DNA of 64,000 bases from Spirochaetales bacterium (lineage in GTDB: Bacteria; Spirochaetota; Spirochaetia; JABEVK01): NCBI GenBank assembly GCA_037142615.1, contig JBAXAI010000013.1, positions 32,758-96,757 of the forward strand. Reading direction: 5' to 3'. Of this stretch, positions 1 to 64,000 are shown piece by piece. Numbering within the stretch: position 1 is the stretch's first letter; each line of letters opens with the position of its first letter. The position numbers and the translations under genes were made by a program. The notes beneath the pieces were generated by a model, which ran no database searches, was not told the origin of the DNA, and was given only the letters and a program-made list of their open reading frames with translations.

Positions 1-7
1 GGGCGCT

Positions 8-847
8 ATGGATATCAGCAAGCTGGTTTCGCAAGCCAAGGTGAAAGTCTACCAGAATCAGGAACTCATCTTTGAAGAGGGCAGCCCTTCCACCGAGGGC
101 GTATGCTTTGTCCTTTCGGGGGAAGTCGGCGTGTACAAGACCATGAACGGCGAAAGCGTTTACCTCAATCCCGTTCCACCGGCGAGTTTCTTCGGCGAGA
201 TGGCACTCATGCTGGGAACACCCCGGCAGGCGACGGCCCGGGCCGAAACCAACAACACCAAGATCATCTTCCTCAACAAGGCCGTCTTTTTGGAGGAGGC
301 CAAAACCAACTTCGCCTTCTTGCGGGGTTTGGTCACCACCACCTTCATCCGGATCAAGAACTTGCAGGAAGAATTGACGCATCTGGATAGCAGTTATGAA
401 TTGACGATTCCCCCCGAACTGGAACTGGCTCAGATCGAAAACCGCGAGCTCAACCTGACGATCGTCGATTCGCTCAAGAGCTACCGAAGCGTCTTTCTGA
501 ACAAGGGTCGCACACTCTTTGCCGAAAAAGCCGCCGAAAACCACACGATCTTCTTGGTACTGGAGGGTGAGCTTGAGGCGATCAAACAGGTTGGGGGCAA
601 GCCCCGGCCTCTGTTGACGTACAAGCCGGGAGATTTCATCGGGGTTCAGGAAACCTTGGATCACGGCCCGCGCTTTACAGGCGTGTTGGTTCTGAAAGAT
701 CTCACGAAAGTGGCGGTGTTCGACGAAGAGCTGCTGTTCCGGGTGCTTCGCATCAACAACACGCTCTTCTTCTCGTTCTTCAAGTCGATCTTGATGGAAC
801 TGCTGTTGTGGCAGGAAGCTTACCTTGCGGTGCGGTCAAACCACTGA
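8..847 (+). CDS. Tandem cyclic-nucleotide-binding domain protein, no obvious HTH
   Basis: Two cNMP-like units: IFEEG...FVLSGEV...FFGEMALMLGTPRQATARA and LFAEK...FLVLEGEL...GDFIG...PR. The start is near the window edge. Confidence 0.8.
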   Translation: MDISKLVSQAKVKVYQNQELIFEEGSPSTEGVCFVLSGEVGVYKTMNGESVYLNPVPPASFFGEMALMLGTPRQATARAETNNTKIIFLNKAVFLEEAKTNFAFLRGLVTTTFIRIKNLQEELTHLDSSYELTIPPELELAQIENRELNLTIVDSLKSYRSVFLNKGRTLFAEKAAENHTIFLVLEGELEAIKQVGGKPRPLLTYKPGDFIGVQETLDHGPRFTGVLVLKDLTKVAVFDEELLFRVLRINNTLFFSFFKSILMELLLWQEAYLAVRSNH

Positions 848-1993
848 GGAGCTGGCCCGTCGGTTGTGCAGTCCCATGTGGCCCCGTTGAATGCCTTCGC
901 CGGCCAGGGCGAAAAGGGCCGCGAAGTTCTGGGCCAAGCCCAAGGCGGCCGCCACCTGACAGAGTACTGGCGACCGAGTGATGCCCAGAAGTCGCAAGTT
1001 GAGCCGGGCCCCGGGGTGCGATCCCGTTGAGCCTCCCACGGTAGCCAGAGCCAGCGGCAAGGTGATTTCTCCGACCAAAACCCCTTCGTCCACCCGATAG
1101 GTCGAAAGCCCCCGGTACACTCCCGTCCGCGCGGCCCAGCTATGGACGGCCGCCTCGAGCGCACGGGTGTCGTTTCCTGTGGCCAGCGCCAGCGCCGAGA
1201 TGCCGTTCATGATGCCCTTGTTGTGAGTGACGGCCCGCTGCGGGTCAGCCAGCGCCAGCGACGAGGCCAGCACGATGCGCCGGGCCATCTCGGCACCGGT
1301 GAAGCCCGGTTTGGTGAGCGCGGCCACCGGCAACCGGAACCGAGCGCGGGCCAACCGTTGCGAAGCGTCGTTGCTCAGGATCGCCAGGAGCTTCTTGCCC
1401 CCCAAAAGCTCTTCCAGCCGCGGGGTAAGGGCTTCGGCCAGCGTGTTGAGCAGGTTGGCCCCCAGCGCGTCGCGTACATCGACATCAAAATTGACGACAC
1501 AGGTGTTCGTTCCGGGCAGCGGCGTGAGGCCGAGGCCGCGCAGGCCACCGCCTCGTTTTTCCATGGACTCGAGGTAGCTCTTGGCCTCGGCCTCGAGGGT
1601 AGTGCGGTGAAGTTCAAGTCGCTCGGCTGCATCGCCAAAAGGCGCTTCGAGGAAGACCTGGGCCCGCATCACGGGGTCGGCAGCCTCGGCCGTGAGACCT
1701 CCAGCACGACCCAGAATCAGCGAGGCGTAGCTGGCTGCGGCGATGACAGAAGGCTCCTCGGTGGCCAGGGGCACTTCGTAGCTCACGCCGTTGACGATCA
1801 GTCCGCTCGCGACTCCCAAGGGCACGCTCATCCAGCCGACACAGTTCTCGACCAGCGTGTCGGCCACGTCGAGGCTGCCGTTCTGGCTTTCGAAAAAAGC
1901 CGTGGTCGGTGCGTCGGGGGCCAAGGCGCCAAGAAGCCATTCCCGGCGTTCAGCGAGCGTCCGTTTGCGCAACGGAGGGTAAGGGCTTTCCAC
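836..1993 (-). CDS. mvaA: Class II HMG-CoA reductase
   Basis: Motifs ENCVG, PLATEEPSVIAAAS, DALGAN, RAVTHNKGIMNGI, GNDTRA and C-terminal GIQRGHMGLH. Start reset to GTG at 1993, just after the fni stop. Confidence 0.93.
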   Translation of the reverse strand: MESPYPPLRKRTLAERREWLLGALAPDAPTTAFFESQNGSLDVADTLVENCVGWMSVPLGVASGLIVNGVSYEVPLATEEPSVIAAASYASLILGRAGGLTAEAADPVMRAQVFLEAPFGDAAERLELHRTTLEAEAKSYLESMEKRGGGLRGLGLTPLPGTNTCVVNFDVDVRDALGANLLNTLAEALTPRLEELLGGKKLLAILSNDASQRLARARFRLPVAALTKPGFTGAEMARRIVLASSLALADPQRAVTHNKGIMNGISALALATGNDTRALEAAVHSWAARTGVYRGLSTYRVDEGVLVGEITLPLALATVGGSTGSHPGARLNLRLLGITRSPVLCQVAAALGLAQNFAALFALAGEGIQRGHMGLHNRRASSSVV

Positions 1994-1994
1994 G

Positions 1995-3119
1995 TCAGTC
2001 CCGGACCTGTTGCAGCCGGTGCTCGAACTCGCTCGTGGCGTCGAGCCGGGCTTTGCGCAGGCCCGAAACGTCAGCACTCCCCGACAGCAACATCGCCGTC
2101 TTGAGCGCGCGCTCCAGTCCTGCAATCAGCGCCAGCACCGCGTCGCAGCCACCACCCGGGGGTGCGTCCTTGATGGCGCGCACGAATGGAAGGGCCATCC
2201 CCGCTGCATGGGCCCCCAGAGCGAGGGCCTTGGCCACGTCGAGCCCGTTTCGCAACCCTCCCGAGGCCAAGATCCGGCCTTGGCGGTGTTCGGAGCCTTT
2301 GCCGGAAGCCACCGCCGCGGTGAGCAGGGCGGTCGGCCAACCCCAGTCGCGGAAGCCCTCGCTACTTTGGTACCCGGCGGCATCCAGACGGTAGGCTTCG
2401 ACGGTGAGCCAGTTGGTCCCTCCGGCCCCGGCGAGGTCAACGTAGGTCGCGCCCGCAGAAAGCAGAAAATCAACTTCGTCGGGTGCGATGCCGAAGCCGG
2501 TCTCTTTGACGATGACCGGGAGGTGCGAGTGTTCGATGAAGTCAGTCAACGCTGTTTTGAGGCCCCGGAAGTTCCGGTCCCCGTCGTCCTGATAGAGTTC
2601 CTGGCCGGGATTGAGGTGCACGGCGGTGGCGTCTACCTCGAGCCGTTTGAGCCATTCGCCCAGCGTTCGGTACCCGTCGCGGGCTTTTTCTTCCACCAGT
2701 TGCTGCGCTCCCAAGTTGGCGAAAATGGGCACATCGCGAGCCAGGGGCCGCAGGTGGAAGTCGGCAAAGGCTTCTGGCTTGCGAAACAGGATGCGGATAG
2801 AGCCCATGCCTACCGGGATGCCCGCAGCTTGTGCCGCCCGTGCGAGGTCCTTGTTCACCGAGTAGCTCGAGTCTGAGCCGCCGGTCATGCTGCTGATGAA
2901 CAGGGGGAGCTTCACCGCCCTGCCAAGAAAAGAAGTCTGAGTGTTGAGTTCGCCCCAGTTGAGCTCGGGCAAAGCCCGGTGCCGGAACTGCAGGTGTTCC
3001 CACCCGGCCGAGCCACCCTCGGGCTCGTACTCGGGCTCGGTGCAAATCTCGAGGTGGCGGGTCTTGCGGTGGCTCAAGTCACCGGCCGGTTCAGACGAGT
3101 TGGTACTCACGGTAACCAT
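1995..3119 (-). CDS. fni: Type 2 (FMN) isopentenyl-diphosphate isomerase
   Basis: Motifs RKxRH, ISSMTGG, HLNPGQE, VKETGFG, GAGGTNW and ASGGLRNG. Confidence 0.95.
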   Translation of the reverse strand: MVTVSTNSSEPAGDLSHRKTRHLEICTEPEYEPEGGSAGWEHLQFRHRALPELNWGELNTQTSFLGRAVKLPLFISSMTGGSDSSYSVNKDLARAAQAAGIPVGMGSIRILFRKPEAFADFHLRPLARDVPIFANLGAQQLVEEKARDGYRTLGEWLKRLEVDATAVHLNPGQELYQDDGDRNFRGLKTALTDFIEHSHLPVIVKETGFGIAPDEVDFLLSAGATYVDLAGAGGTNWLTVEAYRLDAAGYQSSEGFRDWGWPTALLTAAVASGKGSEHRQGRILASGGLRNGLDVAKALALGAHAAGMALPFVRAIKDAPPGGGCDAVLALIAGLERALKTAMLLSGSADVSGLRKARLDATSEFEHRLQQVRD

Positions 3120-4380
3120 CGGCGCGCAGGCCTGTCAGGGCGAACTGCCCAGCCCGGGGGGGGTAGTTCGCCAGGATTTCCGGGAAGTTTTCGGGGGTTC
3201 GGTGGGTATCGATCCAAAACTGATAGGTATCCAGCCCGGGCTCCTCTTTGTTGGCCAACTGGGCGTCGAGGTTCCAGCGAGCGATCACCTGCGGGGCCTT
3301 GGCGGCGAGACGACCCGTGAACACCGTCATGGTGTTGCCCGATCCGTACGACGCGAGCAGGACCTTTTTTCCGACCAGCGACGGACCGAAGACTTTGGCC
3401 CTTTCGGCCAGGCTGGCGGCGAGGTTGAGCCACAGGCTGCCGGTGTACAGATTGCCCACTTGCGAGGTGGGGATCAGCCCCGCCGAAAAACCCCGTTCTT
3501 CGAGAAAGACGTTGGCGGCTTCGGCGTCGAGACCCAGGTGGGTGGCCAGAAGCCGTTCCATCGCCACGACCGGCATGCGGGCGTAGGGGGCATGGAGGCA
3601 GAACACATCGACGCTGCGCAGCTCTTCGGCGGGATCGACGCCTGCCCGTTGGCAGTGGTCGGCAAACGCGTCGGCCAGCGACTCGTGGTAGCAAGCCAGC
3701 GAAAAGCCGCCTTTCACCTTGGCGATGGTGCTTCCCAGCGGCCGGAAGAAGTCATCGACGTCGCGGCTCGCAAACCCGGCGGTCAAGAAGTCAAACTCCA
3801 GCAAGTCAGGGTTTTGGGTCACCCAAAGGGCGGCTGCCCCGGCACCCTGAGTCACTTCGGCCGTCGAAGGCGCCTGGTAGCGGGCCACATCGCTCATCAG
3901 CACGACGGCCGACTCGTCGGTGCGCCCGGCCACCTGCAAAAAGCTGGCTGTTGTCATCATTGCCAGGGCCCCTCCGGCGCAGGCATGTTGCACCTGGTAG
4001 CTCGAAAGGCTGATCGGGACGGGAAATCCCGAACGCTGCATCAAACCCTGAACGTAGGCCGACCCGCTCTTGGACATATCGACCGAGGTCTCGGTGCCCA
4101 ACGTCAAAAAACGCACCTTGGAAAGGTCGGGAGTGTTGGGGCGAACCAGCAGTTGGCGGAAGGCTTCGGCGGCCATGGTGATCGTGTCTTCGGTGGGCGT
4201 GGGCCAGCGCATGGCCTGTTGGCCGGTAGAAGCCACGGCGCGCAGCAGGTGCCTCTCGATCCCAGGATCTGCGGCCACCCGGGCCTGAAGCAGGGCTGAC
4301 ATCTCGAGACTGTAGCGCGGCAAATGAACCGCAATATCGTGGACCCCGACGGGAGGAAATGCAGAGGGAGAAACTGTCAT
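3091..4380 (-). CDS. mvaS: HMG-CoA synthase
   Basis: Motifs GTETSVD, HACAGG (catalytic Cys), EVTQGAGA, DFFRP, HAPY, GNLYTGS and SYGSG. Start set at ATG 4380. Confidence 0.93.
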   Translation of the reverse strand: MTVSPSAFPPVGVHDIAVHLPRYSLEMSALLQARVAADPGIERHLLRAVASTGQQAMRWPTPTEDTITMAAEAFRQLLVRPNTPDLSKVRFLTLGTETSVDMSKSGSAYVQGLMQRSGFPVPISLSSYQVQHACAGGALAMMTTASFLQVAGRTDESAVVLMSDVARYQAPSTAEVTQGAGAAALWVTQNPDLLEFDFLTAGFASRDVDDFFRPLGSTIAKVKGGFSLACYHESLADAFADHCQRAGVDPAEELRSVDVFCLHAPYARMPVVAMERLLATHLGLDAEAANVFLEERGFSAGLIPTSQVGNLYTGSLWLNLAASLAERAKVFGPSLVGKKVLLASYGSGNTMTVFTGRLAAKAPQVIARWNLDAQLANKEEPGLDTYQFWIDTHRTPENFPEILANYPPRAGQFALTGLRADGYREYQLV

Positions 4381-4464
4381 CCCGCAAGTATAGCGTTCCA
4401 AATCCCAACCGGCAAATGTCCTTTTGCGTTTCCGTGGTATATTCTGAACGATAGTTCACTACGC

Positions 4465-6171
4465 ATGAGATTTTTCTTCTTTCTCGCCGTATTTCCTGCC
4501 TTCCTCGCGTCTTGCGCCGGTCTGCCAACCGCCGATGCGCCCCTGCTGGTGCAGCTGCCGGCGTGGGCGTCGTCCGAGCCGGCCCGCGCCACGGCTGCGC
4601 TGTTGACCGAGGCCTGGGGTAAAGAGGTGGACCGTTCAGGACGCTACCGCCTGAGGGTTCCCGGTTGGTTTGAGGCCGGCTTTTCCCAGGCCCTCGTCGA
4701 GACTGGCTATGACCAAACGGCCCTGCTGCCCGGGGCGAACCTCGCCGTTCTCGCGACCGCGCTGAAGGCGACCCACGTGGGGCTGCTCGATGTGCTGGGC
4801 TCCACCGGCGTCGCACCGGCGGGAAAGGTTGTCGCCTACTACCGGGTCGTCGAGGCCGCGAGCGGCAAAGTGGTGCTTTTTGATCGCGCCGAAGTAGCGC
4901 CCGAGGAGGCTGCCGCGTGGGCAAAGCGGTTGATGAAGCTCTGGCGGGCTGGGCTTCCACCCGCGCAGGAGTCCGTGGGCATCACCACGGGTTCGCAGAC
5001 CTGGAGTTCGTGGTGGGCTTCGGCCCCCAACGATGCCGTGACCCAGGGTTGGATAGCCCGGGTGCCTCCATCCCTCCTTGCCGCCGACTTTGCCGAGTTG
5101 CACCGGCTGGCAGACCTGCTGCAGGACCGCTGGAATGACGGCGGGCAGGTTGCCAGCCCGTGGTCGAGATCCCTCCGGTCGCTGCAGGCCGAAATCAGGG
5201 CGTTGGAGCGCACCTCGGTGGCCTCGGCCGTAGCAAAAAAGTTCAACGAGGCGTTGGCCATTCCCTTTGGCGCGACGGGAGCCGAGACCCTGCTGGAGTA
5301 CCGACTGCTGGACCTGCTGCGTTCGCCCGCTGGTCTCGAGGCTTCCCGGCGGTCCGAACTGGCGGTCGCCTTTGTGGGTCGCTTTGGCGAAGCGCTGACT
5401 GCGGCCTTGGCCCGTCACGCTGTGCTGCCGGTGCCCGGCGGGACTTTTCTGCTGGGAAGCAACGACGGAAACCCTGACGAGGCTCCTGTTCACCGGGTGA
5501 CCGTGTCGCCGTTCCTTCTCGGGCGCACCGAAGTGACGCAGAATCAGTACCAAGAGGTGATGGGAACCAATCCGAGTCTGTTCGCCCAGGGCCTTGCCAC
5601 GCAACGGCCCGTCGAAAGGGTCACCTGGTACGACGCCGTGAACTTCTGCAACAAGCTTTCACTCCGCGAAGGGCTCGAGCCCGTGTACACCGTCGTTGCG
5701 GGCCAAAGTGCCCCCACCGTGACTCAGGATCACCGCAAGACCGGCTACCGCTTGCCCACCGAAGCCGAATGGGAATGGGCCGCCCGCGGAGCCGAGGCCG
5801 CTGCGGGATTCGCCTTCGCGGGTTCGGCTGTGCCCGACACCGTGGCCTGGACCGACAGCAAGACCACCACTACCTCGCCGGTGGGCCAATTGGCCCCGAA
5901 CCCGCTGGGCCTTTACGACCTGAGCGGCAACGTGTGGGAGTGGTGCTGGGACTGGTACGGCAAGTACTCCGCCGGAGCACAGGTCGATCCGTTGGGCCCC
6001 GACGCCGGGGTGCTCAAAGTGGGGCGGGGTGGAAGCTGGCGGGCCGCCGCCTGGAACTCCCGTGTTACCAGTCGCAGCTACGATGGGCCGAGTTCCAAGG
6101 GCAACATTCTGGGCTTCCGGGTTGCGAGGTCGATCGCTCCCGAACCGGTCAGTCCCCCAACAGCGAAATAA
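4465..6171 (+). CDS. Lipoprotein with C-terminal FGE-sulfatase (SUMF1) domain
   Basis: Lipobox LASC, then TEVTQ, PVERVTWYDAVNFCN, YRLPTEAEWEWAARG, GLYDLSGNVWEW, RGGSW and GFRVAR. Confidence 0.88.
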   Translation: MRFFFFLAVFPAFLASCAGLPTADAPLLVQLPAWASSEPARATAALLTEAWGKEVDRSGRYRLRVPGWFEAGFSQALVETGYDQTALLPGANLAVLATALKATHVGLLDVLGSTGVAPAGKVVAYYRVVEAASGKVVLFDRAEVAPEEAAAWAKRLMKLWRAGLPPAQESVGITTGSQTWSSWWASAPNDAVTQGWIARVPPSLLAADFAELHRLADLLQDRWNDGGQVASPWSRSLRSLQAEIRALERTSVASAVAKKFNEALAIPFGATGAETLLEYRLLDLLRSPAGLEASRRSELAVAFVGRFGEALTAALARHAVLPVPGGTFLLGSNDGNPDEAPVHRVTVSPFLLGRTEVTQNQYQEVMGTNPSLFAQGLATQRPVERVTWYDAVNFCNKLSLREGLEPVYTVVAGQSAPTVTQDHRKTGYRLPTEAEWEWAARGAEAAAGFAFAGSAVPDTVAWTDSKTTTTSPVGQLAPNPLGLYDLSGNVWEWCWDWYGKYSAGAQVDPLGPDAGVLKVGRGGSWRAAAWNSRVTSRSYDGPSSKGNILGFRVARSIAPEPVSPPTAK

Positions 6172-6805
6172 GTTGCGGCTTGCCGTCTTTCCATTCCAGC
6201 TTCCAGATCACTTCACCGGCGTCGATGCCACCGCCGAACCACAGCGTTTTGTCGGGCTTCAGGGTGAAAGCGGTGATGGAAGGGGGTTGAATAAACTCCT
6301 CTACCAGAAGAACCTGCGTCGGAGCCGCCGCCCGGGTTCCCGATCCCTCCCGGGTTCCTGACCCACCTCGGGTGACCAGCACAAAGTTGCCCTGCTCGCT
6401 GCCGCGGACAAAGGCACCGTAGGCGACCGTCTCGTCTTTGCCGTCACCGTCGAAGTCGCGGGTAAACGACGGGGCGACGAGCCCTTCGCCCCCCGCGGGT
6501 TCCAACCGGGCAAACAAGGCCTTTTCGGCAACGCTCATGAGGGCCTGGGAGTAAACGACCGCTGAATCCCACGCTTTGGCACCGGAAGCCGCCGCGATGG
6601 ACGCCACCGGCAACCCCTCGATTTCGAGCTCCTGCCGGGGAAGGTAGGGTACAGCGAACGGCGCCGTGACCGTGAGCGTCGAAGATTCGGTTCTCACGAC
6701 CTCCGTTTTGGCTGGAGCGCAGCCCGCCAGCAGACTGGCCGCGAGAGCCGCCCCGCCAACGGCCAGCCCCCACGCACCCCAAAGTCCCTTGTTCAATTGG
6801 TCCAT
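6149..6805 (-). CDS. Hypothetical lipoprotein
   Basis: Lipobox LAGC and a DFDGDGKDE Ca-binding-like loop. Overlaps the stop of the upstream M23 gene. Confidence 0.65.
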   Translation of the reverse strand: MDQLNKGLWGAWGLAVGGAALAASLLAGCAPAKTEVVRTESSTLTVTAPFAVPYLPRQELEIEGLPVASIAAASGAKAWDSAVVYSQALMSVAEKALFARLEPAGGEGLVAPSFTRDFDGDGKDETVAYGAFVRGSEQGNFVLVTRGGSGTREGSGTRAAAPTQVLLVEEFIQPPSITAFTLKPDKTLWFGGGIDAGEVIWKLEWKDGKPQLISLLGD

Positions 6806-7356
6806 TGCGCCACCACCTCGTCGGTACTCATAAACTTGCGGGCGGTAAATAACGGCTCGCTGCGGTATTGCTCATAGTGCAGGTGCGGACCTGTGTTGGT
6901 GGCCCCGTAGCCGGTCTGCCCCGGCAACAGCACCACGCCCAGCGGTTCACCGATCGAAAGTCCCGTACCGGGGGTGGCTGGTGAAAGGATGTGCAGGTAG
7001 CGCGACACCGAACCATCGGTGTTGAGCACGGTCAGGGTCATCGCCCCGGAACTGGAAGCCACCGAGCCATTCGACACCACAACGCCTTCTTTGACAACGT
7101 AGACCGGGATGGCTTTTTTGTACGAGGTGAAGTCGGTCCCCATGTGCGTGGGGCCGGTTCGCGTGGTAATGCGGGCGATGGCTCCCGGCATGGGCTCGGC
7201 GGCGTGCGAGCCGGTCATGGGGCGCTCCTGAACCACCCTCCTCAAGGGCTGCGGGCTCTCGTCACGCCAGGTTGTGGCGCACGAAGTGCTGACCAGCGCC
7301 CAGCCGAGGAGAGCAAACTGCAAGGGGAGGGCTGGTGCCAACAGGAAAGCCTTCAT
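6793..7356 (-). CDS. M23 family metallopeptidase, probable lipoprotein
   Basis: HxxxD (HMGTD), SRYLH and HxH (TGPHLHYE) zinc motifs. Signal peptide ends in TSC. Confidence 0.85.
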   Translation of the reverse strand: MKAFLLAPALPLQFALLGWALVSTSCATTWRDESPQPLRRVVQERPMTGSHAAEPMPGAIARITTRTGPTHMGTDFTSYKKAIPVYVVKEGVVVSNGSVASSSGAMTLTVLNTDGSVSRYLHILSPATPGTGLSIGEPLGVVLLPGQTGYGATNTGPHLHYEQYRSEPLFTARKFMSTDEVVAQWTN

Positions 7357-7415
7357 GCGGCGATTATCGGCCCTCGACTTCCCGAAGTCTACCAGAATTG
7401 AGTATTCTGGCCGCC

Positions 7416-8486
7416 ATGAAGACCGCTGTCCTGTTGTCGGGGGGCGTCGACAGCTCGGTAGCGCTGCGCGAACTGCAGGCTCAGGGCGGGCACGACCTGA
7501 CCGCGTACTACCTCAAGATCTGGCTCGAAGACGAGTTGGCCTATATGGGCGACTGCCCGTGGGAGGAAGACCTCGCCTACGCCCGCGCCGTGTGCGACCA
7601 AGCCGGTGTCGAGCTCAAAGTCCTGCCGCTCCAGACCGAGTACTACGAAAAAGTCGTGGAATACGCCTTGGCCGAACTCAAAGCCGGTCACACCCCCAGT
7701 CCCGATATCTTTTGCAACCAGCGGGTCAAGTTCGGCGCCTTTTACGACAAAGTGGGCGAAAGCTTCGATCTGGTCGCCAGCGGGCATTACGGCGTGGTGA
7801 AGCACGAGGGCAGCGTCGCGAAACTCTTCCGCAGTCCCGACCCGGTGAAGGATCAAAGCTATTTTCTGAGTCACCTGAGCCAGTCGCAGGTGGCCAAGAT
7901 CGCTTTTCCCATCGGTGGATATCCGAAGGCTCACGTGCGAACCTTGGCCCAGCGCTACAATTTGGCAAACAAAGACCGGAAGGACAGCCAAGGCATCTGC
8001 TTCTTGGGCAAGATCAAGTACAACGACTTTGTCAAACACTACCTGGGAGAAAGGACCGGCGCCATCATCGACCGCGAAACCGGCAAAAAGCTGGGGGAGC
8101 ACAAGGGCTTCTGGTTCCACACCATCGGGCAGCGTTCCGGGCTTGGCCTGGGCAATGGCCCTTGGTACGTGGTGGGCAAAGACGTCGATACCAATGTGGT
8201 GCTCGTCAGCCACCACGAACACCGGGGCGACCAGAACCGGCAAGACTTCGTGGCCGGCAACCTGACCTGGATTCACCGCCCGCCGCAGGCCGACGAGGCG
8301 CTCACGTGCAAGTTGCGCCACGGGCCTGAGTTGCTGCCCTGCCGGATTCAGCCCACGCCGGACGCGAACCGCTTGGCCGTGCACCTCGAAGTCGGCGATC
8401 CCGGCATCGCCCCCGGCCAATTCAGCGTGTTTTACTCGGGCGAGGAATGCCTCGGTGCGGGCATGATCTTGAGCGTGTTGGACTAG
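7416..8486 (+). CDS. mnmA: tRNA 2-thiouridine(34) synthase
   Basis: Motifs SGGVDS, PSPDIFCN, SGHY, KDQSYFL, DSQGICF, TIGQR and APGQ. Confidence 0.97.
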   Translation: MKTAVLLSGGVDSSVALRELQAQGGHDLTAYYLKIWLEDELAYMGDCPWEEDLAYARAVCDQAGVELKVLPLQTEYYEKVVEYALAELKAGHTPSPDIFCNQRVKFGAFYDKVGESFDLVASGHYGVVKHEGSVAKLFRSPDPVKDQSYFLSHLSQSQVAKIAFPIGGYPKAHVRTLAQRYNLANKDRKDSQGICFLGKIKYNDFVKHYLGERTGAIIDRETGKKLGEHKGFWFHTIGQRSGLGLGNGPWYVVGKDVDTNVVLVSHHEHRGDQNRQDFVAGNLTWIHRPPQADEALTCKLRHGPELLPCRIQPTPDANRLAVHLEVGDPGIAPGQFSVFYSGEECLGAGMILSVLD

Positions 8487-8495
8487 GAGAATCGC

Positions 8496-8729
8496 ATGGA
8501 AGTGATTTTGATCATTGCGGGTGCCACCACCCTCATCTCGTTTGGCGGCATGATTTTCGCGTACCTGACGCGTCAGCAGGAGTTGGCACCGAAGCAGGCT
8601 CCCGTGGGCGAACTGGCCCAGCGCGTCGCCGCCCTCGAGGCCAAGCTCGCTGAGCAGGACACCAAGTTGCTCCAGCTCGAAGAATCGGCCCGGTTCACGG
8701 CCAAACTGCTCGAAAAGGACCGGACATGA
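8496..8729 (+). CDS. Small protein with N-terminal TM helix and coiled coil
   Basis: AGGAG SD, hydrophobic N-terminus and heptad-like RVAALEAKLAEQ. Confidence 0.65.
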   Translation: MEVILIIAGATTLISFGGMIFAYLTRQQELAPKQAPVGELAQRVAALEAKLAEQDTKLLQLEESARFTAKLLEKDRT

Positions 8730-8792
8730 ATCGGAGGCTGCTGCGCAGCGGCGCCTGGCTCATTGTGCCGCCTACGGGCCCGACGAGTTCTG

Positions 8793-9163
8793 ATGTTCCT
8801 GCTCGATACTTGCGTGTTCTCAGAATTTGCCAGGAAAGCACCTGACCAGCAGGTCGTCCAGGGGGCGAGGACAATCCCGGAGGCGGACATTTTCCTTTCG
8901 AGTTTGGTTCTGGGGGAGCTGCTTCGCGGCATTGTTCGAATGCCTGAGGGTTGCGCAAGAGTGAGCTTCGCCATCACCAGCGACTGATCAGCATCGACGT
9001 CTCTGTCGTCCGCGCTTGGGCCTAGATGACGGCCTTCGCCGAGTCCCTCCTAGCCGCCAGCGCCGCAGCGCACGACCTGGTGCTGGTGACGAGGAACGTG
9101 GCGGACTTTGCCCATCTGGGAGTTGAGTGCCTGAATCCTTGGGTTTCCGGCACCAAGCTGTGA
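8793..9163 (+). pseudogene. vapC: PIN-domain (VapC-like) toxin pseudogene
   Basis: The N-part MFLLDTCVFSE...LSSLVLGEL stops at 8987. The C-part lies in another frame: IDVSVVRAWA-TAG(9023-9025)-...LLAASAAAHDLVLVTRNVADF...LNPW. Confidence 0.85.
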
Positions 9164-9174
9164 TAAGGTAACCC

Positions 9175-9771
9175 ATGGACTTTCTTGCCACCTTTTTTAT
9201 CTGCTTTATCCCGCTGTTTGTTGCGGTGGACCCCATCGGCGTGATTCCCAACTTCATCGCGCTCACCAACGGACTCGAAAAGTCCAAATTGCGCCGCGTG
9301 CTGATGCAGTCGATGATCACGGCGTTTGCGGTGTCTGTGGTGTTCATGTTCGTGGGCCAGCAACTGCTGGGCTACTTGGGCATCACGGTGGCCGACTTCA
9401 TGATCGCCGGCGGGGCCTTGCTGTTCGTGTTCAGCCTCAAGGACCTGGTGAGCACCGGCCACGAAGAACGCGCCGCGCTCGACGACGGGGTAGGGGCCGT
9501 GCCCATCGGTGTGCCCCTCATCGCCGGCCCCGGCCTGCTGACGACCACACTGGTGATGGTGAATCAATACGGCTATTTTGTTGTGGCGACGGCACTTGTT
9601 GCCAACATTGTGATCGCCGGACTTTGCCTCGCGTTCAGCCAAGCCATCAGCCGCTTTTTGGGCAAGACAGGCACAAAGACCGTAGGCAAGATCGCCAATC
9701 TGCTGCTGGCGGCCATCGCCGTGATGTTCATCCGCAAGGGGTTTGTCGAAATCTGGCAAACGATGAACTAG
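9175..9771 (+). CDS. marC: MarC family membrane protein
   Basis: Motifs VDPIG, FMIAGG and VPIGVPLIAGPG; about 6 TM segments. Confidence 0.92.
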   Translation: MDFLATFFICFIPLFVAVDPIGVIPNFIALTNGLEKSKLRRVLMQSMITAFAVSVVFMFVGQQLLGYLGITVADFMIAGGALLFVFSLKDLVSTGHEERAALDDGVGAVPIGVPLIAGPGLLTTTLVMVNQYGYFVVATALVANIVIAGLCLAFSQAISRFLGKTGTKTVGKIANLLLAAIAVMFIRKGFVEIWQTMN

Positions 9772-9784
9772 GCTGCAGGTCAGG

Positions 9785-10594
9785 CTACTTCGCCTGGGCA
9801 GGCGCCTTGCGCTTCCCCAGCGGCCACAGCACCGCGGCAACCAGAACCAGCGCCAGCAGCAACTGCGGCACAGCAGCCTCAAAGGTCGCAGTCAGGCCGA
9901 ACCAAGCTTGCTCGGGCAGGCCCTTCCACTCGGTGGCAGGCAACCACCCGGTTTCCTGCATCGCGTGCAGGCTTTGACCAAAGATTTTGACCGCGAGAAA
10001 ATAGATCAGCGCTGTCGCGATCGGGAAGAACCACTGGAGCGGTAACCGCCGCGAAAACCCGATCAGCACCACACCGATCACCGCCAGCACCGCAAGCGCG
10101 CCTCCCACGCCCAGCCAAAAGTCGGCCGGACTCAAACCCGCTGCCAAGCCCCAAAAAAAGACGACTGTTTCTCCGCCCTCGCGAAGCACAGAAAGAAAGG
10201 CTAGCAGCCCAAGGCCAAAGAAACTTCCTTTCGCCGCTATGCTCGACATTTGGTCTTTGACGTACTTGTTCCAGTCACGAATCTGGGCTTTGCCGTGCAG
10301 CCACACACCCACCGACAGCATCAAGACGACGGCGACCAAACCCGAAACCGCCTCGACGACGTGCACGGTGAACTCACTGCTCAGGGTTGCGACAAAAGTC
10401 GACACGACACCGGCGATGCCGATGGCGACGGCCAGCCCGAGGCCCGCTCCCGTCCACACCCAGGCTTTTCCACTTTTTTGTTCGGCTTTGTTCAAGAACG
10501 ACACCAGCGCCGCGATCACCAGCAGGGCTTCGAGGCCCTCCCGAAACAGGAGAAAACCGACATCCCACGCCGAATACACCACCGCACCTTCCAT
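9785..10594 (-). CDS. FTR1/EfeU family iron permease
   Basis: Two RExxE motifs (REGLE, REGGE) and about 7 TM segments. Confidence 0.9.
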   Translation of the reverse strand: MEGAVVYSAWDVGFLLFREGLEALLVIAALVSFLNKAEQKSGKAWVWTGAGLGLAVAIGIAGVVSTFVATLSSEFTVHVVEAVSGLVAVVLMLSVGVWLHGKAQIRDWNKYVKDQMSSIAAKGSFFGLGLLAFLSVLREGGETVVFFWGLAAGLSPADFWLGVGGALAVLAVIGVVLIGFSRRLPLQWFFPIATALIYFLAVKIFGQSLHAMQETGWLPATEWKGLPEQAWFGLTATFEAAVPQLLLALVLVAAVLWPLGKRKAPAQAK

Positions 10595-10649
10595 CCTTGA
10601 CCTCCCGATCTTTATGCCCGTAAGTCTATGATAGAAAGAGTCAGGTATG

Positions 10650-11447
10650 TCAAGGGTTGTTTGGCATTAACACGGGCGGTCGTGAGTGCTTGCGGAAGAA
10701 AAGGAACTTGTCGACGGTCGAGATCAGCATGACCACGGCGGTGAAGATTTCCATGCTGGTTACCACCAGCGAGTTTTCCCAGCCAGGCAGGCGGAGGAAG
10801 ACCAGAATCTCGGCCGCGAAGAGAACCATGAGCACAAACAGGCTGGCCTTTCCCAAGAACGTGGTTTCCACAACGCGCTTGTGATGGGTCGCCTGCAGCC
10901 AAGCCAGCCCTCCCACCTGAAATCCCAGCCGAAAGACGATGGTGGCCAGCAGCCAGAGCGGCAGCACGCCGGTGGCGCCGAGCACCAAGGCCAACGAAAA
11001 AACAATGAGGTAATCGGTCGAACTGTCGAGGACCTTGCCGAGTTGGGTACCCCAGCCGAAGGTTCGTGCCAAGAACCCGTCGGCCAGATCGGTGAGGAAG
11101 GCTGTGGCGATGTACACCACCAGCGGAACGGCGAGTTCGGTAAGCTCACGCGCCAACAGGAAAAGCGTCGCCATCACCGGCAGGCTCGTCAAACGGTAGA
11201 GCGTCAACAGGTTGGGAACGCCGATCCGGGCCAGTGGAGTGCCGTCGAGCCGCTTGTGGTCGCCCCGAATGCTCCAAAGCGCGAACAAAAGCACCAGGTG
11301 GTACGCAAGATGAGCCGGTACAAACACCTGAACCACCGAGACCGGCAACTGGTAGGCCCAAACGAACGCTCCAAAAATCAGGCCCTGCAGCAAACCCAGC
11401 AGGACCAGGACGGCCAAGAGGCGCTTTTCGAACGACGTCAAAACCAT
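10650..11447 (-). CDS. CDP-alcohol phosphatidyltransferase family protein
   Basis: PNLLTLYR and the signature TDLADGFLAR...TQLGKVLDSSTD. Confidence 0.9.
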   Translation of the reverse strand: MVLTSFEKRLLAVLVLLGLLQGLIFGAFVWAYQLPVSVVQVFVPAHLAYHLVLLFALWSIRGDHKRLDGTPLARIGVPNLLTLYRLTSLPVMATLFLLARELTELAVPLVVYIATAFLTDLADGFLARTFGWGTQLGKVLDSSTDYLIVFSLALVLGATGVLPLWLLATIVFRLGFQVGGLAWLQATHHKRVVETTFLGKASLFVLMVLFAAEILVFLRLPGWENSLVVTSMEIFTAVVMLISTVDKFLFFRKHSRPPVLMPNNP

Positions 11448-11475
11448 GGAAACACCTTAGTCGGACTGACCTGAG

Positions 11476-11504
11476 TTGACAAGGGGCCACCCGGGGGTTA
11501 GGCT
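11476..11504 (+). promoter_or_regulatory. sigma70 promoter of pgsA, probably leaderless
   Basis: TTGACA (11476-81), 17 nt spacer, TAGGCT (11499-11504). ATG follows 6 nt later with no SD. Confidence 0.7.
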
Positions 11505-11510
11505 TTTCCT

Positions 11511-12071
11511 ATGGGCTGGGCCAATCGCATCACGCTTTTCCGCATCGCACTGGCTCCCGTCTTTGCTGCCCTGTTCAGCGCCCTCGGTGTCTTTCCCACG
11601 CAAAAAGTTACCTTGCTTGCTGCCCTTTGGCTGGTCTTTCTGATTTCGGAGAGTTCCGACGTTGTGGATGGCTGGGTGGCGCGCAAGTTTGGCGAAACCA
11701 GCGACCTCGGCAAGCTTCTCGACCCTTTTTCCGACGTTCTCAGCCGCCTGACCTTGTTCCTTTGTTTTCTCCTGGTCGGCTGTGTACCGCTCTGGTTCTT
11801 TCTCGTGGTCCTCTACCGGGAGCTTTCCATGACGTTTTTAAGAACCCTCCTGATGCAAAAGGGGGTTGTCCAGGCGGCCTCTTCTGGGGGCAAGACCAAA
11901 GCGGTGCTTTATTTCCTGGTGTCGCTGGTGGGGATGTTGGCGCTGGTTGACCCCGTTTGGGCGACCCAGCTTTGGTGGTTCTGGGGCTATCAGGTGTTGC
12001 TTGTTGCCGCCGCCGCTGTCTCGCTGTTCAGCTTTTGGCAATATTTTCAGATCTACCGGAAGGCCACATGA
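11511..12071 (+). CDS. pgsA: CDP-diacylglycerol--glycerol-3-phosphate 3-phosphatidyltransferase
   Basis: Motifs ANRITLFR, SDVVDGWVAR...SDLGKLLDPFSD, RE and GKTK. Confidence 0.85.
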   Translation: MGWANRITLFRIALAPVFAALFSALGVFPTQKVTLLAALWLVFLISESSDVVDGWVARKFGETSDLGKLLDPFSDVLSRLTLFLCFLLVGCVPLWFFLVVLYRELSMTFLRTLLMQKGVVQAASSGGKTKAVLYFLVSLVGMLALVDPVWATQLWWFWGYQVLLVAAAAVSLFSFWQYFQIYRKAT

Positions 12072-12805
12072 CATTAACCCTCGACGCCATTGCTTCCCGG
12101 TTGGCCGGGCTCGAAGAGACCCTGATCTACAAACTGCTCGATCGTGCGCAGTTTGCCACCAACGCCGAAGCTTACGTCCCGGCCAAAAGTGGCTTTGCCC
12201 CTGTCGAAGCCAGCAGCCTGTTTGAACTGCGCCTCTACCATCAGGAAAAACTCGACGCCAAGTTCGGTCGCTACCTGATTCCCGAAGAGCGGCCGTTCTA
12301 CCTGGGCCTTCCCAAGCCGCGGCGCTTGCCACCGCAGGGAAGGTGGCCTTTTCCGTTGCAGGATCTCGAGACCGTCAACGTGACCGGCGCTATCCGCGAG
12401 GGTTACCTGGGGTTGCTGGGTCAGCTTTGCGGCACCGGCGACGACGGTCAGTGGGGCTCGGCCGTCGAGCACGATGTGATCTGTTTGCAGGCCTTGGCGC
12501 GGCGCATCCATTTCGGCGCCTTGTTCGTGGGTGAAAGCAAGTTCAACGAGGACCCCGACAAGTTCCGGCGCTTGGTCGATACCGGCGACGACGACGGGCT
12601 GATGGCCGCTATCACCCGGGCCGAGGTCGAGGAAAGGGTGCTCGCCCGCGTTCGGGCCAAGGTGGTCGCCGTGCAATCGGTGTCGGACCCCGGTCTGAGG
12701 CGCCTGGTGGAGCCTGAGTTGCTCGTTGGTTGCTTCCGCGATGTGATTATTCCGCTGACAAAGGAGGGCGAAATCCGCTTCCTTCATCAGCGGGTGCTGC
12801 TGTAG
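12068..12805 (+). CDS. Chorismate mutase of the yeast/plant (ARO7-like) type
   Basis: Motifs LEETLIYKLLDRAQF, GRYxxPEERPF, LQALARRIHFG...ESKF, EVEERVL and IIPLTKEGE match the ARO7 pattern. ATGA overlap with pgsA. Confidence 0.87.
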   Translation: MTLTLDAIASRLAGLEETLIYKLLDRAQFATNAEAYVPAKSGFAPVEASSLFELRLYHQEKLDAKFGRYLIPEERPFYLGLPKPRRLPPQGRWPFPLQDLETVNVTGAIREGYLGLLGQLCGTGDDGQWGSAVEHDVICLQALARRIHFGALFVGESKFNEDPDKFRRLVDTGDDDGLMAAITRAEVEERVLARVRAKVVAVQSVSDPGLRRLVEPELLVGCFRDVIIPLTKEGEIRFLHQRVLL

Positions 12806-12810
12806 CCGCG

Positions 12811-13392
12811 TTAGTCCTTGAAGGCTCCCCACGAAAATCTGAGCCCGTATTCGGGATACCATTTCGATACAAAACCGTCCCCGGTTCCCACCGTGGCCAT
12901 GGCCACCAGGCTGCCTACGGCGCCGACTTTGAACCAAGGAAACAACAAGATTCCCAATTCGGCATCGACAGCTCCCAGCACCGAGAATCCGGCGTTGTGA
13001 ACCGGGCGGGAGGAGCCGGGTGCCGTCGTCACCCAGTCGAGGCCGCCGGCGCCGAGCCGGAAGTCGCCCATGAACTGGATCAACCGGAAGTCAACCAAGA
13101 GTCCGCGCATCACGCCGCCGAAGCCTCCATAGAGTGCCGTCACCGGATCGGTGAGCCCCGAGGCGGTGGCCGTCAACCGGGTCGAGAACAGGCCCACGCC
13201 GAAGCCGCCGATCAGGCCGTTTTCCGCGTCGCCTCCGTAACCCTGGCTGGTAATGGTGTTCAACACCCCCACGGGAACCTCAAGGTACGAATTGGGCAGG
13301 GGATTCGAATACTGGACCGAGCCGGCGCCTCCGGCAAAAACCGGAAAAGAAACCACAGACGCGAGGATGAGTAGGGCAACAGCTCGAAACAT
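12811..13392 (-). CDS. Exported hypothetical protein, possible outer-membrane beta-barrel
   Basis: AGGAG SD, signal peptide, Gly-rich amphipathic strands and C-terminal YGLRFSWG. Confidence 0.6.
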   Translation of the reverse strand: MFRAVALLILASVVSFPVFAGGAGSVQYSNPLPNSYLEVPVGVLNTITSQGYGGDAENGLIGGFGVGLFSTRLTATASGLTDPVTALYGGFGGVMRGLLVDFRLIQFMGDFRLGAGGLDWVTTAPGSSRPVHNAGFSVLGAVDAELGILLFPWFKVGAVGSLVAMATVGTGDGFVSKWYPEYGLRFSWGAFKD

Positions 13393-13472
13393 AGGAACTC
13401 CTTATGCGAACCAACATAGTCCAATCCTCTCAACCTTTCCAGACAGGCACCGACAATCAAAGGGGAGAAGCC

Positions 13473-14090
13473 ATGCAGCTACGCTACAACGCCCCGGTGA
13501 CCTTCAGTTTTGCCCTCATCTGTGTGCTCGTCATGCTTCTCGACCAGTACGTGTTCCCCGGCTTTGTCGGCGCCTACCTCAGCGCGCCGGGGGCCGACTT
13601 CAACCCCACGTCGCCCGCCCACTACTTCGCCATTCTTCTGTACGTCTTCGGCCACGAAAGCTGGACCCACTTGGGCAACAACTTCCTGTTCCTTTTGTTG
13701 CTTGGTCCGATCCTGGAAGAAAAATACGCCCCCAAGCCGTTCCTGATGATGCTGCTCACCACGACCATCGTGACGGGCATTTTCAACATTCTGCTCAAAC
13801 AGCCACCGCTGGTGGGCGCGAGCAGCCTGGTGTTCATGATGATCATGCTGGTGAGTTTCGCGCGGACCAAGGCCGGCGACGTGCCGGTCAGCTTCATCCT
13901 GATCTTTGTGCTGTTCCTGCTGGCGGAACTCACGCGGGGCGCCCAAAACAGCAACCCCGCCGTGTCGAACCTCGCCCACATCATCGGGGGCGTGTGCGGC
14001 ACCATCTTCGGCTTTTTGAAGATGGCTGCCGGAGCCCAGGAAGCAGCGCCGGCGGGACCGCCCCCCGGCTCACCGCCTCCCCGAAGCTGA
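13473..14090 (+). CDS. Rhomboid family intramembrane serine protease
   Basis: Motifs HxxxxHLxxN, GASS (catalytic Ser) and AHIIGG (catalytic His). GGGGAG SD before ATG 13473. Confidence 0.9.
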   Translation: MQLRYNAPVTFSFALICVLVMLLDQYVFPGFVGAYLSAPGADFNPTSPAHYFAILLYVFGHESWTHLGNNFLFLLLLGPILEEKYAPKPFLMMLLTTTIVTGIFNILLKQPPLVGASSLVFMMIMLVSFARTKAGDVPVSFILIFVLFLLAELTRGAQNSNPAVSNLAHIIGGVCGTIFGFLKMAAGAQEAAPAGPPPGSPPPRS

Positions 14091-14101
14091 AGCGCCCCAA
14101 A

Positions 14102-16264
14102 CTACGGCTTCAGCGTTCTCCACACGATTCCTGCACCCGCGCCAGCATCGTCGTACATCCGCACGAACTTGGCCGAATCGGGGGCCGACGGGCTGTTTGA
14201 CACGATCCAGAACTTGACGGGCGCAGGCCCGGCAGCCGGCGCCAAGCCCACCTCAACCACGCCGTAGTTCATTTCGGCGACAGACTTGAGCGACTGCGCC
14301 GTATGGTTGCCAATGTTCGTTTTGCCTGCCAGCAGCGAGAAGATGCTGTACGAGCTCTGCGCCGTGTCGTCCTGGTTGCCGATGCCCGACGAGACGAACT
14401 CTTCAATGCGCGCCCCGTTTGGACCGGTGACGCGGTTGAGCATGCCCACGTGCACGTCGCCACCGAGGGCGAACATGCGGCCTCCGGTGGAAGCTTCCCA
14501 CGCCGCCGTCTGGTCGAGCAGGTTGGCCACCTCGGGGCGGGAACCCTGCCACTTCAGTTTGTCGCGGAAGTCGTCACCCAGCCCCAGCGAACGCGGGCCC
14601 GAGCGCTCGTAGCTCAGCCAGTCGACAACCCAGCCAGCAGTATCGCCCAGCGGCACTTCGAGCCCCAGAAAAGCCGTGGGAGCCTTGCCCAGGCTTTGGT
14701 ACCACGCGTCGATGGCCTTGGCCTGCGCCGCGCCCAGAATCGGGTGCTGGTCGGGAGCCTTGCCCACATCGCGCTGACCACGGAGGTCGGGCACAAAGAA
14801 GGCCGTTTTGCCGAAGCGGAAGTCGAACCAGCCCAAGCCTTGGCCGGCAGGCAACTCCACCCGCGGGGCGCTGAACGCCTGGAACTCGCGGTTAACCGAC
14901 TCGGCCACCTTGCCCACCCACTCCACCGGCGGGTCCGTGCGGTCCTCGGCCACCGAGCCCCAGCCGTCGCGGATCTCGTGGTCGTCCCACATCATGAGGC
15001 TGGGAACCGAGGCGAGCACCTTTCGCATCGAAGGGTGGTTCCAGAAGCGCACGTAGTTGTCGCGGTAGAGCTGGCGCGCCTTGGCTTCTTGCACCTTCAA
15101 GGCAGCCGGGTCGTCCTTGATCTGGACCCATTGCTCTGGCGAGGGCAGGGCGCCGAAGAACTGCTTGTCGTTGTACAGCTGGTCGCCCAGCAGCAGCAGG
15201 AAGTCAACGTGCTCGCTCTGGCTTTGGCGGGCCAGCGTTTCCCACAGCACGAAGCGTTCCTTGAGCACGACGCCGCCGTAATAGTCGTTCGGGTCTTCCG
15301 AAAGCGGCTTGTGGCAACTGGCGAAAGCAAACCGCAGCGCCGTGTCGGTGCCGTCGGCCGGGAAGGTCGTGAACGAGCACCAGGGCAACAGCGCCGTGGC
15401 GACCAGGCTCTTGCCGCCCGCATCGACGATGTCGTAGGTGTATTTGGTAGCTGGAGTTAAGCCAGTGATCAGGGTGGAACCGGTGCCATCGGCGGCAGCC
15501 GTCATCGTCAGCGGCACGCGGGCGGCCTCCTTGCCATCGGGGCCCTTGACCACCACGGTGCCTTGGGTGTCGGCGGCGGCCAACGCCCAAACCGCCATAT
15601 GATCGGAACCCGGGTTGCCCAGGACCGGACCGAGCACCAGCGAGCCGTCGAGCGTGGCATCCTGCCAGGCTGCGTCAGCCTTGGCCACCGGAGTGCCTTC
15701 CACGCCGGCAAAGTTGCCGTCGGCCGGGGTCAGGTTGGGGCTGAGAAACTGGTCATAAACAAACAGGGCCCCCAAGGCCAGCCCGACCACCAGGCCTGCC
15801 CACGACGCGACCAGCACGAAGGCTTCGACCAGCGAGGCGAAACCCAACACCATCAGCAGAATCTGGTACTCGGTGCTGTAGGTGGTGGCCTTGGACCACA
15901 GGGGTTCCAGCGTGACCAGCAGGGGGAGCACGACGAGCGCGGTGCGGAAGACCATGGCCGTAGGGCGGGAATGCCGGCCCACCGTGTCGGACTTGCGCCG
16001 GGCGACCCAGAGGTCGGCCGCTTCCTGCAGGGCCAGGAAAACGAAAAACACCCAGCCGAAGCCGTGGAACAGCAAGAGGCCCAGAGCCAGGGACCAAGGG
16101 GCCAACCGGGAAGCCAGCCGAGCGGTGGGGCCTTCGGGCAACACCCATTCGGCCAGAATCCATAAGATCAGCCACACGGCCGATGCGATCAGGTTTACCA
16201 GTCCAACTTCCCAGACCAAGCCGGCCGCGGCCACAACCAGCAGCCAGCGCAGAATATCCACCAT
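14102..16264 (-). CDS. phoD: PhoD-family phosphatase with N-terminal multi-TM region
   Basis: Motifs FASC, LLGDQLYND, MWDDHEI, PDLRGQR and GGDVH. The first ~170 aa are hydrophobic helices. Confidence 0.85.
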   Translation of the reverse strand: MVDILRWLLVVAAAGLVWEVGLVNLIASAVWLILWILAEWVLPEGPTARLASRLAPWSLALGLLLFHGFGWVFFVFLALQEAADLWVARRKSDTVGRHSRPTAMVFRTALVVLPLLVTLEPLWSKATTYSTEYQILLMVLGFASLVEAFVLVASWAGLVVGLALGALFVYDQFLSPNLTPADGNFAGVEGTPVAKADAAWQDATLDGSLVLGPVLGNPGSDHMAVWALAAADTQGTVVVKGPDGKEAARVPLTMTAAADGTGSTLITGLTPATKYTYDIVDAGGKSLVATALLPWCSFTTFPADGTDTALRFAFASCHKPLSEDPNDYYGGVVLKERFVLWETLARQSQSEHVDFLLLLGDQLYNDKQFFGALPSPEQWVQIKDDPAALKVQEAKARQLYRDNYVRFWNHPSMRKVLASVPSLMMWDDHEIRDGWGSVAEDRTDPPVEWVGKVAESVNREFQAFSAPRVELPAGQGLGWFDFRFGKTAFFVPDLRGQRDVGKAPDQHPILGAAQAKAIDAWYQSLGKAPTAFLGLEVPLGDTAGWVVDWLSYERSGPRSLGLGDDFRDKLKWQGSRPEVANLLDQTAAWEASTGGRMFALGGDVHVGMLNRVTGPNGARIEEFVSSGIGNQDDTAQSSYSIFSLLAGKTNIGNHTAQSLKSVAEMNYGVVEVGLAPAAGPAPVKFWIVSNSPSAPDSAKFVRMYDDAGAGAGIVWRTLKP

Positions 16265-16341
16265 ACAACCTCCCGGGACCCTTGGTCCGTCCTTGTATTC
16301 TGGACGCGAGGCGGGAATTCGGCAAGCTGAACCGGAGTTTC

Positions 16342-17292
16342 TTACTGGTAACTAATATAGACAGGTCGGGGCGTCAAGCTCATCACCTGCGCCGGGGTCA
16401 GCAACGGGATATCCATGCCGTTGGTCTTCCAACTCTTGCTCAGAAACAGTTTGAAGCCTTTCACCGGTAGATTCTTCATGCCGGCCAGGAACTTGTAGGT
16501 GTCGAGCTTGAGCTGTGGCGGCCCGAACCCGTCGGCGTGGTGCACCAAATCGACCAGCGGAAAGTCGGCGCGCACCGCCTCGCGGTTCGAAATCATCTTG
16601 GCGTGGAACTGATGCAGGATGAGCATGCGCTTGCCCGGCAGTTGGTTCTGCTCCAGGTAGTCGTTCATCATCTGCTCGGCCTTGTTGACGTCGTCGGCAC
16701 GGATGGTCCCCAGTTCTACGCCCGGGTTGGGGGTCTTCCACTCCGGGTCGATGGCCAGGTGGACGTTGGGGTAGGCGAGCCAGCGAAGCATGGTCTTCAT
16801 CGCCGCCTCGATGCTGTACTTGCCCAGTTGGTGATCCAGGATGACCACCATGTCGTTCTTGGCAGCAAACTCGATGTACTTCAGTACGGTTGCGTCGGTG
16901 AGCATGCCTACGTTGGCGTCGGGATAGCACGTGGCGTAGATCAGATGGAATGCCGGTACCACCTTGACACCGTCCGAAACGGCCTCCCAAGTCTTCACCG
17001 TGGCATCGAGCTGGAGTTTCGTCGCCTCGATGCTCTGTTCACCTAGAATGCCCATCTTGCGGCTGGAAGGTTGGCCATAGAAGGCGACCACCATCTGGCC
17101 GTCGAGCACGCTGGCCGGGTGAAACAGCCGGTTCCAGTCGTCCACCCACGCAGGCAGACCCTTGCGCGGGGGGGTGGCATGTTGGGCGTCTTCTACCAGC
17201 AGAGGGCTGCGAGGGTCGGCATTTTGCGACAAAAGAAGGGGTGAGGCCAGCAGCAGGCCGGTCAGGACGAGCAGGGTGCGGAGAAGGCGCAT
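16342..17292 (-). CDS. Exported conserved hypothetical protein, possible TIM barrel
   Basis: Signal peptide, plus VAFYG, LDHQLG, VHLAIDPEW, HQF, HADGFG and GFKLF. Function unknown. Confidence 0.65.
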   Translation of the reverse strand: MRLLRTLLVLTGLLLASPLLLSQNADPRSPLLVEDAQHATPPRKGLPAWVDDWNRLFHPASVLDGQMVVAFYGQPSSRKMGILGEQSIEATKLQLDATVKTWEAVSDGVKVVPAFHLIYATCYPDANVGMLTDATVLKYIEFAAKNDMVVILDHQLGKYSIEAAMKTMLRWLAYPNVHLAIDPEWKTPNPGVELGTIRADDVNKAEQMMNDYLEQNQLPGKRMLILHQFHAKMISNREAVRADFPLVDLVHHADGFGPPQLKLDTYKFLAGMKNLPVKGFKLFLSKSWKTNGMDIPLLTPAQVMSLTPRPVYISYQ

Positions 17293-17390
17293 AAAGACTC
17301 CCGGATTGGACTGTCTAGATCATCGGCGCGAGGGGGGTCAAATCTTCACCCAAACCCGGATTTCCTCTACAATGGCACCCCGAGGCCCCC

Positions 17391-18458
17391 ATGACCGACA
17401 AGCTAGAAGCCCGTGAACGCCGCTACCAAGAGGTCGAGAAGCTCCTTTCTGACCCCGGCGTCACCACTGACCAGAAACGCTACCGCGAACTCAGCCAGGA
17501 GTTTGCCGACTTGTCCGAGATCGTGCAGGCCTGGCGGGCGCACCAGAAGCTGGCGAACGACCTGCAGGATGCCCTCGACCTGGTCGACGCGGAGTCCGAC
17601 GTCGAGATGAAGGCGATGGCGCGCGAAGAGGCCAAGACGCTCGAAAAGGCCCTCGAAGACAGCGAAGGCGCGCTCAAGAGCCTGCTGATGCCGCGTGACC
17701 CCCTCGACGCCAAGAACATCATCATGGAAATCCGGGCCGGCACCGGCGGCGAGGAAGCGGCCCTGTTTGCCGGCGACCTGTACCGGATGTACACCCGCTT
17801 TGCCGAAGTCAAACGCTGGAAGTGCGAGGTGCTCGAGGCCAACCAGAGCGACTTGGGCGGCTTCAAAGAAGTGATCTTCAGCATCAGCGGCAAAGGCGTT
17901 TACGGGCAGATGCGCTACGAATCGGGCGGTCACCGCGTGCAGCGCGTGCCGGTCACTGAGGCCAATGGTCGCATCCAGACCTCAGCCGCCACGGTGGCGG
18001 TGCTCCCCGAGGCCGAAGAAACCGACGTCGTGATCAACGACCGCGACCTCAAGATCGATGTGTTTCGCTCGTCGGGCCCCGGCGGCCAGTCGGTCAACAC
18101 GACCGACTCCGCCGTGCGCATCACCCACCTTCCCACGGGCACGGTCGTCACCTGCCAAGATGAAAAGTCGCAGCTCAAGAACAAGGTGAAGGCCATGAAG
18201 GTGTTGCGCTCGCGCATCCTCGAGGCCGAGGCCCAGAAGGCGGCTGCCGCGATGTCAGCGCTCCGCAAGGACCAGGTGGGTTCGGGTGACCGCAGCGACC
18301 GCATCCGCACCTACAATTTTCCGCAGAACCGGCTGACCGACCACCGTGTGAACCTGACGCTTTACAACCTGGACCGCGTCATGGACGGCAGCCTCGACGA
18401 GATCATCGACGCGCTCAAGATCGACGCGCAGAGCGCCCTGCTGCAAGAGGCGACTTGA
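17391..18458 (+). CDS. prfA: Peptide chain release factor 1
   Basis: GGQ motif, PVT specificity tripeptide (RVPVTE), EIRAGTGGEEA and IRTYNF. Confidence 0.97.
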   Translation: MTDKLEARERRYQEVEKLLSDPGVTTDQKRYRELSQEFADLSEIVQAWRAHQKLANDLQDALDLVDAESDVEMKAMAREEAKTLEKALEDSEGALKSLLMPRDPLDAKNIIMEIRAGTGGEEAALFAGDLYRMYTRFAEVKRWKCEVLEANQSDLGGFKEVIFSISGKGVYGQMRYESGGHRVQRVPVTEANGRIQTSAATVAVLPEAEETDVVINDRDLKIDVFRSSGPGGQSVNTTDSAVRITHLPTGTVVTCQDEKSQLKNKVKAMKVLRSRILEAEAQKAAAAMSALRKDQVGSGDRSDRIRTYNFPQNRLTDHRVNLTLYNLDRVMDGSLDEIIDALKIDAQSALLQEAT

Positions 18459-19369
18459 CCGTTCGGGACGCCTGGAGGCAAGGGGTCGAGGCGCTCCGGA
18501 AGGCCGAAGTGCCCACCGAAAGCCCCGACCTCGACGCCCGTGTTCTGTTGAAACATCTGCTGGGGACCGACCTCACCGGCCTCTTGTCGCGTTACCCCGA
18601 GCCCTTTTCCGACGAACTCCAGGCGCCATGGCTCGCGCTGCTTGGGCGTCGCGCGGGCGGTGAACCTGTGGCCTGGCTGGTGGGCAAGCAAGAGTTCATG
18701 GGCCTCGATTTTGTTGTGGGGCCTGGAGTTCTCGTGCCCCGCGCCGATACCGAAACCCTGGTGGAGGCAGCGCTGGAGCTGCTGGGCCCCGTGGTGTCGG
18801 CGGCCGAACTGGCCCCGGTGCGAGTGGTGGATGTGTGCACCGGCAGCGGTTGCGTGGCGCTGAGCCTTGCGGCGCTCACCCCGTCGCGGCTGCGACTGCA
18901 GGTTACAGCTACCGATCTGTCGGGCCAGGCGCTCGGGTACGCCTTCCGAAACGCCCAGCGGCTGTTGCCCACCGGGCCCCACGTCGAGTTTGTGGCCACC
19001 GACCTGCTCGAAGGCCTGGCGGGGCCGTTCGACCTGATCGTGAGCAACCCCCCCTACCTGACCCCGGACGAAACCGGTGACCGGGTGGGGGCAGGCGGCT
19101 GGAAGGAGCCGGCGTTGGCACTTGACGGCGGGGGCAAGGACGGGCTGGCGCTTATTCGGCGCCTGACTCAGCAGGCTGCCGGGCTTCTCGGGCCAGGAGG
19201 CTGGCTGCTGGTCGAAGCCGCCGACGCCCAAATGGAGGCGATGGAGGGCATTTTCCGTGAAAACGGGCTTGGTCCCTTGCGCGAATGGAAGGACCTCGCC
19301 GGCCAGCGGCGGGTTCTCGGTGGACAGGCTACAGCTCGACGTGACCCTCTCGGATCGCCCACGCACTGA
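18455..19369 (+). CDS. prmC: Release factor glutamine methyltransferase
   Basis: Motifs VLVPRADTE, DVCTGSG, SNPPY and EPALALDGG. TTGA overlap with prfA. Confidence 0.95.
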   Translation: MTVRDAWRQGVEALRKAEVPTESPDLDARVLLKHLLGTDLTGLLSRYPEPFSDELQAPWLALLGRRAGGEPVAWLVGKQEFMGLDFVVGPGVLVPRADTETLVEAALELLGPVVSAAELAPVRVVDVCTGSGCVALSLAALTPSRLRLQVTATDLSGQALGYAFRNAQRLLPTGPHVEFVATDLLEGLAGPFDLIVSNPPYLTPDETGDRVGAGGWKEPALALDGGGKDGLALIRRLTQQAAGLLGPGGWLLVEAADAQMEAMEGIFRENGLGPLREWKDLAGQRRVLGGQATARRDPLGSPTH

Positions 19370-19871
19370 GCTCCGTGGCCGTACGGGTCCCTGACTTTTT
19401 CATCAGCGCGGACCGGCACTTCTCGACCACTTTGACGCTCAAGCCCAGTTCGAGCGCGATTTCCTTGTTGATACGCCCTCGGAACAGGCCGTCGAGAACA
19501 CGGCGTTCCCTCTCGGTGAACAGAAGGGTCTCCGATTGCCAGACCGTGACCAGCACGTGCGCCACCTCGGAACTGATATAGCGCTGTCCGGCAAGCAATT
19601 GCGTCACGGCTGCGACGAGCGAACCGGGAAACGTCGTCTTGAGCTGCCTCGCCAGCGTGACACCGTCGGACTCTTCGGAAGTGCTGATATCGACGAGGGC
19701 AAGGTCGAAGGCGCAGGCCCGAACCTGCGACAAGAAATCGGCCACGTTACCGCTCTCGGCGACCACCTGCACATCTTTGAGCCCCAGGAGGATGGACTTG
19801 ATTCCCTCACGAACGATGCCGTGATCATCAAACAGGGCGACGCGACGCACTCCGGTCGTTCCTTCGTTCAT
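19329..19871 (-). CDS. NarL/LuxR-family response regulator with internally deleted receiver domain
   Basis: DDH...LVDIS receiver start and an intact HTH (FTERERRVL...NKEIALELGLSVKVVE). The beta4-alpha4-beta5 segment is missing. Confidence 0.8.
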   Translation of the reverse strand: MNEGTTGVRRVALFDDHGIVREGIKSILLGLKDVQVVAESGNVADFLSQVRACAFDLALVDISTSEESDGVTLARQLKTTFPGSLVAAVTQLLAGQRYISSEVAHVLVTVWQSETLLFTERERRVLDGLFRGRINKEIALELGLSVKVVEKCRSALMKKSGTRTATELSAWAIREGHVEL

Positions 19872-19952
19872 GGTCCCACTCTAGTTCAACCCAGCCCCGG
19901 CCGCACGCCAAACCGACTGGAATCGCACTCTCCTTGCCCCCATAATCAGGGC

Positions 19953-21635
19953 ATGGATATCGGAACTCTCAGCCTGGTCGCCGTTCTGCTGCTTGCGGTT
20001 CAAGTGTTGGCGCTAGCGGCCCTTTGGGACCGCCAGAAAGCCTATCCGGGCCACGGCTGGTGCATACTCGGGCGGGCCGCCAACCTGTTGGCGTTTCTGT
20101 TCGCGTACTTGCGCGTCGTTCCGGAATGGACCTCGTGGGCTTCGTTGTTCGGCATGTTGCTCTTCTTGCTGGGCGATGCCGGAGTTTGGATAGGCACTGC
20201 CCGTTTTTTCGGCCGAAAAGTACCTTGGCTGCCGACCATAGCCCTGATTGCTGCCTCGGCGGTCGCCTTTTTGTACTGGACTTTCGCCGACGATGGGGTT
20301 GCCCAGCGCCGAGTCGTACTCTACGTGGTGGCCGCTTCGTTCAGTGGCGCTGTCGTCTGGACCACCTTGAGGTGGTCAGCCGCTGCCGAGCGGCGGCCCG
20401 CACTGCTCCTGGCCTGGGTCGAGGGGGTGCAGGCGACGGCACTTCTGGCAGCCTCGCTGCTGGTGTTCGGCACGGCCCAGAATAGTTTGGAGCTGGCGCC
20501 CTCGTTGTCGTCGGTGCTGGCCCAGTTAACGACCTTGGTCCTGTCCACTTTGGCCAGCTTCGCCCTCGTCTTGTTGATCAACCGCCGGCTGATCGGCGAG
20601 GCAAGCGCCGCGAGCAGATCCTTGGCTGTCACCACGGCGCGCTTTGAGCGGGCCATCCGGGGTACCTCTGACGGGATCTGGGACTGGAACGTCGTCACCG
20701 GCAGCGACTACCACTCCCCTCGCTATCACCAGCTTTTGGGGTTTGAGGAAGGCGAAGTTCCGCCGACGTCCGACGGCTTCGAAGCGTTGGTACACCCCGA
20801 CGACCTCCCGAGGGTCAACGCGGCCCAAAGGGACCATCTGGTCGACCACCAACCCTACGCCATCGAGTTCCGCATGCGCCACCGTTCGGGCGACTGGCGA
20901 TGGTTCCTGTCCCGGGGGCAGGCGGAGTGGTCTCCTGACGGCGAGCCGTTACGGATGTCTGGCTCGCTCACCGACGTCACCGAGCGGCGAAGGCTCGACA
21001 GCGAGATCGACAAGCTTCTGGCCGAAAAAGAGCTCCTGCTGCAGGAAGTCCACCACCGCATCAAGAACAACATGTTGACCATGAGCTCTCTGCTGACTCT
21101 ACAGAGCCAGGCGGCGTCCGAGCCGGCTACGTCGCACGCGCTGGGCGAGGCGGCCCAACGCCTGCGCAGCATGCTGATCCTTTACGAGAAACTGTTCTTC
21201 GCGCACGACTATGAGTCGGTGTCTATGGCCGAATACCTGCACGATCTGGTAGAGCAAAGTCGCCGAGTCAGCGGGCGCGGCGCCGAGTTCGACGTTGACT
21301 ACCAGTTGGGCGACCTGGTTCTCGACGCGTCGCGGGCCCTGAGTGTCGGCATCCTCGTGAACGAACTGGTCGACAACGCCTTCAAGTACGCCCGGACGGC
21401 CGCTGGACGGCCCCGGCTCACCCTGGAAATCCACTCCCTTGCCGACCGGGCTTTCGTGGTCGTCGCCGACAACGGCGCAGGCTTTTCGGAAGCCAACCCC
21501 TCTTCCACCGGCTTCGGCCTGACCTTGACCCGGCAAATCGCCGACAACCTCGGTGGCGAGCTCAGGCTCGACGCCTCCGGTGGTGTCCGGTGGACTCTCG
21601 AGTTCGGGGCGTCCCCTATTGTTGTGCCTACTTGA
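19953..21635 (+). CDS. Membrane sensor histidine kinase (multi-TM, PAS, HisKA_2, HATPase)
   Basis: About 7 TM segments, GIWDWN PAS, EVHHRIKNN H-box, NELVDNAFKY, DNGAG and GFGL. Confidence 0.92.
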   Translation: MDIGTLSLVAVLLLAVQVLALAALWDRQKAYPGHGWCILGRAANLLAFLFAYLRVVPEWTSWASLFGMLLFLLGDAGVWIGTARFFGRKVPWLPTIALIAASAVAFLYWTFADDGVAQRRVVLYVVAASFSGAVVWTTLRWSAAAERRPALLLAWVEGVQATALLAASLLVFGTAQNSLELAPSLSSVLAQLTTLVLSTLASFALVLLINRRLIGEASAASRSLAVTTARFERAIRGTSDGIWDWNVVTGSDYHSPRYHQLLGFEEGEVPPTSDGFEALVHPDDLPRVNAAQRDHLVDHQPYAIEFRMRHRSGDWRWFLSRGQAEWSPDGEPLRMSGSLTDVTERRRLDSEIDKLLAEKELLLQEVHHRIKNNMLTMSSLLTLQSQAASEPATSHALGEAAQRLRSMLILYEKLFFAHDYESVSMAEYLHDLVEQSRRVSGRGAEFDVDYQLGDLVLDASRALSVGILVNELVDNAFKYARTAAGRPRLTLEIHSLADRAFVVVADNGAGFSEANPSSTGFGLTLTRQIADNLGGELRLDASGGVRWTLEFGASPIVVPT

Positions 21636-22824
21636 TCCGGTAGAGTTCCAGGTTGTTGTCGAGCAGGTCGGTAAACGCCAGAAACTGGCTGTCGGCCGAA
21701 AAGGCCAAGCCGGTGGGCTGGTTGCGTCCCCACACCGTGGCTACCACGTTCCCCGTGGCATCGAGCAGCGAGACCTGCCCAAAGTCGGGCCCGGGCAGCT
21801 GGTAGTCCACCGCGTTGTTCTTGCCCCGGGTGGCAAGGGCAGCCCACTTGCCATCCGCCGAGACGGTCATGGCGTGCGGGTTGGAACCAACTGAGAGTGT
21901 CGCTTTCAACTTTTTGCTGGACAACGAATAAACCAGCAACTGAGCCGAGCCCATGTCACCCACATACAGGGTGTCGCCCAAAGCTGCGACGGGCCGTGGT
22001 GCGGATCCTGCTGCCCAAGTTTCCTTAACCTTCCACGTAGCGGTGTCGACGAGCGCCAGGCGGCCCGAATCGAAAAGGGCTACGTACAGGGTCTTGTCGT
22101 CGCCCGAGACACCCCGGGGAGCGTTGCCCAGGCTCGTCGAAACCAACACCTTATGGGTTGATGGGTCGATCGAAACCAGCGCTCCGCTATCGGCGTTGTA
22201 GAACCCGGCTCGGCCGGTGCTAGGCGGCACGAAGTAGGCATTGCCACCCCCCGTAAGGGGGATATTCCCTTTCCAAGACAGGGCTTTCGCGTCGAAGATC
22301 TGAAGGTTGCCATCGGTTTCGAGGGCCCAGATTTCGCCCTGGGCGTTGCGCCACTGCACATCGGTGAACCCACCGGTCCCCGAACTGGGAACTAGCTTGC
22401 CGGCGAGCTTGAGGCTGGGCACGTCGTAGATTTCGATCGTAGCCTCGGCGGCCAGCGCGACCAGAAGTTTTTTGCCGTCGGGCGAAAAGGCCAGGCTCCG
22501 GGGGGAACGCCCTGTGGCACCTTCGCCGACAAGGCTGAGCAACGAAGTCCGAGGCTCGAGCTTCGCCTGGACCTGCGGCATTCCATCCTTGACGTCGAGC
22601 TGCAGTCCAAGCGGTTGACGATCAGGAGCCGAGAGGTTGATTCGGACCTTTCCGGGGGCAAACTGGTACAAGCGGTTGCCGTCGGCGCGGCTGGCGTAGG
22701 TCAGCCGTTCGCCCTGGCGGAAAACTTCGTAGTCGCGGGGGAAGACCTTGAAGACCACGCCCACCTGAGCCGAAGCCCCCCACGTGGTACCCGCCACCAG
22801 CAGAAGAAGAAGCCACTTTTTCAT
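21628..22824 (-). CDS. Exported YncE/YVTN-like beta-propeller protein
   Basis: Signal peptide and repeated blades (TGRSPRSLAFSPDG, VGSNPHAMTVSADG, NQPTGLAFSAD). Confidence 0.82.
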   Translation of the reverse strand: MKKWLLLLLVAGTTWGASAQVGVVFKVFPRDYEVFRQGERLTYASRADGNRLYQFAPGKVRINLSAPDRQPLGLQLDVKDGMPQVQAKLEPRTSLLSLVGEGATGRSPRSLAFSPDGKKLLVALAAEATIEIYDVPSLKLAGKLVPSSGTGGFTDVQWRNAQGEIWALETDGNLQIFDAKALSWKGNIPLTGGGNAYFVPPSTGRAGFYNADSGALVSIDPSTHKVLVSTSLGNAPRGVSGDDKTLYVALFDSGRLALVDTATWKVKETWAAGSAPRPVAALGDTLYVGDMGSAQLLVYSLSSKKLKATLSVGSNPHAMTVSADGKWAALATRGKNNAVDYQLPGPDFGQVSLLDATGNVVATVWGRNQPTGLAFSADSQFLAFTDLLDNNLELYRIK

Positions 22825-22837
22825 GGCGAACACCTTA

Positions 22838-24031
22838 TCACCTGCGGGGTTTCTTTTCCACTGTCAACCGATGGAGCAGTGCCTGCGCCTGCTCGTTGTC
22901 AGGACCGAGTTCGAGGGCTGCTGCGCAATCCGCCAACGCATCGTCCAGCCTGCCTGACTCCGCATAACTTTCGGCGCGCAGTAGCAGAACCTCCTGCTGG
23001 TACGGCTGGAGTTCCAGACTGCGGGTAAAGTCGGCGGCAGCAGGCCCAAACTCATCGAGCGAGTGCCTCACGGTGCCGCGGTAGAAGAACGCCTTGGAGT
23101 TTTGGGGGTCGGCCGTGATAGCCCGGTCGAAGTCTTCGAGCGCGTTTTCGTAGAGCGACTCCGAGAAATAGGCCATGCCCCGGTGCACCAGCACCAGCGA
23201 CTGCACAAACGGTTGCGGCGCGAGCTTCAGGATGGCCGAGTAGAGGTTGATGGCCTTCTTGTACTTGTTGCGGTTGTGAGCGGTCAGCGCGTCGAGCAGC
23301 GCCTGGTCGAGGTTGTCGATGGTGGGGTGGTGCTCTTCCGCCTCCGGCTCGCGGGGCTGCTCACCACCATCCTGGAGGGTGGCCAGATAATGGTGACGCC
23401 GTTTGTCGAGCTCATGGTTGAGCTGCCGCTGGTACTCGCGGATCTCCTGGAAGATGATGTCCGACAGCGTGAGGTTGGCGTTCAGCGCCGCCATCTTGCG
23501 TTTGAGAGGTTGGTCGAAGGGCAGGAACTTCGACTTGTAAATCAGCTCGTGCTCCACCTCGGCCCACGCGTCCTGCAAAATGGTGCGCACCTGGATTTCG
23601 CAGGGCAGGGGCGGGCTCAGGGCCAGCTTGTCGATCAGGTCGGACGGTAGCGCGACCAGAAAGTGCGTCGAATCGTAACCGAACTCCTTGAAGCTCTGCA
23701 CGGCGCCTTTTTTTTCTTCTTCGAGCACTTCGAAGTTCCGTCGGATCAGCTCTTCGATGCGCTTGAGGTCTTCCAAAAACGGGCAGACCAGCCGGATGCC
23801 GAGCACATCGTGCACCTGCACCCTCTCGGGCGAAACGCCGTGGCGGATCTTTTTGAGCACTTTGTCGAACCAGCTTGGGAAGCTCTTGACGCGTACCTTG
23901 ATGCCGGCGTGCAGGCCCTCAGCCTCGAGCCAGGTTCGAAAACGAAGCTCCAAGTCCTGCAGGATGAGCTCGTAGAGGCGTCGGTCGGCCTCGTACTGCC
24001 GCTCCAACACCTTGCGGTTGGGGAGGCTCAC
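22838..24031 (-). CDS. Small alarmone (p)ppGpp synthetase with C-terminal TPRs
   Basis: Motifs RVKS, HDVLGIR, GYDSTH and EIQVRTILQDAWAEVEHELIYK, followed by TPR helices. GTG start overlaps the upstream TGA. Confidence 0.92.
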   Translation of the reverse strand: MSLPNRKVLERQYEADRRLYELILQDLELRFRTWLEAEGLHAGIKVRVKSFPSWFDKVLKKIRHGVSPERVQVHDVLGIRLVCPFLEDLKRIEELIRRNFEVLEEEKKGAVQSFKEFGYDSTHFLVALPSDLIDKLALSPPLPCEIQVRTILQDAWAEVEHELIYKSKFLPFDQPLKRKMAALNANLTLSDIIFQEIREYQRQLNHELDKRRHHYLATLQDGGEQPREPEAEEHHPTIDNLDQALLDALTAHNRNKYKKAINLYSAILKLAPQPFVQSLVLVHRGMAYFSESLYENALEDFDRAITADPQNSKAFFYRGTVRHSLDEFGPAAADFTRSLELQPYQQEVLLLRAESYAESGRLDDALADCAAALELGPDNEQAQALLHRLTVEKKPRR

Positions 24032-24513
24032 GCGAACCCCAGCTCTTGGAGGGCCTGGATGCTTTGGGCCGACGAAGTGTGCAGCACGAACACCCCACCG
24101 GCGTCTTCCCAGGGGGCCTGAAGCTTCAAACGGTCGTCGACGAGCACCATGGTCTGGCCGAGTTCGAGCGTCGCATCGGCCACCAGCGCTTTTTCGCGCG
24201 ACAGACAGCAGACCACCTCGACTTCCGCGCCGAGCTCGCGCGCGCACCAGGCCCGCTTCTGCGGTTCGGCCCAGTTGCCCCTCGGCAGTCCGGTGAGTAT
24301 CGTCGGTGCGAACCTCCGGCTGAACTCCCACAGGTCGCGGCCGTCGGCCATCCAGGGCAGGGTGTCGTAGAAGCCGGCAGCGCGGGCCAGCGCGGGCCAC
24401 ATCGCCTTGTCGCCCAGTTGTTCCGGAGTCTTTCCGGTCACCCGGACGACCCCCGCGTCGAAATCGGCCAGGACCCCGTCGAGGTCCAAGAACAACCGGT
24501 AACTTGTCTTCAT
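24028..24513 (-). CDS. HAD-superfamily 5'(3')-nucleotidase-like protein
   Basis: LFLDLDGVLADF (DxD), ILTG, a conserved Lys in QKRAW, and LVDD. Confidence 0.82.
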   Translation of the reverse strand: MKTSYRLFLDLDGVLADFDAGVVRVTGKTPEQLGDKAMWPALARAAGFYDTLPWMADGRDLWEFSRRFAPTILTGLPRGNWAEPQKRAWCARELGAEVEVVCCLSREKALVADATLELGQTMVLVDDRLKLQAPWEDAGGVFVLHTSSAQSIQALQELGFA

Positions 24514-25589
24514 GACAACATTGTAACCCGGAAACTCGGGCTGGAAAGGTAAAAGTACGCCACGCTGCTCCAGTCGTCGTCGAAGCGCTCAAAAATCGCC
24601 CCGGGCATGGTCCGGTCGAGGCGCACGCCCAGGCCGTTTTGCCACACGTCGAGGCCTTGGTCGAGCATCGAGGCGATACCTGCCGGGGGCGCGTTGCCGA
24701 TCTGCTGGATGCAGACCCGGATATCGGTGTCGAACCACACCGGGTCGGGGCCGTGGAACCGGTAGAACGCGTAGCGGCCTGCTTCTTCGTCGGCCTCGAG
24801 GCAACCCTGCCATTGGTGGGCAAACACCCCCTGGCCCCAGCCGGTGCCGATGTAGTCTTCGACGCCGGTGCCTGCGAGTGTGGGGTAGGTGCCATCGCCG
24901 TCGATCCAGCACTTGAGCTCGCCTTCGCCCCACCAGGTGCCTTTCATCCTGGGGTTGACGGTGACGCCGAAGCTGGCCCCCAGGTAGCGGCCTTGGCCTT
25001 GGATCAGCGGCAGAATCGTGTAGTCGACCATCGGCGTGGTGGCCCTCTCGCGGCGGTACAGCGCGTGAAAGTACAGCGCTTCGGGGCCCAGTTGGTCGCC
25101 CTGTGTAAAGTCAACCTGGTAAAACAGTTGCCCCTCGGTGACCGTGGCGCTTTCGTTGGTGACGGTGATCTTCATGCCGGTGCGGAACGGCATCGGAAGC
25201 ACGCAGTTGAAGCTGCGGCCCTCGGGGTTCGAAAAGAATGCGTTCTCCATGGGCACCAGCTTGCCGGTGTTGCAGCAGAAAAAGTCGCCCAGAGGAACCG
25301 AAACGGCCGGGGTGGCCTCGCCGTCCCAGAAGCATTCCAGGCGCAGCGCGCGCAGCATCTCGGGGTTGTCACGCGTTTCGAAGGTGATCCACAGCCGTCG
25401 CACGACTCCGCTGCCTTGCGCCTCGGCCAGCACGTGGCTTTCGCCAGGGCCCAGGTTGGGGCGGCAGGGTGCTCCCTTGCGGCCTTTCCAGGCCTGCGCC
25501 GCCGCGCCTTTTTCGGCACGCGGGTTCTCGGCGTTGGCCCAGCGGGTGAACACCCCGGCCGGTTTGTGGAACAACTCGTGGCCTGACAT
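24510..25589 (-). CDS. GH172 (DUF2961) glycoside hydrolase, cytoplasmic
   Basis: Motifs ENPRAEKG, WDGE..P.VSVPLGDFF, PMPF, WWGEGE and GTGVEDY. Confidence 0.9.
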   Translation of the reverse strand: MSGHELFHKPAGVFTRWANAENPRAEKGAAAQAWKGRKGAPCRPNLGPGESHVLAEAQGSGVVRRLWITFETRDNPEMLRALRLECFWDGEATPAVSVPLGDFFCCNTGKLVPMENAFFSNPEGRSFNCVLPMPFRTGMKITVTNESATVTEGQLFYQVDFTQGDQLGPEALYFHALYRRERATTPMVDYTILPLIQGQGRYLGASFGVTVNPRMKGTWWGEGELKCWIDGDGTYPTLAGTGVEDYIGTGWGQGVFAHQWQGCLEADEEAGRYAFYRFHGPDPVWFDTDIRVCIQQIGNAPPAGIASMLDQGLDVWQNGLGVRLDRTMPGAIFERFDDDWSSVAYFYLSSPSFRVTMLS

Positions 25590-25659
25590 GGTGGCCTCCC
25601 GTCAGACTCTCGGGTCGAACCCCTTGGCCTGTCAAGAAGTCCCGGGCTATTCTCGCCGC

Positions 25660-26673
25660 ATGAGTCCACCAAGGGTCACGATGAAAAGTCTGGCGGCAGA
25701 ACTGGGGGTTTCGCGCTCCACCGTGTCGTTTGTGCTGGGCGGCGAGGCCGACAAACGGCGCATTCACCCCGATACGGCCCAAAGGATCTTGCTCCGTGCC
25801 ACCGAGCTCGGCTTCCGTCCCGACTACTTTGCGCAGGCCTTGAACACGCGCCGCACCGGGTCGATCGGCTTGGTGTTTCCCGACGTGCACGAGGCCTACA
25901 TGTCGCAAATGGTGCGAGGCATCGACGAGGTTCTGGGGCAGCACAGCGCTCTGATGGTGCTCACCTCGAGCCGGCTGGACCGGGTTGTGGAGCGGCGCAA
26001 CGTCGAGTCGCTCTTGCACCGGGGCATCGACGGCCTGCTCGTGGTGCCCTGCGCCGACTTCCGGGGCACGGTCAGCTCGGTTTCTCCGCTTTCGGACGTG
26101 TTGAGGCAAGCGGGCGTACCCGTGGTGGCGATCGACCGGGTTCCCGCTGGTTGGGTGGGCGATTGCGTGGTTCAGGACGACCAGGCGGCAGCGCGGCGCA
26201 TCGTGGAGCGCCTCTTGAACGGTGGCGCGCGGCGGGTGGCCCTCGTGTCGTTTGACCTGGAGGCCTCGAGCTTGGACCATCGCCGCCAGGGCTATCTCGA
26301 GGCCCTGGCGGGCGCTGGGTTGGAGCCGGATCCGAGGCTCAGTGTGCTTCTGACCGAGGTTAACCCTGCGTCGACCGATCTTTCGCGCTCAGTTTCCCGC
26401 TTGCTCGCGTTGCCACCCGACGAGCGGCCCGACGCCTGGTTTGTCACCACCGCCGGGTTGGCCTACCGCACGCGCGAAGTGGTGGCCCAGCAGCAAGGCT
26501 TTCCCCCGCCAGGGATGGCCCGCTTTGGAGCCGACCCGGCGTATCACCCCAGCGGAATGTATTCGGTGGTTCAGCCGCACCAGGCTTTGGGTCGCCGGGC
26601 CGCGGAATTGCTGTTCCAGCGTTTGCGTGACCCTTCGGGACCGCCGGTGCAGGACCTCGTTGCAACCAGTTGA
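25660..26673 (+). CDS. LacI-family transcriptional regulator
   Basis: TMKSLAAELGVSRSTVS HTH, hinge AQAL and a sugar-binding-fold C-terminus. Confidence 0.93.
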   Translation: MSPPRVTMKSLAAELGVSRSTVSFVLGGEADKRRIHPDTAQRILLRATELGFRPDYFAQALNTRRTGSIGLVFPDVHEAYMSQMVRGIDEVLGQHSALMVLTSSRLDRVVERRNVESLLHRGIDGLLVVPCADFRGTVSSVSPLSDVLRQAGVPVVAIDRVPAGWVGDCVVQDDQAAARRIVERLLNGGARRVALVSFDLEASSLDHRRQGYLEALAGAGLEPDPRLSVLLTEVNPASTDLSRSVSRLLALPPDERPDAWFVTTAGLAYRTREVVAQQQGFPPPGMARFGADPAYHPSGMYSVVQPHQALGRRAAELLFQRLRDPSGPPVQDLVATS

Positions 26674-26681
26674 AGTTTGAG

Positions 26682-26710
26682 TTGACGGGTCAGCTAACCT
26701 AGGTTAGCAT
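26682..26710 (+). promoter_or_regulatory. sigma70 promoter with perfect 16-bp palindromic operator
   Basis: TTGACG (26682-87), 17 nt spacer, TAGCAT (26705-10). GCTAACCTAGGTTAGC spans 26693-26708. Confidence 0.75.
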
Positions 26711-26730
26711 GAACCGAGGATGAACAGAAA

Positions 26731-27396
26731 ATGAAACGCAGCGAACTCAACACCCTTCTCAGGAAGGGGCAAGCCTTTTTCGACCAGCATCAGTTCCGGC
26801 TTCCCGTGTGGGCCGCCTGGAGCCCCACCGACTGGAAGAAGCTCGGGGCACCCGGACAGGAGATCCGCAGCTGCCAGTTGGGGTGGGACCTCACCGACTT
26901 TGGTTCGGGCAACTTCGCCGAGCGGGGGCTGTTCCTGTTCACCGTGCGCAACGGCGGACCCGGAAGCGACAAAACCTACGCCGAAAAAATCATGATCGTC
27001 GGCGAGGGCCAAGAAACCCCTTGCCACTTCCACTTTCAAAAGACCGAAGACATCATCAACCGCGGTGGCGGCGTGCTGGTGCTGCAACTCTGGAACTCGA
27101 CTCCGCAAGGCGAGCTCGCAACTACCGAGGTTCAGGTAAGCGTCGATGGAATCCGGCGCACGCTTCCGGCCGGTGCCTTTGTGCGCCTGACGCCGGGCGA
27201 AAGCATCTGCCTCGAAACCGGCCTGTACCACCGGTTTTTCGGCGAAGGCGGCACCGTGCTCGTCGGCGAGGTCAGCCAGGTCAACGACGACCACACCGAC
27301 AACCGTTTTCTCGAGCCCGTCGGCCGGTTCCCGCAGATCGAAGAAGACGAAGCCCCGTGGCGCCTGTTGGTGTCGGACTATCCCCAATGGGCGTGA
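26731..27396 (+). CDS. D-lyxose/D-mannose isomerase family (cupin)
   Basis: Motifs MKRSE, LGWDLTDFG, FTVRNG, YAEK, HFHxxKTEDIINRGGG and GEVSQVNDDHTDN. Confidence 0.92.
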   Translation: MKRSELNTLLRKGQAFFDQHQFRLPVWAAWSPTDWKKLGAPGQEIRSCQLGWDLTDFGSGNFAERGLFLFTVRNGGPGSDKTYAEKIMIVGEGQETPCHFHFQKTEDIINRGGGVLVLQLWNSTPQGELATTEVQVSVDGIRRTLPAGAFVRLTPGESICLETGLYHRFFGEGGTVLVGEVSQVNDDHTDNRFLEPVGRFPQIEEDEAPWRLLVSDYPQWA

Positions 27397-28598
27397 AGTT
27401 CCGCCTTGCCGGTACCGGCTGTTGCCTGCTCGACATCATTCACAACCGGATGGACTTTGGCTCGCCGCAAATGGCCCGCTACCGGTCCCGTTCACCGGGG
27501 GATGGGGGGCTGGAGCCGGGAAAACTTGTCTTCAATGAAGATTTTGAGCGCTTCGCCGGTCAGGAATGCCTGCCTGCCCTCGTCGAACTGACGGGCGGAC
27601 GCGAGCCCGACGCGCGCAACATCGGCGGCCCCGGCGTGGTGGCCCTCATCCATGCCGCGCAATTGCTCGATCCCGAGCTGTTCGACGTGCAGTTCACCGG
27701 AACTCTGGGTCACGACGCCGTGGCGGGTGAAATGGAGCGCCTGCTGGGCCGCACTCCGCTCTCGACCTGGGACTTTCTGAGTCTGCCGGGGGTCACGCCG
27801 TTCACCTACGTGCTGTCTGACCCTTCGTTCGATGGGGGGCGGGGCGAGCGAAGCTTTTTGAACAACATCGGCACGGCGGGCCAGTTGCGTCCCCAGCATC
27901 TGCCGGCCTCGTTGCTGACCGCCGATCTGGTGGTGTTTGGTGGCACGGGCCTGGTGCCGCAGATCCACGATGCGCTCGATGAGCTGCTGCCCCGCGCCCG
28001 CGCCAACGGGGCCTTCACCGTGGTCAACACTGTTTACGACTTTCGCCACCAGAGGCAGGACCCGACGGGGCGCTGGCCTTTGGGCAACAGTGACCGCTCG
28101 TACGCCGCCACCGATCTGCTGGTTTGTGACCACGAAGAAGCGCTGCGTCTGGCCGGGGCGTCGTCGATCCCCGAGGCGCTCGATTTTTTTATGGCCAAAG
28201 GAGTTGGCGCGGCCGTGGTGACCAACGGGGCCCGCGACATCGAGGTGGCCGTCGGTTCGCCGCGCTACGGCGGGCCAAAGCGCTGGCTCCAGCCGGCCTC
28301 GCGCGCCCTTGTCGACGAGCTGGCCCAGCACCCCGAGCGCAAGGGTGACACCACGGGAGCGGGCGACAACTTCGCTGGCGGGGTCATCGTGTCGGTGGCC
28401 GAGCAACTGCAGAAGGGCAGGGGCGGGGCCGACCCGGGCACCATCGACCTGGACGAGGCGGTGGCCTGGGGCGCCGTCAGTGGCGGTTGCGCGTGCTTCC
28501 ACCTCGGCGGGGTGGACTACGAAAGCCACCGGGGCGAAAAGCGGGCCCGGCTGGAACCGTATTTGCAGGCCTACCGGCAAGACCGGAAGAGAGGGTAA
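27393..28598 (+). CDS. PfkB-family carbohydrate kinase
   Basis: N-terminal IGGP, GERSF and the C-terminal signature DTTGAGDNFAGG. GTGA overlap with the upstream gene. Confidence 0.88.
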   Translation: MKFRLAGTGCCLLDIIHNRMDFGSPQMARYRSRSPGDGGLEPGKLVFNEDFERFAGQECLPALVELTGGREPDARNIGGPGVVALIHAAQLLDPELFDVQFTGTLGHDAVAGEMERLLGRTPLSTWDFLSLPGVTPFTYVLSDPSFDGGRGERSFLNNIGTAGQLRPQHLPASLLTADLVVFGGTGLVPQIHDALDELLPRARANGAFTVVNTVYDFRHQRQDPTGRWPLGNSDRSYAATDLLVCDHEEALRLAGASSIPEALDFFMAKGVGAAVVTNGARDIEVAVGSPRYGGPKRWLQPASRALVDELAQHPERKGDTTGAGDNFAGGVIVSVAEQLQKGRGGADPGTIDLDEAVAWGAVSGGCACFHLGGVDYESHRGEKRARLEPYLQAYRQDRKRG

Positions 28599-28599
28599 G

Positions 28600-29787
28600 A
28601 TGCCGCGTTTTGTGCAGTTCGGCGCCGGAAACATCGGGCGCTCGTTCATCGGCCGCCTGTTTGCCGAAGCTGGCTACGAGACGGTGTTCGTCGATGTCGA
28701 TGTGACGCTGGTGGGCCTCCTCAATGCGCGGGGTTCCTACCCGGTGGTGGTCAAGCAGACTGGCCTGGCCGACGAAGTCCGCACGGTGACCGGGGTGCGG
28801 GCCGTGAATGGCCGCGACCTTCCTGCGGTGATTGCCGAAGTTTTTGCCGCCGATTACGCTGCGACCTCGGTGGGGCAGCGGGCGCTGGAGTCGGTGCTGC
28901 CCGTGCTCGCCCAAGGCTTGGTGGCGCGCCAGCAGGCCGGCCGACCCGCCCTGACTCTCATCATCGCCGAAAACCTCCGAGGGGGAGCCGAGTTCTTCCG
29001 CCAGACGCTGAAAAAGGCGCTCCCGGCCGACTTCCCACTCGAGAGGGCCGTGGGACTGGTCGAAACCAGCATCGGCAAAATGGTGCCGCTCATGCCCCGC
29101 GAGGCCCTCGAAGACGACCCGTTGCAGCTGTTCGCTGAGCCCTACGACACGCTCATTGTGGATCGCAAGGGGTTCGCGGGACCTCTGCCCAAGTTAGCCG
29201 GACTCAAACCTGTCGACAACGTGCCGGCCTACGTGGACCGCAAACTGTTCATGCACAACATGAGCCACGCCGCCACGGCCTACCTCGGTTACGAGGCCGA
29301 CCCCTCGTTGGTTTGGGTTTGGCAGGCCCTGGAGCTTCCGCGCGTCGTCGCCGGTGTCGCTCGGGCCCTCGACCAGAGCGCTTCGGCCTTGCTGGCAGCC
29401 TACCCCGGGGAGTTCTCTTCGGCGGACTTGAGCGAGCACGCGCGGGATCTGCTGACGCGTTACCGCAACCGGGCCTTGGGTGACACCCTGCACCGCGTGG
29501 GCCGCGACCTTGCGCGCAAACTGTCGCGCGACGATCGCCTGATCGGGGCCTGCCTGCTGGCCGACCGGCACGGTTTGCCCTACGACGCCATCGCCCGCGC
29601 GGCCGGGGCGGCCCTGAGCTTCGCGGCGCCCGACGAAAACGGCCGGCACCTGCCCGGCGACGAAGCGCTGCGAAGTGCCCTCCTGGCCAGCGGGGCCAAG
29701 TCGGTGCTGGCCGGTGCCAGCGGCTTGGATCCCGGGCGACTCCGTGAGGCTGCAGTGCTCGCCGCTTGCCTGAAGGCGCAGGCCTAG
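28600..29787 (+). CDS. mtlD: Mannitol-1-phosphate 5-dehydrogenase-like polyol-phosphate dehydrogenase
   Basis: Motifs FGAGNIGR, AEN, RKLFMHNMSHA and RVGRDLARKLSRDDRL. The substrate is not certain. Confidence 0.8.
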   Translation: MPRFVQFGAGNIGRSFIGRLFAEAGYETVFVDVDVTLVGLLNARGSYPVVVKQTGLADEVRTVTGVRAVNGRDLPAVIAEVFAADYAATSVGQRALESVLPVLAQGLVARQQAGRPALTLIIAENLRGGAEFFRQTLKKALPADFPLERAVGLVETSIGKMVPLMPREALEDDPLQLFAEPYDTLIVDRKGFAGPLPKLAGLKPVDNVPAYVDRKLFMHNMSHAATAYLGYEADPSLVWVWQALELPRVVAGVARALDQSASALLAAYPGEFSSADLSEHARDLLTRYRNRALGDTLHRVGRDLARKLSRDDRLIGACLLADRHGLPYDAIARAAGAALSFAAPDENGRHLPGDEALRSALLASGAKSVLAGASGLDPGRLREAAVLAACLKAQA

Positions 29788-29788
29788 C

Positions 29789-30901
29789 GTGGCCCGCCTC
29801 GGTGGACGGGAATGGACGCGTCGTGAGTTGGTGGCGCGGTTTGGCGACCCGGCGCAGGTCGCTGGAATGCGGCCCAGCGTGTTGCGCGGGGGCAACGCTG
29901 AGGGCGTCGAAGCGCTCGAGGTTTGGACCGGCAGCGGACTGGCCTTCACCGTGCTCCCGGGGCGGGGCCTGGACGTGGCGAACGCCACGTGGAAGGGCCA
30001 GTCGCTGTGTTGGCTCTCACCGACGGGCATTGTGTCGCCCGCCCACGCCGAGGAACCCGACGCCGGCTGGCTGCGCAGCTTTGGCGGGGGCCTGTTGGCC
30101 ACCTGCGGTTTGAGCAACGTGGGGCCCCCCGTGGCCGAGCGGGGAAAAGCTTACGGGCTGCACGGCCGCATCGGCACGCAGGGGGCCGAAAACCTCGCCG
30201 TGACACAGGAGTGGGCCGGCGACGAGTTTTTGCTGTCCGTTCGGGGCACCCTGCGCGAGGCGGCCGTCTTTGGCGAAAACCTACGTTTGACGCGCACGCT
30301 TTCGACCCGGCTCGGCGCCACTGGTTTCTCCCTTGACGACCGCGTGGAGAATCTGGGTTTTGAAGCCCAACCCTTGGCCCTGCTCTACCACTTTAACTTC
30401 GGATCGCCGCTGTTGGGCCCAGGAGCCCGCGTCGTGGCGCCCATCGTGGCCACCGAAGCGCGCGACGAGGTGGCGAGGGCCGACCGTGGCGTCGAAACCT
30501 GCCGAGTCTTCCCACCGCCCACGCACGGCTTTCGCGAAAAAGTGTACTTCCACACCCTGGCGCCCGGCGCTGACGGGCGCACGTTTGTCGCTCTCGTCAA
30601 CGACACCGGCGCTTCCCCCTGGGGGGTCGTCCTGCGCTGGAGCCAAGAACAGCTGCCCTGTTTCACCCAGTGGACCATGGCCGGCGAGGGAACCTACGTG
30701 TTGGGCCTGGAGCCCGGCACCGTGGTGCCTTTGGGCCGCAGTGCCCTTCGGGAGGTGGGCCGCCTCCCGCTCCTGGAGCCCCACAGCACGCGCGACTTTC
30801 ACCTCGAGGTCGAGGTGCTCGACACTCCGCAGGCCCTGACGCGCCTGGAGGATGAAGCGCGCGCTCGAGGGACGCCCGGCCCATCGCTCAAACCAGCCTG
30901 A
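29789..30901 (+). CDS. Aldose 1-epimerase-like protein (DUF4432)
   Basis: Motifs RGLDV, WLRSFGGGLLATCGL, LHGRI, LYHFNFG and LGLEP. Confidence 0.85.
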   Translation: MARLGGREWTRRELVARFGDPAQVAGMRPSVLRGGNAEGVEALEVWTGSGLAFTVLPGRGLDVANATWKGQSLCWLSPTGIVSPAHAEEPDAGWLRSFGGGLLATCGLSNVGPPVAERGKAYGLHGRIGTQGAENLAVTQEWAGDEFLLSVRGTLREAAVFGENLRLTRTLSTRLGATGFSLDDRVENLGFEAQPLALLYHFNFGSPLLGPGARVVAPIVATEARDEVARADRGVETCRVFPPPTHGFREKVYFHTLAPGADGRTFVALVNDTGASPWGVVLRWSQEQLPCFTQWTMAGEGTYVLGLEPGTVVPLGRSALREVGRLPLLEPHSTRDFHLEVEVLDTPQALTRLEDEARARGTPGPSLKPA

Positions 30902-30914
30902 GGAGGCCCAGATC

Positions 30915-31987
<1,073 letters not shown>

Positions 31988-31991
<4 letters not shown>

Positions 31992-33853
31992 TGATAACCC
32001 GCCTGCTGCTGACCACGTTGGCCCTGTTGAGCCTGCTCGCGGGCGTCGCTGCAGCCCAGCCGCTCGACCTGTCTACGGCGCCTGTTTTGTATCAGGGGGT
32101 GAGGACCTACCAGTTGTCGTCGTTCGACCGCAGCGGCGCCAACGCCGACGGCGACAGTCGCTGGGGGTTTACCCGCTACGACAAGGCCACCAAGCTGATG
32201 ACCTTGTTTGAGGCTCAAGGACCGGGCCGCATCGTTCGCCTCTGGCTCACTGGCTGGAAGGACCCCACCGACCTGGTGCTTACGCGTGGTAGCGACGCAG
32301 CCTACAAGCAACCGGTGCTGGCGCTGTTCGACGCGACGAAAAACAGCGCCAACGCCGCGCTCGTCGGCGACAAAACCACCAGTTCGGGCGGGTTCTTCAC
32401 CTACGTGCCGTGGGACTTCGACGCGGCCTTTTCGGTGCAGGCCCCGCGCATGGTACCGCCGTACTACTACCAGTTCACCTACCGGCAGTACACCGACGTG
32501 GCCGCCCGCGAACGCTCGCTCGTCGGTTTCGCCGCGCAAGGAAAGTCCCAAACTGCCAAGGGCAGCCCAGCCGAAGTGAAGGGGATGGGGCTCGTGCAGA
32601 AGGTGAAAGTCACGCTCCCGGCTGCCCTTGCAACCCACGCGGGCGTGTTGGACGGCGCGCCGCTGCAAACCTGGAAGCTGCAGGGCTGGTTCGACGGCGA
32701 GGCGACCCCCTCGATCGATGCCTCGTTGTCGGGTTTTTTTGGCGGCACGGCGCTGGGCGAACCGGTGGCCGCGGCACCAGTCAAGGTGGCCGTGGGGACG
32801 GGGGCCGCAGCTTCCGATCTCGTTCTGGAAAACAACTTCCCGATGCCGTTTGCCAAGGGCGCCCGGTTTGCCTTGGTCGGACCCGCTGGCGAAAAGCTGG
32901 CGGCGTCGCTCGAAGTGACTTGGGCCCCCGACGCCCGCGTGGCCGCTGGACTGGCATCTGGCGAGCTGGGCACGCTCAAGGTTCGCTCTACCGACAGTGG
33001 CCCGCTGGTGCTCGGCGCCGACGCCACACTGCTCGACGTGAAGGGCCGCTCGGGCAAACTCGTCGGCGTCGTCTTGGAGTCGGTGGGTACCCGCACCGAG
33101 CGGTTCATTCTCGAAGGCGACGACCGCGTGTTTGTCGACGGCGCGCGTTCGCCCCAATTGCACGGCACCGGCACCGAGGACTTTTTCAACGGAGGCTGGT
33201 ACTACGAAAAAGGCCCCTACACGCGGGAGTTGGCCGGCAACCCCGCGCACCTGGTCGATGCTCAGGGCGACCACACCTTCCAGTACCGGTTCCTTTTGCC
33301 CGACGCTATCCCGTTCGGCGATTCGCTGCGCTTTGCCATGGAGCACGGACGCACCAACGAAGAGGCCGGCACCTACCGCTCGACGCTGTTCTGGTACGAA
33401 AGCCCCAAACCGAATGCCGTCCTCACCGACGTTTTTGCCGCGGGCGATGCGGCCCAAGCCTCGGCCCACGGGTTCTCGGCCGAAAACTCCACACCACAGG
33501 ACCTCGAAGCCGTCTGGCTGGGCTCGGGCAGCAAAGCCACCAGCCACCTAGCCGGGGTCGTGTCGGGAAACTCCCGCTTTTTGGTAGCACTCGACCCAGC
33601 CAACCAAGGCGCTCTGCTGCGCCGCACCACCGATTATTCCCTGGCCAACCAGAGCGCCCGGGTGCTTGTCGATGGCGTGTTCGCGGGGGTGTGGTTGAGC
33701 GCCGGCCCGGGCACGAGTCCCGGCGCGATGTTCGCCGACACCGAGTTTCTGGTTCCAGCGGCCTTCACCAGGGGCAAGGCCCACGTCGAGGTGAGCCTGG
33801 AGCCCGTCGGGTCGTGGTCGGCTTTCGCGTACGAAGTTTTCAGCTTGCAATAG
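31988..33853 (+). CDS. Secreted GH172 (DUF2961) protein with extra domains
   Basis: Signal peptide, SSFDRSG, PMPF, LEGDD and HGTGTEDFFNGGW, plus a C-terminal beta-rich module. Confidence 0.85.
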
Positions 33854-33859
33854 TTCACG

Positions 33860-33900
33860 TTGACGGCATGTGCGATTAATGTATATAATTGTCTGGACAA
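33860..33900 (+). promoter_or_regulatory. sigma70 promoter with GntR-type operator
   Basis: TTGACG (33860-65), 18 nt spacer, TATAAT (33884-89). TTGTCTGGACAA spans 33889-33900. Confidence 0.75.
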
Positions 33901-33933
33901 ATACGCTTGCGGTCTTTTCCTGGAGGAAAGAAC

Positions 33934-34581
33934 ATGAAGATTGTCTGGATGATTCTGCTGGTCTTGGGTCTGGCGTCCACCAGCGCGGGCCAGGTGCTCC
34001 TCGAAGAGCCCTTTACCGACGTGCGCTCCAAGAACTACGAACTTTGGGGTGCCGCCGACTTCAACCGCGTTGAGCCTTTCAAGGGCAAACTCGAGTTGGA
34101 AGGCTCGACCGGGGGGGAGGGCTTCGGAGTTTACTTCCGGCCCGTTTTCGACTTGGCCAAGACTCCGCTTTCGATCACCCTGACGCTCGTCCGCAATGCG
34201 CAGAACCAAGGCTCCGAGATCTGCGTGTGGTTCGTCAATCAGTATCTGGTCAAAGGTTCCCCCTGGGACGAGGGCGACTTTGTGCGGGTCAAGATCGATT
34301 CCACCGACCTCGCCGTTGAGATTCAGGAAACCAGCCCCGAACAGCGTGGCATGGGCACGTCGCTCGGAAAGGTGACCGGCGCCTACAAAATGGGCAAGCC
34401 CTTTGATCTCGAGTTCCGGGTCACGGCCACAACGGCCACCGTCCTGGTCGACGGCAAAGAACTGGTCACGGCAAAGCACCACCTCACCAAGACCACCGGC
34501 TACCTTCACCTTCACGACTGGAACTCGCTGGAGGGCGACATCGATACGGTATCGAACTTCCGCGTCAACGTGTTGAAGTAG
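33934..34581 (+). CDS. Secreted hypothetical protein, possibly ConA/jelly-roll lectin-like
   Basis: GGAGG SD, signal peptide, beta-rich sequence with VLVDGKEL and a terminal SNFRV strand. Confidence 0.65.
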   Translation: MKIVWMILLVLGLASTSAGQVLLEEPFTDVRSKNYELWGAADFNRVEPFKGKLELEGSTGGEGFGVYFRPVFDLAKTPLSITLTLVRNAQNQGSEICVWFVNQYLVKGSPWDEGDFVRVKIDSTDLAVEIQETSPEQRGMGTSLGKVTGAYKMGKPFDLEFRVTATTATVLVDGKELVTAKHHLTKTTGYLHLHDWNSLEGDIDTVSNFRVNVLK

Positions 34582-34593
34582 CCGGAGCCAGCC

Positions 34594-35886
34594 ATGGGAC
34601 AAATCGACAACACGGCAGCCGGGACGGGCTCGTCGCACGGAACCCCCACCGACTACCGGATACCTCCCTCCGACCGGGTGATTCTGAGGGCTCTGGCAAC
34701 CCGGGTGGCCGAACTGGCCTCCCGTCCGGAAGAAGACCGCAAGCGCAAGCTTTGGACCGCGCACAACGACCTCAAGAGCACCGAGCCTGTGGTCTTCTGC
34801 GATCCCGAAAATGGCTGGGGCGAGATCCTGCCTTCCGAGGCCCTGATTTGCGAGAACGAACTCGCCCGTGTCTGGGAGCACGGCCTGCGCAAAGAGATCT
34901 TCTGGGCTCTCGAAATGAAGGACGACCGGGTGATCGAACCCTGGTTCACAGTGGGCTACCATTATGCTGACAGCGGTTGGGGCTACGACCTCAAAAAGAT
35001 CGGCGGCGAGCACGGCGGTTCGTACGTCTGGGAAATCCCCATCCAAGACTGGGAGACTGACTTTGAGCGGCTGAAGTTCCCCGAGATCACCATCGACGAA
35101 GTCAACACCCAGCGTACCTTGAACTTGGCCGAAGAGGTTTTCTCGGGGATTCTTCCCGTCCGCCTCAAGGGTCAGTGGTGGTGGACTCTGGGGCTCACCT
35201 GGGACTTCATCAACCTGCGCGGGCTCGAGAACTTCATGTTCGACCTGTACGACAACCCCGACTGGGTACACAAGACGCTTTCACTTTTGAGCCAAGGAAC
35301 CCTCCGCAAACTGGACTTTCTGGAGAGCCGTGGCCTGTTACCGCTCAATACCGAAGGCACCTACGTCGGTTCGGGTGGTTTCGGGTGGACCGAGCAGCTC
35401 CCAGCTCCCGGCTTCGATCCCCAGCAGGTGCGTACCCGCGACATGTGGGGCTTCTGCGAAAGCCAGGAAACCGTCGGCGTTTCGGCCGAGATGTTCGAGG
35501 AGTTTGTGCTCCCCTACCAACTGCCGATTCTCGAGCGCTTCGGACTCAACTGCTACGGGTGCTGCGAACCGCTCGATGTTCGCTGGGAGGCGGTAAAAAA
35601 GGTGCCCCGCTTGCGCCGGGTTTCCACCTCGCCCTGGGCTGATCGGCCGCGCATGGCCGGGCTACTGGGAAAAGACTACATCCTGTCGCTCAAGCCGAGC
35701 CCAGCTCCCCTGGCCGTGCCGCACCTGGACGAAGCCTTGGTTCGCCAGACTATCCGTGACGACCTCGTAGCCACGCGCGGCTGCGTGGTCGAGTACATCA
35801 TGAAAGACAACAACACCCTCGGCGGCAACCCGCGCAACGCCACCCGCTGGGTCGAACTGGTGCGGGAAGAAATGGCCCGCCTGTGA
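34594..35886 (+). CDS. Uncharacterised UroD/MtaA-fold TIM-barrel protein
   Basis: Motifs LRGLENFMFDLYDNP, QETVGVSAEMFEEFVLPYQ, YGCCEPL and SPW. Confidence 0.7.
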   Translation: MGQIDNTAAGTGSSHGTPTDYRIPPSDRVILRALATRVAELASRPEEDRKRKLWTAHNDLKSTEPVVFCDPENGWGEILPSEALICENELARVWEHGLRKEIFWALEMKDDRVIEPWFTVGYHYADSGWGYDLKKIGGEHGGSYVWEIPIQDWETDFERLKFPEITIDEVNTQRTLNLAEEVFSGILPVRLKGQWWWTLGLTWDFINLRGLENFMFDLYDNPDWVHKTLSLLSQGTLRKLDFLESRGLLPLNTEGTYVGSGGFGWTEQLPAPGFDPQQVRTRDMWGFCESQETVGVSAEMFEEFVLPYQLPILERFGLNCYGCCEPLDVRWEAVKKVPRLRRVSTSPWADRPRMAGLLGKDYILSLKPSPAPLAVPHLDEALVRQTIRDDLVATRGCVVEYIMKDNNTLGGNPRNATRWVELVREEMARL

Positions 35887-35915
35887 AGAAGCTGCTTGCA
35901 AAAAAGGAGTCCCCC

Positions 35916-36788
35916 ATGAATCTGCGACTTGCGTCTGTTTTGCTCGTGTTGTTTGGCACTGTGCTGACCGGTTGCGCCACGATGGCGCCCGCCGCACCGG
36001 CGGCCAAGCCTGTGATTCTGCTCGATTTTGAGAGCGCTCCCTTGGGGGTCATCACGGGTGAGTATGCGCTTTCCGGGAACGAAGTTGCGCCCGAAGGCAC
36101 CAAGGTTCTGCCCAAAAAGTTTGGACGCGACGCCGCCGGCAAGCCGACCGACGGACCCGAGGTCGTGGCCGGCGGCCGATCCGGTAAACAGTCGCTGTCG
36201 GTGCAGTCTGGGCGCCGCAGCGAGGGTCTTGTGGTCGACCTGCCAGAAGCCCTCGACGCCAGCCAGCCGTTTCCCCCGGGGAGCGTCACCATCGAGTTTG
36301 TGTTCCAGACCCGCGGCCTGAACCCCGCAGGCAACGCCTTTGGATTCCAGTACCTGGGCGGTAACGAGTGGCCCAACGGAGGGCGTTTCAGCTGGTCGTT
36401 CCGCACGGCCGTCGACCAGGTGCTGAACTTTGTCAGCTTCCATGGTGGGCGCGAAACCCGCTTGCCCGTCAAGGAGCAGATCGTAGCCGACAAATGGTAC
36501 CACGTTGCCGGAGTGCTGGACTACAACACGGCCAAGCCCGAAGAGAGCGTTCTTCGGTTCTACCTCGAGGGCAAACTTCTGGACGAAAAACCCTACGACG
36601 CCAGCAAGGATACCGGTGCCCTCATGGGCAGCAACACCACCTACGGCAACGGCTTCTCGGTGGGGTACTCGTACGGACAAGACGCCAACGGGGGCGACAA
36701 CCGCGGGCTCGATGGCTTGATCGACGCCGTGGCAGTCACGCTGCAGGCGCTGGGGCCGGGCCAGTTTGTGCTGGCCAAAAAGCCCTGA
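35916..36788 (+). CDS. LamG-like jelly-roll lipoprotein
   Basis: Lipobox LTGC, plus VTIEF, KWYHVAGV, RFYLEG and GLIDAV. Confidence 0.8.
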   Translation: MNLRLASVLLVLFGTVLTGCATMAPAAPAAKPVILLDFESAPLGVITGEYALSGNEVAPEGTKVLPKKFGRDAAGKPTDGPEVVAGGRSGKQSLSVQSGRRSEGLVVDLPEALDASQPFPPGSVTIEFVFQTRGLNPAGNAFGFQYLGGNEWPNGGRFSWSFRTAVDQVLNFVSFHGGRETRLPVKEQIVADKWYHVAGVLDYNTAKPEESVLRFYLEGKLLDEKPYDASKDTGALMGSNTTYGNGFSVGYSYGQDANGGDNRGLDGLIDAVAVTLQALGPGQFVLAKKP

Positions 36789-36798
36789 AAGATTTGTG

Positions 36799-36871
36799 TT
36801 GACAACCATGAACTTCGGTGGCCATAATGTCTATACAATACTTTCATCGTATAGACCTGTTGTTTATACGA
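36799..36871 (+). promoter_or_regulatory. sigma70 promoter with three GntR-type operator-like sites
   Basis: TTGACA (36799-804), 18 nt spacer, CATAAT (36823-28). Sites: ATGTCTATACAA 36827-38, CGTATAGACC 36848-57, TTGTTTATACGA 36860-71. Confidence 0.75.
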
Positions 36872-36893
36872 ACATCCTGAGGAGGATACGGAC

Positions 36894-37964
36894 ATGAGAA
36901 AACTTTTGGGAATCCTGGTTGCCGCAGCGCTCGCTTTTGCGCTGGTCTCCTGCGCTTCCACCCCGGCCCCGGCCGCCAAGCCTGTCGCGGCGAAAGCCAA
37001 GACTGTTGAGTTCATTCCGGGCGCCGCTCCTGCGGTGACCGTGCCTGCGGGAGTGGGTGCCCTGGTTGATGACCTCAAGGCACGGGCCGAGCTCTCGGCC
37101 GCGTTTGTCGAAGCCTACAAGACTGGCATCCTCTCGGAGGTCGAGTTCAAGGCCGGGCCTGTCGGTGACAAGATTCACCACTGGGGTGGCTTGGAAGGCG
37201 ATAAGGGCATGTACGCCCAAAACTATGAAGGCAACGTGGCCAACGCCAACACCTGGGGGATTCCCGGCTTCATCATGATCGCCATGCCTGTTGATGGCCC
37301 CCGTGCGTTCATCGTGAAAGAAAAGTTCATCGAGAAGTACTCGTTTGGCGAGGGCTTCGAGAAGAACAACGGCCCCGCCGGCTATGGCGCTCCTCTCACC
37401 GATTCCTACTTGCAGGATGGCCTGGAATATCAGCTGTTTGAAAAGGGGCTGATGGTTCTCGACAAGGGCAAAGTTGACTTCATCCTCGGCGCCGCTCCCA
37501 AAGCAATCGTGCCCGATTCGATCGGCGTGATCACCGACGACGTCAAGAACCCGGCGAACACCCTGTCGGCCAGCCGTTTGGCTGCCACCAGCGCCGCGTT
37601 CAAGGTGGCTTACGCTCAGGGCCTGCTCAGCGACGCGACCTTCAAGGGCGGCTCGGGCGACAAGGTGCACCACTGGGGTGGCCTCGAGGGTGACAAGGGA
37701 ATCTTGGCCCAAAACTGCGAAGGAACCCGTGCCAACGCCAACACTTGGGGTATTCCCGGCTTCATCATGATTTCGCAGGCCTTCGACGGTGGCCGCGCCT
37801 TCCTGGTGAAAGACAAGTTCATCGAGAAGTACTCGATGGGTGAAGGCTTCGAGAAGAACAACGCTCCGGCCGGCTACGGCGCCGCGCTCACCGACCAGTA
37901 CGTCAAGGACGGAAGTCTCCGTCAGCTGTTCGAAAAGGGCCTGATGATGTTCCCACTGAAGTAA
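36894..37964 (+). CDS. Lipoprotein made of two tandem ~160-aa repeats with LGFP-like ends
   Basis: GAGGAGG SD and lipobox LVSC. The block HHWGGLEGDKG...ANANTWGIPGFIMI...YGA(P/A)LTD...QLFEKGLM occurs twice. Confidence 0.85.
   Translation: MRKLLGILVAAALAFALVSCASTPAPAAKPVAAKAKTVEFIPGAAPAVTVPAGVGALVDDLKARAELSAAFVEAYKTGILSEVEFKAGPVGDKIHHWGGLEGDKGMYAQNYEGNVANANTWGIPGFIMIAMPVDGPRAFIVKEKFIEKYSFGEGFEKNNGPAGYGAPLTDSYLQDGLEYQLFEKGLMVLDKGKVDFILGAAPKAIVPDSIGVITDDVKNPANTLSASRLAATSAAFKVAYAQGLLSDATFKGGSGDKVHHWGGLEGDKGILAQNCEGTRANANTWGIPGFIMISQAFDGGRAFLVKDKFIEKYSMGEGFEKNNAPAGYGAALTDQYVKDGSLRQLFEKGLMMFPLK
37011..37961 (+). repeat. Intragenic tandem duplication (~37011-37478 and ~37479-37961)
   Basis: CACTGGGGTGGC occurs at 37179 and 37671 (offset 492). 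AAGTTCATCGAGAAGTACTCG is identical in both copies. Confidence 0.9.
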
Positions 37965-37982
37965 GGTTCAGCTCGGCAATAC

Positions 37983-38018
37983 AAAGGCCAACCCGGTGAA
38001 GGGTTGGCCCTTTTTTTT
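37983..38018 (+). terminator. Intrinsic terminator
   Basis: GGCCAACCC-GGTGAA-GGGTTGGCC followed by a T8 tract, between convergent genes. Confidence 0.88.
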
Positions 38019-38029
38019 GGCGTGAGAAG

Positions 38030-39133
38030 TTATTTTGTCGTTCGGGAAGAGCTGCGAAGTACCAAAGCGCCGGGAAGCAGGCTGGTGCGCGCCGCCAGTT
38101 CGGGGTTCTTGATGCGCTCGAGCAGCAGTTCGGCGGCCACGCGGCCGATTTCGGCCGAGGGTTGCGACACGGTGCTCAACTGAACCGACGGAAACCCCGC
38201 GTACGAGGTGTCGTCAAACCCGATGAGTGCGACGTCCTCGGGAATCTGAACGCCTTTTTCCTGCAGGTGATGCAAAATACCGATGGCGATGAAGTCGTTG
38301 CCACAGAACAAGGCGTCGGGTGAGGCTTTGAGGTTCATCAGCCGCTCAATCGGGGCCAGGTCGTCAGCGCTGTAGTGGGGAATACCATCGTCACCGGCGG
38401 TTCCCGAACCCGCGAGCGACACGGCGGCGAGGGGGAAAAGCCCGCGGTCCTGCATGGCAGTTTCGTAGCCTCGGATGCGATCGAGAATACTGGTGGGCCG
38501 GTCGGGCGGAACCACGCAGGCAATGTTCTGGTGCCCTGCGTCCAACAGGCTCGAAACGGCCTGGTAGGCGCCCGCGAAGTTGTCCATCCCGACAAAGTCG
38601 GCCTTCAGGCCTGCGATGCGCCGGTCTACCAAAACGAGCGGAAAGTTCTCGCCCAGGAGGTTGGTGACCAGGTCGCCTTCGGCCTGCAACGACGTCGGAA
38701 ACAGGATGATTCCCGCTGTGCCTTGCCGCTGCAGCCGTTCCAGTTGTTTGCGTTCCAACTCGAGATCGCTGTTGGAATGGCAAAGGATGAAGTTGTACCC
38801 GTTTTCCTGCAGGGTTTTTTCGAGCCCCAGTAGGATGCGCACGATCATTTGGTCTTTGAGGTAGGGCATGACCACCCCGATGATGCTGCTTTTGTCGCGG
38901 GGGTCTTTGTGGAGCACGAAGGTTCCCTTGCCCTGGATGCGGCGCAAAAAGCCCTCTTCTTCCAGCAGGTCGAGCGCCTCACGCACGGTTCCACGGCTTA
39001 GTCCATGGAGCTGCGACAGCTCAAGTTCCGGCTCGATGCGTTCGTTGACCTTCAGTTCTCCGCTGAGAATTCGGTTCCGCAGAAGGTTAGCCATTTGAAG
39101 GTACAGGGGTTCGGAACTGTTAGGATCAAGCAT
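38030..39133 (-). CDS. GntR-HTH / LacI-effector-domain regulator (AraR-like)
   Basis: PLYLQM...ELELSQLHGLSRGTVREAL...QGKGTFV fused to a LacI-type domain (IPEDVALIGFDD). Start set at ATG 39133. Confidence 0.93.
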   Translation of the reverse strand: MLDPNSSEPLYLQMANLLRNRILSGELKVNERIEPELELSQLHGLSRGTVREALDLLEEEGFLRRIQGKGTFVLHKDPRDKSSIIGVVMPYLKDQMIVRILLGLEKTLQENGYNFILCHSNSDLELERKQLERLQRQGTAGIILFPTSLQAEGDLVTNLLGENFPLVLVDRRIAGLKADFVGMDNFAGAYQAVSSLLDAGHQNIACVVPPDRPTSILDRIRGYETAMQDRGLFPLAAVSLAGSGTAGDDGIPHYSADDLAPIERLMNLKASPDALFCGNDFIAIGILHHLQEKGVQIPEDVALIGFDDTSYAGFPSVQLSTVSQPSAEIGRVAAELLLERIKNPELAARTSLLPGALVLRSSSRTTK

Positions 39134-39140
39134 TTTACTC

Positions 39141-39260
39141 AGTATAGGAGATGTACCCTCGCTTGTATAGACAACTGAGCCAACAATTCCCCCGAGGGTG
39201 TGACGATTCAATTGACATAGTTGTCTATGCAGGGTTATACATAAGTGTACCATGTATAAA
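39141..39260. promoter_or_regulatory. Divergent promoter region with GntR-type operators
   Basis: TTGTATAGACAA 39163-74, TTGACA 39212-17, TTGTCTATGCAG 39221-32 and TATACA 39236-41. Minus-strand TATACT at 39141-46. Confidence 0.75.
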
Positions 39261-39272
39261 ACTGGAGGCTGT

Positions 39273-41882
39273 ATGAAGGGTTCTTTGACGGCGGTTGCCG
39301 CTGTTTTGTGTGTCTCTTTTTTGGTCTGGTCGTGCGCCGGTTCGCCCTCGCCTACGGCACCGGCTGCCGGTACCCCGGTCCACCTGAAAGTAAGCCCCGC
39401 GAACTCTGGTGCCGAACTCAACCGCAAGCTGTTCAGTCTGGTCAATTCCCAGGGGATTCTTCAATACGCGGGCGCGCTGTCGGTCAAAGCCTACCAGGAA
39501 CTGGGGCTGGCGGGGGCCCAGCAACGACTGGCGACCGAGCCCGGCCAGTTTGAAAAAGTCAACGACAACGCCGACCCTTTCGTTGCCAACCCTGAAGGGT
39601 TTGCTCCGGCCGATCTGTTTGCCGGAAGCGCCTTTCAAGGAACGGAACTCGTCAACCGTGTCCTTGCCGACGGTGAGGAACCTTCGCTTCTGCTGGCTTA
39701 CAACCTGGCCTGGCTGGCCAAAGACGGCAAAGCCACCGGGGTTCCCACCAGCAACGACGAGTGGGCCGAGTTTGCCGTGCAGGCGATCAAGGCCCTCAAC
39801 GGCACCGATCCTTCCGTGCCGCTCAAGGTGAAGATGGTCGAGATCTGGAACGAGCCCGACATCGCGATCTACTGGGCTGGAACCCGCGAAGAGTTCTATC
39901 AACTGTTCAACACCGTCGCCGATCGCATCCACAAGGAATGTCCGGGTGTCAAAGTCGGCGGTCCGGTGGCCGTCAACGTGACCGGTCCGTTTTCGCTGGG
40001 CTTCATCGAAGCGTGCGGCAGCCACATGGACACCTTCATTTTTCACTCCTACGGCGAGACGGTCGCAACGCTCACCGGTCACATCCTCAAGGTCGCCGCG
40101 TCGATCGAAAAGACCGTCGGGCACCCGGTCAAGCTTGTGCTCACGGAGTCTGACAACATCAACTTCAAGGGTGCCGACAAGGCTGACTACTTGATGACCC
40201 GCCAGTTCCGCTTCTTGCAAGACGATGTGGGCAACGTGCTCGAGGCGTTCCACCAGTTTCAGGTGCGGGGCTACAACGAGGGCGACCGCGTGTTTGGCCT
40301 GATCGAAGACGACGGCTCGGTGATCGGCTACAACTACTGGCCGTACTGGATGTTCCGCGACCTTCACGGTAAGCGTGTTCCCGTGGTTTCGGCCTCGGGT
40401 GAGTTCCCGGCTGACCTGCTGGCGGTGGCGACCACCTCGGCCGACTTGCAGAGCACGGTGCTGTACTTGCCGGCGGCGGCGACCTCGGCCTTGAGGGTCA
40501 CGCTCGACGTCGAAGTGCCCGAAGCCTTGCGCAGCGGTGTGCTTGTCGTGTCGCGGCTCAAGGGTGGCGATGGGAGCGTCGAGAGTGCACGTCTGTTGAC
40601 CGGAAAACCGCTTGAAACCCTCACAGTGAGCTTGGCTCCCGGTCAGGGCGTCACTGTTTCGGTGCGCGCCAAGGCCCCGGCCTCGTTGGTGTGGTCCGAC
40701 CTGACCTTCGACCGCGATGGGGCCTTGGCCGGTGAATCGCTCAGGGCCACGCTCCGGGTGACCAACCTGGGTCTCAAGGCCGTGGGCGGTCGCTTCAGCT
40801 TGCAGGGAACCCCCGACGATTGGCAGGTCACCGCAGCCACCGAAGGTGCCGACCAAATTTCGCTGGCCCCTGGAGAGTCGACCACGATTGCTTTTGACGT
40901 CAAGACCCTCGGAACGACGCCGCCGCAGGGTTCGGCCGTGTACGGCTTTGCCAGCCTGAGGCCCGAGGGAGAAAGGCCGGTGCGTGTCACCTCGATTCCC
41001 AAGCGGGTGAGGGTGCTCTCGCCCGTGTCGATGACGCCCGTGCCTCTGCGCCACTTGGCCACCGCCGGCGAAAAAGGGGCCATCGAAGTCGTGGTGCGCA
41101 ACACCTTCTCGTCAGCGGTTTCGGGTTCGTTGAAACTCACGTTGCCAGAGGGGTTCACGGTTTCGGCCGGTCGCGAGCTCAATTTGCCCGTCGGCGCCGA
41201 GTCGATCCTGACCTTCACTTGGGAAGCGGGTGCCACGGTCAAGGAAGGCGAGTTCCAGCCCACCCTCCAGTTCCTGTACAAAGGCATTCCCTACCTGGCT
41301 TCGCTCGACCTCGCGGTGCTCAAGTACGCAGTGAACAAAGCCAGCACACCGGTCGACCTGACTGCCGACCTCAATGCCGACGGGGTCACCTCGGCTCCTG
41401 ATTTTGCCGACTTCCACGGTTTTGGTGGCCGTTTCACCTACGCGGGCGAGTTCATGCCCAAGGCGGGCAAACTGTCGTTCGTGGGCACCGACTTCCTGTT
41501 CCCCTACACGTCAAAGGGCAAGGACAACCTGGTCGAGACACGGGGCCAGACCCTGGCCTTGCCCGCCGGTCAATTCAAGTCACTCGACGTGCTGTGTACC
41601 TCGACCAATTCGAACAAGAAGGAGATTCTCAAGGTGACCTATGCCGACGGAACCTCGCAGGCGATCGCCTTCGCCGTCACCGACTGGTGCGTCACGCCCA
41701 AGAACGGCGAAGTGATCGTATACAAGGCCCCCTACCGGCACATCCCCGAAGGGGTTCTGGTCGATGCCAAGCCGCAGATTTTCTACCTCTCGTACCCCCT
41801 CGACCCGGCCAAGACGGTCGCCAGTCTGGTGCTGCCCGACAAGCCCGACTTGTACCTTTTCGCTGTCACGATGGTCAAATAA
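39273..41882 (+). CDS. Multidomain GH39-like (clan A) glycoside hydrolase lipoprotein
   Basis: Signal ending WSC, EIWNEP acid/base, KVGGP, FHSY and VLTES nucleophile. NEW3-like Ig domains and a C-terminal beta-sandwich follow. Confidence 0.82.
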   Translation: MKGSLTAVAAVLCVSFLVWSCAGSPSPTAPAAGTPVHLKVSPANSGAELNRKLFSLVNSQGILQYAGALSVKAYQELGLAGAQQRLATEPGQFEKVNDNADPFVANPEGFAPADLFAGSAFQGTELVNRVLADGEEPSLLLAYNLAWLAKDGKATGVPTSNDEWAEFAVQAIKALNGTDPSVPLKVKMVEIWNEPDIAIYWAGTREEFYQLFNTVADRIHKECPGVKVGGPVAVNVTGPFSLGFIEACGSHMDTFIFHSYGETVATLTGHILKVAASIEKTVGHPVKLVLTESDNINFKGADKADYLMTRQFRFLQDDVGNVLEAFHQFQVRGYNEGDRVFGLIEDDGSVIGYNYWPYWMFRDLHGKRVPVVSASGEFPADLLAVATTSADLQSTVLYLPAAATSALRVTLDVEVPEALRSGVLVVSRLKGGDGSVESARLLTGKPLETLTVSLAPGQGVTVSVRAKAPASLVWSDLTFDRDGALAGESLRATLRVTNLGLKAVGGRFSLQGTPDDWQVTAATEGADQISLAPGESTTIAFDVKTLGTTPPQGSAVYGFASLRPEGERPVRVTSIPKRVRVLSPVSMTPVPLRHLATAGEKGAIEVVVRNTFSSAVSGSLKLTLPEGFTVSAGRELNLPVGAESILTFTWEAGATVKEGEFQPTLQFLYKGIPYLASLDLAVLKYAVNKASTPVDLTADLNADGVTSAPDFADFHGFGGRFTYAGEFMPKAGKLSFVGTDFLFPYTSKGKDNLVETRGQTLALPAGQFKSLDVLCTSTNSNKKEILKVTYADGTSQAIAFAVTDWCVTPKNGEVIVYKAPYRHIPEGVLVDAKPQIFYLSYPLDPAKTVASLVLPDKPDLYLFAVTMVK

Positions 41883-41893
41883 GGAACCGCCCC

Positions 41894-43234
41894 ATGAAAC
41901 TCTTCTTCGTCCTTGCCTCCCTTGTGCTTGTTGGCCCCCTTTCCAGCCAGACTCTGGAGGGGCTGAAGATCTCGACCACGTCCGGGTTGACGGTCAAGCA
42001 GACCAACGGTCCCAACGAGAACCAACCGTGGGAACTTGAGCGCTTCGAGGCCCTCAAAGCCGGGTTTGCCAAACTGGCGACCAACGTGACAGTCAAGGCT
42101 TCCGACACCATGTTTGACCGGCAGATGTACGCGGTGCGCCTAGCCGCCAACACGATGGAAGACGCCTTTCTCGTGGCGTTCACCGAGCCAAAGTTTCTCA
42201 TTGAAAAGAAATACGTCGCCGACATTACGAGCTACGTCAACAAGTGGAAGCACTTTGCCGAGTTCAATCCCGACGTGCTCGGCGTGGTCTCGGACGACCA
42301 GGGCAAGGTTTTTGGCTTGCCGGTCAACGGCTACTCACTGGGCCTGATGTACAACCGGACGATGTTCAAAAAAGCCGGCCTGGACCCCGAAAAGCCGCCC
42401 AAGACCTGGGACGAACTGCGGGCCTATGCCGAAAAGCTCACCGACACCAAAAAGGGCATCGCCGGGTTCGCGGCCTGCAGCAAGGCCTCGCAGGGGGGGT
42501 GGCATTTCACCGCCATGGTGTACAGTTTTGGCGGCGACCTGGAAAAACAGGTGAACGGCAAGTGGGTGGCCGACTTTTCGAACCCGAAGTCACTGGCGGC
42601 GCTCGAGTTCCTCCGGGCGCTCCGTTGGGACGACGAAACGATGACCAAGCAGCAGATGCTCGAAGACAAAGACCTGCTGCAGTTGCTGGCTTCGGGGCGC
42701 ATCGCCATGGCCATCATGGCCGGTGACAAATTGCGCAACCTCAAGGAACAATACCAAGTCGACATGAACGAGTTTGGTCTCGGGCCGCTGCCGCAGGGGG
42801 GCGGGAATGCGACATTGGCTGGTGGCGCGGCGTGGATGTTCAACCCCAAAACCCCGCCGGCCGTGCTCGAAGCCGCTGTGGCTTGGACCATCTTCCACTC
42901 GTTCATCAACTACGACTCCGACATCAAGGGCCAGTCGCAACGTGGCCAACTGGTCGGCTGGCCCAGGCTCCCGGTGTTCAGCGGCCCCTACGAAACCGAG
43001 CGGGGGGCCATCGAGGCCAAGTACGCCAACGCGCCGATCAAGAACTACGTCACGTTCGTCAACGCCAAGAACATCAAGGTCCGTGCCGAACCGCCTGTTG
43101 AATCGAAGAAGCTGTACACCGCGCTCGACAGCGTGCTTCAGGCGGTGCTGACCAACCCGCTGGCCGATCCCAAACAGGAACTCGTGACGGCCGAGAGGCA
43201 GTTTCAAAAGTCTGTGCTGGACACCCTCAAATGA
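41894..43234 (+). CDS. Carbohydrate ABC transporter solute-binding protein
   Basis: Signal peptide, GKVFGLP, LMYNRTMFKKAGLDPEKPPKTWDEL and GGWHFTA. Confidence 0.92.
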   Translation: MKLFFVLASLVLVGPLSSQTLEGLKISTTSGLTVKQTNGPNENQPWELERFEALKAGFAKLATNVTVKASDTMFDRQMYAVRLAANTMEDAFLVAFTEPKFLIEKKYVADITSYVNKWKHFAEFNPDVLGVVSDDQGKVFGLPVNGYSLGLMYNRTMFKKAGLDPEKPPKTWDELRAYAEKLTDTKKGIAGFAACSKASQGGWHFTAMVYSFGGDLEKQVNGKWVADFSNPKSLAALEFLRALRWDDETMTKQQMLEDKDLLQLLASGRIAMAIMAGDKLRNLKEQYQVDMNEFGLGPLPQGGGNATLAGGAAWMFNPKTPPAVLEAAVAWTIFHSFINYDSDIKGQSQRGQLVGWPRLPVFSGPYETERGAIEAKYANAPIKNYVTFVNAKNIKVRAEPPVESKKLYTALDSVLQAVLTNPLADPKQELVTAERQFQKSVLDTLK

Positions 43235-45837
43235 AAGGCGAGCGGAAGACCGTCCACGTGCTGGCCCACACGCACTGGGACCGGGAATGGTATCAGACCT
43301 ACGAGCAGTTCCGGCGTCGGCTGGTCTTTATGCTCGACGAGCTTCTCGACGTGCTCGAATCGAAGCCCGACTACCGGCGTTTCACTCTCGATGGCACCAT
43401 GGTGCTGGTAGAAGACTACCTTGAGATCCGCCCCGAGAACCGGGAGCGGCTGGCCAAACTGATCCGCGAAGGCCGCCTTCTGGTGGGGCCTTGGTACACC
43501 ATGCCCGACGAAAACCTGGTTCACGGGGAGTCGCTGCTGCGCAACCTCGAGTTCGGTCTTGCGTTGGCCCGGCAGTGGACCGACACTCCGATGCTATGCG
43601 GGTACCTGATCGACGTGTTTGGGCATGTGGCCCAGTTGCCGCAGATTTTGAAGCAGGTGGGCATCTCGTCGGCGCTGCTGTATCGTGGCATCGGCGACTA
43701 TCCTAAAGATCTGTTCGACTGGAAGGCCCCCGATGGTAGCACCGTGCTGGTGGCCAAGCTCGACGCCGAACGCTCGTACAGCACGTGGTATTTTGCCCTT
43801 CGCTGGCCATTTGACAACAAGCCTGCCACAGAAGCTGAACTGCAGACCCGGGCCCGAGCCCTTGTCGAGCACTTGACGGCGTCGGCCGCGACCAGCCAAC
43901 TGCTCTCAATGGACGGCGTGGACCACATCGAAGTCGATCCCCAGTTTCCCGAGCTGCTGCAGCAGGTCGCCCGGTTGGTTCCCGAGACTGAGTTTATCCA
44001 GTCGACGTTTCCCGAGTACGAGGCGGCTGTGCGCAAGCTCAAGCCCACGCTCGAAACGCTGGAAGGACCGCTGTACCAGCAAGGGCGACGGGGAATCAAC
44101 AACCACCTGCTCAAGAATGTGCTGTCGTCGATTTTGCCCATCAAGCAAGCCAATGACGCGTGCGAAACGCTGCTGCTGAAGTGGGCCGAGCCCTTTGGCG
44201 CCGTGACCGGGCTGGGCGGAACTCAGCGCAACACCGCCTTCCTGGACCGTGCCTGGACGTTGCTGTTCCAGAACCAGACTCACGATTCGATTTGCGGCTG
44301 CTCGATTACGCGCGTGCACCGCGACAACCTGTTCCGGTTCGACCAGGTGCTCGACCTGGCCACCGATGCCGTCGACGACAGTCTGCGCCGCCTGGCCGCG
44401 ACGGTCGCTCCCGCCGAAGCAGGGCAGCAGCGTTATCTCGTTTGGAATCCCCTGCCCGAAGACCGCCAGGCCATCGTCCGCATCGAGATTCTTTTGCCTC
44501 CCGGCGAGGCTCTGAACCCGGTGATTCGTGATGCGTCTGGAGCCGAACTCGTCTGGCAGGCGTTGGGCGTGCAGCGCAACCGCGAAAAGACCCTCATCGA
44601 GTTCCGCCGCCTGCCGCAGGCGCAGTTTGCCGACGCGTGGGAGTTGGCGCTTCCCCTGACTCTGGTGGCCGGGGGCTACACGACCTTCACGGTCGAAAAC
44701 CGGGCCAACCCGGCCTTCGTGCCCGGTGATTTTGCCTGGCCTGTCTGGCACGCGCCGGTTCGCCCGCAGGGCAGTTTGGCGACCGGGCCTTCGACCTGGA
44801 GCAACGGACTGTACGAAGTGAAGCTGGAGCCCGGCCTGGGTCTGTTCGTCCGGCCGTCTGGCAGCACCGAACCCTTCTCGCCGCTCTACCACCTCGAGGA
44901 CGAAGGTGATGTGGGCGACGGCTGGGTGTGGCGTAAACCGCGTTTGGACGAAACCGTGCGCGATCAGGTGACTTCGGTTTCGGTTGCCGCTGACGGCCCC
45001 CTGTGCCTCCAAGTCCGCGTCGTGCACCGCCTTCTGGTTCCAGCCGGCATCGAAGCCCTCGAAGACAGCCGAACCAAGGAGCTCCTACCCCTCGAGGTCG
45101 TTGTGACGGTGAGCCTGTACCGGGGGGAAGCTTTGGTCGACTTGACCGCCGAGTTCGACAACGCCTGCGTCGGCCACCGCCTGCGACTGGGGTTCGTTCT
45201 TCCCGGCAAGCCATCGCGGCTGGCAACCACCACGCCCTTCGCGCTGACCGACTGGCCCTTGGAGTCAGGAACTCCCCTCGACGCGCAGGAGGCGCCGTCT
45301 TCGGTGGTGCCCAACCAGGGTCTCGTGGTCGTGGCAACCCCCGCGGGAAGCGTGTCGCTGGCCAACCGGGGCCTCTACGAAACCGAGATTGTCGACCGCA
45401 CGCTGTACGTGACGTTGCTGCGCTCGTTTGAGCGCGAAGTGGGTCGTGGGCGCACGGGCGACCTTTCGCGCTTGCTCGGGCATCACCGCGTTGAACTGGC
45501 ATGGGCCCACGACGCGAAAACCCTGTCGAACACCGAACTGGTGGTTCGTGCTGAGGCTTGGAAGGCCGGGGTGAAGACCTCGCTGATTCCTGCCGCCCAC
45601 GGTCCGGCCGTCAAAGGTCCGGCCGAGCAATCGTACCTTCGCATCGAGAAGGGCAGGGCCGTCCTGAGCGCGTGGAAAACTCACCCCGAGGGCGGCTGGC
45701 TGGTGCGCCTGGTCAACCTCGAGGCCACGCCCCAAGCGGTGACCCTCAAGACAGCGCCCGGCCTTGTGCCCCACAATACGGTGACCCTGCCGGGGGGCGG
45801 TTTCGTGACCCTGCACCTGCGGCCGGTGCGGAGCTGA
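43231..45837 (+). CDS. GH38 alpha-mannosidase
   Basis: Motifs HTHWDREWY, LDG, GPWY, IDVFGH (nucleophile Asp), GVDH and HDSICGCS. Confidence 0.92.
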   Translation: MKGERKTVHVLAHTHWDREWYQTYEQFRRRLVFMLDELLDVLESKPDYRRFTLDGTMVLVEDYLEIRPENRERLAKLIREGRLLVGPWYTMPDENLVHGESLLRNLEFGLALARQWTDTPMLCGYLIDVFGHVAQLPQILKQVGISSALLYRGIGDYPKDLFDWKAPDGSTVLVAKLDAERSYSTWYFALRWPFDNKPATEAELQTRARALVEHLTASAATSQLLSMDGVDHIEVDPQFPELLQQVARLVPETEFIQSTFPEYEAAVRKLKPTLETLEGPLYQQGRRGINNHLLKNVLSSILPIKQANDACETLLLKWAEPFGAVTGLGGTQRNTAFLDRAWTLLFQNQTHDSICGCSITRVHRDNLFRFDQVLDLATDAVDDSLRRLAATVAPAEAGQQRYLVWNPLPEDRQAIVRIEILLPPGEALNPVIRDASGAELVWQALGVQRNREKTLIEFRRLPQAQFADAWELALPLTLVAGGYTTFTVENRANPAFVPGDFAWPVWHAPVRPQGSLATGPSTWSNGLYEVKLEPGLGLFVRPSGSTEPFSPLYHLEDEGDVGDGWVWRKPRLDETVRDQVTSVSVAADGPLCLQVRVVHRLLVPAGIEALEDSRTKELLPLEVVVTVSLYRGEALVDLTAEFDNACVGHRLRLGFVLPGKPSRLATTTPFALTDWPLESGTPLDAQEAPSSVVPNQGLVVVATPAGSVSLANRGLYETEIVDRTLYVTLLRSFEREVGRGRTGDLSRLLGHHRVELAWAHDAKTLSNTELVVRAEAWKAGVKTSLIPAAHGPAVKGPAEQSYLRIEKGRAVLSAWKTHPEGGWLVRLVNLEATPQAVTLKTAPGLVPHNTVTLPGGGFVTLHLRPVRS

Positions 45838-45854
45838 TACCCTCAGGAGTTTCG

Positions 45855-48602
45855 ATGGCTGCCACAAAAACCTGCTCTGTGATTTCGCACACCCACTGGG
45901 ACCGCGAATGGTACCTCGGGTTCGAATCCTTCCGCCTCCGGCTCGTCGACCTCATCGACGGCGTTCTCGACATTCTCGACGCGCAGAGTGCCTACGTTTT
46001 CCATCTGGATGCGCAGACCATTGTGCTCGACGACTACCTCGAGATCCGCCCCCAGGCGCGCCCACGGCTGCGGACCCACATCGCCAGCGGGCGCCTGCTC
46101 CTGGGGCCCTGGTACGTCCAAAACGACTTTTTCCTTACTTCGGGCGAGGCGACGTTTCGCAACCTCAAACTGGGAATGGCCAGGGCTGAGGCCTTTGGCG
46201 GCTGCATGAAAGTGGGCTACATGCCCGACCAGTTTGGCCTGGCCGGACAGCTGCCCCAAGTTCTGCGCAACTTCGGCATCCCTTCGGCGGTCTTTGGGCG
46301 TGGGTACACCTTTTGGGAAAAGACACCCGAAGGCACGGTCCACCGACGCCAACCGACCGAACTGTGGTGGGACTCGCCCGACGGCTCGCGGGTGCTCGGG
46401 GTTCACCTGTGCAACTGGTACAACAACGCCCAGCGGTTCTCGGCCGACCTCGACAAGAGTACCCGCTACGTGCACAAAATTGTGGCCGACTTGGGCGACC
46501 GGCCGCAAACCAGCCAACTTCTGTTCATGAACGGTGTGGACCACCTCGAGGCCCAGCCCGACCTGTTGCCGATTCTGGCCGGAGTGCAGAAACGGCTCAC
46601 CGGGCTCAAACTGGAGCAGACTTCGTTGCCCGAGTACCTGGCTGCTGTGCGTCGCGAGCTGGAGCCGCAGGCCCAAGTTCCGGTCTGGCGCGGCGAGCTG
46701 CGCCAGGGCGCCGACTACGACCTGCTGGTGGGAACCCTGTCGTCGCGGATCTACCTCAAGGTGCTCAACGTGCGGGCGCAGAACACGCTCGAGAAGGCCC
46801 TGGAGCCGCTGTTCGCGCTGGCCGAGATTGCCGGCCTGGACGGGCTCTCACCCAACGACGAGCTGGCTTACGCCTGGCGGTTGTTGATGCAGAACCATCC
46901 CCACGACTCGATTTGCGGATGCAGCGTCGACGCGGTCCACGACCGCATGGAAGACCGCTACGCCCGCCTGACCGAATTGAGCCTCGCACTCGCCGACCGT
47001 TGTTTGCACGCCCTGCAAAGTCACACCCGCTCACGGCACGATGGGGCCGGGCCTGGTGGGTTCACGCTTTTGGTGGTCAACACGCTGGGTTGGGCGCGAT
47101 CGTCGGTGGTGCGCTGTGAACTGTTTTTTCCCGCCGACCTCGGCGACGTGAGTGACTTCTTGATCACCGCTCCCGACGGGCAGAGCTTGGCCTACCACAT
47201 CGTGGCGACAAGCCAGCGCTCGTGGGCCTCGCTGAGTCCGGTGAACCTGCCGGGAACCTTGCCCGGGCGGCGCTTCACGGTCGAGTTCTTGGCCGGTGAA
47301 CTGCCTGCCTGGGGCTGGAAGCTGTTCACGGTGACCCCCGGCCAGGCCGGATTGCGTCTCGCCGGACCGCCGCTCACGCCCGCCCGCACAGATCACCACA
47401 CCCTCGACAACGGGTTGCTCAGGGTTTTGGTCGGGGCCGACGGTAAGGTTGACCTGCAGGCGACCGACGGCAGTTGGGCACGCACCGACGTGCTCCACTG
47501 GCTCGACGAGGCCGACGCCGGTGACTCCTATGTGCACCGTGGTGCCGGGGGAGTGGACGACGTGCTCGGCTTCGCGGGCCCCGTACAACTTTCCCGCGAG
47601 GGATCGACACCCTTGCGGCAGGTTTTTCAGGTGAAAGGCGTGCTGCTGGTGCCTTCCGGCTGGGATTTTGCCGCCGCCCGACGTTCAGCTCACCTCACCG
47701 GGCTGTCCGTGACGCTCGAACTGGCCCTTACCGTCGGCTCTGCCCGTTTGCAAGGCAAACTGACGGTTCACAATACCGCGCAAGACCACCGGTTGAGGGC
47801 CGTTTTCCGGCTGGGCGGACCGCTCCCGTCTGCCTGGGCCTCCGCACCGTTTGAACTGGTGGAACGGCCCTTCATCGACCCCGACCGCGCCATTCGCAAC
47901 CGCGACGAACCGACCTCCGGGTTGATCCACCTCGGCGCCTGGTCGCTGCTCACCGAGGGCCTTCATGAATACGAGCTGCTCGACGCGGCCCGGGGTGAAG
48001 TGGCCCTCACCGTGCTGCGCGCCACCGGACGCATCGGGGCCGACGTGGGCACCCCCGACACCGCCCCCGAGATCTGGCTATGCCCGGGCGGCCAGTGCCT
48101 GCGCACGCTCGAGGCGCGGTTTGTGCTCTGCACTCCTTCAGGGCGGGATCAGACTCCCGAGGCCGCTTTGCGCGCTCTCGACGAGGAGTTCACTCCGCCC
48201 TTAGTTCGCTTTGACGCTGCCGATCCGCTTCGGCTGACCGGTGGTCGTCCGGCCGTGCAAGAGAGTGATTTGCGCGAAGTGTTCACCAAGCCGGACCGCT
48301 GGCCCGGGCTCAGTCTGCCTTCCCAAGCGTCGATGCTACAGCTGGATTCGCCCCAGGTGCAGGTGTCGGCCGTGTACGCGCTGCCCGGTGCGACCTTGGT
48401 GCGCCTGTACAATCCCACCAGCGTGGCGCAAGCCTGTCGCCTGACCGGTCTGCCCGCCCTCAAGGCGGCTTCGGTCGTCAACGGCCGCGAGGAGTTTGTC
48501 TCGGCGCTGGCGTTCCTGTCGGCGGGCTCGGCCACAGCGGTTGAGCTCGTGCTGGCTCCCCATCAGATTCTCACGCTCAAGTTGGAGCGGAACGCCAGTT
48601 GA
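45855..48602 (+). CDS. GH38 alpha-mannosidase, second paralogue
   Basis: Motifs HTHWDREWY, HLDAQ, GPWY, PDQFG, NGVDH and HDSICGCS. AGGAG SD. Confidence 0.92.
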   Translation: MAATKTCSVISHTHWDREWYLGFESFRLRLVDLIDGVLDILDAQSAYVFHLDAQTIVLDDYLEIRPQARPRLRTHIASGRLLLGPWYVQNDFFLTSGEATFRNLKLGMARAEAFGGCMKVGYMPDQFGLAGQLPQVLRNFGIPSAVFGRGYTFWEKTPEGTVHRRQPTELWWDSPDGSRVLGVHLCNWYNNAQRFSADLDKSTRYVHKIVADLGDRPQTSQLLFMNGVDHLEAQPDLLPILAGVQKRLTGLKLEQTSLPEYLAAVRRELEPQAQVPVWRGELRQGADYDLLVGTLSSRIYLKVLNVRAQNTLEKALEPLFALAEIAGLDGLSPNDELAYAWRLLMQNHPHDSICGCSVDAVHDRMEDRYARLTELSLALADRCLHALQSHTRSRHDGAGPGGFTLLVVNTLGWARSSVVRCELFFPADLGDVSDFLITAPDGQSLAYHIVATSQRSWASLSPVNLPGTLPGRRFTVEFLAGELPAWGWKLFTVTPGQAGLRLAGPPLTPARTDHHTLDNGLLRVLVGADGKVDLQATDGSWARTDVLHWLDEADAGDSYVHRGAGGVDDVLGFAGPVQLSREGSTPLRQVFQVKGVLLVPSGWDFAAARRSAHLTGLSVTLELALTVGSARLQGKLTVHNTAQDHRLRAVFRLGGPLPSAWASAPFELVERPFIDPDRAIRNRDEPTSGLIHLGAWSLLTEGLHEYELLDAARGEVALTVLRATGRIGADVGTPDTAPEIWLCPGGQCLRTLEARFVLCTPSGRDQTPEAALRALDEEFTPPLVRFDAADPLRLTGGRPAVQESDLREVFTKPDRWPGLSLPSQASMLQLDSPQVQVSAVYALPGATLVRLYNPTSVAQACRLTGLPALKAASVVNGREEFVSALAFLSAGSATAVELVLAPHQILTLKLERNAS

Positions 48603-48647
48603 CGGGATTTGCGTAAAGGTATATACATGTTCATAGTTGAATGAACA
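48599..48647 (+). promoter_or_regulatory. Internal promoter before the ABC permeases, with operator-like sites
   Basis: TTGACG (48599-604), 17 nt spacer, TATACA (48622-27). AGGTATATACAT spans 48617-28, and the inverted repeat TGTTCAT-N6-ATGAACA spans 48628-47. Confidence 0.62.
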
Positions 48648-48662
48648 ATTCGGAGGACGCCT

Positions 48663-49601
48663 ATGGCCCAGCTTTCCCGGCCCAAGACCCCGCAGAGCGC
48701 AACGCGTTTGACCCCCCAGCGAGCCGTCTTGGCCCTGCGCCGCCACGGGGGGGCCTATCTGTACCTCCTGCCGGCCATCGTCCTCTTCCTGCTGTTCTCG
48801 TGGTACCCCATCGTCAGCGGGTTTGTGATCAGCTTTCAGAACATTGACCTCATCAGCGGCGAAAATGCGTTTGTGGGCCTGGCCAACTTCGAGACTGTCC
48901 TTGCCGACCCGCTCTTCTTCCGAGCCTGGGGCAATACGCTGTACTTCGTGTTTCTGGGCCTCGTGATGGGCTATTTGCTGCCGGTGGTGCTCGCCATCGC
49001 CATCAACGAGATGTACCACGGCAAGGCCTACTTCCGGCTGGCGTTTTACCTCCCGGTCATCCTGCCCCCGATGGTGTCCGTGTTGCTGTGGAAGTGGTTC
49101 TTCGACCCCGGCATGGGCCTGATGAACCTGGCCCTCGGGGTGCTGGGCATCGAGCCCCAGCAATGGATCTACTCGGCGGCTTCCGCGATGCCCTCGCTGG
49201 TGCTGATGTCGACCTGGGCCAACGTCGGCGGCACGGTGCTCCTGTATCTCGCGGCCCTGCAAGGCGTTCCGGCCTCGCTGTACGAGTCGGCCGAGCTCGA
49301 AGGCGCCTCGGTGTGGGCGCGAATCCGCCACATCCTGTTTCCGCAGATCCGGGGCGTGATGGCCATCATGTTTTTGCTGCAGATCATCGGGACCATCCAG
49401 GTGTTCACCGAACCGTTTGTCATGACCGACGGGGGCCCGGCGTACTCCACCCTCACGGTGATGCAGATTCTGTACAACTACGCCTTCCGTTACTACGACT
49501 TTGGCTCGGCGTCGGCCATCGGGCTGTTGCTGTTCGGGGTGCTTGCGGCCTTCTCGCTGCTGTACATGCGGGTCAACAAGACCGCCAACGGAGGCACCTG
49601 A
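48663..49601 (+). CDS. Carbohydrate ABC transporter permease
   Basis: FVGLANF, EAA loop LYESAELEGAS and about 6 TM segments. Confidence 0.93.
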   Translation: MAQLSRPKTPQSATRLTPQRAVLALRRHGGAYLYLLPAIVLFLLFSWYPIVSGFVISFQNIDLISGENAFVGLANFETVLADPLFFRAWGNTLYFVFLGLVMGYLLPVVLAIAINEMYHGKAYFRLAFYLPVILPPMVSVLLWKWFFDPGMGLMNLALGVLGIEPQQWIYSAASAMPSLVLMSTWANVGGTVLLYLAALQGVPASLYESAELEGASVWARIRHILFPQIRGVMAIMFLLQIIGTIQVFTEPFVMTDGGPAYSTLTVMQILYNYAFRYYDFGSASAIGLLLFGVLAAFSLLYMRVNKTANGGT

Positions 49602-49603
49602 AC

Positions 49604-50539
49604 ATGGCAAAAAAGGGTTTCTTCTGGCGGGTTTTCCTGCACAACGTCTCGGCGGCCTCCGACGAACGCGGCATCCTGTCGCGGCTGGAATTGCAGAGGC
49701 CGTCCACGGCGGTGCTGTACTTCCTGATGTTCGGTCTTTTGGCCCTGCTCACGCTCACGATGATCTTCCCGCTGTACTGGATGTTCAGCGCCAGCCTCAA
49801 GTCGTCGGTCGAAATCTCGCAAATGCCGCCGACGCTCTTCCCGGAGCAGGCCCAGTGGAGCAACTTTGTCACGGCGTGGCAGCACCTCAACTACTCGCGT
49901 TACTTCGTCAACACGGTACTCCTGGCCGCCGGGGCGGTGCTGCTCCAACTGCTGGTTTCGGCCACGGCCGCGTTCTCGCTTTCAAAGCTCAAACCCGCCT
50001 TCCAGGGTGTGCTGATGTTCTTTTTTCTCACCACGCTGATGGTGCCTTCCACCGCGTACCTGATTCCGCAGTACCTCACCGTGGTCAAGTTGCCGCTCTT
50101 GGGTTTCGGCATCCTCGACACGTGGTGGGCGGTGCTGCTGCCGGGCGCGGTGAGTGCGTTCAACATCTTCGTGCTCAAAAGTTTCTTCGATGAGATTCCG
50201 GCCGAACTGACCGATGCCGCCAAGATCGACGGTGCCAACTCGCTGACTGTTTTCCTGCGTCTGGTGCTACCCCTGTCGATGTCGGCGCTGGCTGTCATCG
50301 TCATCTTCACGGTCATCGGCTCGTGGAAAGACTTCTTTTGGCCCTTCCTGGTGCTCAGCACCGCGTCGAACCAGCCCATCATGGTGGCGCTGTTCCGCCT
50401 GACCAACCAGTCGGTGGGTGAGCCCATGAACCTCGTCATCGCCGGGCTTTCCATCGCGAGCATTCCCCCCATCATCCTGTTCCTGATCTTCCAAAAGCAA
50501 ATCCTCAAAGGAATTACCCTCAGCGGGATCAAAGGTTAG
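49604..50539 (+). CDS. Carbohydrate ABC transporter permease
   Basis: FPLYWM, EAA loop ELTDAAKIDGAN, WKDFFWP and terminal GIKG. Confidence 0.93.
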   Translation: MAKKGFFWRVFLHNVSAASDERGILSRLELQRPSTAVLYFLMFGLLALLTLTMIFPLYWMFSASLKSSVEISQMPPTLFPEQAQWSNFVTAWQHLNYSRYFVNTVLLAAGAVLLQLLVSATAAFSLSKLKPAFQGVLMFFFLTTLMVPSTAYLIPQYLTVVKLPLLGFGILDTWWAVLLPGAVSAFNIFVLKSFFDEIPAELTDAAKIDGANSLTVFLRLVLPLSMSALAVIVIFTVIGSWKDFFWPFLVLSTASNQPIMVALFRLTNQSVGEPMNLVIAGLSIASIPPIILFLIFQKQILKGITLSGIKG

Positions 50540-50542
50540 TCC

Positions 50543-52678
50543 ATGCACAGTTTTGACGCTCAGGCCGACGCGCTTTTGGCGCAGATGACCCTGGAAGAAA
50601 AAATCGCCCAGCTGGGCCATCAGGCTCCCGCCATCGAACGGCTCGGGCTACCCGAACACAACTGGTGGAACGAGGGCATGCACGGCATCAGCCGCGCCGG
50701 CATTGCGACGGTGTTCCCCCAGTCCATCGCCATGGCGGCAGCGTGGGACCCCGAAGCGTTGCAGCGCGTCGCCGACGTGGTGAGCACCGAGGCCCGGGCC
50801 AAGCACCACGAGTTTGCCCGCCACGGCGACCGGGGCATTTACAAGGGCCTTTCGCTGTGGAGCCCCAACATCAACCTTTACCGCGACCCGCGCTGGGGCC
50901 GGGGCCACGAGACCTACGGCGAAGACCCGTACCTGACCGGCCAGCTGGTACAGGCCTTTGTGCGTGGGGCCCAGGGAGACGACCCCGCGTACCTCAAAAC
51001 CATCGCGACCCCCAAGCACTTCGCCGTGCATTCCGGCCCCGAAAAGGACCGCCACAGTTTCAACGCCACGGCGTCGGCCCGCGACCTTAACGAGACCTAC
51101 CTGCCGGCCTTTCGCCGGAGCGTCGAAGCCGGTGCCGCCTCGATCATGGGCGCTTACAACCGCCTCAACGGTGAGGCTTGCTGCGCCAGCGCGTGGCTGC
51201 TGAAAAGTATCCTCCGCGACGAAATGGGCTTCGACGGGTTTGTGGTGTCGGACTGCGGCGCGATCGCCGACATCGCGCTGCACCACAAACTGGCTGCCGA
51301 CCTGGCCGGTGCAGCTGCCCAAGCCCTTGTGGCGGGCTGCGACCTCAGCTGCGGGTGCGAAAACGACGACCTGCCCCAGGCCTTGGCGCGCGGCGAAATC
51401 ACCGAGGCGGTGATCGACCTTGCCGTGCGCCGCCTTCTGCGGGCCCGCTTTGCGCTCGGCTTGGTCGATGGCCAGAAAACCCCGTGGGACGAAACCCCCT
51501 ATGACGTGCTCGACAGCGCTGCGCATCGGGCGCTCGCCCGTGAGATGGCCGCCGCCGGCACCGTGCTTTTGCAGAACAACGGCGTATTGCCCTTGGCCAG
51601 GGAGATCACCTCGATCGCGGTCATCGGCCCCAACGCCCGCAGTTTTGAGGCGTTGCTGGCCAACTACTACGGAACCCCCTCGCACTACGTCACACCCCTC
51701 GATGGCATCAGGGCTGCCGTAAGTGGCGCCACCAAAGTCACTTACGCCGAAGGTTGCCACCACACTAAGTCGAGCGACAACTCGTGGGGCGAGCGTGCCC
51801 GGGCCGGGTTTTCCGAAGCAGTCATCGCCGCCGAGCGCTCGGAAGTCGTGGTGCTGGTTCTAGGCCTCACCGCGCTGCTCGAGGGCGAAGAAGGCGATGC
51901 CGCCAACTCCGATGGGGGAGGCGACCGTGTGCGGCTGACGTTGCCCGGCGTTCAGGAAGACCTGCTGCGAGCGGTGCTCAAGGTTGGCAAGCCGGTGGTG
52001 CTGGTGCTGCTCAACGGCGGCTGCGTGCAATTGCCACCCGAGGCCGCCCAGTGTGCCGCCGTCCTCGAAGCTTGGTATCCGGGCGAGGAGGGTGGCTCTG
52101 GTCTCGCCGATGTTCTGTTCGGCGACGTGAACCCCAGCGGACGCCTGCCGGTCACGTTCTACCAAAGCGTTGCCGACCTGCCGCCTTTCCACGACTATTC
52201 CATGCGCGAACGGACCTACCGGTTCTTCTCGGGCGAGGCGGCGTTCCCGTTCGGGTTCGGCCTTTCGTACACGCGGTTCGAGTACGACCAGTTCACTGTG
52301 CCCACGAGCGTGGCCTGCGGGGCCGACGTCAGTCTCAGTGTCTGCGTCACCAACCAAGGTTCGCGCGACGGCCACGAGGTGGTTCAACTGTACGCTGGCC
52401 GTCAGTTGGTGGCCTTCCGCAAGGTGTTCGTTGCCCGGGGCCAACGCGTCACGGTGCAACTCACCGCCGAAGCCCGCGACTTCGCCAAGGTGCACTCCGA
52501 CGGGCATTCCAGCGTCGCGCCGGGGAGCCTGCACCTGTCGGTGGGGGGCCATCAACCCGACGCGGTGAGCACCCGCCTGGCTGGCTCGGCCAACCTCAAC
52601 GCCACTGTTGGGCTGCTAGGCGACGAGTTCAAGATTTTGGGGCCGTTGCCGACTTCGGTCGAGCCTGGGTCAGCATGA
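50543..52678 (+). CDS. GH3 beta-glycosidase (beta-xylosidase-like clade), cytoplasmic
   Basis: Motifs WSPNINLYRDPRWGRGHETYGEDP, KHF, VSDC (nucleophile), EGEEGD and FGFGLSYT. Confidence 0.93.
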   Translation: MHSFDAQADALLAQMTLEEKIAQLGHQAPAIERLGLPEHNWWNEGMHGISRAGIATVFPQSIAMAAAWDPEALQRVADVVSTEARAKHHEFARHGDRGIYKGLSLWSPNINLYRDPRWGRGHETYGEDPYLTGQLVQAFVRGAQGDDPAYLKTIATPKHFAVHSGPEKDRHSFNATASARDLNETYLPAFRRSVEAGAASIMGAYNRLNGEACCASAWLLKSILRDEMGFDGFVVSDCGAIADIALHHKLAADLAGAAAQALVAGCDLSCGCENDDLPQALARGEITEAVIDLAVRRLLRARFALGLVDGQKTPWDETPYDVLDSAAHRALAREMAAAGTVLLQNNGVLPLAREITSIAVIGPNARSFEALLANYYGTPSHYVTPLDGIRAAVSGATKVTYAEGCHHTKSSDNSWGERARAGFSEAVIAAERSEVVVLVLGLTALLEGEEGDAANSDGGGDRVRLTLPGVQEDLLRAVLKVGKPVVLVLLNGGCVQLPPEAAQCAAVLEAWYPGEEGGSGLADVLFGDVNPSGRLPVTFYQSVADLPPFHDYSMRERTYRFFSGEAAFPFGFGLSYTRFEYDQFTVPTSVACGADVSLSVCVTNQGSRDGHEVVQLYAGRQLVAFRKVFVARGQRVTVQLTAEARDFAKVHSDGHSSVAPGSLHLSVGGHQPDAVSTRLAGSANLNATVGLLGDEFKILGPLPTSVEPGSA

Positions 52679-54312
52679 GGGCAGGCCCTCTTGTGTTTCT
52701 CGCTCTCGCGCTGGCCCTCATCCCGGGTGCAGCCGTCGCCCAAACCTACCAGTTCCGCGTCGATTTCACCCAAACCGGAGAACCCGTCAACCGGGCGCTC
52801 TTCTCGCTGGTCAACTTTCAGCACCTGTGGGCCGACTATGGCCCGCGCGCGCTCGAAACCTTCCGCGCGCTGAAGCCGCAGGGCAGCCAGGCCCGCACCG
52901 AAACCCTCATCGACCAGATGGAACCCGTCAACGACGATGGCGACCCCAACCACTTCACCTGGAGCGGCTTCCGCACCGACCGCATGTACCGTTTTGTGAA
53001 CGACAAGGCTGGGACGTTCTTCTCGGCCATGCTTTCCGAGGGAATGGAGCCGGTGCTCCTGTTGTGCTACAACACGCCGTGGCTGGCGGCCGGGGGTCAG
53101 CTCAACGAGCCTCCCACCGACCTGAAGGAGTGGGCCGAGTTTGCGGCCGCCGTGGTGGCCCGGGAACCGCGGGTGAAGTACCTCGAGATCTGGAACGAAC
53201 CCTCGGGGCAGGGCGTGTACTGGAAGGGTTCGATGGACACCTACTACCAGCTGTTCAACACCGTCGCCGACCGCATTCACCGCGACTATCCTGGGGTCAA
53301 GGTCGGCGGTCCCTCGGTCCTCGGCGGGCAGACGGTCGCCATGCGCGAGTTTATCGTGCAGTGCGGAAGTCGAGCCGACTACTTCACTATCCATCTGTAC
53401 GACGATGACCCTTACCTTACCACCAAAAAGCTCAAGAACTGGAACCAGCTCATCCAGAAGCTCACGGGCAAAACAGGGCCACAACTCCTTGTCACCGAAG
53501 GGGATGACTCGCGGATTTCCGACCCGGCCGAAAAGCTTCGCTACCTGCTGGTGCGTCAGTTCGAACTGCTCGCCCTCCAGGACCAGGTGCTGGGCTTTCA
53601 CCAGTTCAGCCTGCCGGAATACGAAGTGTATGGGCTGGTTCGGCCCGATGGTTCGCCCGTCGACAAGAACTACTGGGCCTACTGGTTGATGCGTGATCTG
53701 CGCGGCAACCTCGTCGCGTCTCAGGCTCAAAAAGACGGCGCGCCCCTCTCCACCAACGCGCGCAATGTGGCTCTGCCAGCGTACGTCGCTGCGACCCGCG
53801 ACGGCGATAACTTGCAGGCCGTGTTGCTCTTGAACGACCCGGCGTCCCCCCCCGGCAAGGTCGTTGTTCAGCTGACCCTTCCCGCCGTCCCAACCGCACG
53901 GCAACTGCGGATCGACCGCGTCAATGGCGGGGAGCGCGAAGTGGTCCAGTTCCGCCGTCTCGAGCCCGGTCAAACCAGCCTGTCCCTGGAGCTCAGTTCC
54001 CGGTTTGGCGACGCGTTTTCGGTGGCGCTGTCGCCGGTTGCGGGCAGCCTGAACCTGCAAACCTCTGCCACGGCGACGACCGTTCTCAATGGGACCCTCG
54101 AAGTCGCGACGGGCAAGCTGTGGTTGCACACTTTGGGGCCATTGGGCGAGCTCTTGCAACCGGGCCAGGACCTCGGCACCGTCAGCGTGGCTCCAGGAGC
54201 TTCTACGAAACTCAGTCTTGGGGTCCAGCAAAACTCCCCGTTGCAGACGCGGCTGGTTGTCCTGCGTGGACCGGCAAACGCGATCCTGGCGCAGTCCCTG
54301 CCCTTCCGTTAG
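52675..54312 (+). CDS. Secreted GH39-like glycoside hydrolase, paralogue of 39273..41882
   Basis: Signal peptide, [27 protein letters not shown] and LVTEG. ATGA overlap with the GH3 gene. Confidence 0.82.
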
Positions 54313-54380
54313 CAGGGGAGCCGATGGTTGTGAAGGGCGGCCGGGTGCACTACAATCGACGCGATACCTCGACTCCAAGG

Positions 54381-56228
54381 ATGAACCTCATGTCGCTGCT
54401 CTCGCGTGTCTTCGGCCGCTTTTCGATCCGCAAGAAGATCCTTCTGACCGTCAGCCTGCTCTGGTTGCTCGGGTCGACCCTGTTGGTCACCCTGGCCTAC
54501 TTTCAGGCCAAAAACGATCTGGAAGAGGGCATCCGAACGCGGGCCCGTGAAACCGTCGCCCTCGGTGCCCTGAGCGTTCCTGTCGAAGCGCACGCCCGGC
54601 TTCTGGGTTCGGCTGATCAGGATTCCGCCGACTACGCTGCGGTTTTCAAGGTCCTGCAAGCCATCCAAAAGAACAATGCCGACATCCGCTACCTCTACAC
54701 GGTCCGCAAGAACCAGGCCGGAAAAATCGTCTTCGTTACCGACGCGACCGATCCGACCGACAACCCGTCGCTCATCGGAGACCCTGTCGAAACGGCAACG
54801 GCCCTTCTCAAACAGTCGGTGGAGGGACTCGGGGCAGCAGTGGTCGAAAAAGACTTCTACACCGACCAGTGGGGGACCTTCTGGACTGCCTATGCGCCGC
54901 TGGTGTCGGCCGACGGCAAGTTTGAGGGTTTGCTCTGTGCCGACATCGAAGCTTCGACGGTCCAAACGATTCTGCGCAATCACCTCAACGACCTCATCGG
55001 ACTGATCTTCGTCAGCCTGCTGCTGCTCATCCCCGTTTGGCTTGTCGTCACGCGCAGTGTTGTTCAGCCCTTGCGCGAATGCGTTGTCGCTACCGACCTT
55101 CTGGCCAAAAGTGACTACACTCGGCCGCTTCGTCCTGGCCTGGTTCGGCGCGATGACGAGATCGGCGACTTGGCACGGTCCTTTTCGACCTTGATGGACA
55201 ATACCCGGCAGCTGATTCGCAGCATTCACTCGCAGGCAGAAATCCTTGCCGGCGTGGGCGACGACCTCAACGGCCAGATGCAGAGCGCTGCGGTTTCGGC
55301 CCGTGCGATTGCCGGCAACATGGGCCTGATCCAGCAAAACTCCCATCAACAGTTTGCCGGGGTCACCAAGGCAGGGGCCACCGTCCAGCAGATCTCCCTG
55401 AGCATCCAGCAGGCAGCGGGCCTGATCGAGCGGCAGGCCGGTTGCGTCGCGACTTCGTCGGCAGCCATCGAGCAGATGCTCGCCAGCCTCACTACGGCTG
55501 CCAACAACCTCGAAAGGAACGCCGGCAACGTGCGCAGCCTCAGTTCCAGTTCCGAACGGGGCAAGTCAGACATGGGCCAGGTTTCGGCAAGGATTCGCCA
55601 CCTCGCCAAGGAATCCGAAGGGCTCTTGGCGGTCAGCGAAGTCATTAAGGACATCGCCGCCCAGACCAACCTGCTTTCGATGAACGCCGCCATCGAGGCT
55701 GCTCATGCCGGGGCTTCGGGCCGCGGTTTCGCTGTTGTCGCCGACGAAATCCGCAAACTTGCCCAATCGTCGGCCACCCAAGCCGCCACCGTCACGGCTT
55801 CGCTGAAGTCCCTCCAGCGCTCGATGGAGGAGGCCGCCAAATCGTCCGACGAGGTCCTGCGCCAGTTCGAAGACATCGATTCCCAGGTCGGCATGGTAGC
55901 GGTTCAAGAGCAGCAGATCCGCCAGTCGCTCACCGAACTGGATCAGGGCAGCAACGAAATTCTCCAAAGTCTCGCGGTCCTGAAAGAAGTCACCGCTGAG
56001 GTCAGGTCCGGCTCGGAGCAGATGTTCGTCGAAAGCCGTGAGGTGATTCAGGAAAGCGCGGGGCTGGCAACTTTGGCCCGGGAGGTGGTCGACAAGGTCG
56101 ACCGGGTTTCTGACGAGACAACCCAGGTCGCCGAGGTCGTTCAGAAAGTTCAGGTCCTCAGCGCCACCAACAAGGGTTGCATCGGCGAGCTCGTCCAGGA
56201 GGCGCTCCGATTTCGGGTTGAGGCCTGA
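54381..56228 (+). CDS. Methyl-accepting chemotaxis protein (Cache-like sensor, HAMP)
   Basis: Two TM segments, [19 protein letters not shown] and [17 protein letters not shown]...[13 protein letters not shown]. Confidence 0.95.
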
Positions 56229-56305
56229 ACGCGAGTTTCTCATTCGGCTTGACTTCTCGCCCAGACCGGCTGAAACTGGAGTCGGCCCAAGGTAGCCTAT
56301 TCCTG

Positions 56306-57556
56306 ATGCTTCGACGGCTCTGCCTCTTGTTGCTTCCAGTGGTGCTTTTAGCGGGTTGCCAACCCGACGACAAGTCAACGTTGCGCGTCTGGGACACGTA
56401 TACGGGCGAGAGGCAAAGTGCGGCCATGGATGCGCAGATCAGCCGCTATCACGAGGCCCACCCCAACGTCACCATTGTGCGGACGTCTCAGGCGGTCGAG
56501 AGGATGCGTGAGTCCGTTCGGCTGCTGCTGGGAACCGATTCCGGTCCCGATGTGCTCAACTACGACACGGGTCCCGCCTACGCTGGCGCGCTGGCCAAAG
56601 CGGGACTTCTAGCTCCCCTCGATGGGGCCTATCAGCGCTACGATTGGAGCCGGCGTTTCTTCCCCTGGACCAAAGATCGGGTCACCTTCGGCACGAAGGT
56701 CTACGGCATCGGCAACGAAATCGAGTTTCTCGGGGTCTATTACAACAAGAAGATTTTTGCCCAGTTGAATCTTGACGAACCAAAAACCTACGACGAGTTC
56801 CTGCTTCTGTGCGACAAGATCAAGAGTGCGGGCTACACCCCCATTGCTTTCGCCGACGCCGCCCGCTGGCCTGCTTTCCACCAGTTCAGTCTGCTCGCGA
56901 ACAACGTCGTCGGTCAGGCCAAGCTCGAAAACATGCTTTTTGCCGGAAGCAGTTGGGACACCCCGGCAGTTGTGCAGTCCATCCGTATGTTTTTTGTCGA
57001 CATGAACCGTGCCGGCTACTTTCTCAAGAATCCAAATTTGCTTTCGTACGAGGACGGCAACGCTGCCTTCTACAAGGGCAAAGCGGCAATGCAAATGACT
57101 GGCAGTTGGTTGCTGTCCGAAATGGAAACCCGCCCCCAGGGCTTTGAAGCCGGCTACTTTCTCTTTCCCTCAGTGGACGGCAAACCAGTCCTTCCTCCCG
57201 GGGGGCTCGGCTCGGGCTACTTCGTGGCTTCGAACACGAAGTTCCCCAAGCAGGCCGAAGCGTTCCTCGACGACCTGTTTTCGCAGCAGAACGGTGCGTT
57301 TTGGCTCGAGGACATGGCCCTTATCCCGCCCTTGCCCGTCGAGGTCGGCAAGCTCAAACTTTCCCCGCTGATGAAAGACGCCCTGACAACGTTTTCTGTC
57401 GTCCCCCTGGGCTACAACATCGACGTCCTCGCTGGCACCCGGTTCAACGCAGTCCAGTCAGCCGGCTACCAGGCCGTACTTCAGGGCCTCGAAACCCCAG
57501 AAGAGCTGGCCCGCGACCTGCAAATCGCCTGGCAACAAGACCAAGCGCAGCCGTAG
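56306..57556 (+). CDS. Sugar-type solute-binding lipoprotein with no adjacent permease
   Basis: Lipobox LAGC, YYNKKIF, PKTYDEF and FYKGKAAMQMTGSW. Confidence 0.9.
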   Translation: MLRRLCLLLLPVVLLAGCQPDDKSTLRVWDTYTGERQSAAMDAQISRYHEAHPNVTIVRTSQAVERMRESVRLLLGTDSGPDVLNYDTGPAYAGALAKAGLLAPLDGAYQRYDWSRRFFPWTKDRVTFGTKVYGIGNEIEFLGVYYNKKIFAQLNLDEPKTYDEFLLLCDKIKSAGYTPIAFADAARWPAFHQFSLLANNVVGQAKLENMLFAGSSWDTPAVVQSIRMFFVDMNRAGYFLKNPNLLSYEDGNAAFYKGKAAMQMTGSWLLSEMETRPQGFEAGYFLFPSVDGKPVLPPGGLGSGYFVASNTKFPKQAEAFLDDLFSQQNGAFWLEDMALIPPLPVEVGKLKLSPLMKDALTTFSVVPLGYNIDVLAGTRFNAVQSAGYQAVLQGLETPEELARDLQIAWQQDQAQP

Positions 57557-57590
57557 CGAACGATTTTTTACGAATTTTCCGGCCTATCGC

Positions 57591-57618
57591 TCAAGTACCC
57601 CCCCTAACGCGCCGATGG
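57591..57618 (+). promoter_or_regulatory. sigma28 (FliA)-type promoter of flaB
   Basis: TCAAG (57591-95) and GCCGATGG (57611-18) upstream of a flagellin gene. Confidence 0.7.
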
Positions 57619-57718
57619 TAACTCCGGAGGTAAGTAAGGATACGAGCCTCCAAGATCGTTTTCCGACGTCTCCTGGGCTTGCCCGGGGGTACCGACGTAA
57701 TATTCAAGGAGGAATATT

Positions 57719-58579
57719 ATGATCATCAACCACAACATGAGCGCCATCAACGCTCAGCGTGTGCAGGGCGACTCCGTGAAGGAAGTCACCAAGAGCATGG
57801 AGAAGCTTTCGTCCGGGCTGCGGATCAACCGTGCCGGCGACGATGCTTCCGGACTGGCTGTGTCTGAAAAGATGCGGTCGCAGATCCGCGGTTTGAACCA
57901 GGCCTCCCGCAACGCCTCTGACGGAATCTCGTTCCTTCAGACGACGGAAGGGTACCTGCAAGAAACCCAGGACGTCCTCCAGCGCTTGCGGGAACTGTCC
58001 GTCCAGTCGTCCAACGGGATCTACACGGCGAAGGATCGCCAGCAGATCCAGGTCGAAGTCAGCCAGTTGGTAGACGAAATCGACCGCGTAGCATCGCATG
58101 CCCAGTTCAACGGCATGAATATGCTGACCGGTTCGTTTGCCAAGTCGGAAGGGACCAACAACCCCAGCGCGTCGATCTACTTCCACATCGGAGCCAATGT
58201 GGATCAGCGCACCCGGGTGTATGTCGGAACCATGACCTCTGCAGCCCTCGGTCTGAAGGATTCAGCATCGGCCGCCAAGATTTCGCTCGGGACTCCCGAC
58301 GAAGCCAACCGCGCCATCATGACCTTCGACACGGCTCTCAACAAGGTCAGCAAACAACGCGCCGACCTCGGTGCCTACCAGAACCGCCTCGAGTTCGCGG
58401 TCAAGGGCATTGATATCAGCGCCGAAAACCTGCAGGCCAGTGAAAGCCGCATCCGCGACGTCGACATGGCGAAGCAGATGGTCGACTACACCAAGAACCA
58501 GATTCTGGTTCAGTCGGGCAACGCCATGTTGGCTCAGGCCAATCAGCGTTCGCAGTCGACCCTCCAGCTCCTGGGCTAA
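57719..58579 (+). CDS. flaB: Periplasmic flagellar core flagellin
   Basis: [10 protein letters not shown]-terminus, [31 protein letters not shown] and [12 protein letters not shown]; 286 aa. Confidence 0.96.
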
Positions 58580-58593
58580 GGCAGACTCTCACC

Positions 58594-58632
58594 AAAAAAA
58601 AGGCTGGCCCACGAGGGGTCAGCCTTTTTTTT
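58594..58632. terminator. Bidirectional intrinsic terminator
   Basis: A8, GGCTGGCCC, short loop, GGGTCAGCC, T8, between convergent genes. Confidence 0.92.
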
Positions 58633-58636
58633 GGCC

Positions 58637-59059
58637 TCAATCGACGATCAGGTAGCCGACCATCTCGTCATGGCCATGGCCACACTGGACGCCGCAGTAG
58701 TACTGGAACTTCCCGGCCACCGTCAGCTTGACGGTTTTGGGGACCCCATCCTTCAGGTTCATCTTGTAGCCGTCGTCCATCTTGGCGCTATGGAGCCCCA
58801 CGGTGTTCTTCAGCGTGATATTGAGCGTGTCGCCCAATTTGCCATGAATCTCTTCAGGCGTGAACTTCCAGCTCTTGGCGTCCAAGACGACGGTGATCAC
58901 CACCCCCGTGTCCTTCACCTCGGCAACAACGGGAGCCGGGGCCGTCGCGGGCGTTGCCTCCGCTGCCTTCGCCGGGGCGGGGCTGTTGTTTCCGCACGAC
59001 AGGATCAGAAGTGAGGCGGCCAGAGCCGAAAGGAGCAAAACGCTCCGCATAAATCTCAT
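58637..59059 (-). CDS. Stand-alone CuA-type cupredoxin lipoprotein
   Basis: AGGAG SD, lipobox ILSC, an upstream His (GLHSA) and CxxxCxxxHxxM (CGVQCGHGHDEM). Confidence 0.85.
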   Translation of the reverse strand: MRFMRSVLLLSALAASLLILSCGNNSPAPAKAAEATPATAPAPVVAEVKDTGVVITVVLDAKSWKFTPEEIHGKLGDTLNITLKNTVGLHSAKMDDGYKMNLKDGVPKTVKLTVAGKFQYYCGVQCGHGHDEMVGYLIVD

Positions 59060-59161
59060 AGGAATCTCCTTGACAGCGATCATAAGGCCAAAAACCCGAC
59101 TTGGGAATGTTTGCCTTAACATTTTGTTTGACGATTCCTGATTTCGCCAGTAATCTTCATA

Positions 59162-59187
59162 AAGATGATGAAAACAGTCATCATCTT
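59162..59187. promoter_or_regulatory. Perfect 10-bp inverted repeat between divergent genes
   Basis: AAGATGATGA-AAACAG-TCATCATCTT. Confidence 0.6.
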
Positions 59188-59209
59188 AATCCCAATAAGG
59201 AGTCTTCGA

Positions 59210-60841
59210 ATGAAAAAAAGCCTGTTTGCCCTCGCAGCAACGGTCGCCCTGCTTTTCATTGTGTCTTGTAGCGGTAGCGACACCCTCAACTTTGGCAGCG
59301 CCCACTACGACCTGGCCAGTACCCGTAACGTTCCCGTAACCGAAATCACCAAGGACAACGTCAAAGACCTTGGCATTGTCTGGAAGGCTGATTTCAAGGC
59401 ACTTGACTCCAATGTGCCGAACGGAAACCAGAGCTTCCCCATCGTTGTGGATGGTGTGCTCTACGTCACCACCATGCAGAACCACATCTTTGCGTTTGAT
59501 GCAGCCACCGGTGCGCAGAAGTGGCACTGGACCCCTGATGCCGAACTGGTTGCCACGGCGACCAAGCTGCACGGCGGTGCCAACCGCGGCGTGGCCGTCG
59601 ACGGAGGCTTCGTCTTTGAAGTCCTTTATGACAACCGCGTCGCCAAGATCGACGCCAAGACCGGATCGACGGTCAAAATCGTCAAGATCGCCGAACTGCT
59701 CCCCGAACTCAAGGACGTCACAACCGACAACGGTTACTATGAAACCAGCCTCCCCGTCATCTCGAAGGGCATCGTCTACATTGGTTCGGCCGGTTCCGAC
59801 AACGGCGTTCGCGGCTTCGTCATGGCCCTCAAGGCCGCCGACCTGACCGCTGCCTGGGACGCTCCCTTCTGGGCCGTTCCTCCCAAGGGACAGGATTGGC
59901 TGGCGACCAGTCACTTCAATGGCGGCGGCACCACCTGGATGCCCATCACCGTTGACGCTGAAACCGACATCATCTACTTCGGAACCGGTAACCCGGCGCC
60001 CGACTTCTACGGCGAGAACCGCCCCGGAGCCAACCCCGACGTTGACTCTGTCGTCGCGGCGGATGGCAAGACAGGCAAGAAGCTCTGGGCGGGACAGTTC
60101 GTTGCCCACGACTTGTGGGACTACGACGTCGCGGCTTCCCCCATGCTCCTCAAGGCAAAAGTTGGCGACAAGGTCCGCAAGATCGTTGTCGACGGTGGTA
60201 AGGGTGGCGAATGGTGGGCTTTTGACGCTGCAACCGGCGAAGTCATCTATAAGAATGTCGCTTTCAACAAGCAAGATCACCAGCCCGTGACCACGGGTGG
60301 CGTGCTCGGCTATCCCGGCATCTTGGGTGGCCAGAACTACGCTCCTGAAGCCTACGACCCCGCGAGCAACTACGTGCTGATCCCCGGCATCGAGTATCCG
60401 TCGTTCCTTCGTTCTTCCAAGGACCAGGACAGCGGCGACGCGAGCTTCGGCTTCGGTGCTTTGACCTTCGGAACCATGTGGGACATCGGCTCCACTCCCA
60501 AGGACATCGTTCCCTACGGCACGGTCACCGCGGTCGATGTGGCCACCGGCCAAATCGTCTACACCAACAAGACCGACATGATGATGCGCGGTGGATTCAC
60601 CACCACGGCCACCGGTCTGGCCTTCTACGGCGAAGGCAACGGCAAGTTCCGCGCCATCGACGTCAAGTCGGGCGCCACGGTCTGGGAGTTCCAGGTCGAT
60701 GGCGACAGCATCGGCGCAGCTCCCACCATCTACAAGGTTGGCGGCAAGGTCTACGTTGCGATTACCAGTGGAGGCGCCAAGCCCAAGTTGCACGTCTTCG
60801 GCTTCGGCGGAGACAAGACCCAAGCTGCAGCGGCCCAGTAA
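59210..60841 (+). CDS. PQQ-dependent dehydrogenase-family lipoprotein
   Basis: Lipobox IVSC, PIVVDGVLYV, NRGVA, GVRG, GTGNPAP, HDLWDYD and repeated AxDxxTG tryptophan-docking blades. Confidence 0.9.
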   Translation: MKKSLFALAATVALLFIVSCSGSDTLNFGSAHYDLASTRNVPVTEITKDNVKDLGIVWKADFKALDSNVPNGNQSFPIVVDGVLYVTTMQNHIFAFDAATGAQKWHWTPDAELVATATKLHGGANRGVAVDGGFVFEVLYDNRVAKIDAKTGSTVKIVKIAELLPELKDVTTDNGYYETSLPVISKGIVYIGSAGSDNGVRGFVMALKAADLTAAWDAPFWAVPPKGQDWLATSHFNGGGTTWMPITVDAETDIIYFGTGNPAPDFYGENRPGANPDVDSVVAADGKTGKKLWAGQFVAHDLWDYDVAASPMLLKAKVGDKVRKIVVDGGKGGEWWAFDAATGEVIYKNVAFNKQDHQPVTTGGVLGYPGILGGQNYAPEAYDPASNYVLIPGIEYPSFLRSSKDQDSGDASFGFGALTFGTMWDIGSTPKDIVPYGTVTAVDVATGQIVYTNKTDMMMRGGFTTTATGLAFYGEGNGKFRAIDVKSGATVWEFQVDGDSIGAAPTIYKVGGKVYVAITSGGAKPKLHVFGFGGDKTQAAAAQ

Positions 60842-60844
60842 CAC

Positions 60845-61897
60845 ATGAAAAACACCAGCATTCCCTTTCTGACTACTGTCTTGTTTTTGGGGGTGCTGGC
60901 TTCCTGCGTGCCGTCCGGACCTTTGGTGTTTAGTTTTGACACCAAGGCCTGGTCGGTCTACGCGTGGAAAGCTGACGGTTCCCATCAGGTGCCTGTTCAG
61001 GGTCGACTCCTTCAGGGAAACCAACCCGTCAAGCAAGCGACCGTTACCCTTGGTTCAGGCAGAACGCTGCTTACCGACGGTGAAGGTCGGTTCTCACTTT
61101 CTATTGACCGGACTTTTCCGCACTCCCTTGCCGTGACGAGCGTCGAGCCCGGCACCAACCGCTCGGTTACCGAGAACCTTCTTGTCTATTACCCGATCTC
61201 GGTGCTCGACATGATCGAAGTCCCGGGAAGCAACGGACTCGTCGAACTGACAGCCAGGGCCAACGTTTCCACTCCCGTCCAGCAGGTCAAGATCGACTTT
61301 GCGGTTCAGGGAACGGTCACGACGGCCGATGGCCAGCCCGCAGTGGGGGCTGTTGTTTCACAGCACGAGCAGGGGGGCGAGGGTTGGGCCATTTCGACGC
61401 CTGCCGACGCCAAAGGGTTCTACGCCTTTTACTTGGCTCCCGAAGCAGACACGGGGCTTCTCATCCGGGTCAACTACAAGAACACCGACTTCACGTTTCC
61501 ACCGGGTCGCTTCCTGCACTTGCTCGATGACCTGAGCATGCAGATGGACCTTATTCTGCCCTCGCAAGGGACCACCATTCTCGACAAGCCGCCCACTCTT
61601 TCGATGAAACCCATCCCTGGAAAACGCTACCGCACGCTCATACTCGGGGCTAAGAATCCCCAAACCGGGTCGTACTACGAAGTGACCTTACCGGACGCCG
61701 AAGGCAATTTCCGCGTCAAACTTCCGAAGGCCGACTTTCAGGCCGGAGTCCAGTGGGTCGAGGCGGAACTACGCTTCTTCAGCGCCCGTGAACTCGTGAC
61801 TGGCGACTGGGTCGGCCCCCGTGAACTCGATACCGCAGCGCAGACCATTCCCTTCCTCAACCTTCCGCTCGCGCTCGTCTCTCACGGAATACTTTAG
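60845..61897 (+). CDS. Lipoprotein with carboxypeptidase-regulatory-like beta-sandwich domains
   Basis: Lipobox LASC, VQGRLL...TDGEGRF and VQGTVTTADGQPAVGAVV...DAKGFY. Starts 3 nt after the PQQ gene. Confidence 0.7.
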   Translation: MKNTSIPFLTTVLFLGVLASCVPSGPLVFSFDTKAWSVYAWKADGSHQVPVQGRLLQGNQPVKQATVTLGSGRTLLTDGEGRFSLSIDRTFPHSLAVTSVEPGTNRSVTENLLVYYPISVLDMIEVPGSNGLVELTARANVSTPVQQVKIDFAVQGTVTTADGQPAVGAVVSQHEQGGEGWAISTPADAKGFYAFYLAPEADTGLLIRVNYKNTDFTFPPGRFLHLLDDLSMQMDLILPSQGTTILDKPPTLSMKPIPGKRYRTLILGAKNPQTGSYYEVTLPDAEGNFRVKLPKADFQAGVQWVEAELRFFSARELVTGDWVGPRELDTAAQTIPFLNLPLALVSHGIL

Positions 61898-61903
61898 CCG
61901 TAC

Positions 61904-62569
61904 CTACTTCAGATGCCGGGTCAAGAAGTCCAGCGTCTGCGCCCAGGCGTCAGCAGACGCTGCTGGTTTGTAAACGCTCGGGTCGCTGTCACGGAAGAAA
62001 GCGTGGCCTGAGTTTGGGTACACCGTAAGTTTGTGGTCCACTTTCTGACGCTGCAGAATCTGGCGGAACTCCTCGATTGTTCCAGCGGGAATCGAAACGT
62101 CGGCATCACCGAAGAACCCCAGAACCGGGGCCCTCAGCGACCCCATCCGGTCAAACAGAGTTTGCATCTGGCCACCGTAAAAGGTGCACACCGCGTCCAG
62201 GGGCCTTGCGAGCGCCAGGCCCAAGCTCAGGCGGCCACCGTAGCAAAAGCCCAGACTAGCGACCTTGCCGCTCCCTTCTGGGTTGGCGGCGATCGAGTCG
62301 AACAAGACTTCGAGTTCAGCGGCCGCCGCGGCTGAGTGCTTCTTCATGTAGCTCATTGCTGCCGAGTTGTCCCCCAGAGGGGCAAGGTCGCCATGATACA
62401 GATCGGGGGCAAACGCCAAATAGCCTTGGCCGGCAAAGCGCGACGCTATGGATTCCGTTTGCAGGTCGAGACCCCACCACTCGTGGATCACGATGACGAC
62501 GGGCCAAGGGCCTTTTCCGACGGGCCTGGCGAGAAATCCGGGGACAGTACCCCATATAGCTGAGCTCAT
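61904..62569 (-). CDS. Dienelactone hydrolase family protein
   Basis: Motifs HEWWGL, APDLY, GFCYGG (nucleophile Cys) and GHAF. Confidence 0.93.
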   Translation of the reverse strand: MSSAIWGTVPGFLARPVGKGPWPVVIVIHEWWGLDLQTESIASRFAGQGYLAFAPDLYHGDLAPLGDNSAAMSYMKKHSAAAAAELEVLFDSIAANPEGSGKVASLGFCYGGRLSLGLALARPLDAVCTFYGGQMQTLFDRMGSLRAPVLGFFGDADVSIPAGTIEEFRQILQRQKVDHKLTVYPNSGHAFFRDSDPSVYKPAASADAWAQTLDFLTRHLK

Positions 62570-62615
62570 GGTTCACCTCGCTGGCATTGTAGCGCATCCC
62601 ATGGCACAATGACGC

Positions 62616-63254
62616 ATGTTTAAACTTCACAACCCCATCGTTGTTCTTGACTTGGAAGCTACCGCAGGCAAGGACTCACAAGGGAATCAGACCAATAACT
62701 GCATCATCGACTTGGGCGCAGTGTATTTGAACGAACTTCTCGAAGTGGAGGGGACCTTTGAAGCGTTGGTCCAACCCGAAGAGCCCCTTACGCCCTTCAT
62801 CACCAAACTCACGGGGATAACCCCTGCCATGGTCGCCGGCCAGCCGGACTTTGCCACGGTGGGACCCGCCTTCGTTCGTTGGGTTGAGTCCCTCGCTGGC
62901 AATGTCAAAAAAGTGCGGCTCGCGGCCTGGGGCAACTACTTCGACATTCCTCTTTTGAGAAAGAACTTCCAGAACCACGGGCTCGAGTTTCCTTTCTCGG
63001 GGACGGCGCTCGACGTCAAAACCCTGGGTTTCCTATGGCTCTCGCAGAGCGGAAGGCGCACGGACAAGATCAGTCTCGAGTTTTTTGCCCAGCACTACGG
63101 ACTGGCTGTGGAAGGGACCTGGCATCGGGCGCTCACCGACGCCAAGATCACCGCGCAGACCCTCGTTCACGTTTGGAAGGACCTGGGCGGATTTTTTGTC
63201 CCCGTCAGGGAAGGGGAGCCGCATCGCTTGGTGAGGATTCAGGAACAGCCGTGA
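62616..63254 (+). CDS. DEDDh 3'-5' exonuclease
   Basis: Motifs LDLEAT, LTGIT, WGNYFD and HRALTDA. Confidence 0.92.
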   Translation: MFKLHNPIVVLDLEATAGKDSQGNQTNNCIIDLGAVYLNELLEVEGTFEALVQPEEPLTPFITKLTGITPAMVAGQPDFATVGPAFVRWVESLAGNVKKVRLAAWGNYFDIPLLRKNFQNHGLEFPFSGTALDVKTLGFLWLSQSGRRTDKISLEFFAQHYGLAVEGTWHRALTDAKITAQTLVHVWKDLGGFFVPVREGEPHRLVRIQEQP

Positions 63255-63873
63255 GTTCCTGTTCGAGAACAGCCTGCAGAGCAGCGTTTCCTCCCGTGTG
63301 CGCGTACCACAGCACCGTGTGTCCCAGATAGTCTTCGTCGGCCGGGTTGGCTCCCCAACTCAGCAGCTCGAGCGCATTTTGTTCCAAACCTGCGGCACAC
63401 GCCAGCATCAGGGGGGTAACGCCAAGATCGGAGCGTTGCACGGGCGGGACACCTCTTTGAAGCAAGTAGACTGTCATTTCCGGGTGGCTCGACTGCGCTC
63501 CGGCGTGAGCAAGGCTCCAACCTTCTCTGTCCACCTGTTCTAGCCGTGCACCCGCGGCCGCGATCTTTCGAAATAGATCTAGTCGCCCCTGGATTGAAAC
63601 GTCGAACAGAAGGTTTCGTCCCGAATCGTCGATGGCGTCGGCCGGTGCGCCCCGGTAGCTGAGCACGTCAAAGACTTCGCTGGCCCCGCGGCGAATGGCC
63701 CAGGCCAGTTCTGCAGGTCCCGGGATGATGGACTCCGTTCCCCGAGGTTCCGTCAGATTCCAGGCAGCAAGGGCATCATTGTTGACAATGGCCCAGTACA
63801 GAGGAGTTTCCTGGGCTCCGATCGGGTTCAGTAGGCCCGCGGTGAGCATGGCTACGGCAACGATTTGCTTCAC
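63205..63873 (-). CDS. Exported ankyrin-repeat protein
   Basis: Repeats TPLYWAI, GRNLL, GWSLAH, GVTPLMLA and GHTVLWYA. The GTG start at 63873 is tentative. Confidence 0.78.
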   Translation of the reverse strand: MKQIVAVAMLTAGLLNPIGAQETPLYWAIVNNDALAAWNLTEPRGTESIIPGPAELAWAIRRGASEVFDVLSYRGAPADAIDDSGRNLLFDVSIQGRLDLFRKIAAAGARLEQVDREGWSLAHAGAQSSHPEMTVYLLQRGVPPVQRSDLGVTPLMLACAAGLEQNALELLSWGANPADEDYLGHTVLWYAHTGGNAALQAVLEQELTAVPESSPSDAAPLP

Positions 63874-64000
63874 CTCTCGAATATCGGCAGCAATACCCGG
63901 GAAACTGACTCGGCTCGCCATTCTCGCAAGATTGTCCGGTAAGTGGTTGACGCGCTTGGGCGGGTCTGCTATGTTCACTCTCGCCGCTAGCGAACAACGC

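Follow-up and report, generated by a model that had tools for sequence, protein, structure and literature searches.

The D-arabinan PUL of Microbacterium arabinogalactanolyticum is described as encoding the GH183 enzymes EndoMA1/2, the GH172 enzyme ExoMA1, the GH116 enzyme ExoMA2 and an ABC importer, and reportedly includes an isomerase and a kinase (PMC10509167). ExoMA1 is reported to be an intracellular exo-alpha-D-arabinofuranosidase with weak activity on Fruf, a specificity ascribed by the authors to Asn253, in place of Gly299 in alphaFFase1; this Asn, at +8 from the nucleophile, is the stated cause of fructofuranoside rejection. ExoMA1 alone is described as inactive on M. smegmatis LAM and on beta-capped synthetic arabinans (PMC10509167). 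PUL42 of Dysgonomonas gadei is reported to carry three GH172, two GH183 and a putative GH116 (PMC10115798; bioRxiv 10.64898/2026.08.13.744632), and DgGH172b/Dg71 to be enlarged by a further jelly roll and by a beta domain at the C-terminus (bioRxiv 10.64898/2026.08.13.744632). In the alphaFFase1 locus of Bifidobacterium dentium, a GH172 DFA I synthase/hydrolase is accompanied by GH32 and ABC genes (PMC8605356).

The locus analysed here is a 33-kb gene island in which GH172, GH38, GH3, GH39-like, ABC importer, isomerase cassette and URO-D-like protein genes lie together, inside a window (the whole stretch of DNA analysed) of 64,000 nucleotides. It shares with the Microbacterium PUL a LacI-family regulator, an ExoMA1-type GH172 that is cytoplasmic and retains the Asn, and the logic of an ABC importer combined with intracellular exo-enzymes. 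Unlike that PUL, it is devoid of GH183, GH116 and a recognisable D-arabinose isomerase/kinase pair, and it has in addition two GH38, a GH3, two GH39-like proteins, two further GH172, the URO-D-like protein and a lyxose/mannose isomerase cassette. Three diverged GH172 paralogues per locus are a feature in common with PUL42, and the secreted GH172-C is similar to Dg71/DgGH172b in its enlarged multi-domain build, a likeness drawn from the published description; however, the island is not Sus-type, has no GH183 and keeps two of its three GH172s in the cytoplasm. As in the alphaFFase1 locus, genes for an intracellular GH172 and for an ABC importer lie side by side in the island, and the Gly of position 299 recurs in GH172-A. 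In contrast to that locus, no GH32 is present and GH172-B carries the Fruf-excluding Asn; both GH172-A and GH172-B are overall less similar to alphaFFase1 than to ExoMA1.

Gene content of the island

Genes were assigned by Pfam searches on 45 ORFs (19.5-64 kb), NCBIfam searches on 24 proteins and inspection of start codons and N-termini; signal peptides and lipoboxes of the island proteins were assigned visually, without a predictor. The first half of the island comprises the following features.

24028..24513 (-) 161-aa protein, possible member only; 4-base overlap of its start with the GH172-A stop
24510..25589 (-) GH172-A, cytoplasmic; Pfam DUF2961 E 5.6e-66, no signal peptide
25660..26673 (+) LacI-family regulator, transcribed divergently to GH172-A; Pfam LacI and Peripla_BP
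26693..26708 (no strand) GCTAACCTAGGTTAGC, a perfect palindrome of 16 bp present once in the window; overlaps a promoter-like site
26731..27396 (+) D-lyxose/D-mannose isomerase (cupin); Pfam Lyx_isomer 7.8e-94 over the full length
27387..28598 (+) sugar kinase of 403 aa, a divergent PfkB-family member; Pfam PfkB 6.5e-13
28600..29787 (+) mannitol-dehydrogenase-family, mannitol-1-phosphate-5-dehydrogenase-like (M1PDH-like) protein; Pfam Mannitol_dh N and C
29789..30901 (+) DUF4432, aldose-1-epimerase-like; Pfam 1.1e-98
30915..31991 (+) GH172-B, ExoMA1-like, cytoplasmic; Pfam DUF2961 E 1.2e-86, no signal peptide
31991..33853 (+) GH172-C, secreted, 620 aa; Pfam DUF2961 E 1.9e-44, signal peptide …LLAGVAAA/Q
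33934..34581 (+) secreted 215-aa protein; signal peptide by eye, Pfam matches all sub-threshold
34594..35886 (+) URO-D-like (uroporphyrinogen-decarboxylase-fold) protein, cytoplasmic, 430 aa; by structure search
35916..36788 (+) LamG (concanavalin-like) lipoprotein; Laminin_G_3 E 3.4e-10, lipobox LTGC
36828..36869 (no strand) operator-like motif TGTCTATAC, three copies upstream of the repeat lipoprotein
36894..37964 (+) repeat lipoprotein, two ~165-aa repeats; internal duplication seen in translation
37986..38009 (+) strong terminator-like hairpin and T-run, end of the first half

The cassette at 25660-30901 runs from the LacI-family regulator to the DUF4432 protein. Its members are assigned at family level: the isomerase reaches 276.8 bits against NCBIfam LyManIsomGneg (cut-off 350), the M1PDH-like protein 218.7 bits (cut-off 368), and all NCBIfam matches of the LacI-family regulator fall below cut-off. 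The only PDB match of the kinase is YdjH (5.6e-06), and the DUF4432 protein matches 3TY1, a 'hypothetical aldose 1-epimerase' (3.5e-36). The URO-D-like protein has no sequence match in Pfam, NCBIfam or the PDB, and an ESM Atlas structure search relates it to URO-D-named clusters with a TM of 0.95. The second half comprises the following features.

38030..39133 (-) regulator, GntR HTH joined to a sugar-binding domain of LacI type; Pfam GntR and Peripla_BP_1/3/4
39165..39230 (no strand) TGTCTATAC, two copies in the divergent region between this regulator and GH39-like-1
39273..41882 (+) GH39-like-1 lipoprotein, 869 aa, extra C-terminal domains; Pfam GH39 27.2 bits (cut-off 26) and NPCBM_assoc
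41894..43234 (+) ABC solute-binding protein 1, signal peptide; SBP_bac_1 E 3.1e-29
43231..45837 (+) GH38a alpha-mannosidase, cytoplasmic; Pfam GH38N and mid domains, no signal peptide
45855..48602 (+) GH38b alpha-mannosidase, cytoplasmic; Pfam, no signal peptide
48619..48627 (-) TGTCTATAC, one copy with 1 mismatch, between GH38b and the permease genes
48663..49601 and 49604..50539 (+) two ABC permeases; BPD_transp_1, UgpA/UgpE-like NCBIfam matches below cut-off
50543..52678 (+) GH3, cytoplasmic; Pfam GH3 N and C domains, Fn3-like
52675..54312 (+) GH39-like secreted paralogue, 545 aa; Pfam GH39 33.1 bits (cut-off 26), signal peptide
54381..56228 (+) MCP with a weak Cache-like sensor domain; MCPsignal and HAMP, dCache_1 3.6e-04, below cut-off
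56306..57556 (+) ABC solute-binding lipoprotein 2; SBP_bac_1 E 1.5e-29, lipobox LAGC

The gene content given in the preliminary description is borne out by Pfam, NCBIfam and the N-termini with one exception. Three GH172 proteins (two cytoplasmic, one secreted) with both catalytic Glu motifs are recovered by Pfam, N-termini and alignments, as are two GH38, two exported GH39-like paralogues and one GH3 by Pfam (the GH39 also by fold), the LamG-like lipoprotein, and the ABC components, MCP and mannose/lyxose isomerase cassette by Pfam. The exception is the lipoprotein at 36894-37964, which had been called LGFP-like; it has no LGFP Pfam match at E<=1 and no Pfam match of any kind at E<=0.1, and shows the internal duplication instead. 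The stated absence of GH183 (DUF4185) and TonB/Sus genes holds as well: no DUF4185/GH183, GH116, TonB-dependent or SusD family was found in the ORFs Pfam-scanned across the 64-kb window. Nor did Pfam and NCBIfam reveal any gene of the window to be a recognisable ribulokinase or an isomerase or dehydrogenase for D-arabinose. With GH183, GH116 and D-arabinose catabolic genes all missing, the island does not qualify as a canonical locus for mycobacterial D-arabinan. No ABC ATPase gene was seen in the ORFs scanned in the window, nor any galactofuran-directed gene in the window. The breakdown of alpha-1,6-mannan is usually linked to families GH76, GH92 and GH125, which were not found in the window.

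The two GH38 proteins are 32% identical to each other. The nearest solved relatives of GH38a are GH38s of Enterococcus and Streptococcus (3LVT/5KBP, E 1.6e-72; 2WYH, E 4.4e-67), the latter of which we take to be an N-glycan alpha-1,3-mannosidase. The GH39-like paralogues (32% mutual identity over 523 columns) both barely exceed the Pfam cut-off, and the GH39 assignment is confirmed by the fold: the model of the 545-aa protein (AF2 pLDDT 91.8) retrieves GH39 beta-xylosidases as top Foldseek matches (E 5e-23, TM 0.59/0.65). Its N174-E175 and E275 are invariant across 34 sequences, and the clade is rare, with 36 cluster representatives at E<=1e-30 among 1.84 billion. The 869-aa lipoprotein matches GH39 beta-xylosidases in the PDB (~5e-06) and, at residues 694-867, resembles AziU2/Azi28 (~7e-06). 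For the GH3, beta-xylosidase models are nearest (NCBIfam Xyl3A, 738.6 bits; cut-off 1250). To our knowledge xylose is not among the sugars of LAM, and, judged from sequence, no LAM sugar is indicated by the beta-xylosidase-like GH3 or the exported GH39-like enzymes.

GH172 proteins

The two motifs with the catalytic Glu residues (WWGEGE or LEGDD, plus GTG(T/V)ED) can be aligned in GH172-A, GH172-B and GH172-C, and E375/E396 are invariant in the GH172 alignment. The strongest new result is that GH172-B is, by sequence comparison, a close relative of ExoMA1. A PDB search matched it to ExoMA1 (8IC8) with an E of 3.5e-129 and 434 bits (query 9-357, chain 4-353), and by our own count ~197 of 350 columns (~56%) are identical. 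At the ExoMA1 determinant position, +8 from the nucleophile Glu, the alignment places an Asn in GH172-B, in …GTGTEDYFGGAWN. A GH172 tree, which the preliminary description had proposed, nests GH172-B within the ExoMA1-like clade, together with a gene of Microbacterium humicola (L070) that resides in a GH116-LacI-GH172-ABC-GH183 locus. GH172-B looks to be an ExoMA1-like enzyme with predicted exo-alpha-D-arabinofuranosidase activity.

GH172-A also has ExoMA1 as its top PDB match (8IC8, E 2.5e-41, 145 bits), followed by alphaFFase1 (7V1V, E 4.7e-27, 98 bits). Its alignment with W298-G299 of alphaFFase1 is gapless (…EDY..(.)W-G) and places a Gly at the Araf/Fruf determinant, so that GH172-A may act on fructosides. 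In the alignment, this position is taken by a small residue (Cys) in DgGH172c, an enzyme reported to show no DFA I activity, which indicates that the determinant residue alone is insufficient. The earlier alternative of a fructoside substrate is thus disfavoured by the Asn of GH172-B and kept alive by the Gly of GH172-A. GH172-C has a Tyr at the determinant position and no match to ExoMA1 at E<=1e-3. Its Pfam domain spans residues 229-469, and in Foldseek searches with its model (AF2 pLDDT 88.9) GH172 matches cover just 314-354 columns. Relatives of GH172-C are found in Spirochaetota and Spirochaetales MAGs (33-36%) and in Pseudonocardia (33-38%).

Predicted regulation of the two halves

The palindrome GCTAACCTAGGTTAGC is probably the operator of the LacI-family regulator. 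The motif TGTCTATAC occurs seven times at <=1 mismatch against 1.6 expected, a number reached by 0 of 100 shuffles, and six of the seven sites lie in promoter regions spread over both halves, which supports a predicted regulatory link between them. The transporter genes are confined to the second half, the GH172 operon includes the mannose isomerase, and the mannosidases belong to the other half. This gene order, the motif and the recurrence of GH38 in other phyla support a mannose link of the GH172 genes at the level of sequence.

ExoMA1-like GH172 loci in other genomes

We compared the island with 80 other loci containing an ExoMA1-like GH172, 55 of them at least 15 kb long; informative neighbours are absent from most. 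A GH38 lies within 10 kb of the GH172 in 6 of the 80 (a raw count), in several phyla. GH183 is present in 6 loci, and GH38 and GH183 occur together in none. Three of the six GH38 loci are clearly operonic, with GH38 and GH172 sharing a strand and directly or almost directly adjoining: L066 (Bacillota MAG), L058 (Sumerlaeota MAG) and L040 (uncultured bacterium). L066 has a further GH172 (GH38-GH172-GH172) and, next to these genes, a relative of the URO-D-like protein at 32%, L040 also has a URO-D-type protein, and L058 carries a DUF4432 at 44%. As seen, these loci are much smaller than the island, their 10-kb flanks being free of GH39-like, GH3 and isomerase cassette genes, and the GH38s of L040 and L066 are of another subtype (24-27% identity to the island GH38s, with under half the length aligned). 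In L073 and L065 the GH38 is 6-8 kb away with unrelated genes between. GH38-context rows are scattered over the GH172 tree (4 changes), suggesting that the GH38-GH172 pairing arose more than once.

Firmicute loci of Cohnella, Bacillus and Paenibacillus (L010, L013, L014) have the order LacI-GH172-GH183-SBP-permeases-DUF6259-GH172-690 aa protein-LacI. They resemble the island in their ABC importer, their LacI regulator, an ExoMA1-like GH172 (61-63% identical to GH172-B) and another GH172; however, their GH183, DUF6259 and 690-aa protein have no counterpart in the island, and they lack the GH38 that the island has.

Proposed function and alternatives

We tentatively propose, with a probability of about 0.45, that the island is one catabolic system with two regulatory halves, which would import and trim in the cytoplasm alpha-mannosides bearing terminal alpha-D-Araf, as in a short-branched arabinomannan. 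All steps are inferred from family assignments. Outside the cytoplasm, GH172-C, the two GH39-like proteins, the LamG and repeat lipoproteins and the 215-aa protein may act on or bind the polymer. A CUT1-type ABC importer (one or both solute-binding proteins and the two permeases), with an ATPase presumably encoded elsewhere, would take up the oligosaccharides. In the cytoplasm, alpha-D-Araf would be removed by GH172-B and perhaps GH172-A, alpha-mannose by GH38a and GH38b, and a beta-linked pyranose by the GH3. Mannose could then be converted to fructose by the lyxose/mannose isomerase and the fructose phosphorylated by the divergent PfkB kinase. The simplest candidate substrates are lipoglycans of the arabinomannan type or capsular glycans from Actinomycetota in which the Araf branches are short or consist of one residue. 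Corynebacterium glutamicum LAM is reported to bear single t-Araf (anomer unspecified) on alpha-1,6 mannan (PMC2884958), and with such branches an endo-arabinanase would not be needed.

It is fairly unlikely that two unrelated loci are adjacent by chance, the GntR half serving alpha-mannoside/beta-xyloside oligosaccharides (e.g. from N-glycans or from mannans of fungi, plants or algae) and the LacI half separate furanosides. Such an arrangement would suit the separate regulators, the strong terminator between the halves, the relatedness of GH38a to the Enterococcus/Streptococcus enzymes among solved structures, the xylosidase-like GH3 and the 74 of 80 ExoMA1-like loci without a GH38 nearby. It fits poorly with TGTCTATAC being common to the repeat-lipoprotein promoter and second-half promoters, with a first half that has no transporter, with the mannose isomerase sitting among GH172 genes and with the recurrent GH38-GH172 operons. 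The alpha-D-Araf may also come from non-actinobacterial glycans, such as LPS O-antigens, pilin glycans or exopolysaccharides of habitat neighbours, which we regard as distinctly unlikely. GH172 enzymes are reported to cleave alpha-1,5-D-Araf oligosaccharides of Pseudomonas aeruginosa PA7 pili (PMC10115798); short chains would agree with the missing GH183/GH116, and a heteropolysaccharide with the extra GH3 and GH39-like enzymes. However, a poorly targeted literature search found no such glycan joining D-Araf to alpha-mannose.

The preliminary description took the target to be D-arabino-mannan of the mycobacterial LAM/arabinogalactan type. The D-arabinofuranose part gains support from the similarity of GH172-B to ExoMA1, with the Asn kept, and the mannan part is supported by the mannose link; the mycobacterial part is weakened by the missing GH183 and GH116, the lack of anything for galactofuran and the beta-xylosidase-like GH3. 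Breakdown of long beta-capped mycobacterial arabinan by the visible locus is not to be expected with both key families missing. Full use of LAM/arabinogalactan would need the GH39-like pair, GH172-C and the ConA-like proteins to supply endo-arabinanase and beta-D-arabinofuranosidase, which seems improbable: the ExoMA1-like GH172-B, the GH172-C model enlarged as reported for DgGH172b/Dg71, its Pseudonocardia relatives and a rare GH39-like clade with no assigned activity would be compatible with it, but nothing ties the GH39-like enzymes to D-arabinan and ExoMA1 itself reportedly does not attack intact LAM (PMC10509167). GH183 or GH116 genes elsewhere in the genome, beyond the visible 64 kb, would shift the reading towards full arabinan use. 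A fructofuranoside system, in which the GH172s act on alpha-D-fructofuranosides (difructose dianhydrides) and feed the isomerase/PfkB/M1PDH-like cassette, is very improbable. The Gly of GH172-A and a cassette converging, by family annotation, on fructose or fructose-6-phosphate point towards it; the Asn of GH172-B, the closer relation of GH172-A to ExoMA1, the want of a GH32 partner such as adjoins alphaFFase1 and the reported inactivity of DgGH172c on DFA I point away.

Boundary and origin of the locus

The 161-aa protein at 24028-24513 possibly belongs to the locus; it has no Pfam match at E<=1, and its N-terminus (…FLDLDGVLADFD…) resembles what we take to be a HAD-type phosphatase motif. 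A spirochaete origin of the window is plausible on slender evidence: besides the spirochaete MAG relatives of GH172-C, a single organism-named match among the 120 listed for a 286-aa flagellin is a Spirochaetales MAG at 81%.

Gene content of the island

The GC content of the window lies between about 57 and 69% (2-kb windows), and raw ORF lists are noisy because of it. Genes were chosen by a combination of third-position GC, Pfam (45 ORFs, then 17 further ORFs from 1-19.9 kb and 7 re-scans), NCBIfam (24 proteins) and an examination of their start codons and N-termini. The assignment of signal peptides and lipoboxes is visual. The gene set of the island (24510-57556) contains the following.

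25589..24510, minus strand: GH172-A, DUF2961, without signal peptide
30915-31991: GH172-B, DUF2961, without signal peptide
31991-33853: GH172-C, DUF2961, cleavable signal peptide
36894-37964: lipoprotein made of two long repeats
39273-41882 and 52675-54312: GH39-like-1 (lipoprotein, 869 aa) and GH39-like-2 (545 aa), exported paralogues, 32% identical over 523 columns
43231-45837 and 45855-48602: GH38a and GH38b, cytoplasmic, mutual identity 32%
LacI-headed cassette: D-lyxose/mannose isomerase, PfkB kinase, mannitol-dehydrogenase-family protein and DUF4432 protein
Further genes: a cytoplasmic GH3, a LamG lipoprotein, two solute-binding proteins and two permeases of ABC type, and an MCP

The preliminary description had listed three GH172 proteins (two cytoplasmic, one secreted, all with both catalytic glutamates), and Pfam, alignments and N-termini bear this out. 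The GH38 and GH39-like pairs, GH3 and LamG-like lipoprotein that it named are likewise present in Pfam, as are its ABC components, MCP and mannose/lyxose isomerase operon (Pfam, NCBIfam). The lipoprotein at 36894-37964, which it had called LGFP-like, gave no LGFP match in Pfam at E<=1; a G-x-G-x-P…F-E-K-G pattern is seen by eye in each of its repeats. No ABC ATPase is present in the island gene set.

Beside GH172-A lies an ORF of 161 aa (24028-24513, minus strand) with good third-position GC, the start of which overlaps the GH172-A stop by 4 bases. It has no Pfam match at E<=1, and its N-terminus resembles what we take to be a HAD-phosphatase motif. A long ORF (22838-24895) overlaps it; since the RelA_SpoT and TPR domains of this long ORF lie downstream of the overlap, its true start is probably later.

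The three GH172 proteins

GH172-A, -B and -C score 222.8, 290.5 and 152.4 bits against DUF2961 (Pfam gathering cut-off 27), and the catalytic Glu pair is present in all three alignments. In this family the acid/base is described in a WWGE-type motif and the nucleophile in GTGTED, corresponding to E270 and E291 of alphaFFase1, the Bifidobacterium dentium enzyme of the difructose anhydride DFA I (PMC8605356).

GH172-B matches ExoMA1 (PDB 8IC8) over residues 9-357 with an E-value of 3.5e-129 and 434 bits, about 197 of 350 aligned columns being identical, as against 149, 132 and 113 bits for the other three solved GH172s. ExoMA1 of Microbacterium arabinogalactanolyticum is described as a signal-less exo-alpha-D-arabinofuranosidase which completes the breakdown of arabino-oligosaccharides imported after GH183 endo-cleavage; its alpha-D-fructofuranosidase activity is given as weak, and it is reported as inactive on intact M. 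smegmatis LAM and on beta-capped synthetic arabinans (PMC10509167). The same report ascribes its arabinose preference to Asn253, the counterpart of alphaFFase1 Gly299, where Asn blocks the fructose C1 hydroxymethyl (PMC10509167). This position is the eighth residue past the nucleophile Glu of GTGTED in both enzymes, and in our alignments it is occupied by Asn in GH172-B, Gly in GH172-A and Tyr in GH172-C. Close full-length similarity together with the Asn determinant would place GH172-B with ExoMA1 and the Dysgonomonas gadei enzyme DgGH172a, in a clade further characterised by cleavage of alpha-D-Araf termini and dodecamer formation, and at the level of sequence its kinship to ExoMA1 is solid.

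A GH172 tree, a check suggested in the preliminary description, gave the same placement. For this quick ML tree of 92 rows (tblastn segments shorter than 280 residues excluded), the Microbacterium humicola locus and phmmer scores to the four solved GH172s stood in for the characterised enzymes; the tree nests GH172-B in the ExoMA1-like clade with the M. humicola sequence. There GH172-B groups with the GH172 of locus L066 and with that of an Acidothermales MAG, at an unstarred node (SH-aLRT 87). A search with GH172-B returned at least 7,998 proteins at E<=1e-20. Among the matches listed, the closest relatives (97, 76, 71 and 70%) are on short contigs and the next, at 60-66%, belong to Paenibacillus, Cohnella and other Firmicutes. 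The clade of GH172-B is large and conserved, and its GH172 genes are common.

GH172-A falls outside the core ExoMA1-like clade on a long branch (145 bits against ExoMA1, 98 bits against alphaFFase1). Its Gly aligns without gaps to W298-G299 of alphaFFase1, which is a lead toward possible acceptance of fructofuranose rather than a proof of it. DgGH172c of D. gadei, described as having no DFA I activity (bioRxiv 10.64898/2026.08.13.744632), has Cys at this position, and a small residue at the determinant is therefore insufficient by itself for fructoside activity.

GH172-C matches the solved GH172s weakly (about 65 bits) and ExoMA1 not at all at E<=1e-3, while its catalytic E375 and E396 are invariant across 22 relatives. 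Its predicted model (pLDDT 88.9, built from 22 sequences) matches 8AH3, 4KQ7, 7V1V and 8IC8 in Foldseek at E-values of 1e-18 to 2.7e-16, with target-normalised TM scores of about 0.61 for 8AH3, 4KQ7 and 8IC8 and 0.46 for 7V1V. Superposition covers 314-354 columns and leaves one beta domain at the N-terminus and one at the C-terminus unmatched. The model thus predicts a double jelly-roll fold for GH172-C, and matches of GH172-A and -B to the same solved structures suggest this fold for them as well. The relatives of GH172-C include Pseudonocardia proteins (33-38%) and proteins of Spirochaetota and Spirochaetales MAGs. One JGI contig of 3760 bases encodes both P0002 (76% to GH172-B) and P0395 (57% to GH172-C), which hints that the tandem of the two genes is conserved.

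Other glycosidases and proteins of the island

The N-terminal and middle domains of GH38 are detected in Pfam, with a weak or absent match for the C-terminal domain. The nearest structures to GH38a in the PDB are Enterococcus 3LVT (1.6e-72) and Streptococcus 2WYH (4.4e-67). For the GH3 protein the top NCBIfam model is a beta-xylosidase, with a score under the cut-off.

The two GH39-like proteins have marginal GH39 scores in Pfam (27.2 and 33.1 bits against a gathering cut-off of 26). The model of GH39-like-2 (pLDDT 91.8) matches GH39 beta-xylosidases in Foldseek at an E-value of 5e-23 (TM about 0.6, 17-18% identity), in agreement with an ESM Atlas search, and N174-E175 (NEP acid/base) and E275 (nucleophile) are invariant in 34 sequences. 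Among 1.84 billion representatives there were 941 matches at E<=1e-3 and 36 at E<=1e-30. By Pfam, the (beta/alpha)8 barrel with beta-sandwich and the Glu pair, the two proteins belong to a distant, rare clade of GH39. Residues 694-867 of GH39-like-1 match AziU2/Azi28 (PDB 7WUW, 8GS1) at about 7e-06, which is unexpected for a glycosidase appendage.

In the LacI-headed cassette, the cupin isomerase matches the D-lyxose/D-mannose model of NCBIfam and the kinase alongside it is a divergent PfkB member. The DUF4432 protein resembles 3TY1, annotated as 'hypothetical aldose 1-epimerase'; two papers were found that use the term DUF4432, neither of them on its function as judged by title and abstract. 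A cytoplasmic protein of 430 aa has a URO-D fold (TM 0.95, ESM Atlas). The sequences of this URO-D-like protein, of a secreted 215-aa protein and of the repeat lipoprotein gave nothing significant in Pfam, NCBIfam or the PDB.

Regulation of the two halves

The island consists of a first half with the LacI, isomerase and GH172 genes, ending in a strong terminator after the repeat lipoprotein gene, and a second half with the GntR-type regulator, GH39-like, GH38 and transporter genes. The transporter is absent from the first half; the mannose isomerase lies beside the GH172 genes and the mannosidases beside the transporter. A motif, TGTCTATAC (at most 1 mismatch), has 7 copies in the window where 1.6 would be expected, a number not attained in any of 100 shuffles, and six of the seven sites fall in island promoter regions: three before the repeat lipoprotein gene of the first half, two between the divergent GntR-type regulator and GH39-like-1 genes, and one before the permease genes. 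Through this shared motif the first half, at least in part, is linked with the second.

A perfect palindrome of 16 bp upstream of the isomerase gene, overlapping with a promoter-like site, is probably the LacI operator. At 33886-33902 an imperfect palindrome, TAATTGTC-TG-GACAAATA, is located at an 11/12 promoter-like site before the gene of the secreted 215-aa protein; its half-sites are related to the TGTC core of the shared motif, and it may serve as another operator.

ExoMA1-like genes in other genomes

A genome scan with a 24-sequence alignment gave 80 loci holding ExoMA1-like GH172 genes (best identity 65%), 55 of them at least 15 kb long and none from Spirochaetota. Neighbours were counted by tblastn (E<=1e-8, cover at least 40%). 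A second GH172 was found in 12 of the 80 loci, GH183 and GH38 in 6 each, a 690-aa protein without Pfam match in 5, DUF6259 in 4 and GH116 in 3; no locus had GH183 together with GH38. A Pfam run on 104 ORFs from nine loci gave the canonical order of the Firmicute arabinan locus as LacI-GH172-GH183-SBP-permeases-DUF6259-GH172-690 aa-LacI, and identified GH116, GH172, ABC and GH183 genes in the M. humicola locus (L070).

The DUF6259 protein (about 740 aa) and the roughly 690-aa protein are located at 7690-9909 and 11104-13185 of L010, and one or both also occur in L004, L013, L014, L016 and L006, GH183-bearing D-arabinan loci of Firmicutes. Both proteins are candidates for additional activities in arabinan breakdown, such as a beta-arabinofuranosidase step, a role suggested by the lack of GH116 in those loci.

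GH38 and GH172 are clearly operonic in three of the six GH38 loci. L066 has the order GH38-GH172-GH172 followed, after a stretch of about 1.1 kb, by a 32% relative of the URO-D-like protein of the window; in L058, GH38 is immediately upstream of GH172 with a DUF4432 gene (44% to that of the window) close by; and L040 has the order GH38-URO-D-AP_endonuc_2-GH172. Genes intervene between the two in L072, and L073 and L065 are weak cases with the two genes 6-8 kb apart. That GH38 is enriched beside ExoMA1-like GH172 (6 of 80 loci) is our judgement rather than a statistic. In the tree the rows with GH38 context are dispersed and require 4 changes (39 of 500 shuffles are as low), so the pairing is not the quirk of a single lineage. 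A single specialised subclade of GH38-associated GH172s was rejected on the same scatter.

Searching 23 window proteins against the 80 loci by tblastn revealed almost nothing in common beyond GH172, generic regulators and transporters, the exceptions being GH38 (2 loci at 50% cover or more), DUF4432, URO-D-like and GH3 (1 locus each). The island as a whole is therefore not conserved in the genomes sampled.

Some other neighbours were seen. In two Chloroflexota loci (L026 6478-8502, L029 13964-15925), no more than about 4 kb separates the ExoMA1-like GH172 from a RACo-type reductive activator of corrinoid proteins, and URO-D-type proteins adjoin GH172 in the window, L040 and L066. It is pure speculation that these neighbours point to a step catalysed by a corrinoid methyltransferase, perhaps the O-demethylation of sugars. 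Two unrelated loci (L040 3023-3847, L058 1773-2711) have a PhyH-family dioxygenase close to their GH38 and GH172 genes.

Proposed function and comparison with known systems

To our knowledge, it was only in 2021-2023, and in few organisms, that enzymes degrading D-arabinan and lipoarabinomannan were discovered. The best-supported reading of the island is a single system for oligosaccharides with terminal alpha-D-Araf and alpha-Man. Such oligosaccharides would be imported and then trimmed in the cytoplasm, with mannose converted to fructose and presumably on to fructose-6-phosphate. Family membership, the residues for catalysis and specificity, the localisation signals (by eye), the common motif and the repeated pairing of GH38 with GH172 are observed directly; we infer all activities, what is transported, what the exported proteins do, the fate of D-arabinose and the substrate itself.

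The island shares its GH172 exo-enzymes with the Microbacterium and Dysgonomonas systems, and with the former also a scheme in which import precedes trimming in the cytoplasm. However, the GH183 endo-D-arabinanase and the GH116 subfamily-4 exo-beta-D-arabinofuranosidase are two defining features of the canonical D-arabinan locus, and the published D-arabinan and LAM systems compared here, as far as described, all pair GH172 with GH183. Among the ORFs scanned over the 64 kb of the window, Pfam detected no DUF4185 (GH183), nor TonB-dependent or SusD families, as the preliminary description had noted. Neither GH116 domain, Glyco_hydr_116N or DUF608, was detected across the window. The same library found DUF4185 in L010, L013, L014 and L070 and both GH116 domains in L070. 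Scavenging of mycobacterial LAM and arabinogalactan, as first proposed, is thus retained in part: the ExoMA1-like GH172-B speaks for it, whereas the lack of GH183 and GH116 in the window, the lack of any galactofuran-directed function there, and the GH3 and GH39-like proteins, which point to other sugars, speak against it. A fructoside system of the alphaFFase1 type shares Gly299 with GH172-A only, and the GH32 adjacent to alphaFFase1 has no counterpart in the window. A D-arabinose isomerase and a kinase also belong to the canonical D-arabinan locus; the window has the cupin isomerase, matching the D-lyxose/D-mannose model, and the PfkB kinase without assigned substrate, but no recognisable D-arabinose enzyme of known type.

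For a system directed at terminal alpha-D-Araf and alpha-Man, short-branched arabinomannan-type lipoglycans would fit the enzyme set without needing an endo-arabinanase. The LAM of C. glutamicum is described as an alpha-1,6 mannan that bears t-Araf as single residues, their anomeric form not being given in that description (PMC2884958). In the literature searched, no paper combined GH172 with GH38 or GH172/DUF2961 with spirochaetes, and a broad search for non-actinobacterial arabinomannans gave nothing usable.

A bolder proposal, to which we give about one chance in four, is a GH183- and GH116-independent route for D-arabinofuranosylated alpha-mannans that combines a recurrent cytoplasmic module with a novel extracellular activity. 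The module would consist of an ExoMA1-like GH172, GH38 and a URO-D-like and/or DUF4432 protein and process imported arabinomannan fragments; GH172 with GH38 is found in the window, in Bacillota and Sumerlaeota MAGs and in one uncultured-bacterium MAG. Outside the cell, the GH39-like clade and the secreted three-domain GH172 would have an undescribed activity on actinobacterial lipoglycans. If this were true, free-living spirochaetes would consume actinobacterial envelope necromass. The occurrence of an ExoMA1-type enzyme with alpha-mannosidases and without GH183, a coupling of the two enzymes that recurs in several phyla, suggests a second way of recycling actinobacterial envelope glycans in environmental bacteria. 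The GH38 coupling and the partner proteins without assigned role are testable leads. The rare GH39-like clade, the URO-D-like protein and DUF4432 are nominated as candidates for the missing activities, and such enzymes could become tools for lipoglycan structure analysis.

Surroundings of the island

At the end of the island, the MCP and a solute-binding lipoprotein are directly followed by a gene for a 286-aa flagellin (54381-58579). This arrangement suggests chemotaxis toward the same sugars through a pair of MCP and binding protein. The flagellin matches are 79-100% identical, and among the 120 listed the single one with a named organism is a Spirochaetales MAG; with the Spirochaetota and Spirochaetales relatives of GH172-C, this makes a spirochaete origin of the window plausible. 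Just past the flagellin gene, at 59165-61897, are genes for a PQQ-dependent dehydrogenase beta-propeller protein and a CarboxypepD_reg-domain protein. Near the other end of the window, HMG-CoA reductase, an FMN-dependent dehydrogenase-like gene and HMG-CoA synthase are present together (836-4455, minus strand), which indicates a mevalonate-pathway cluster.
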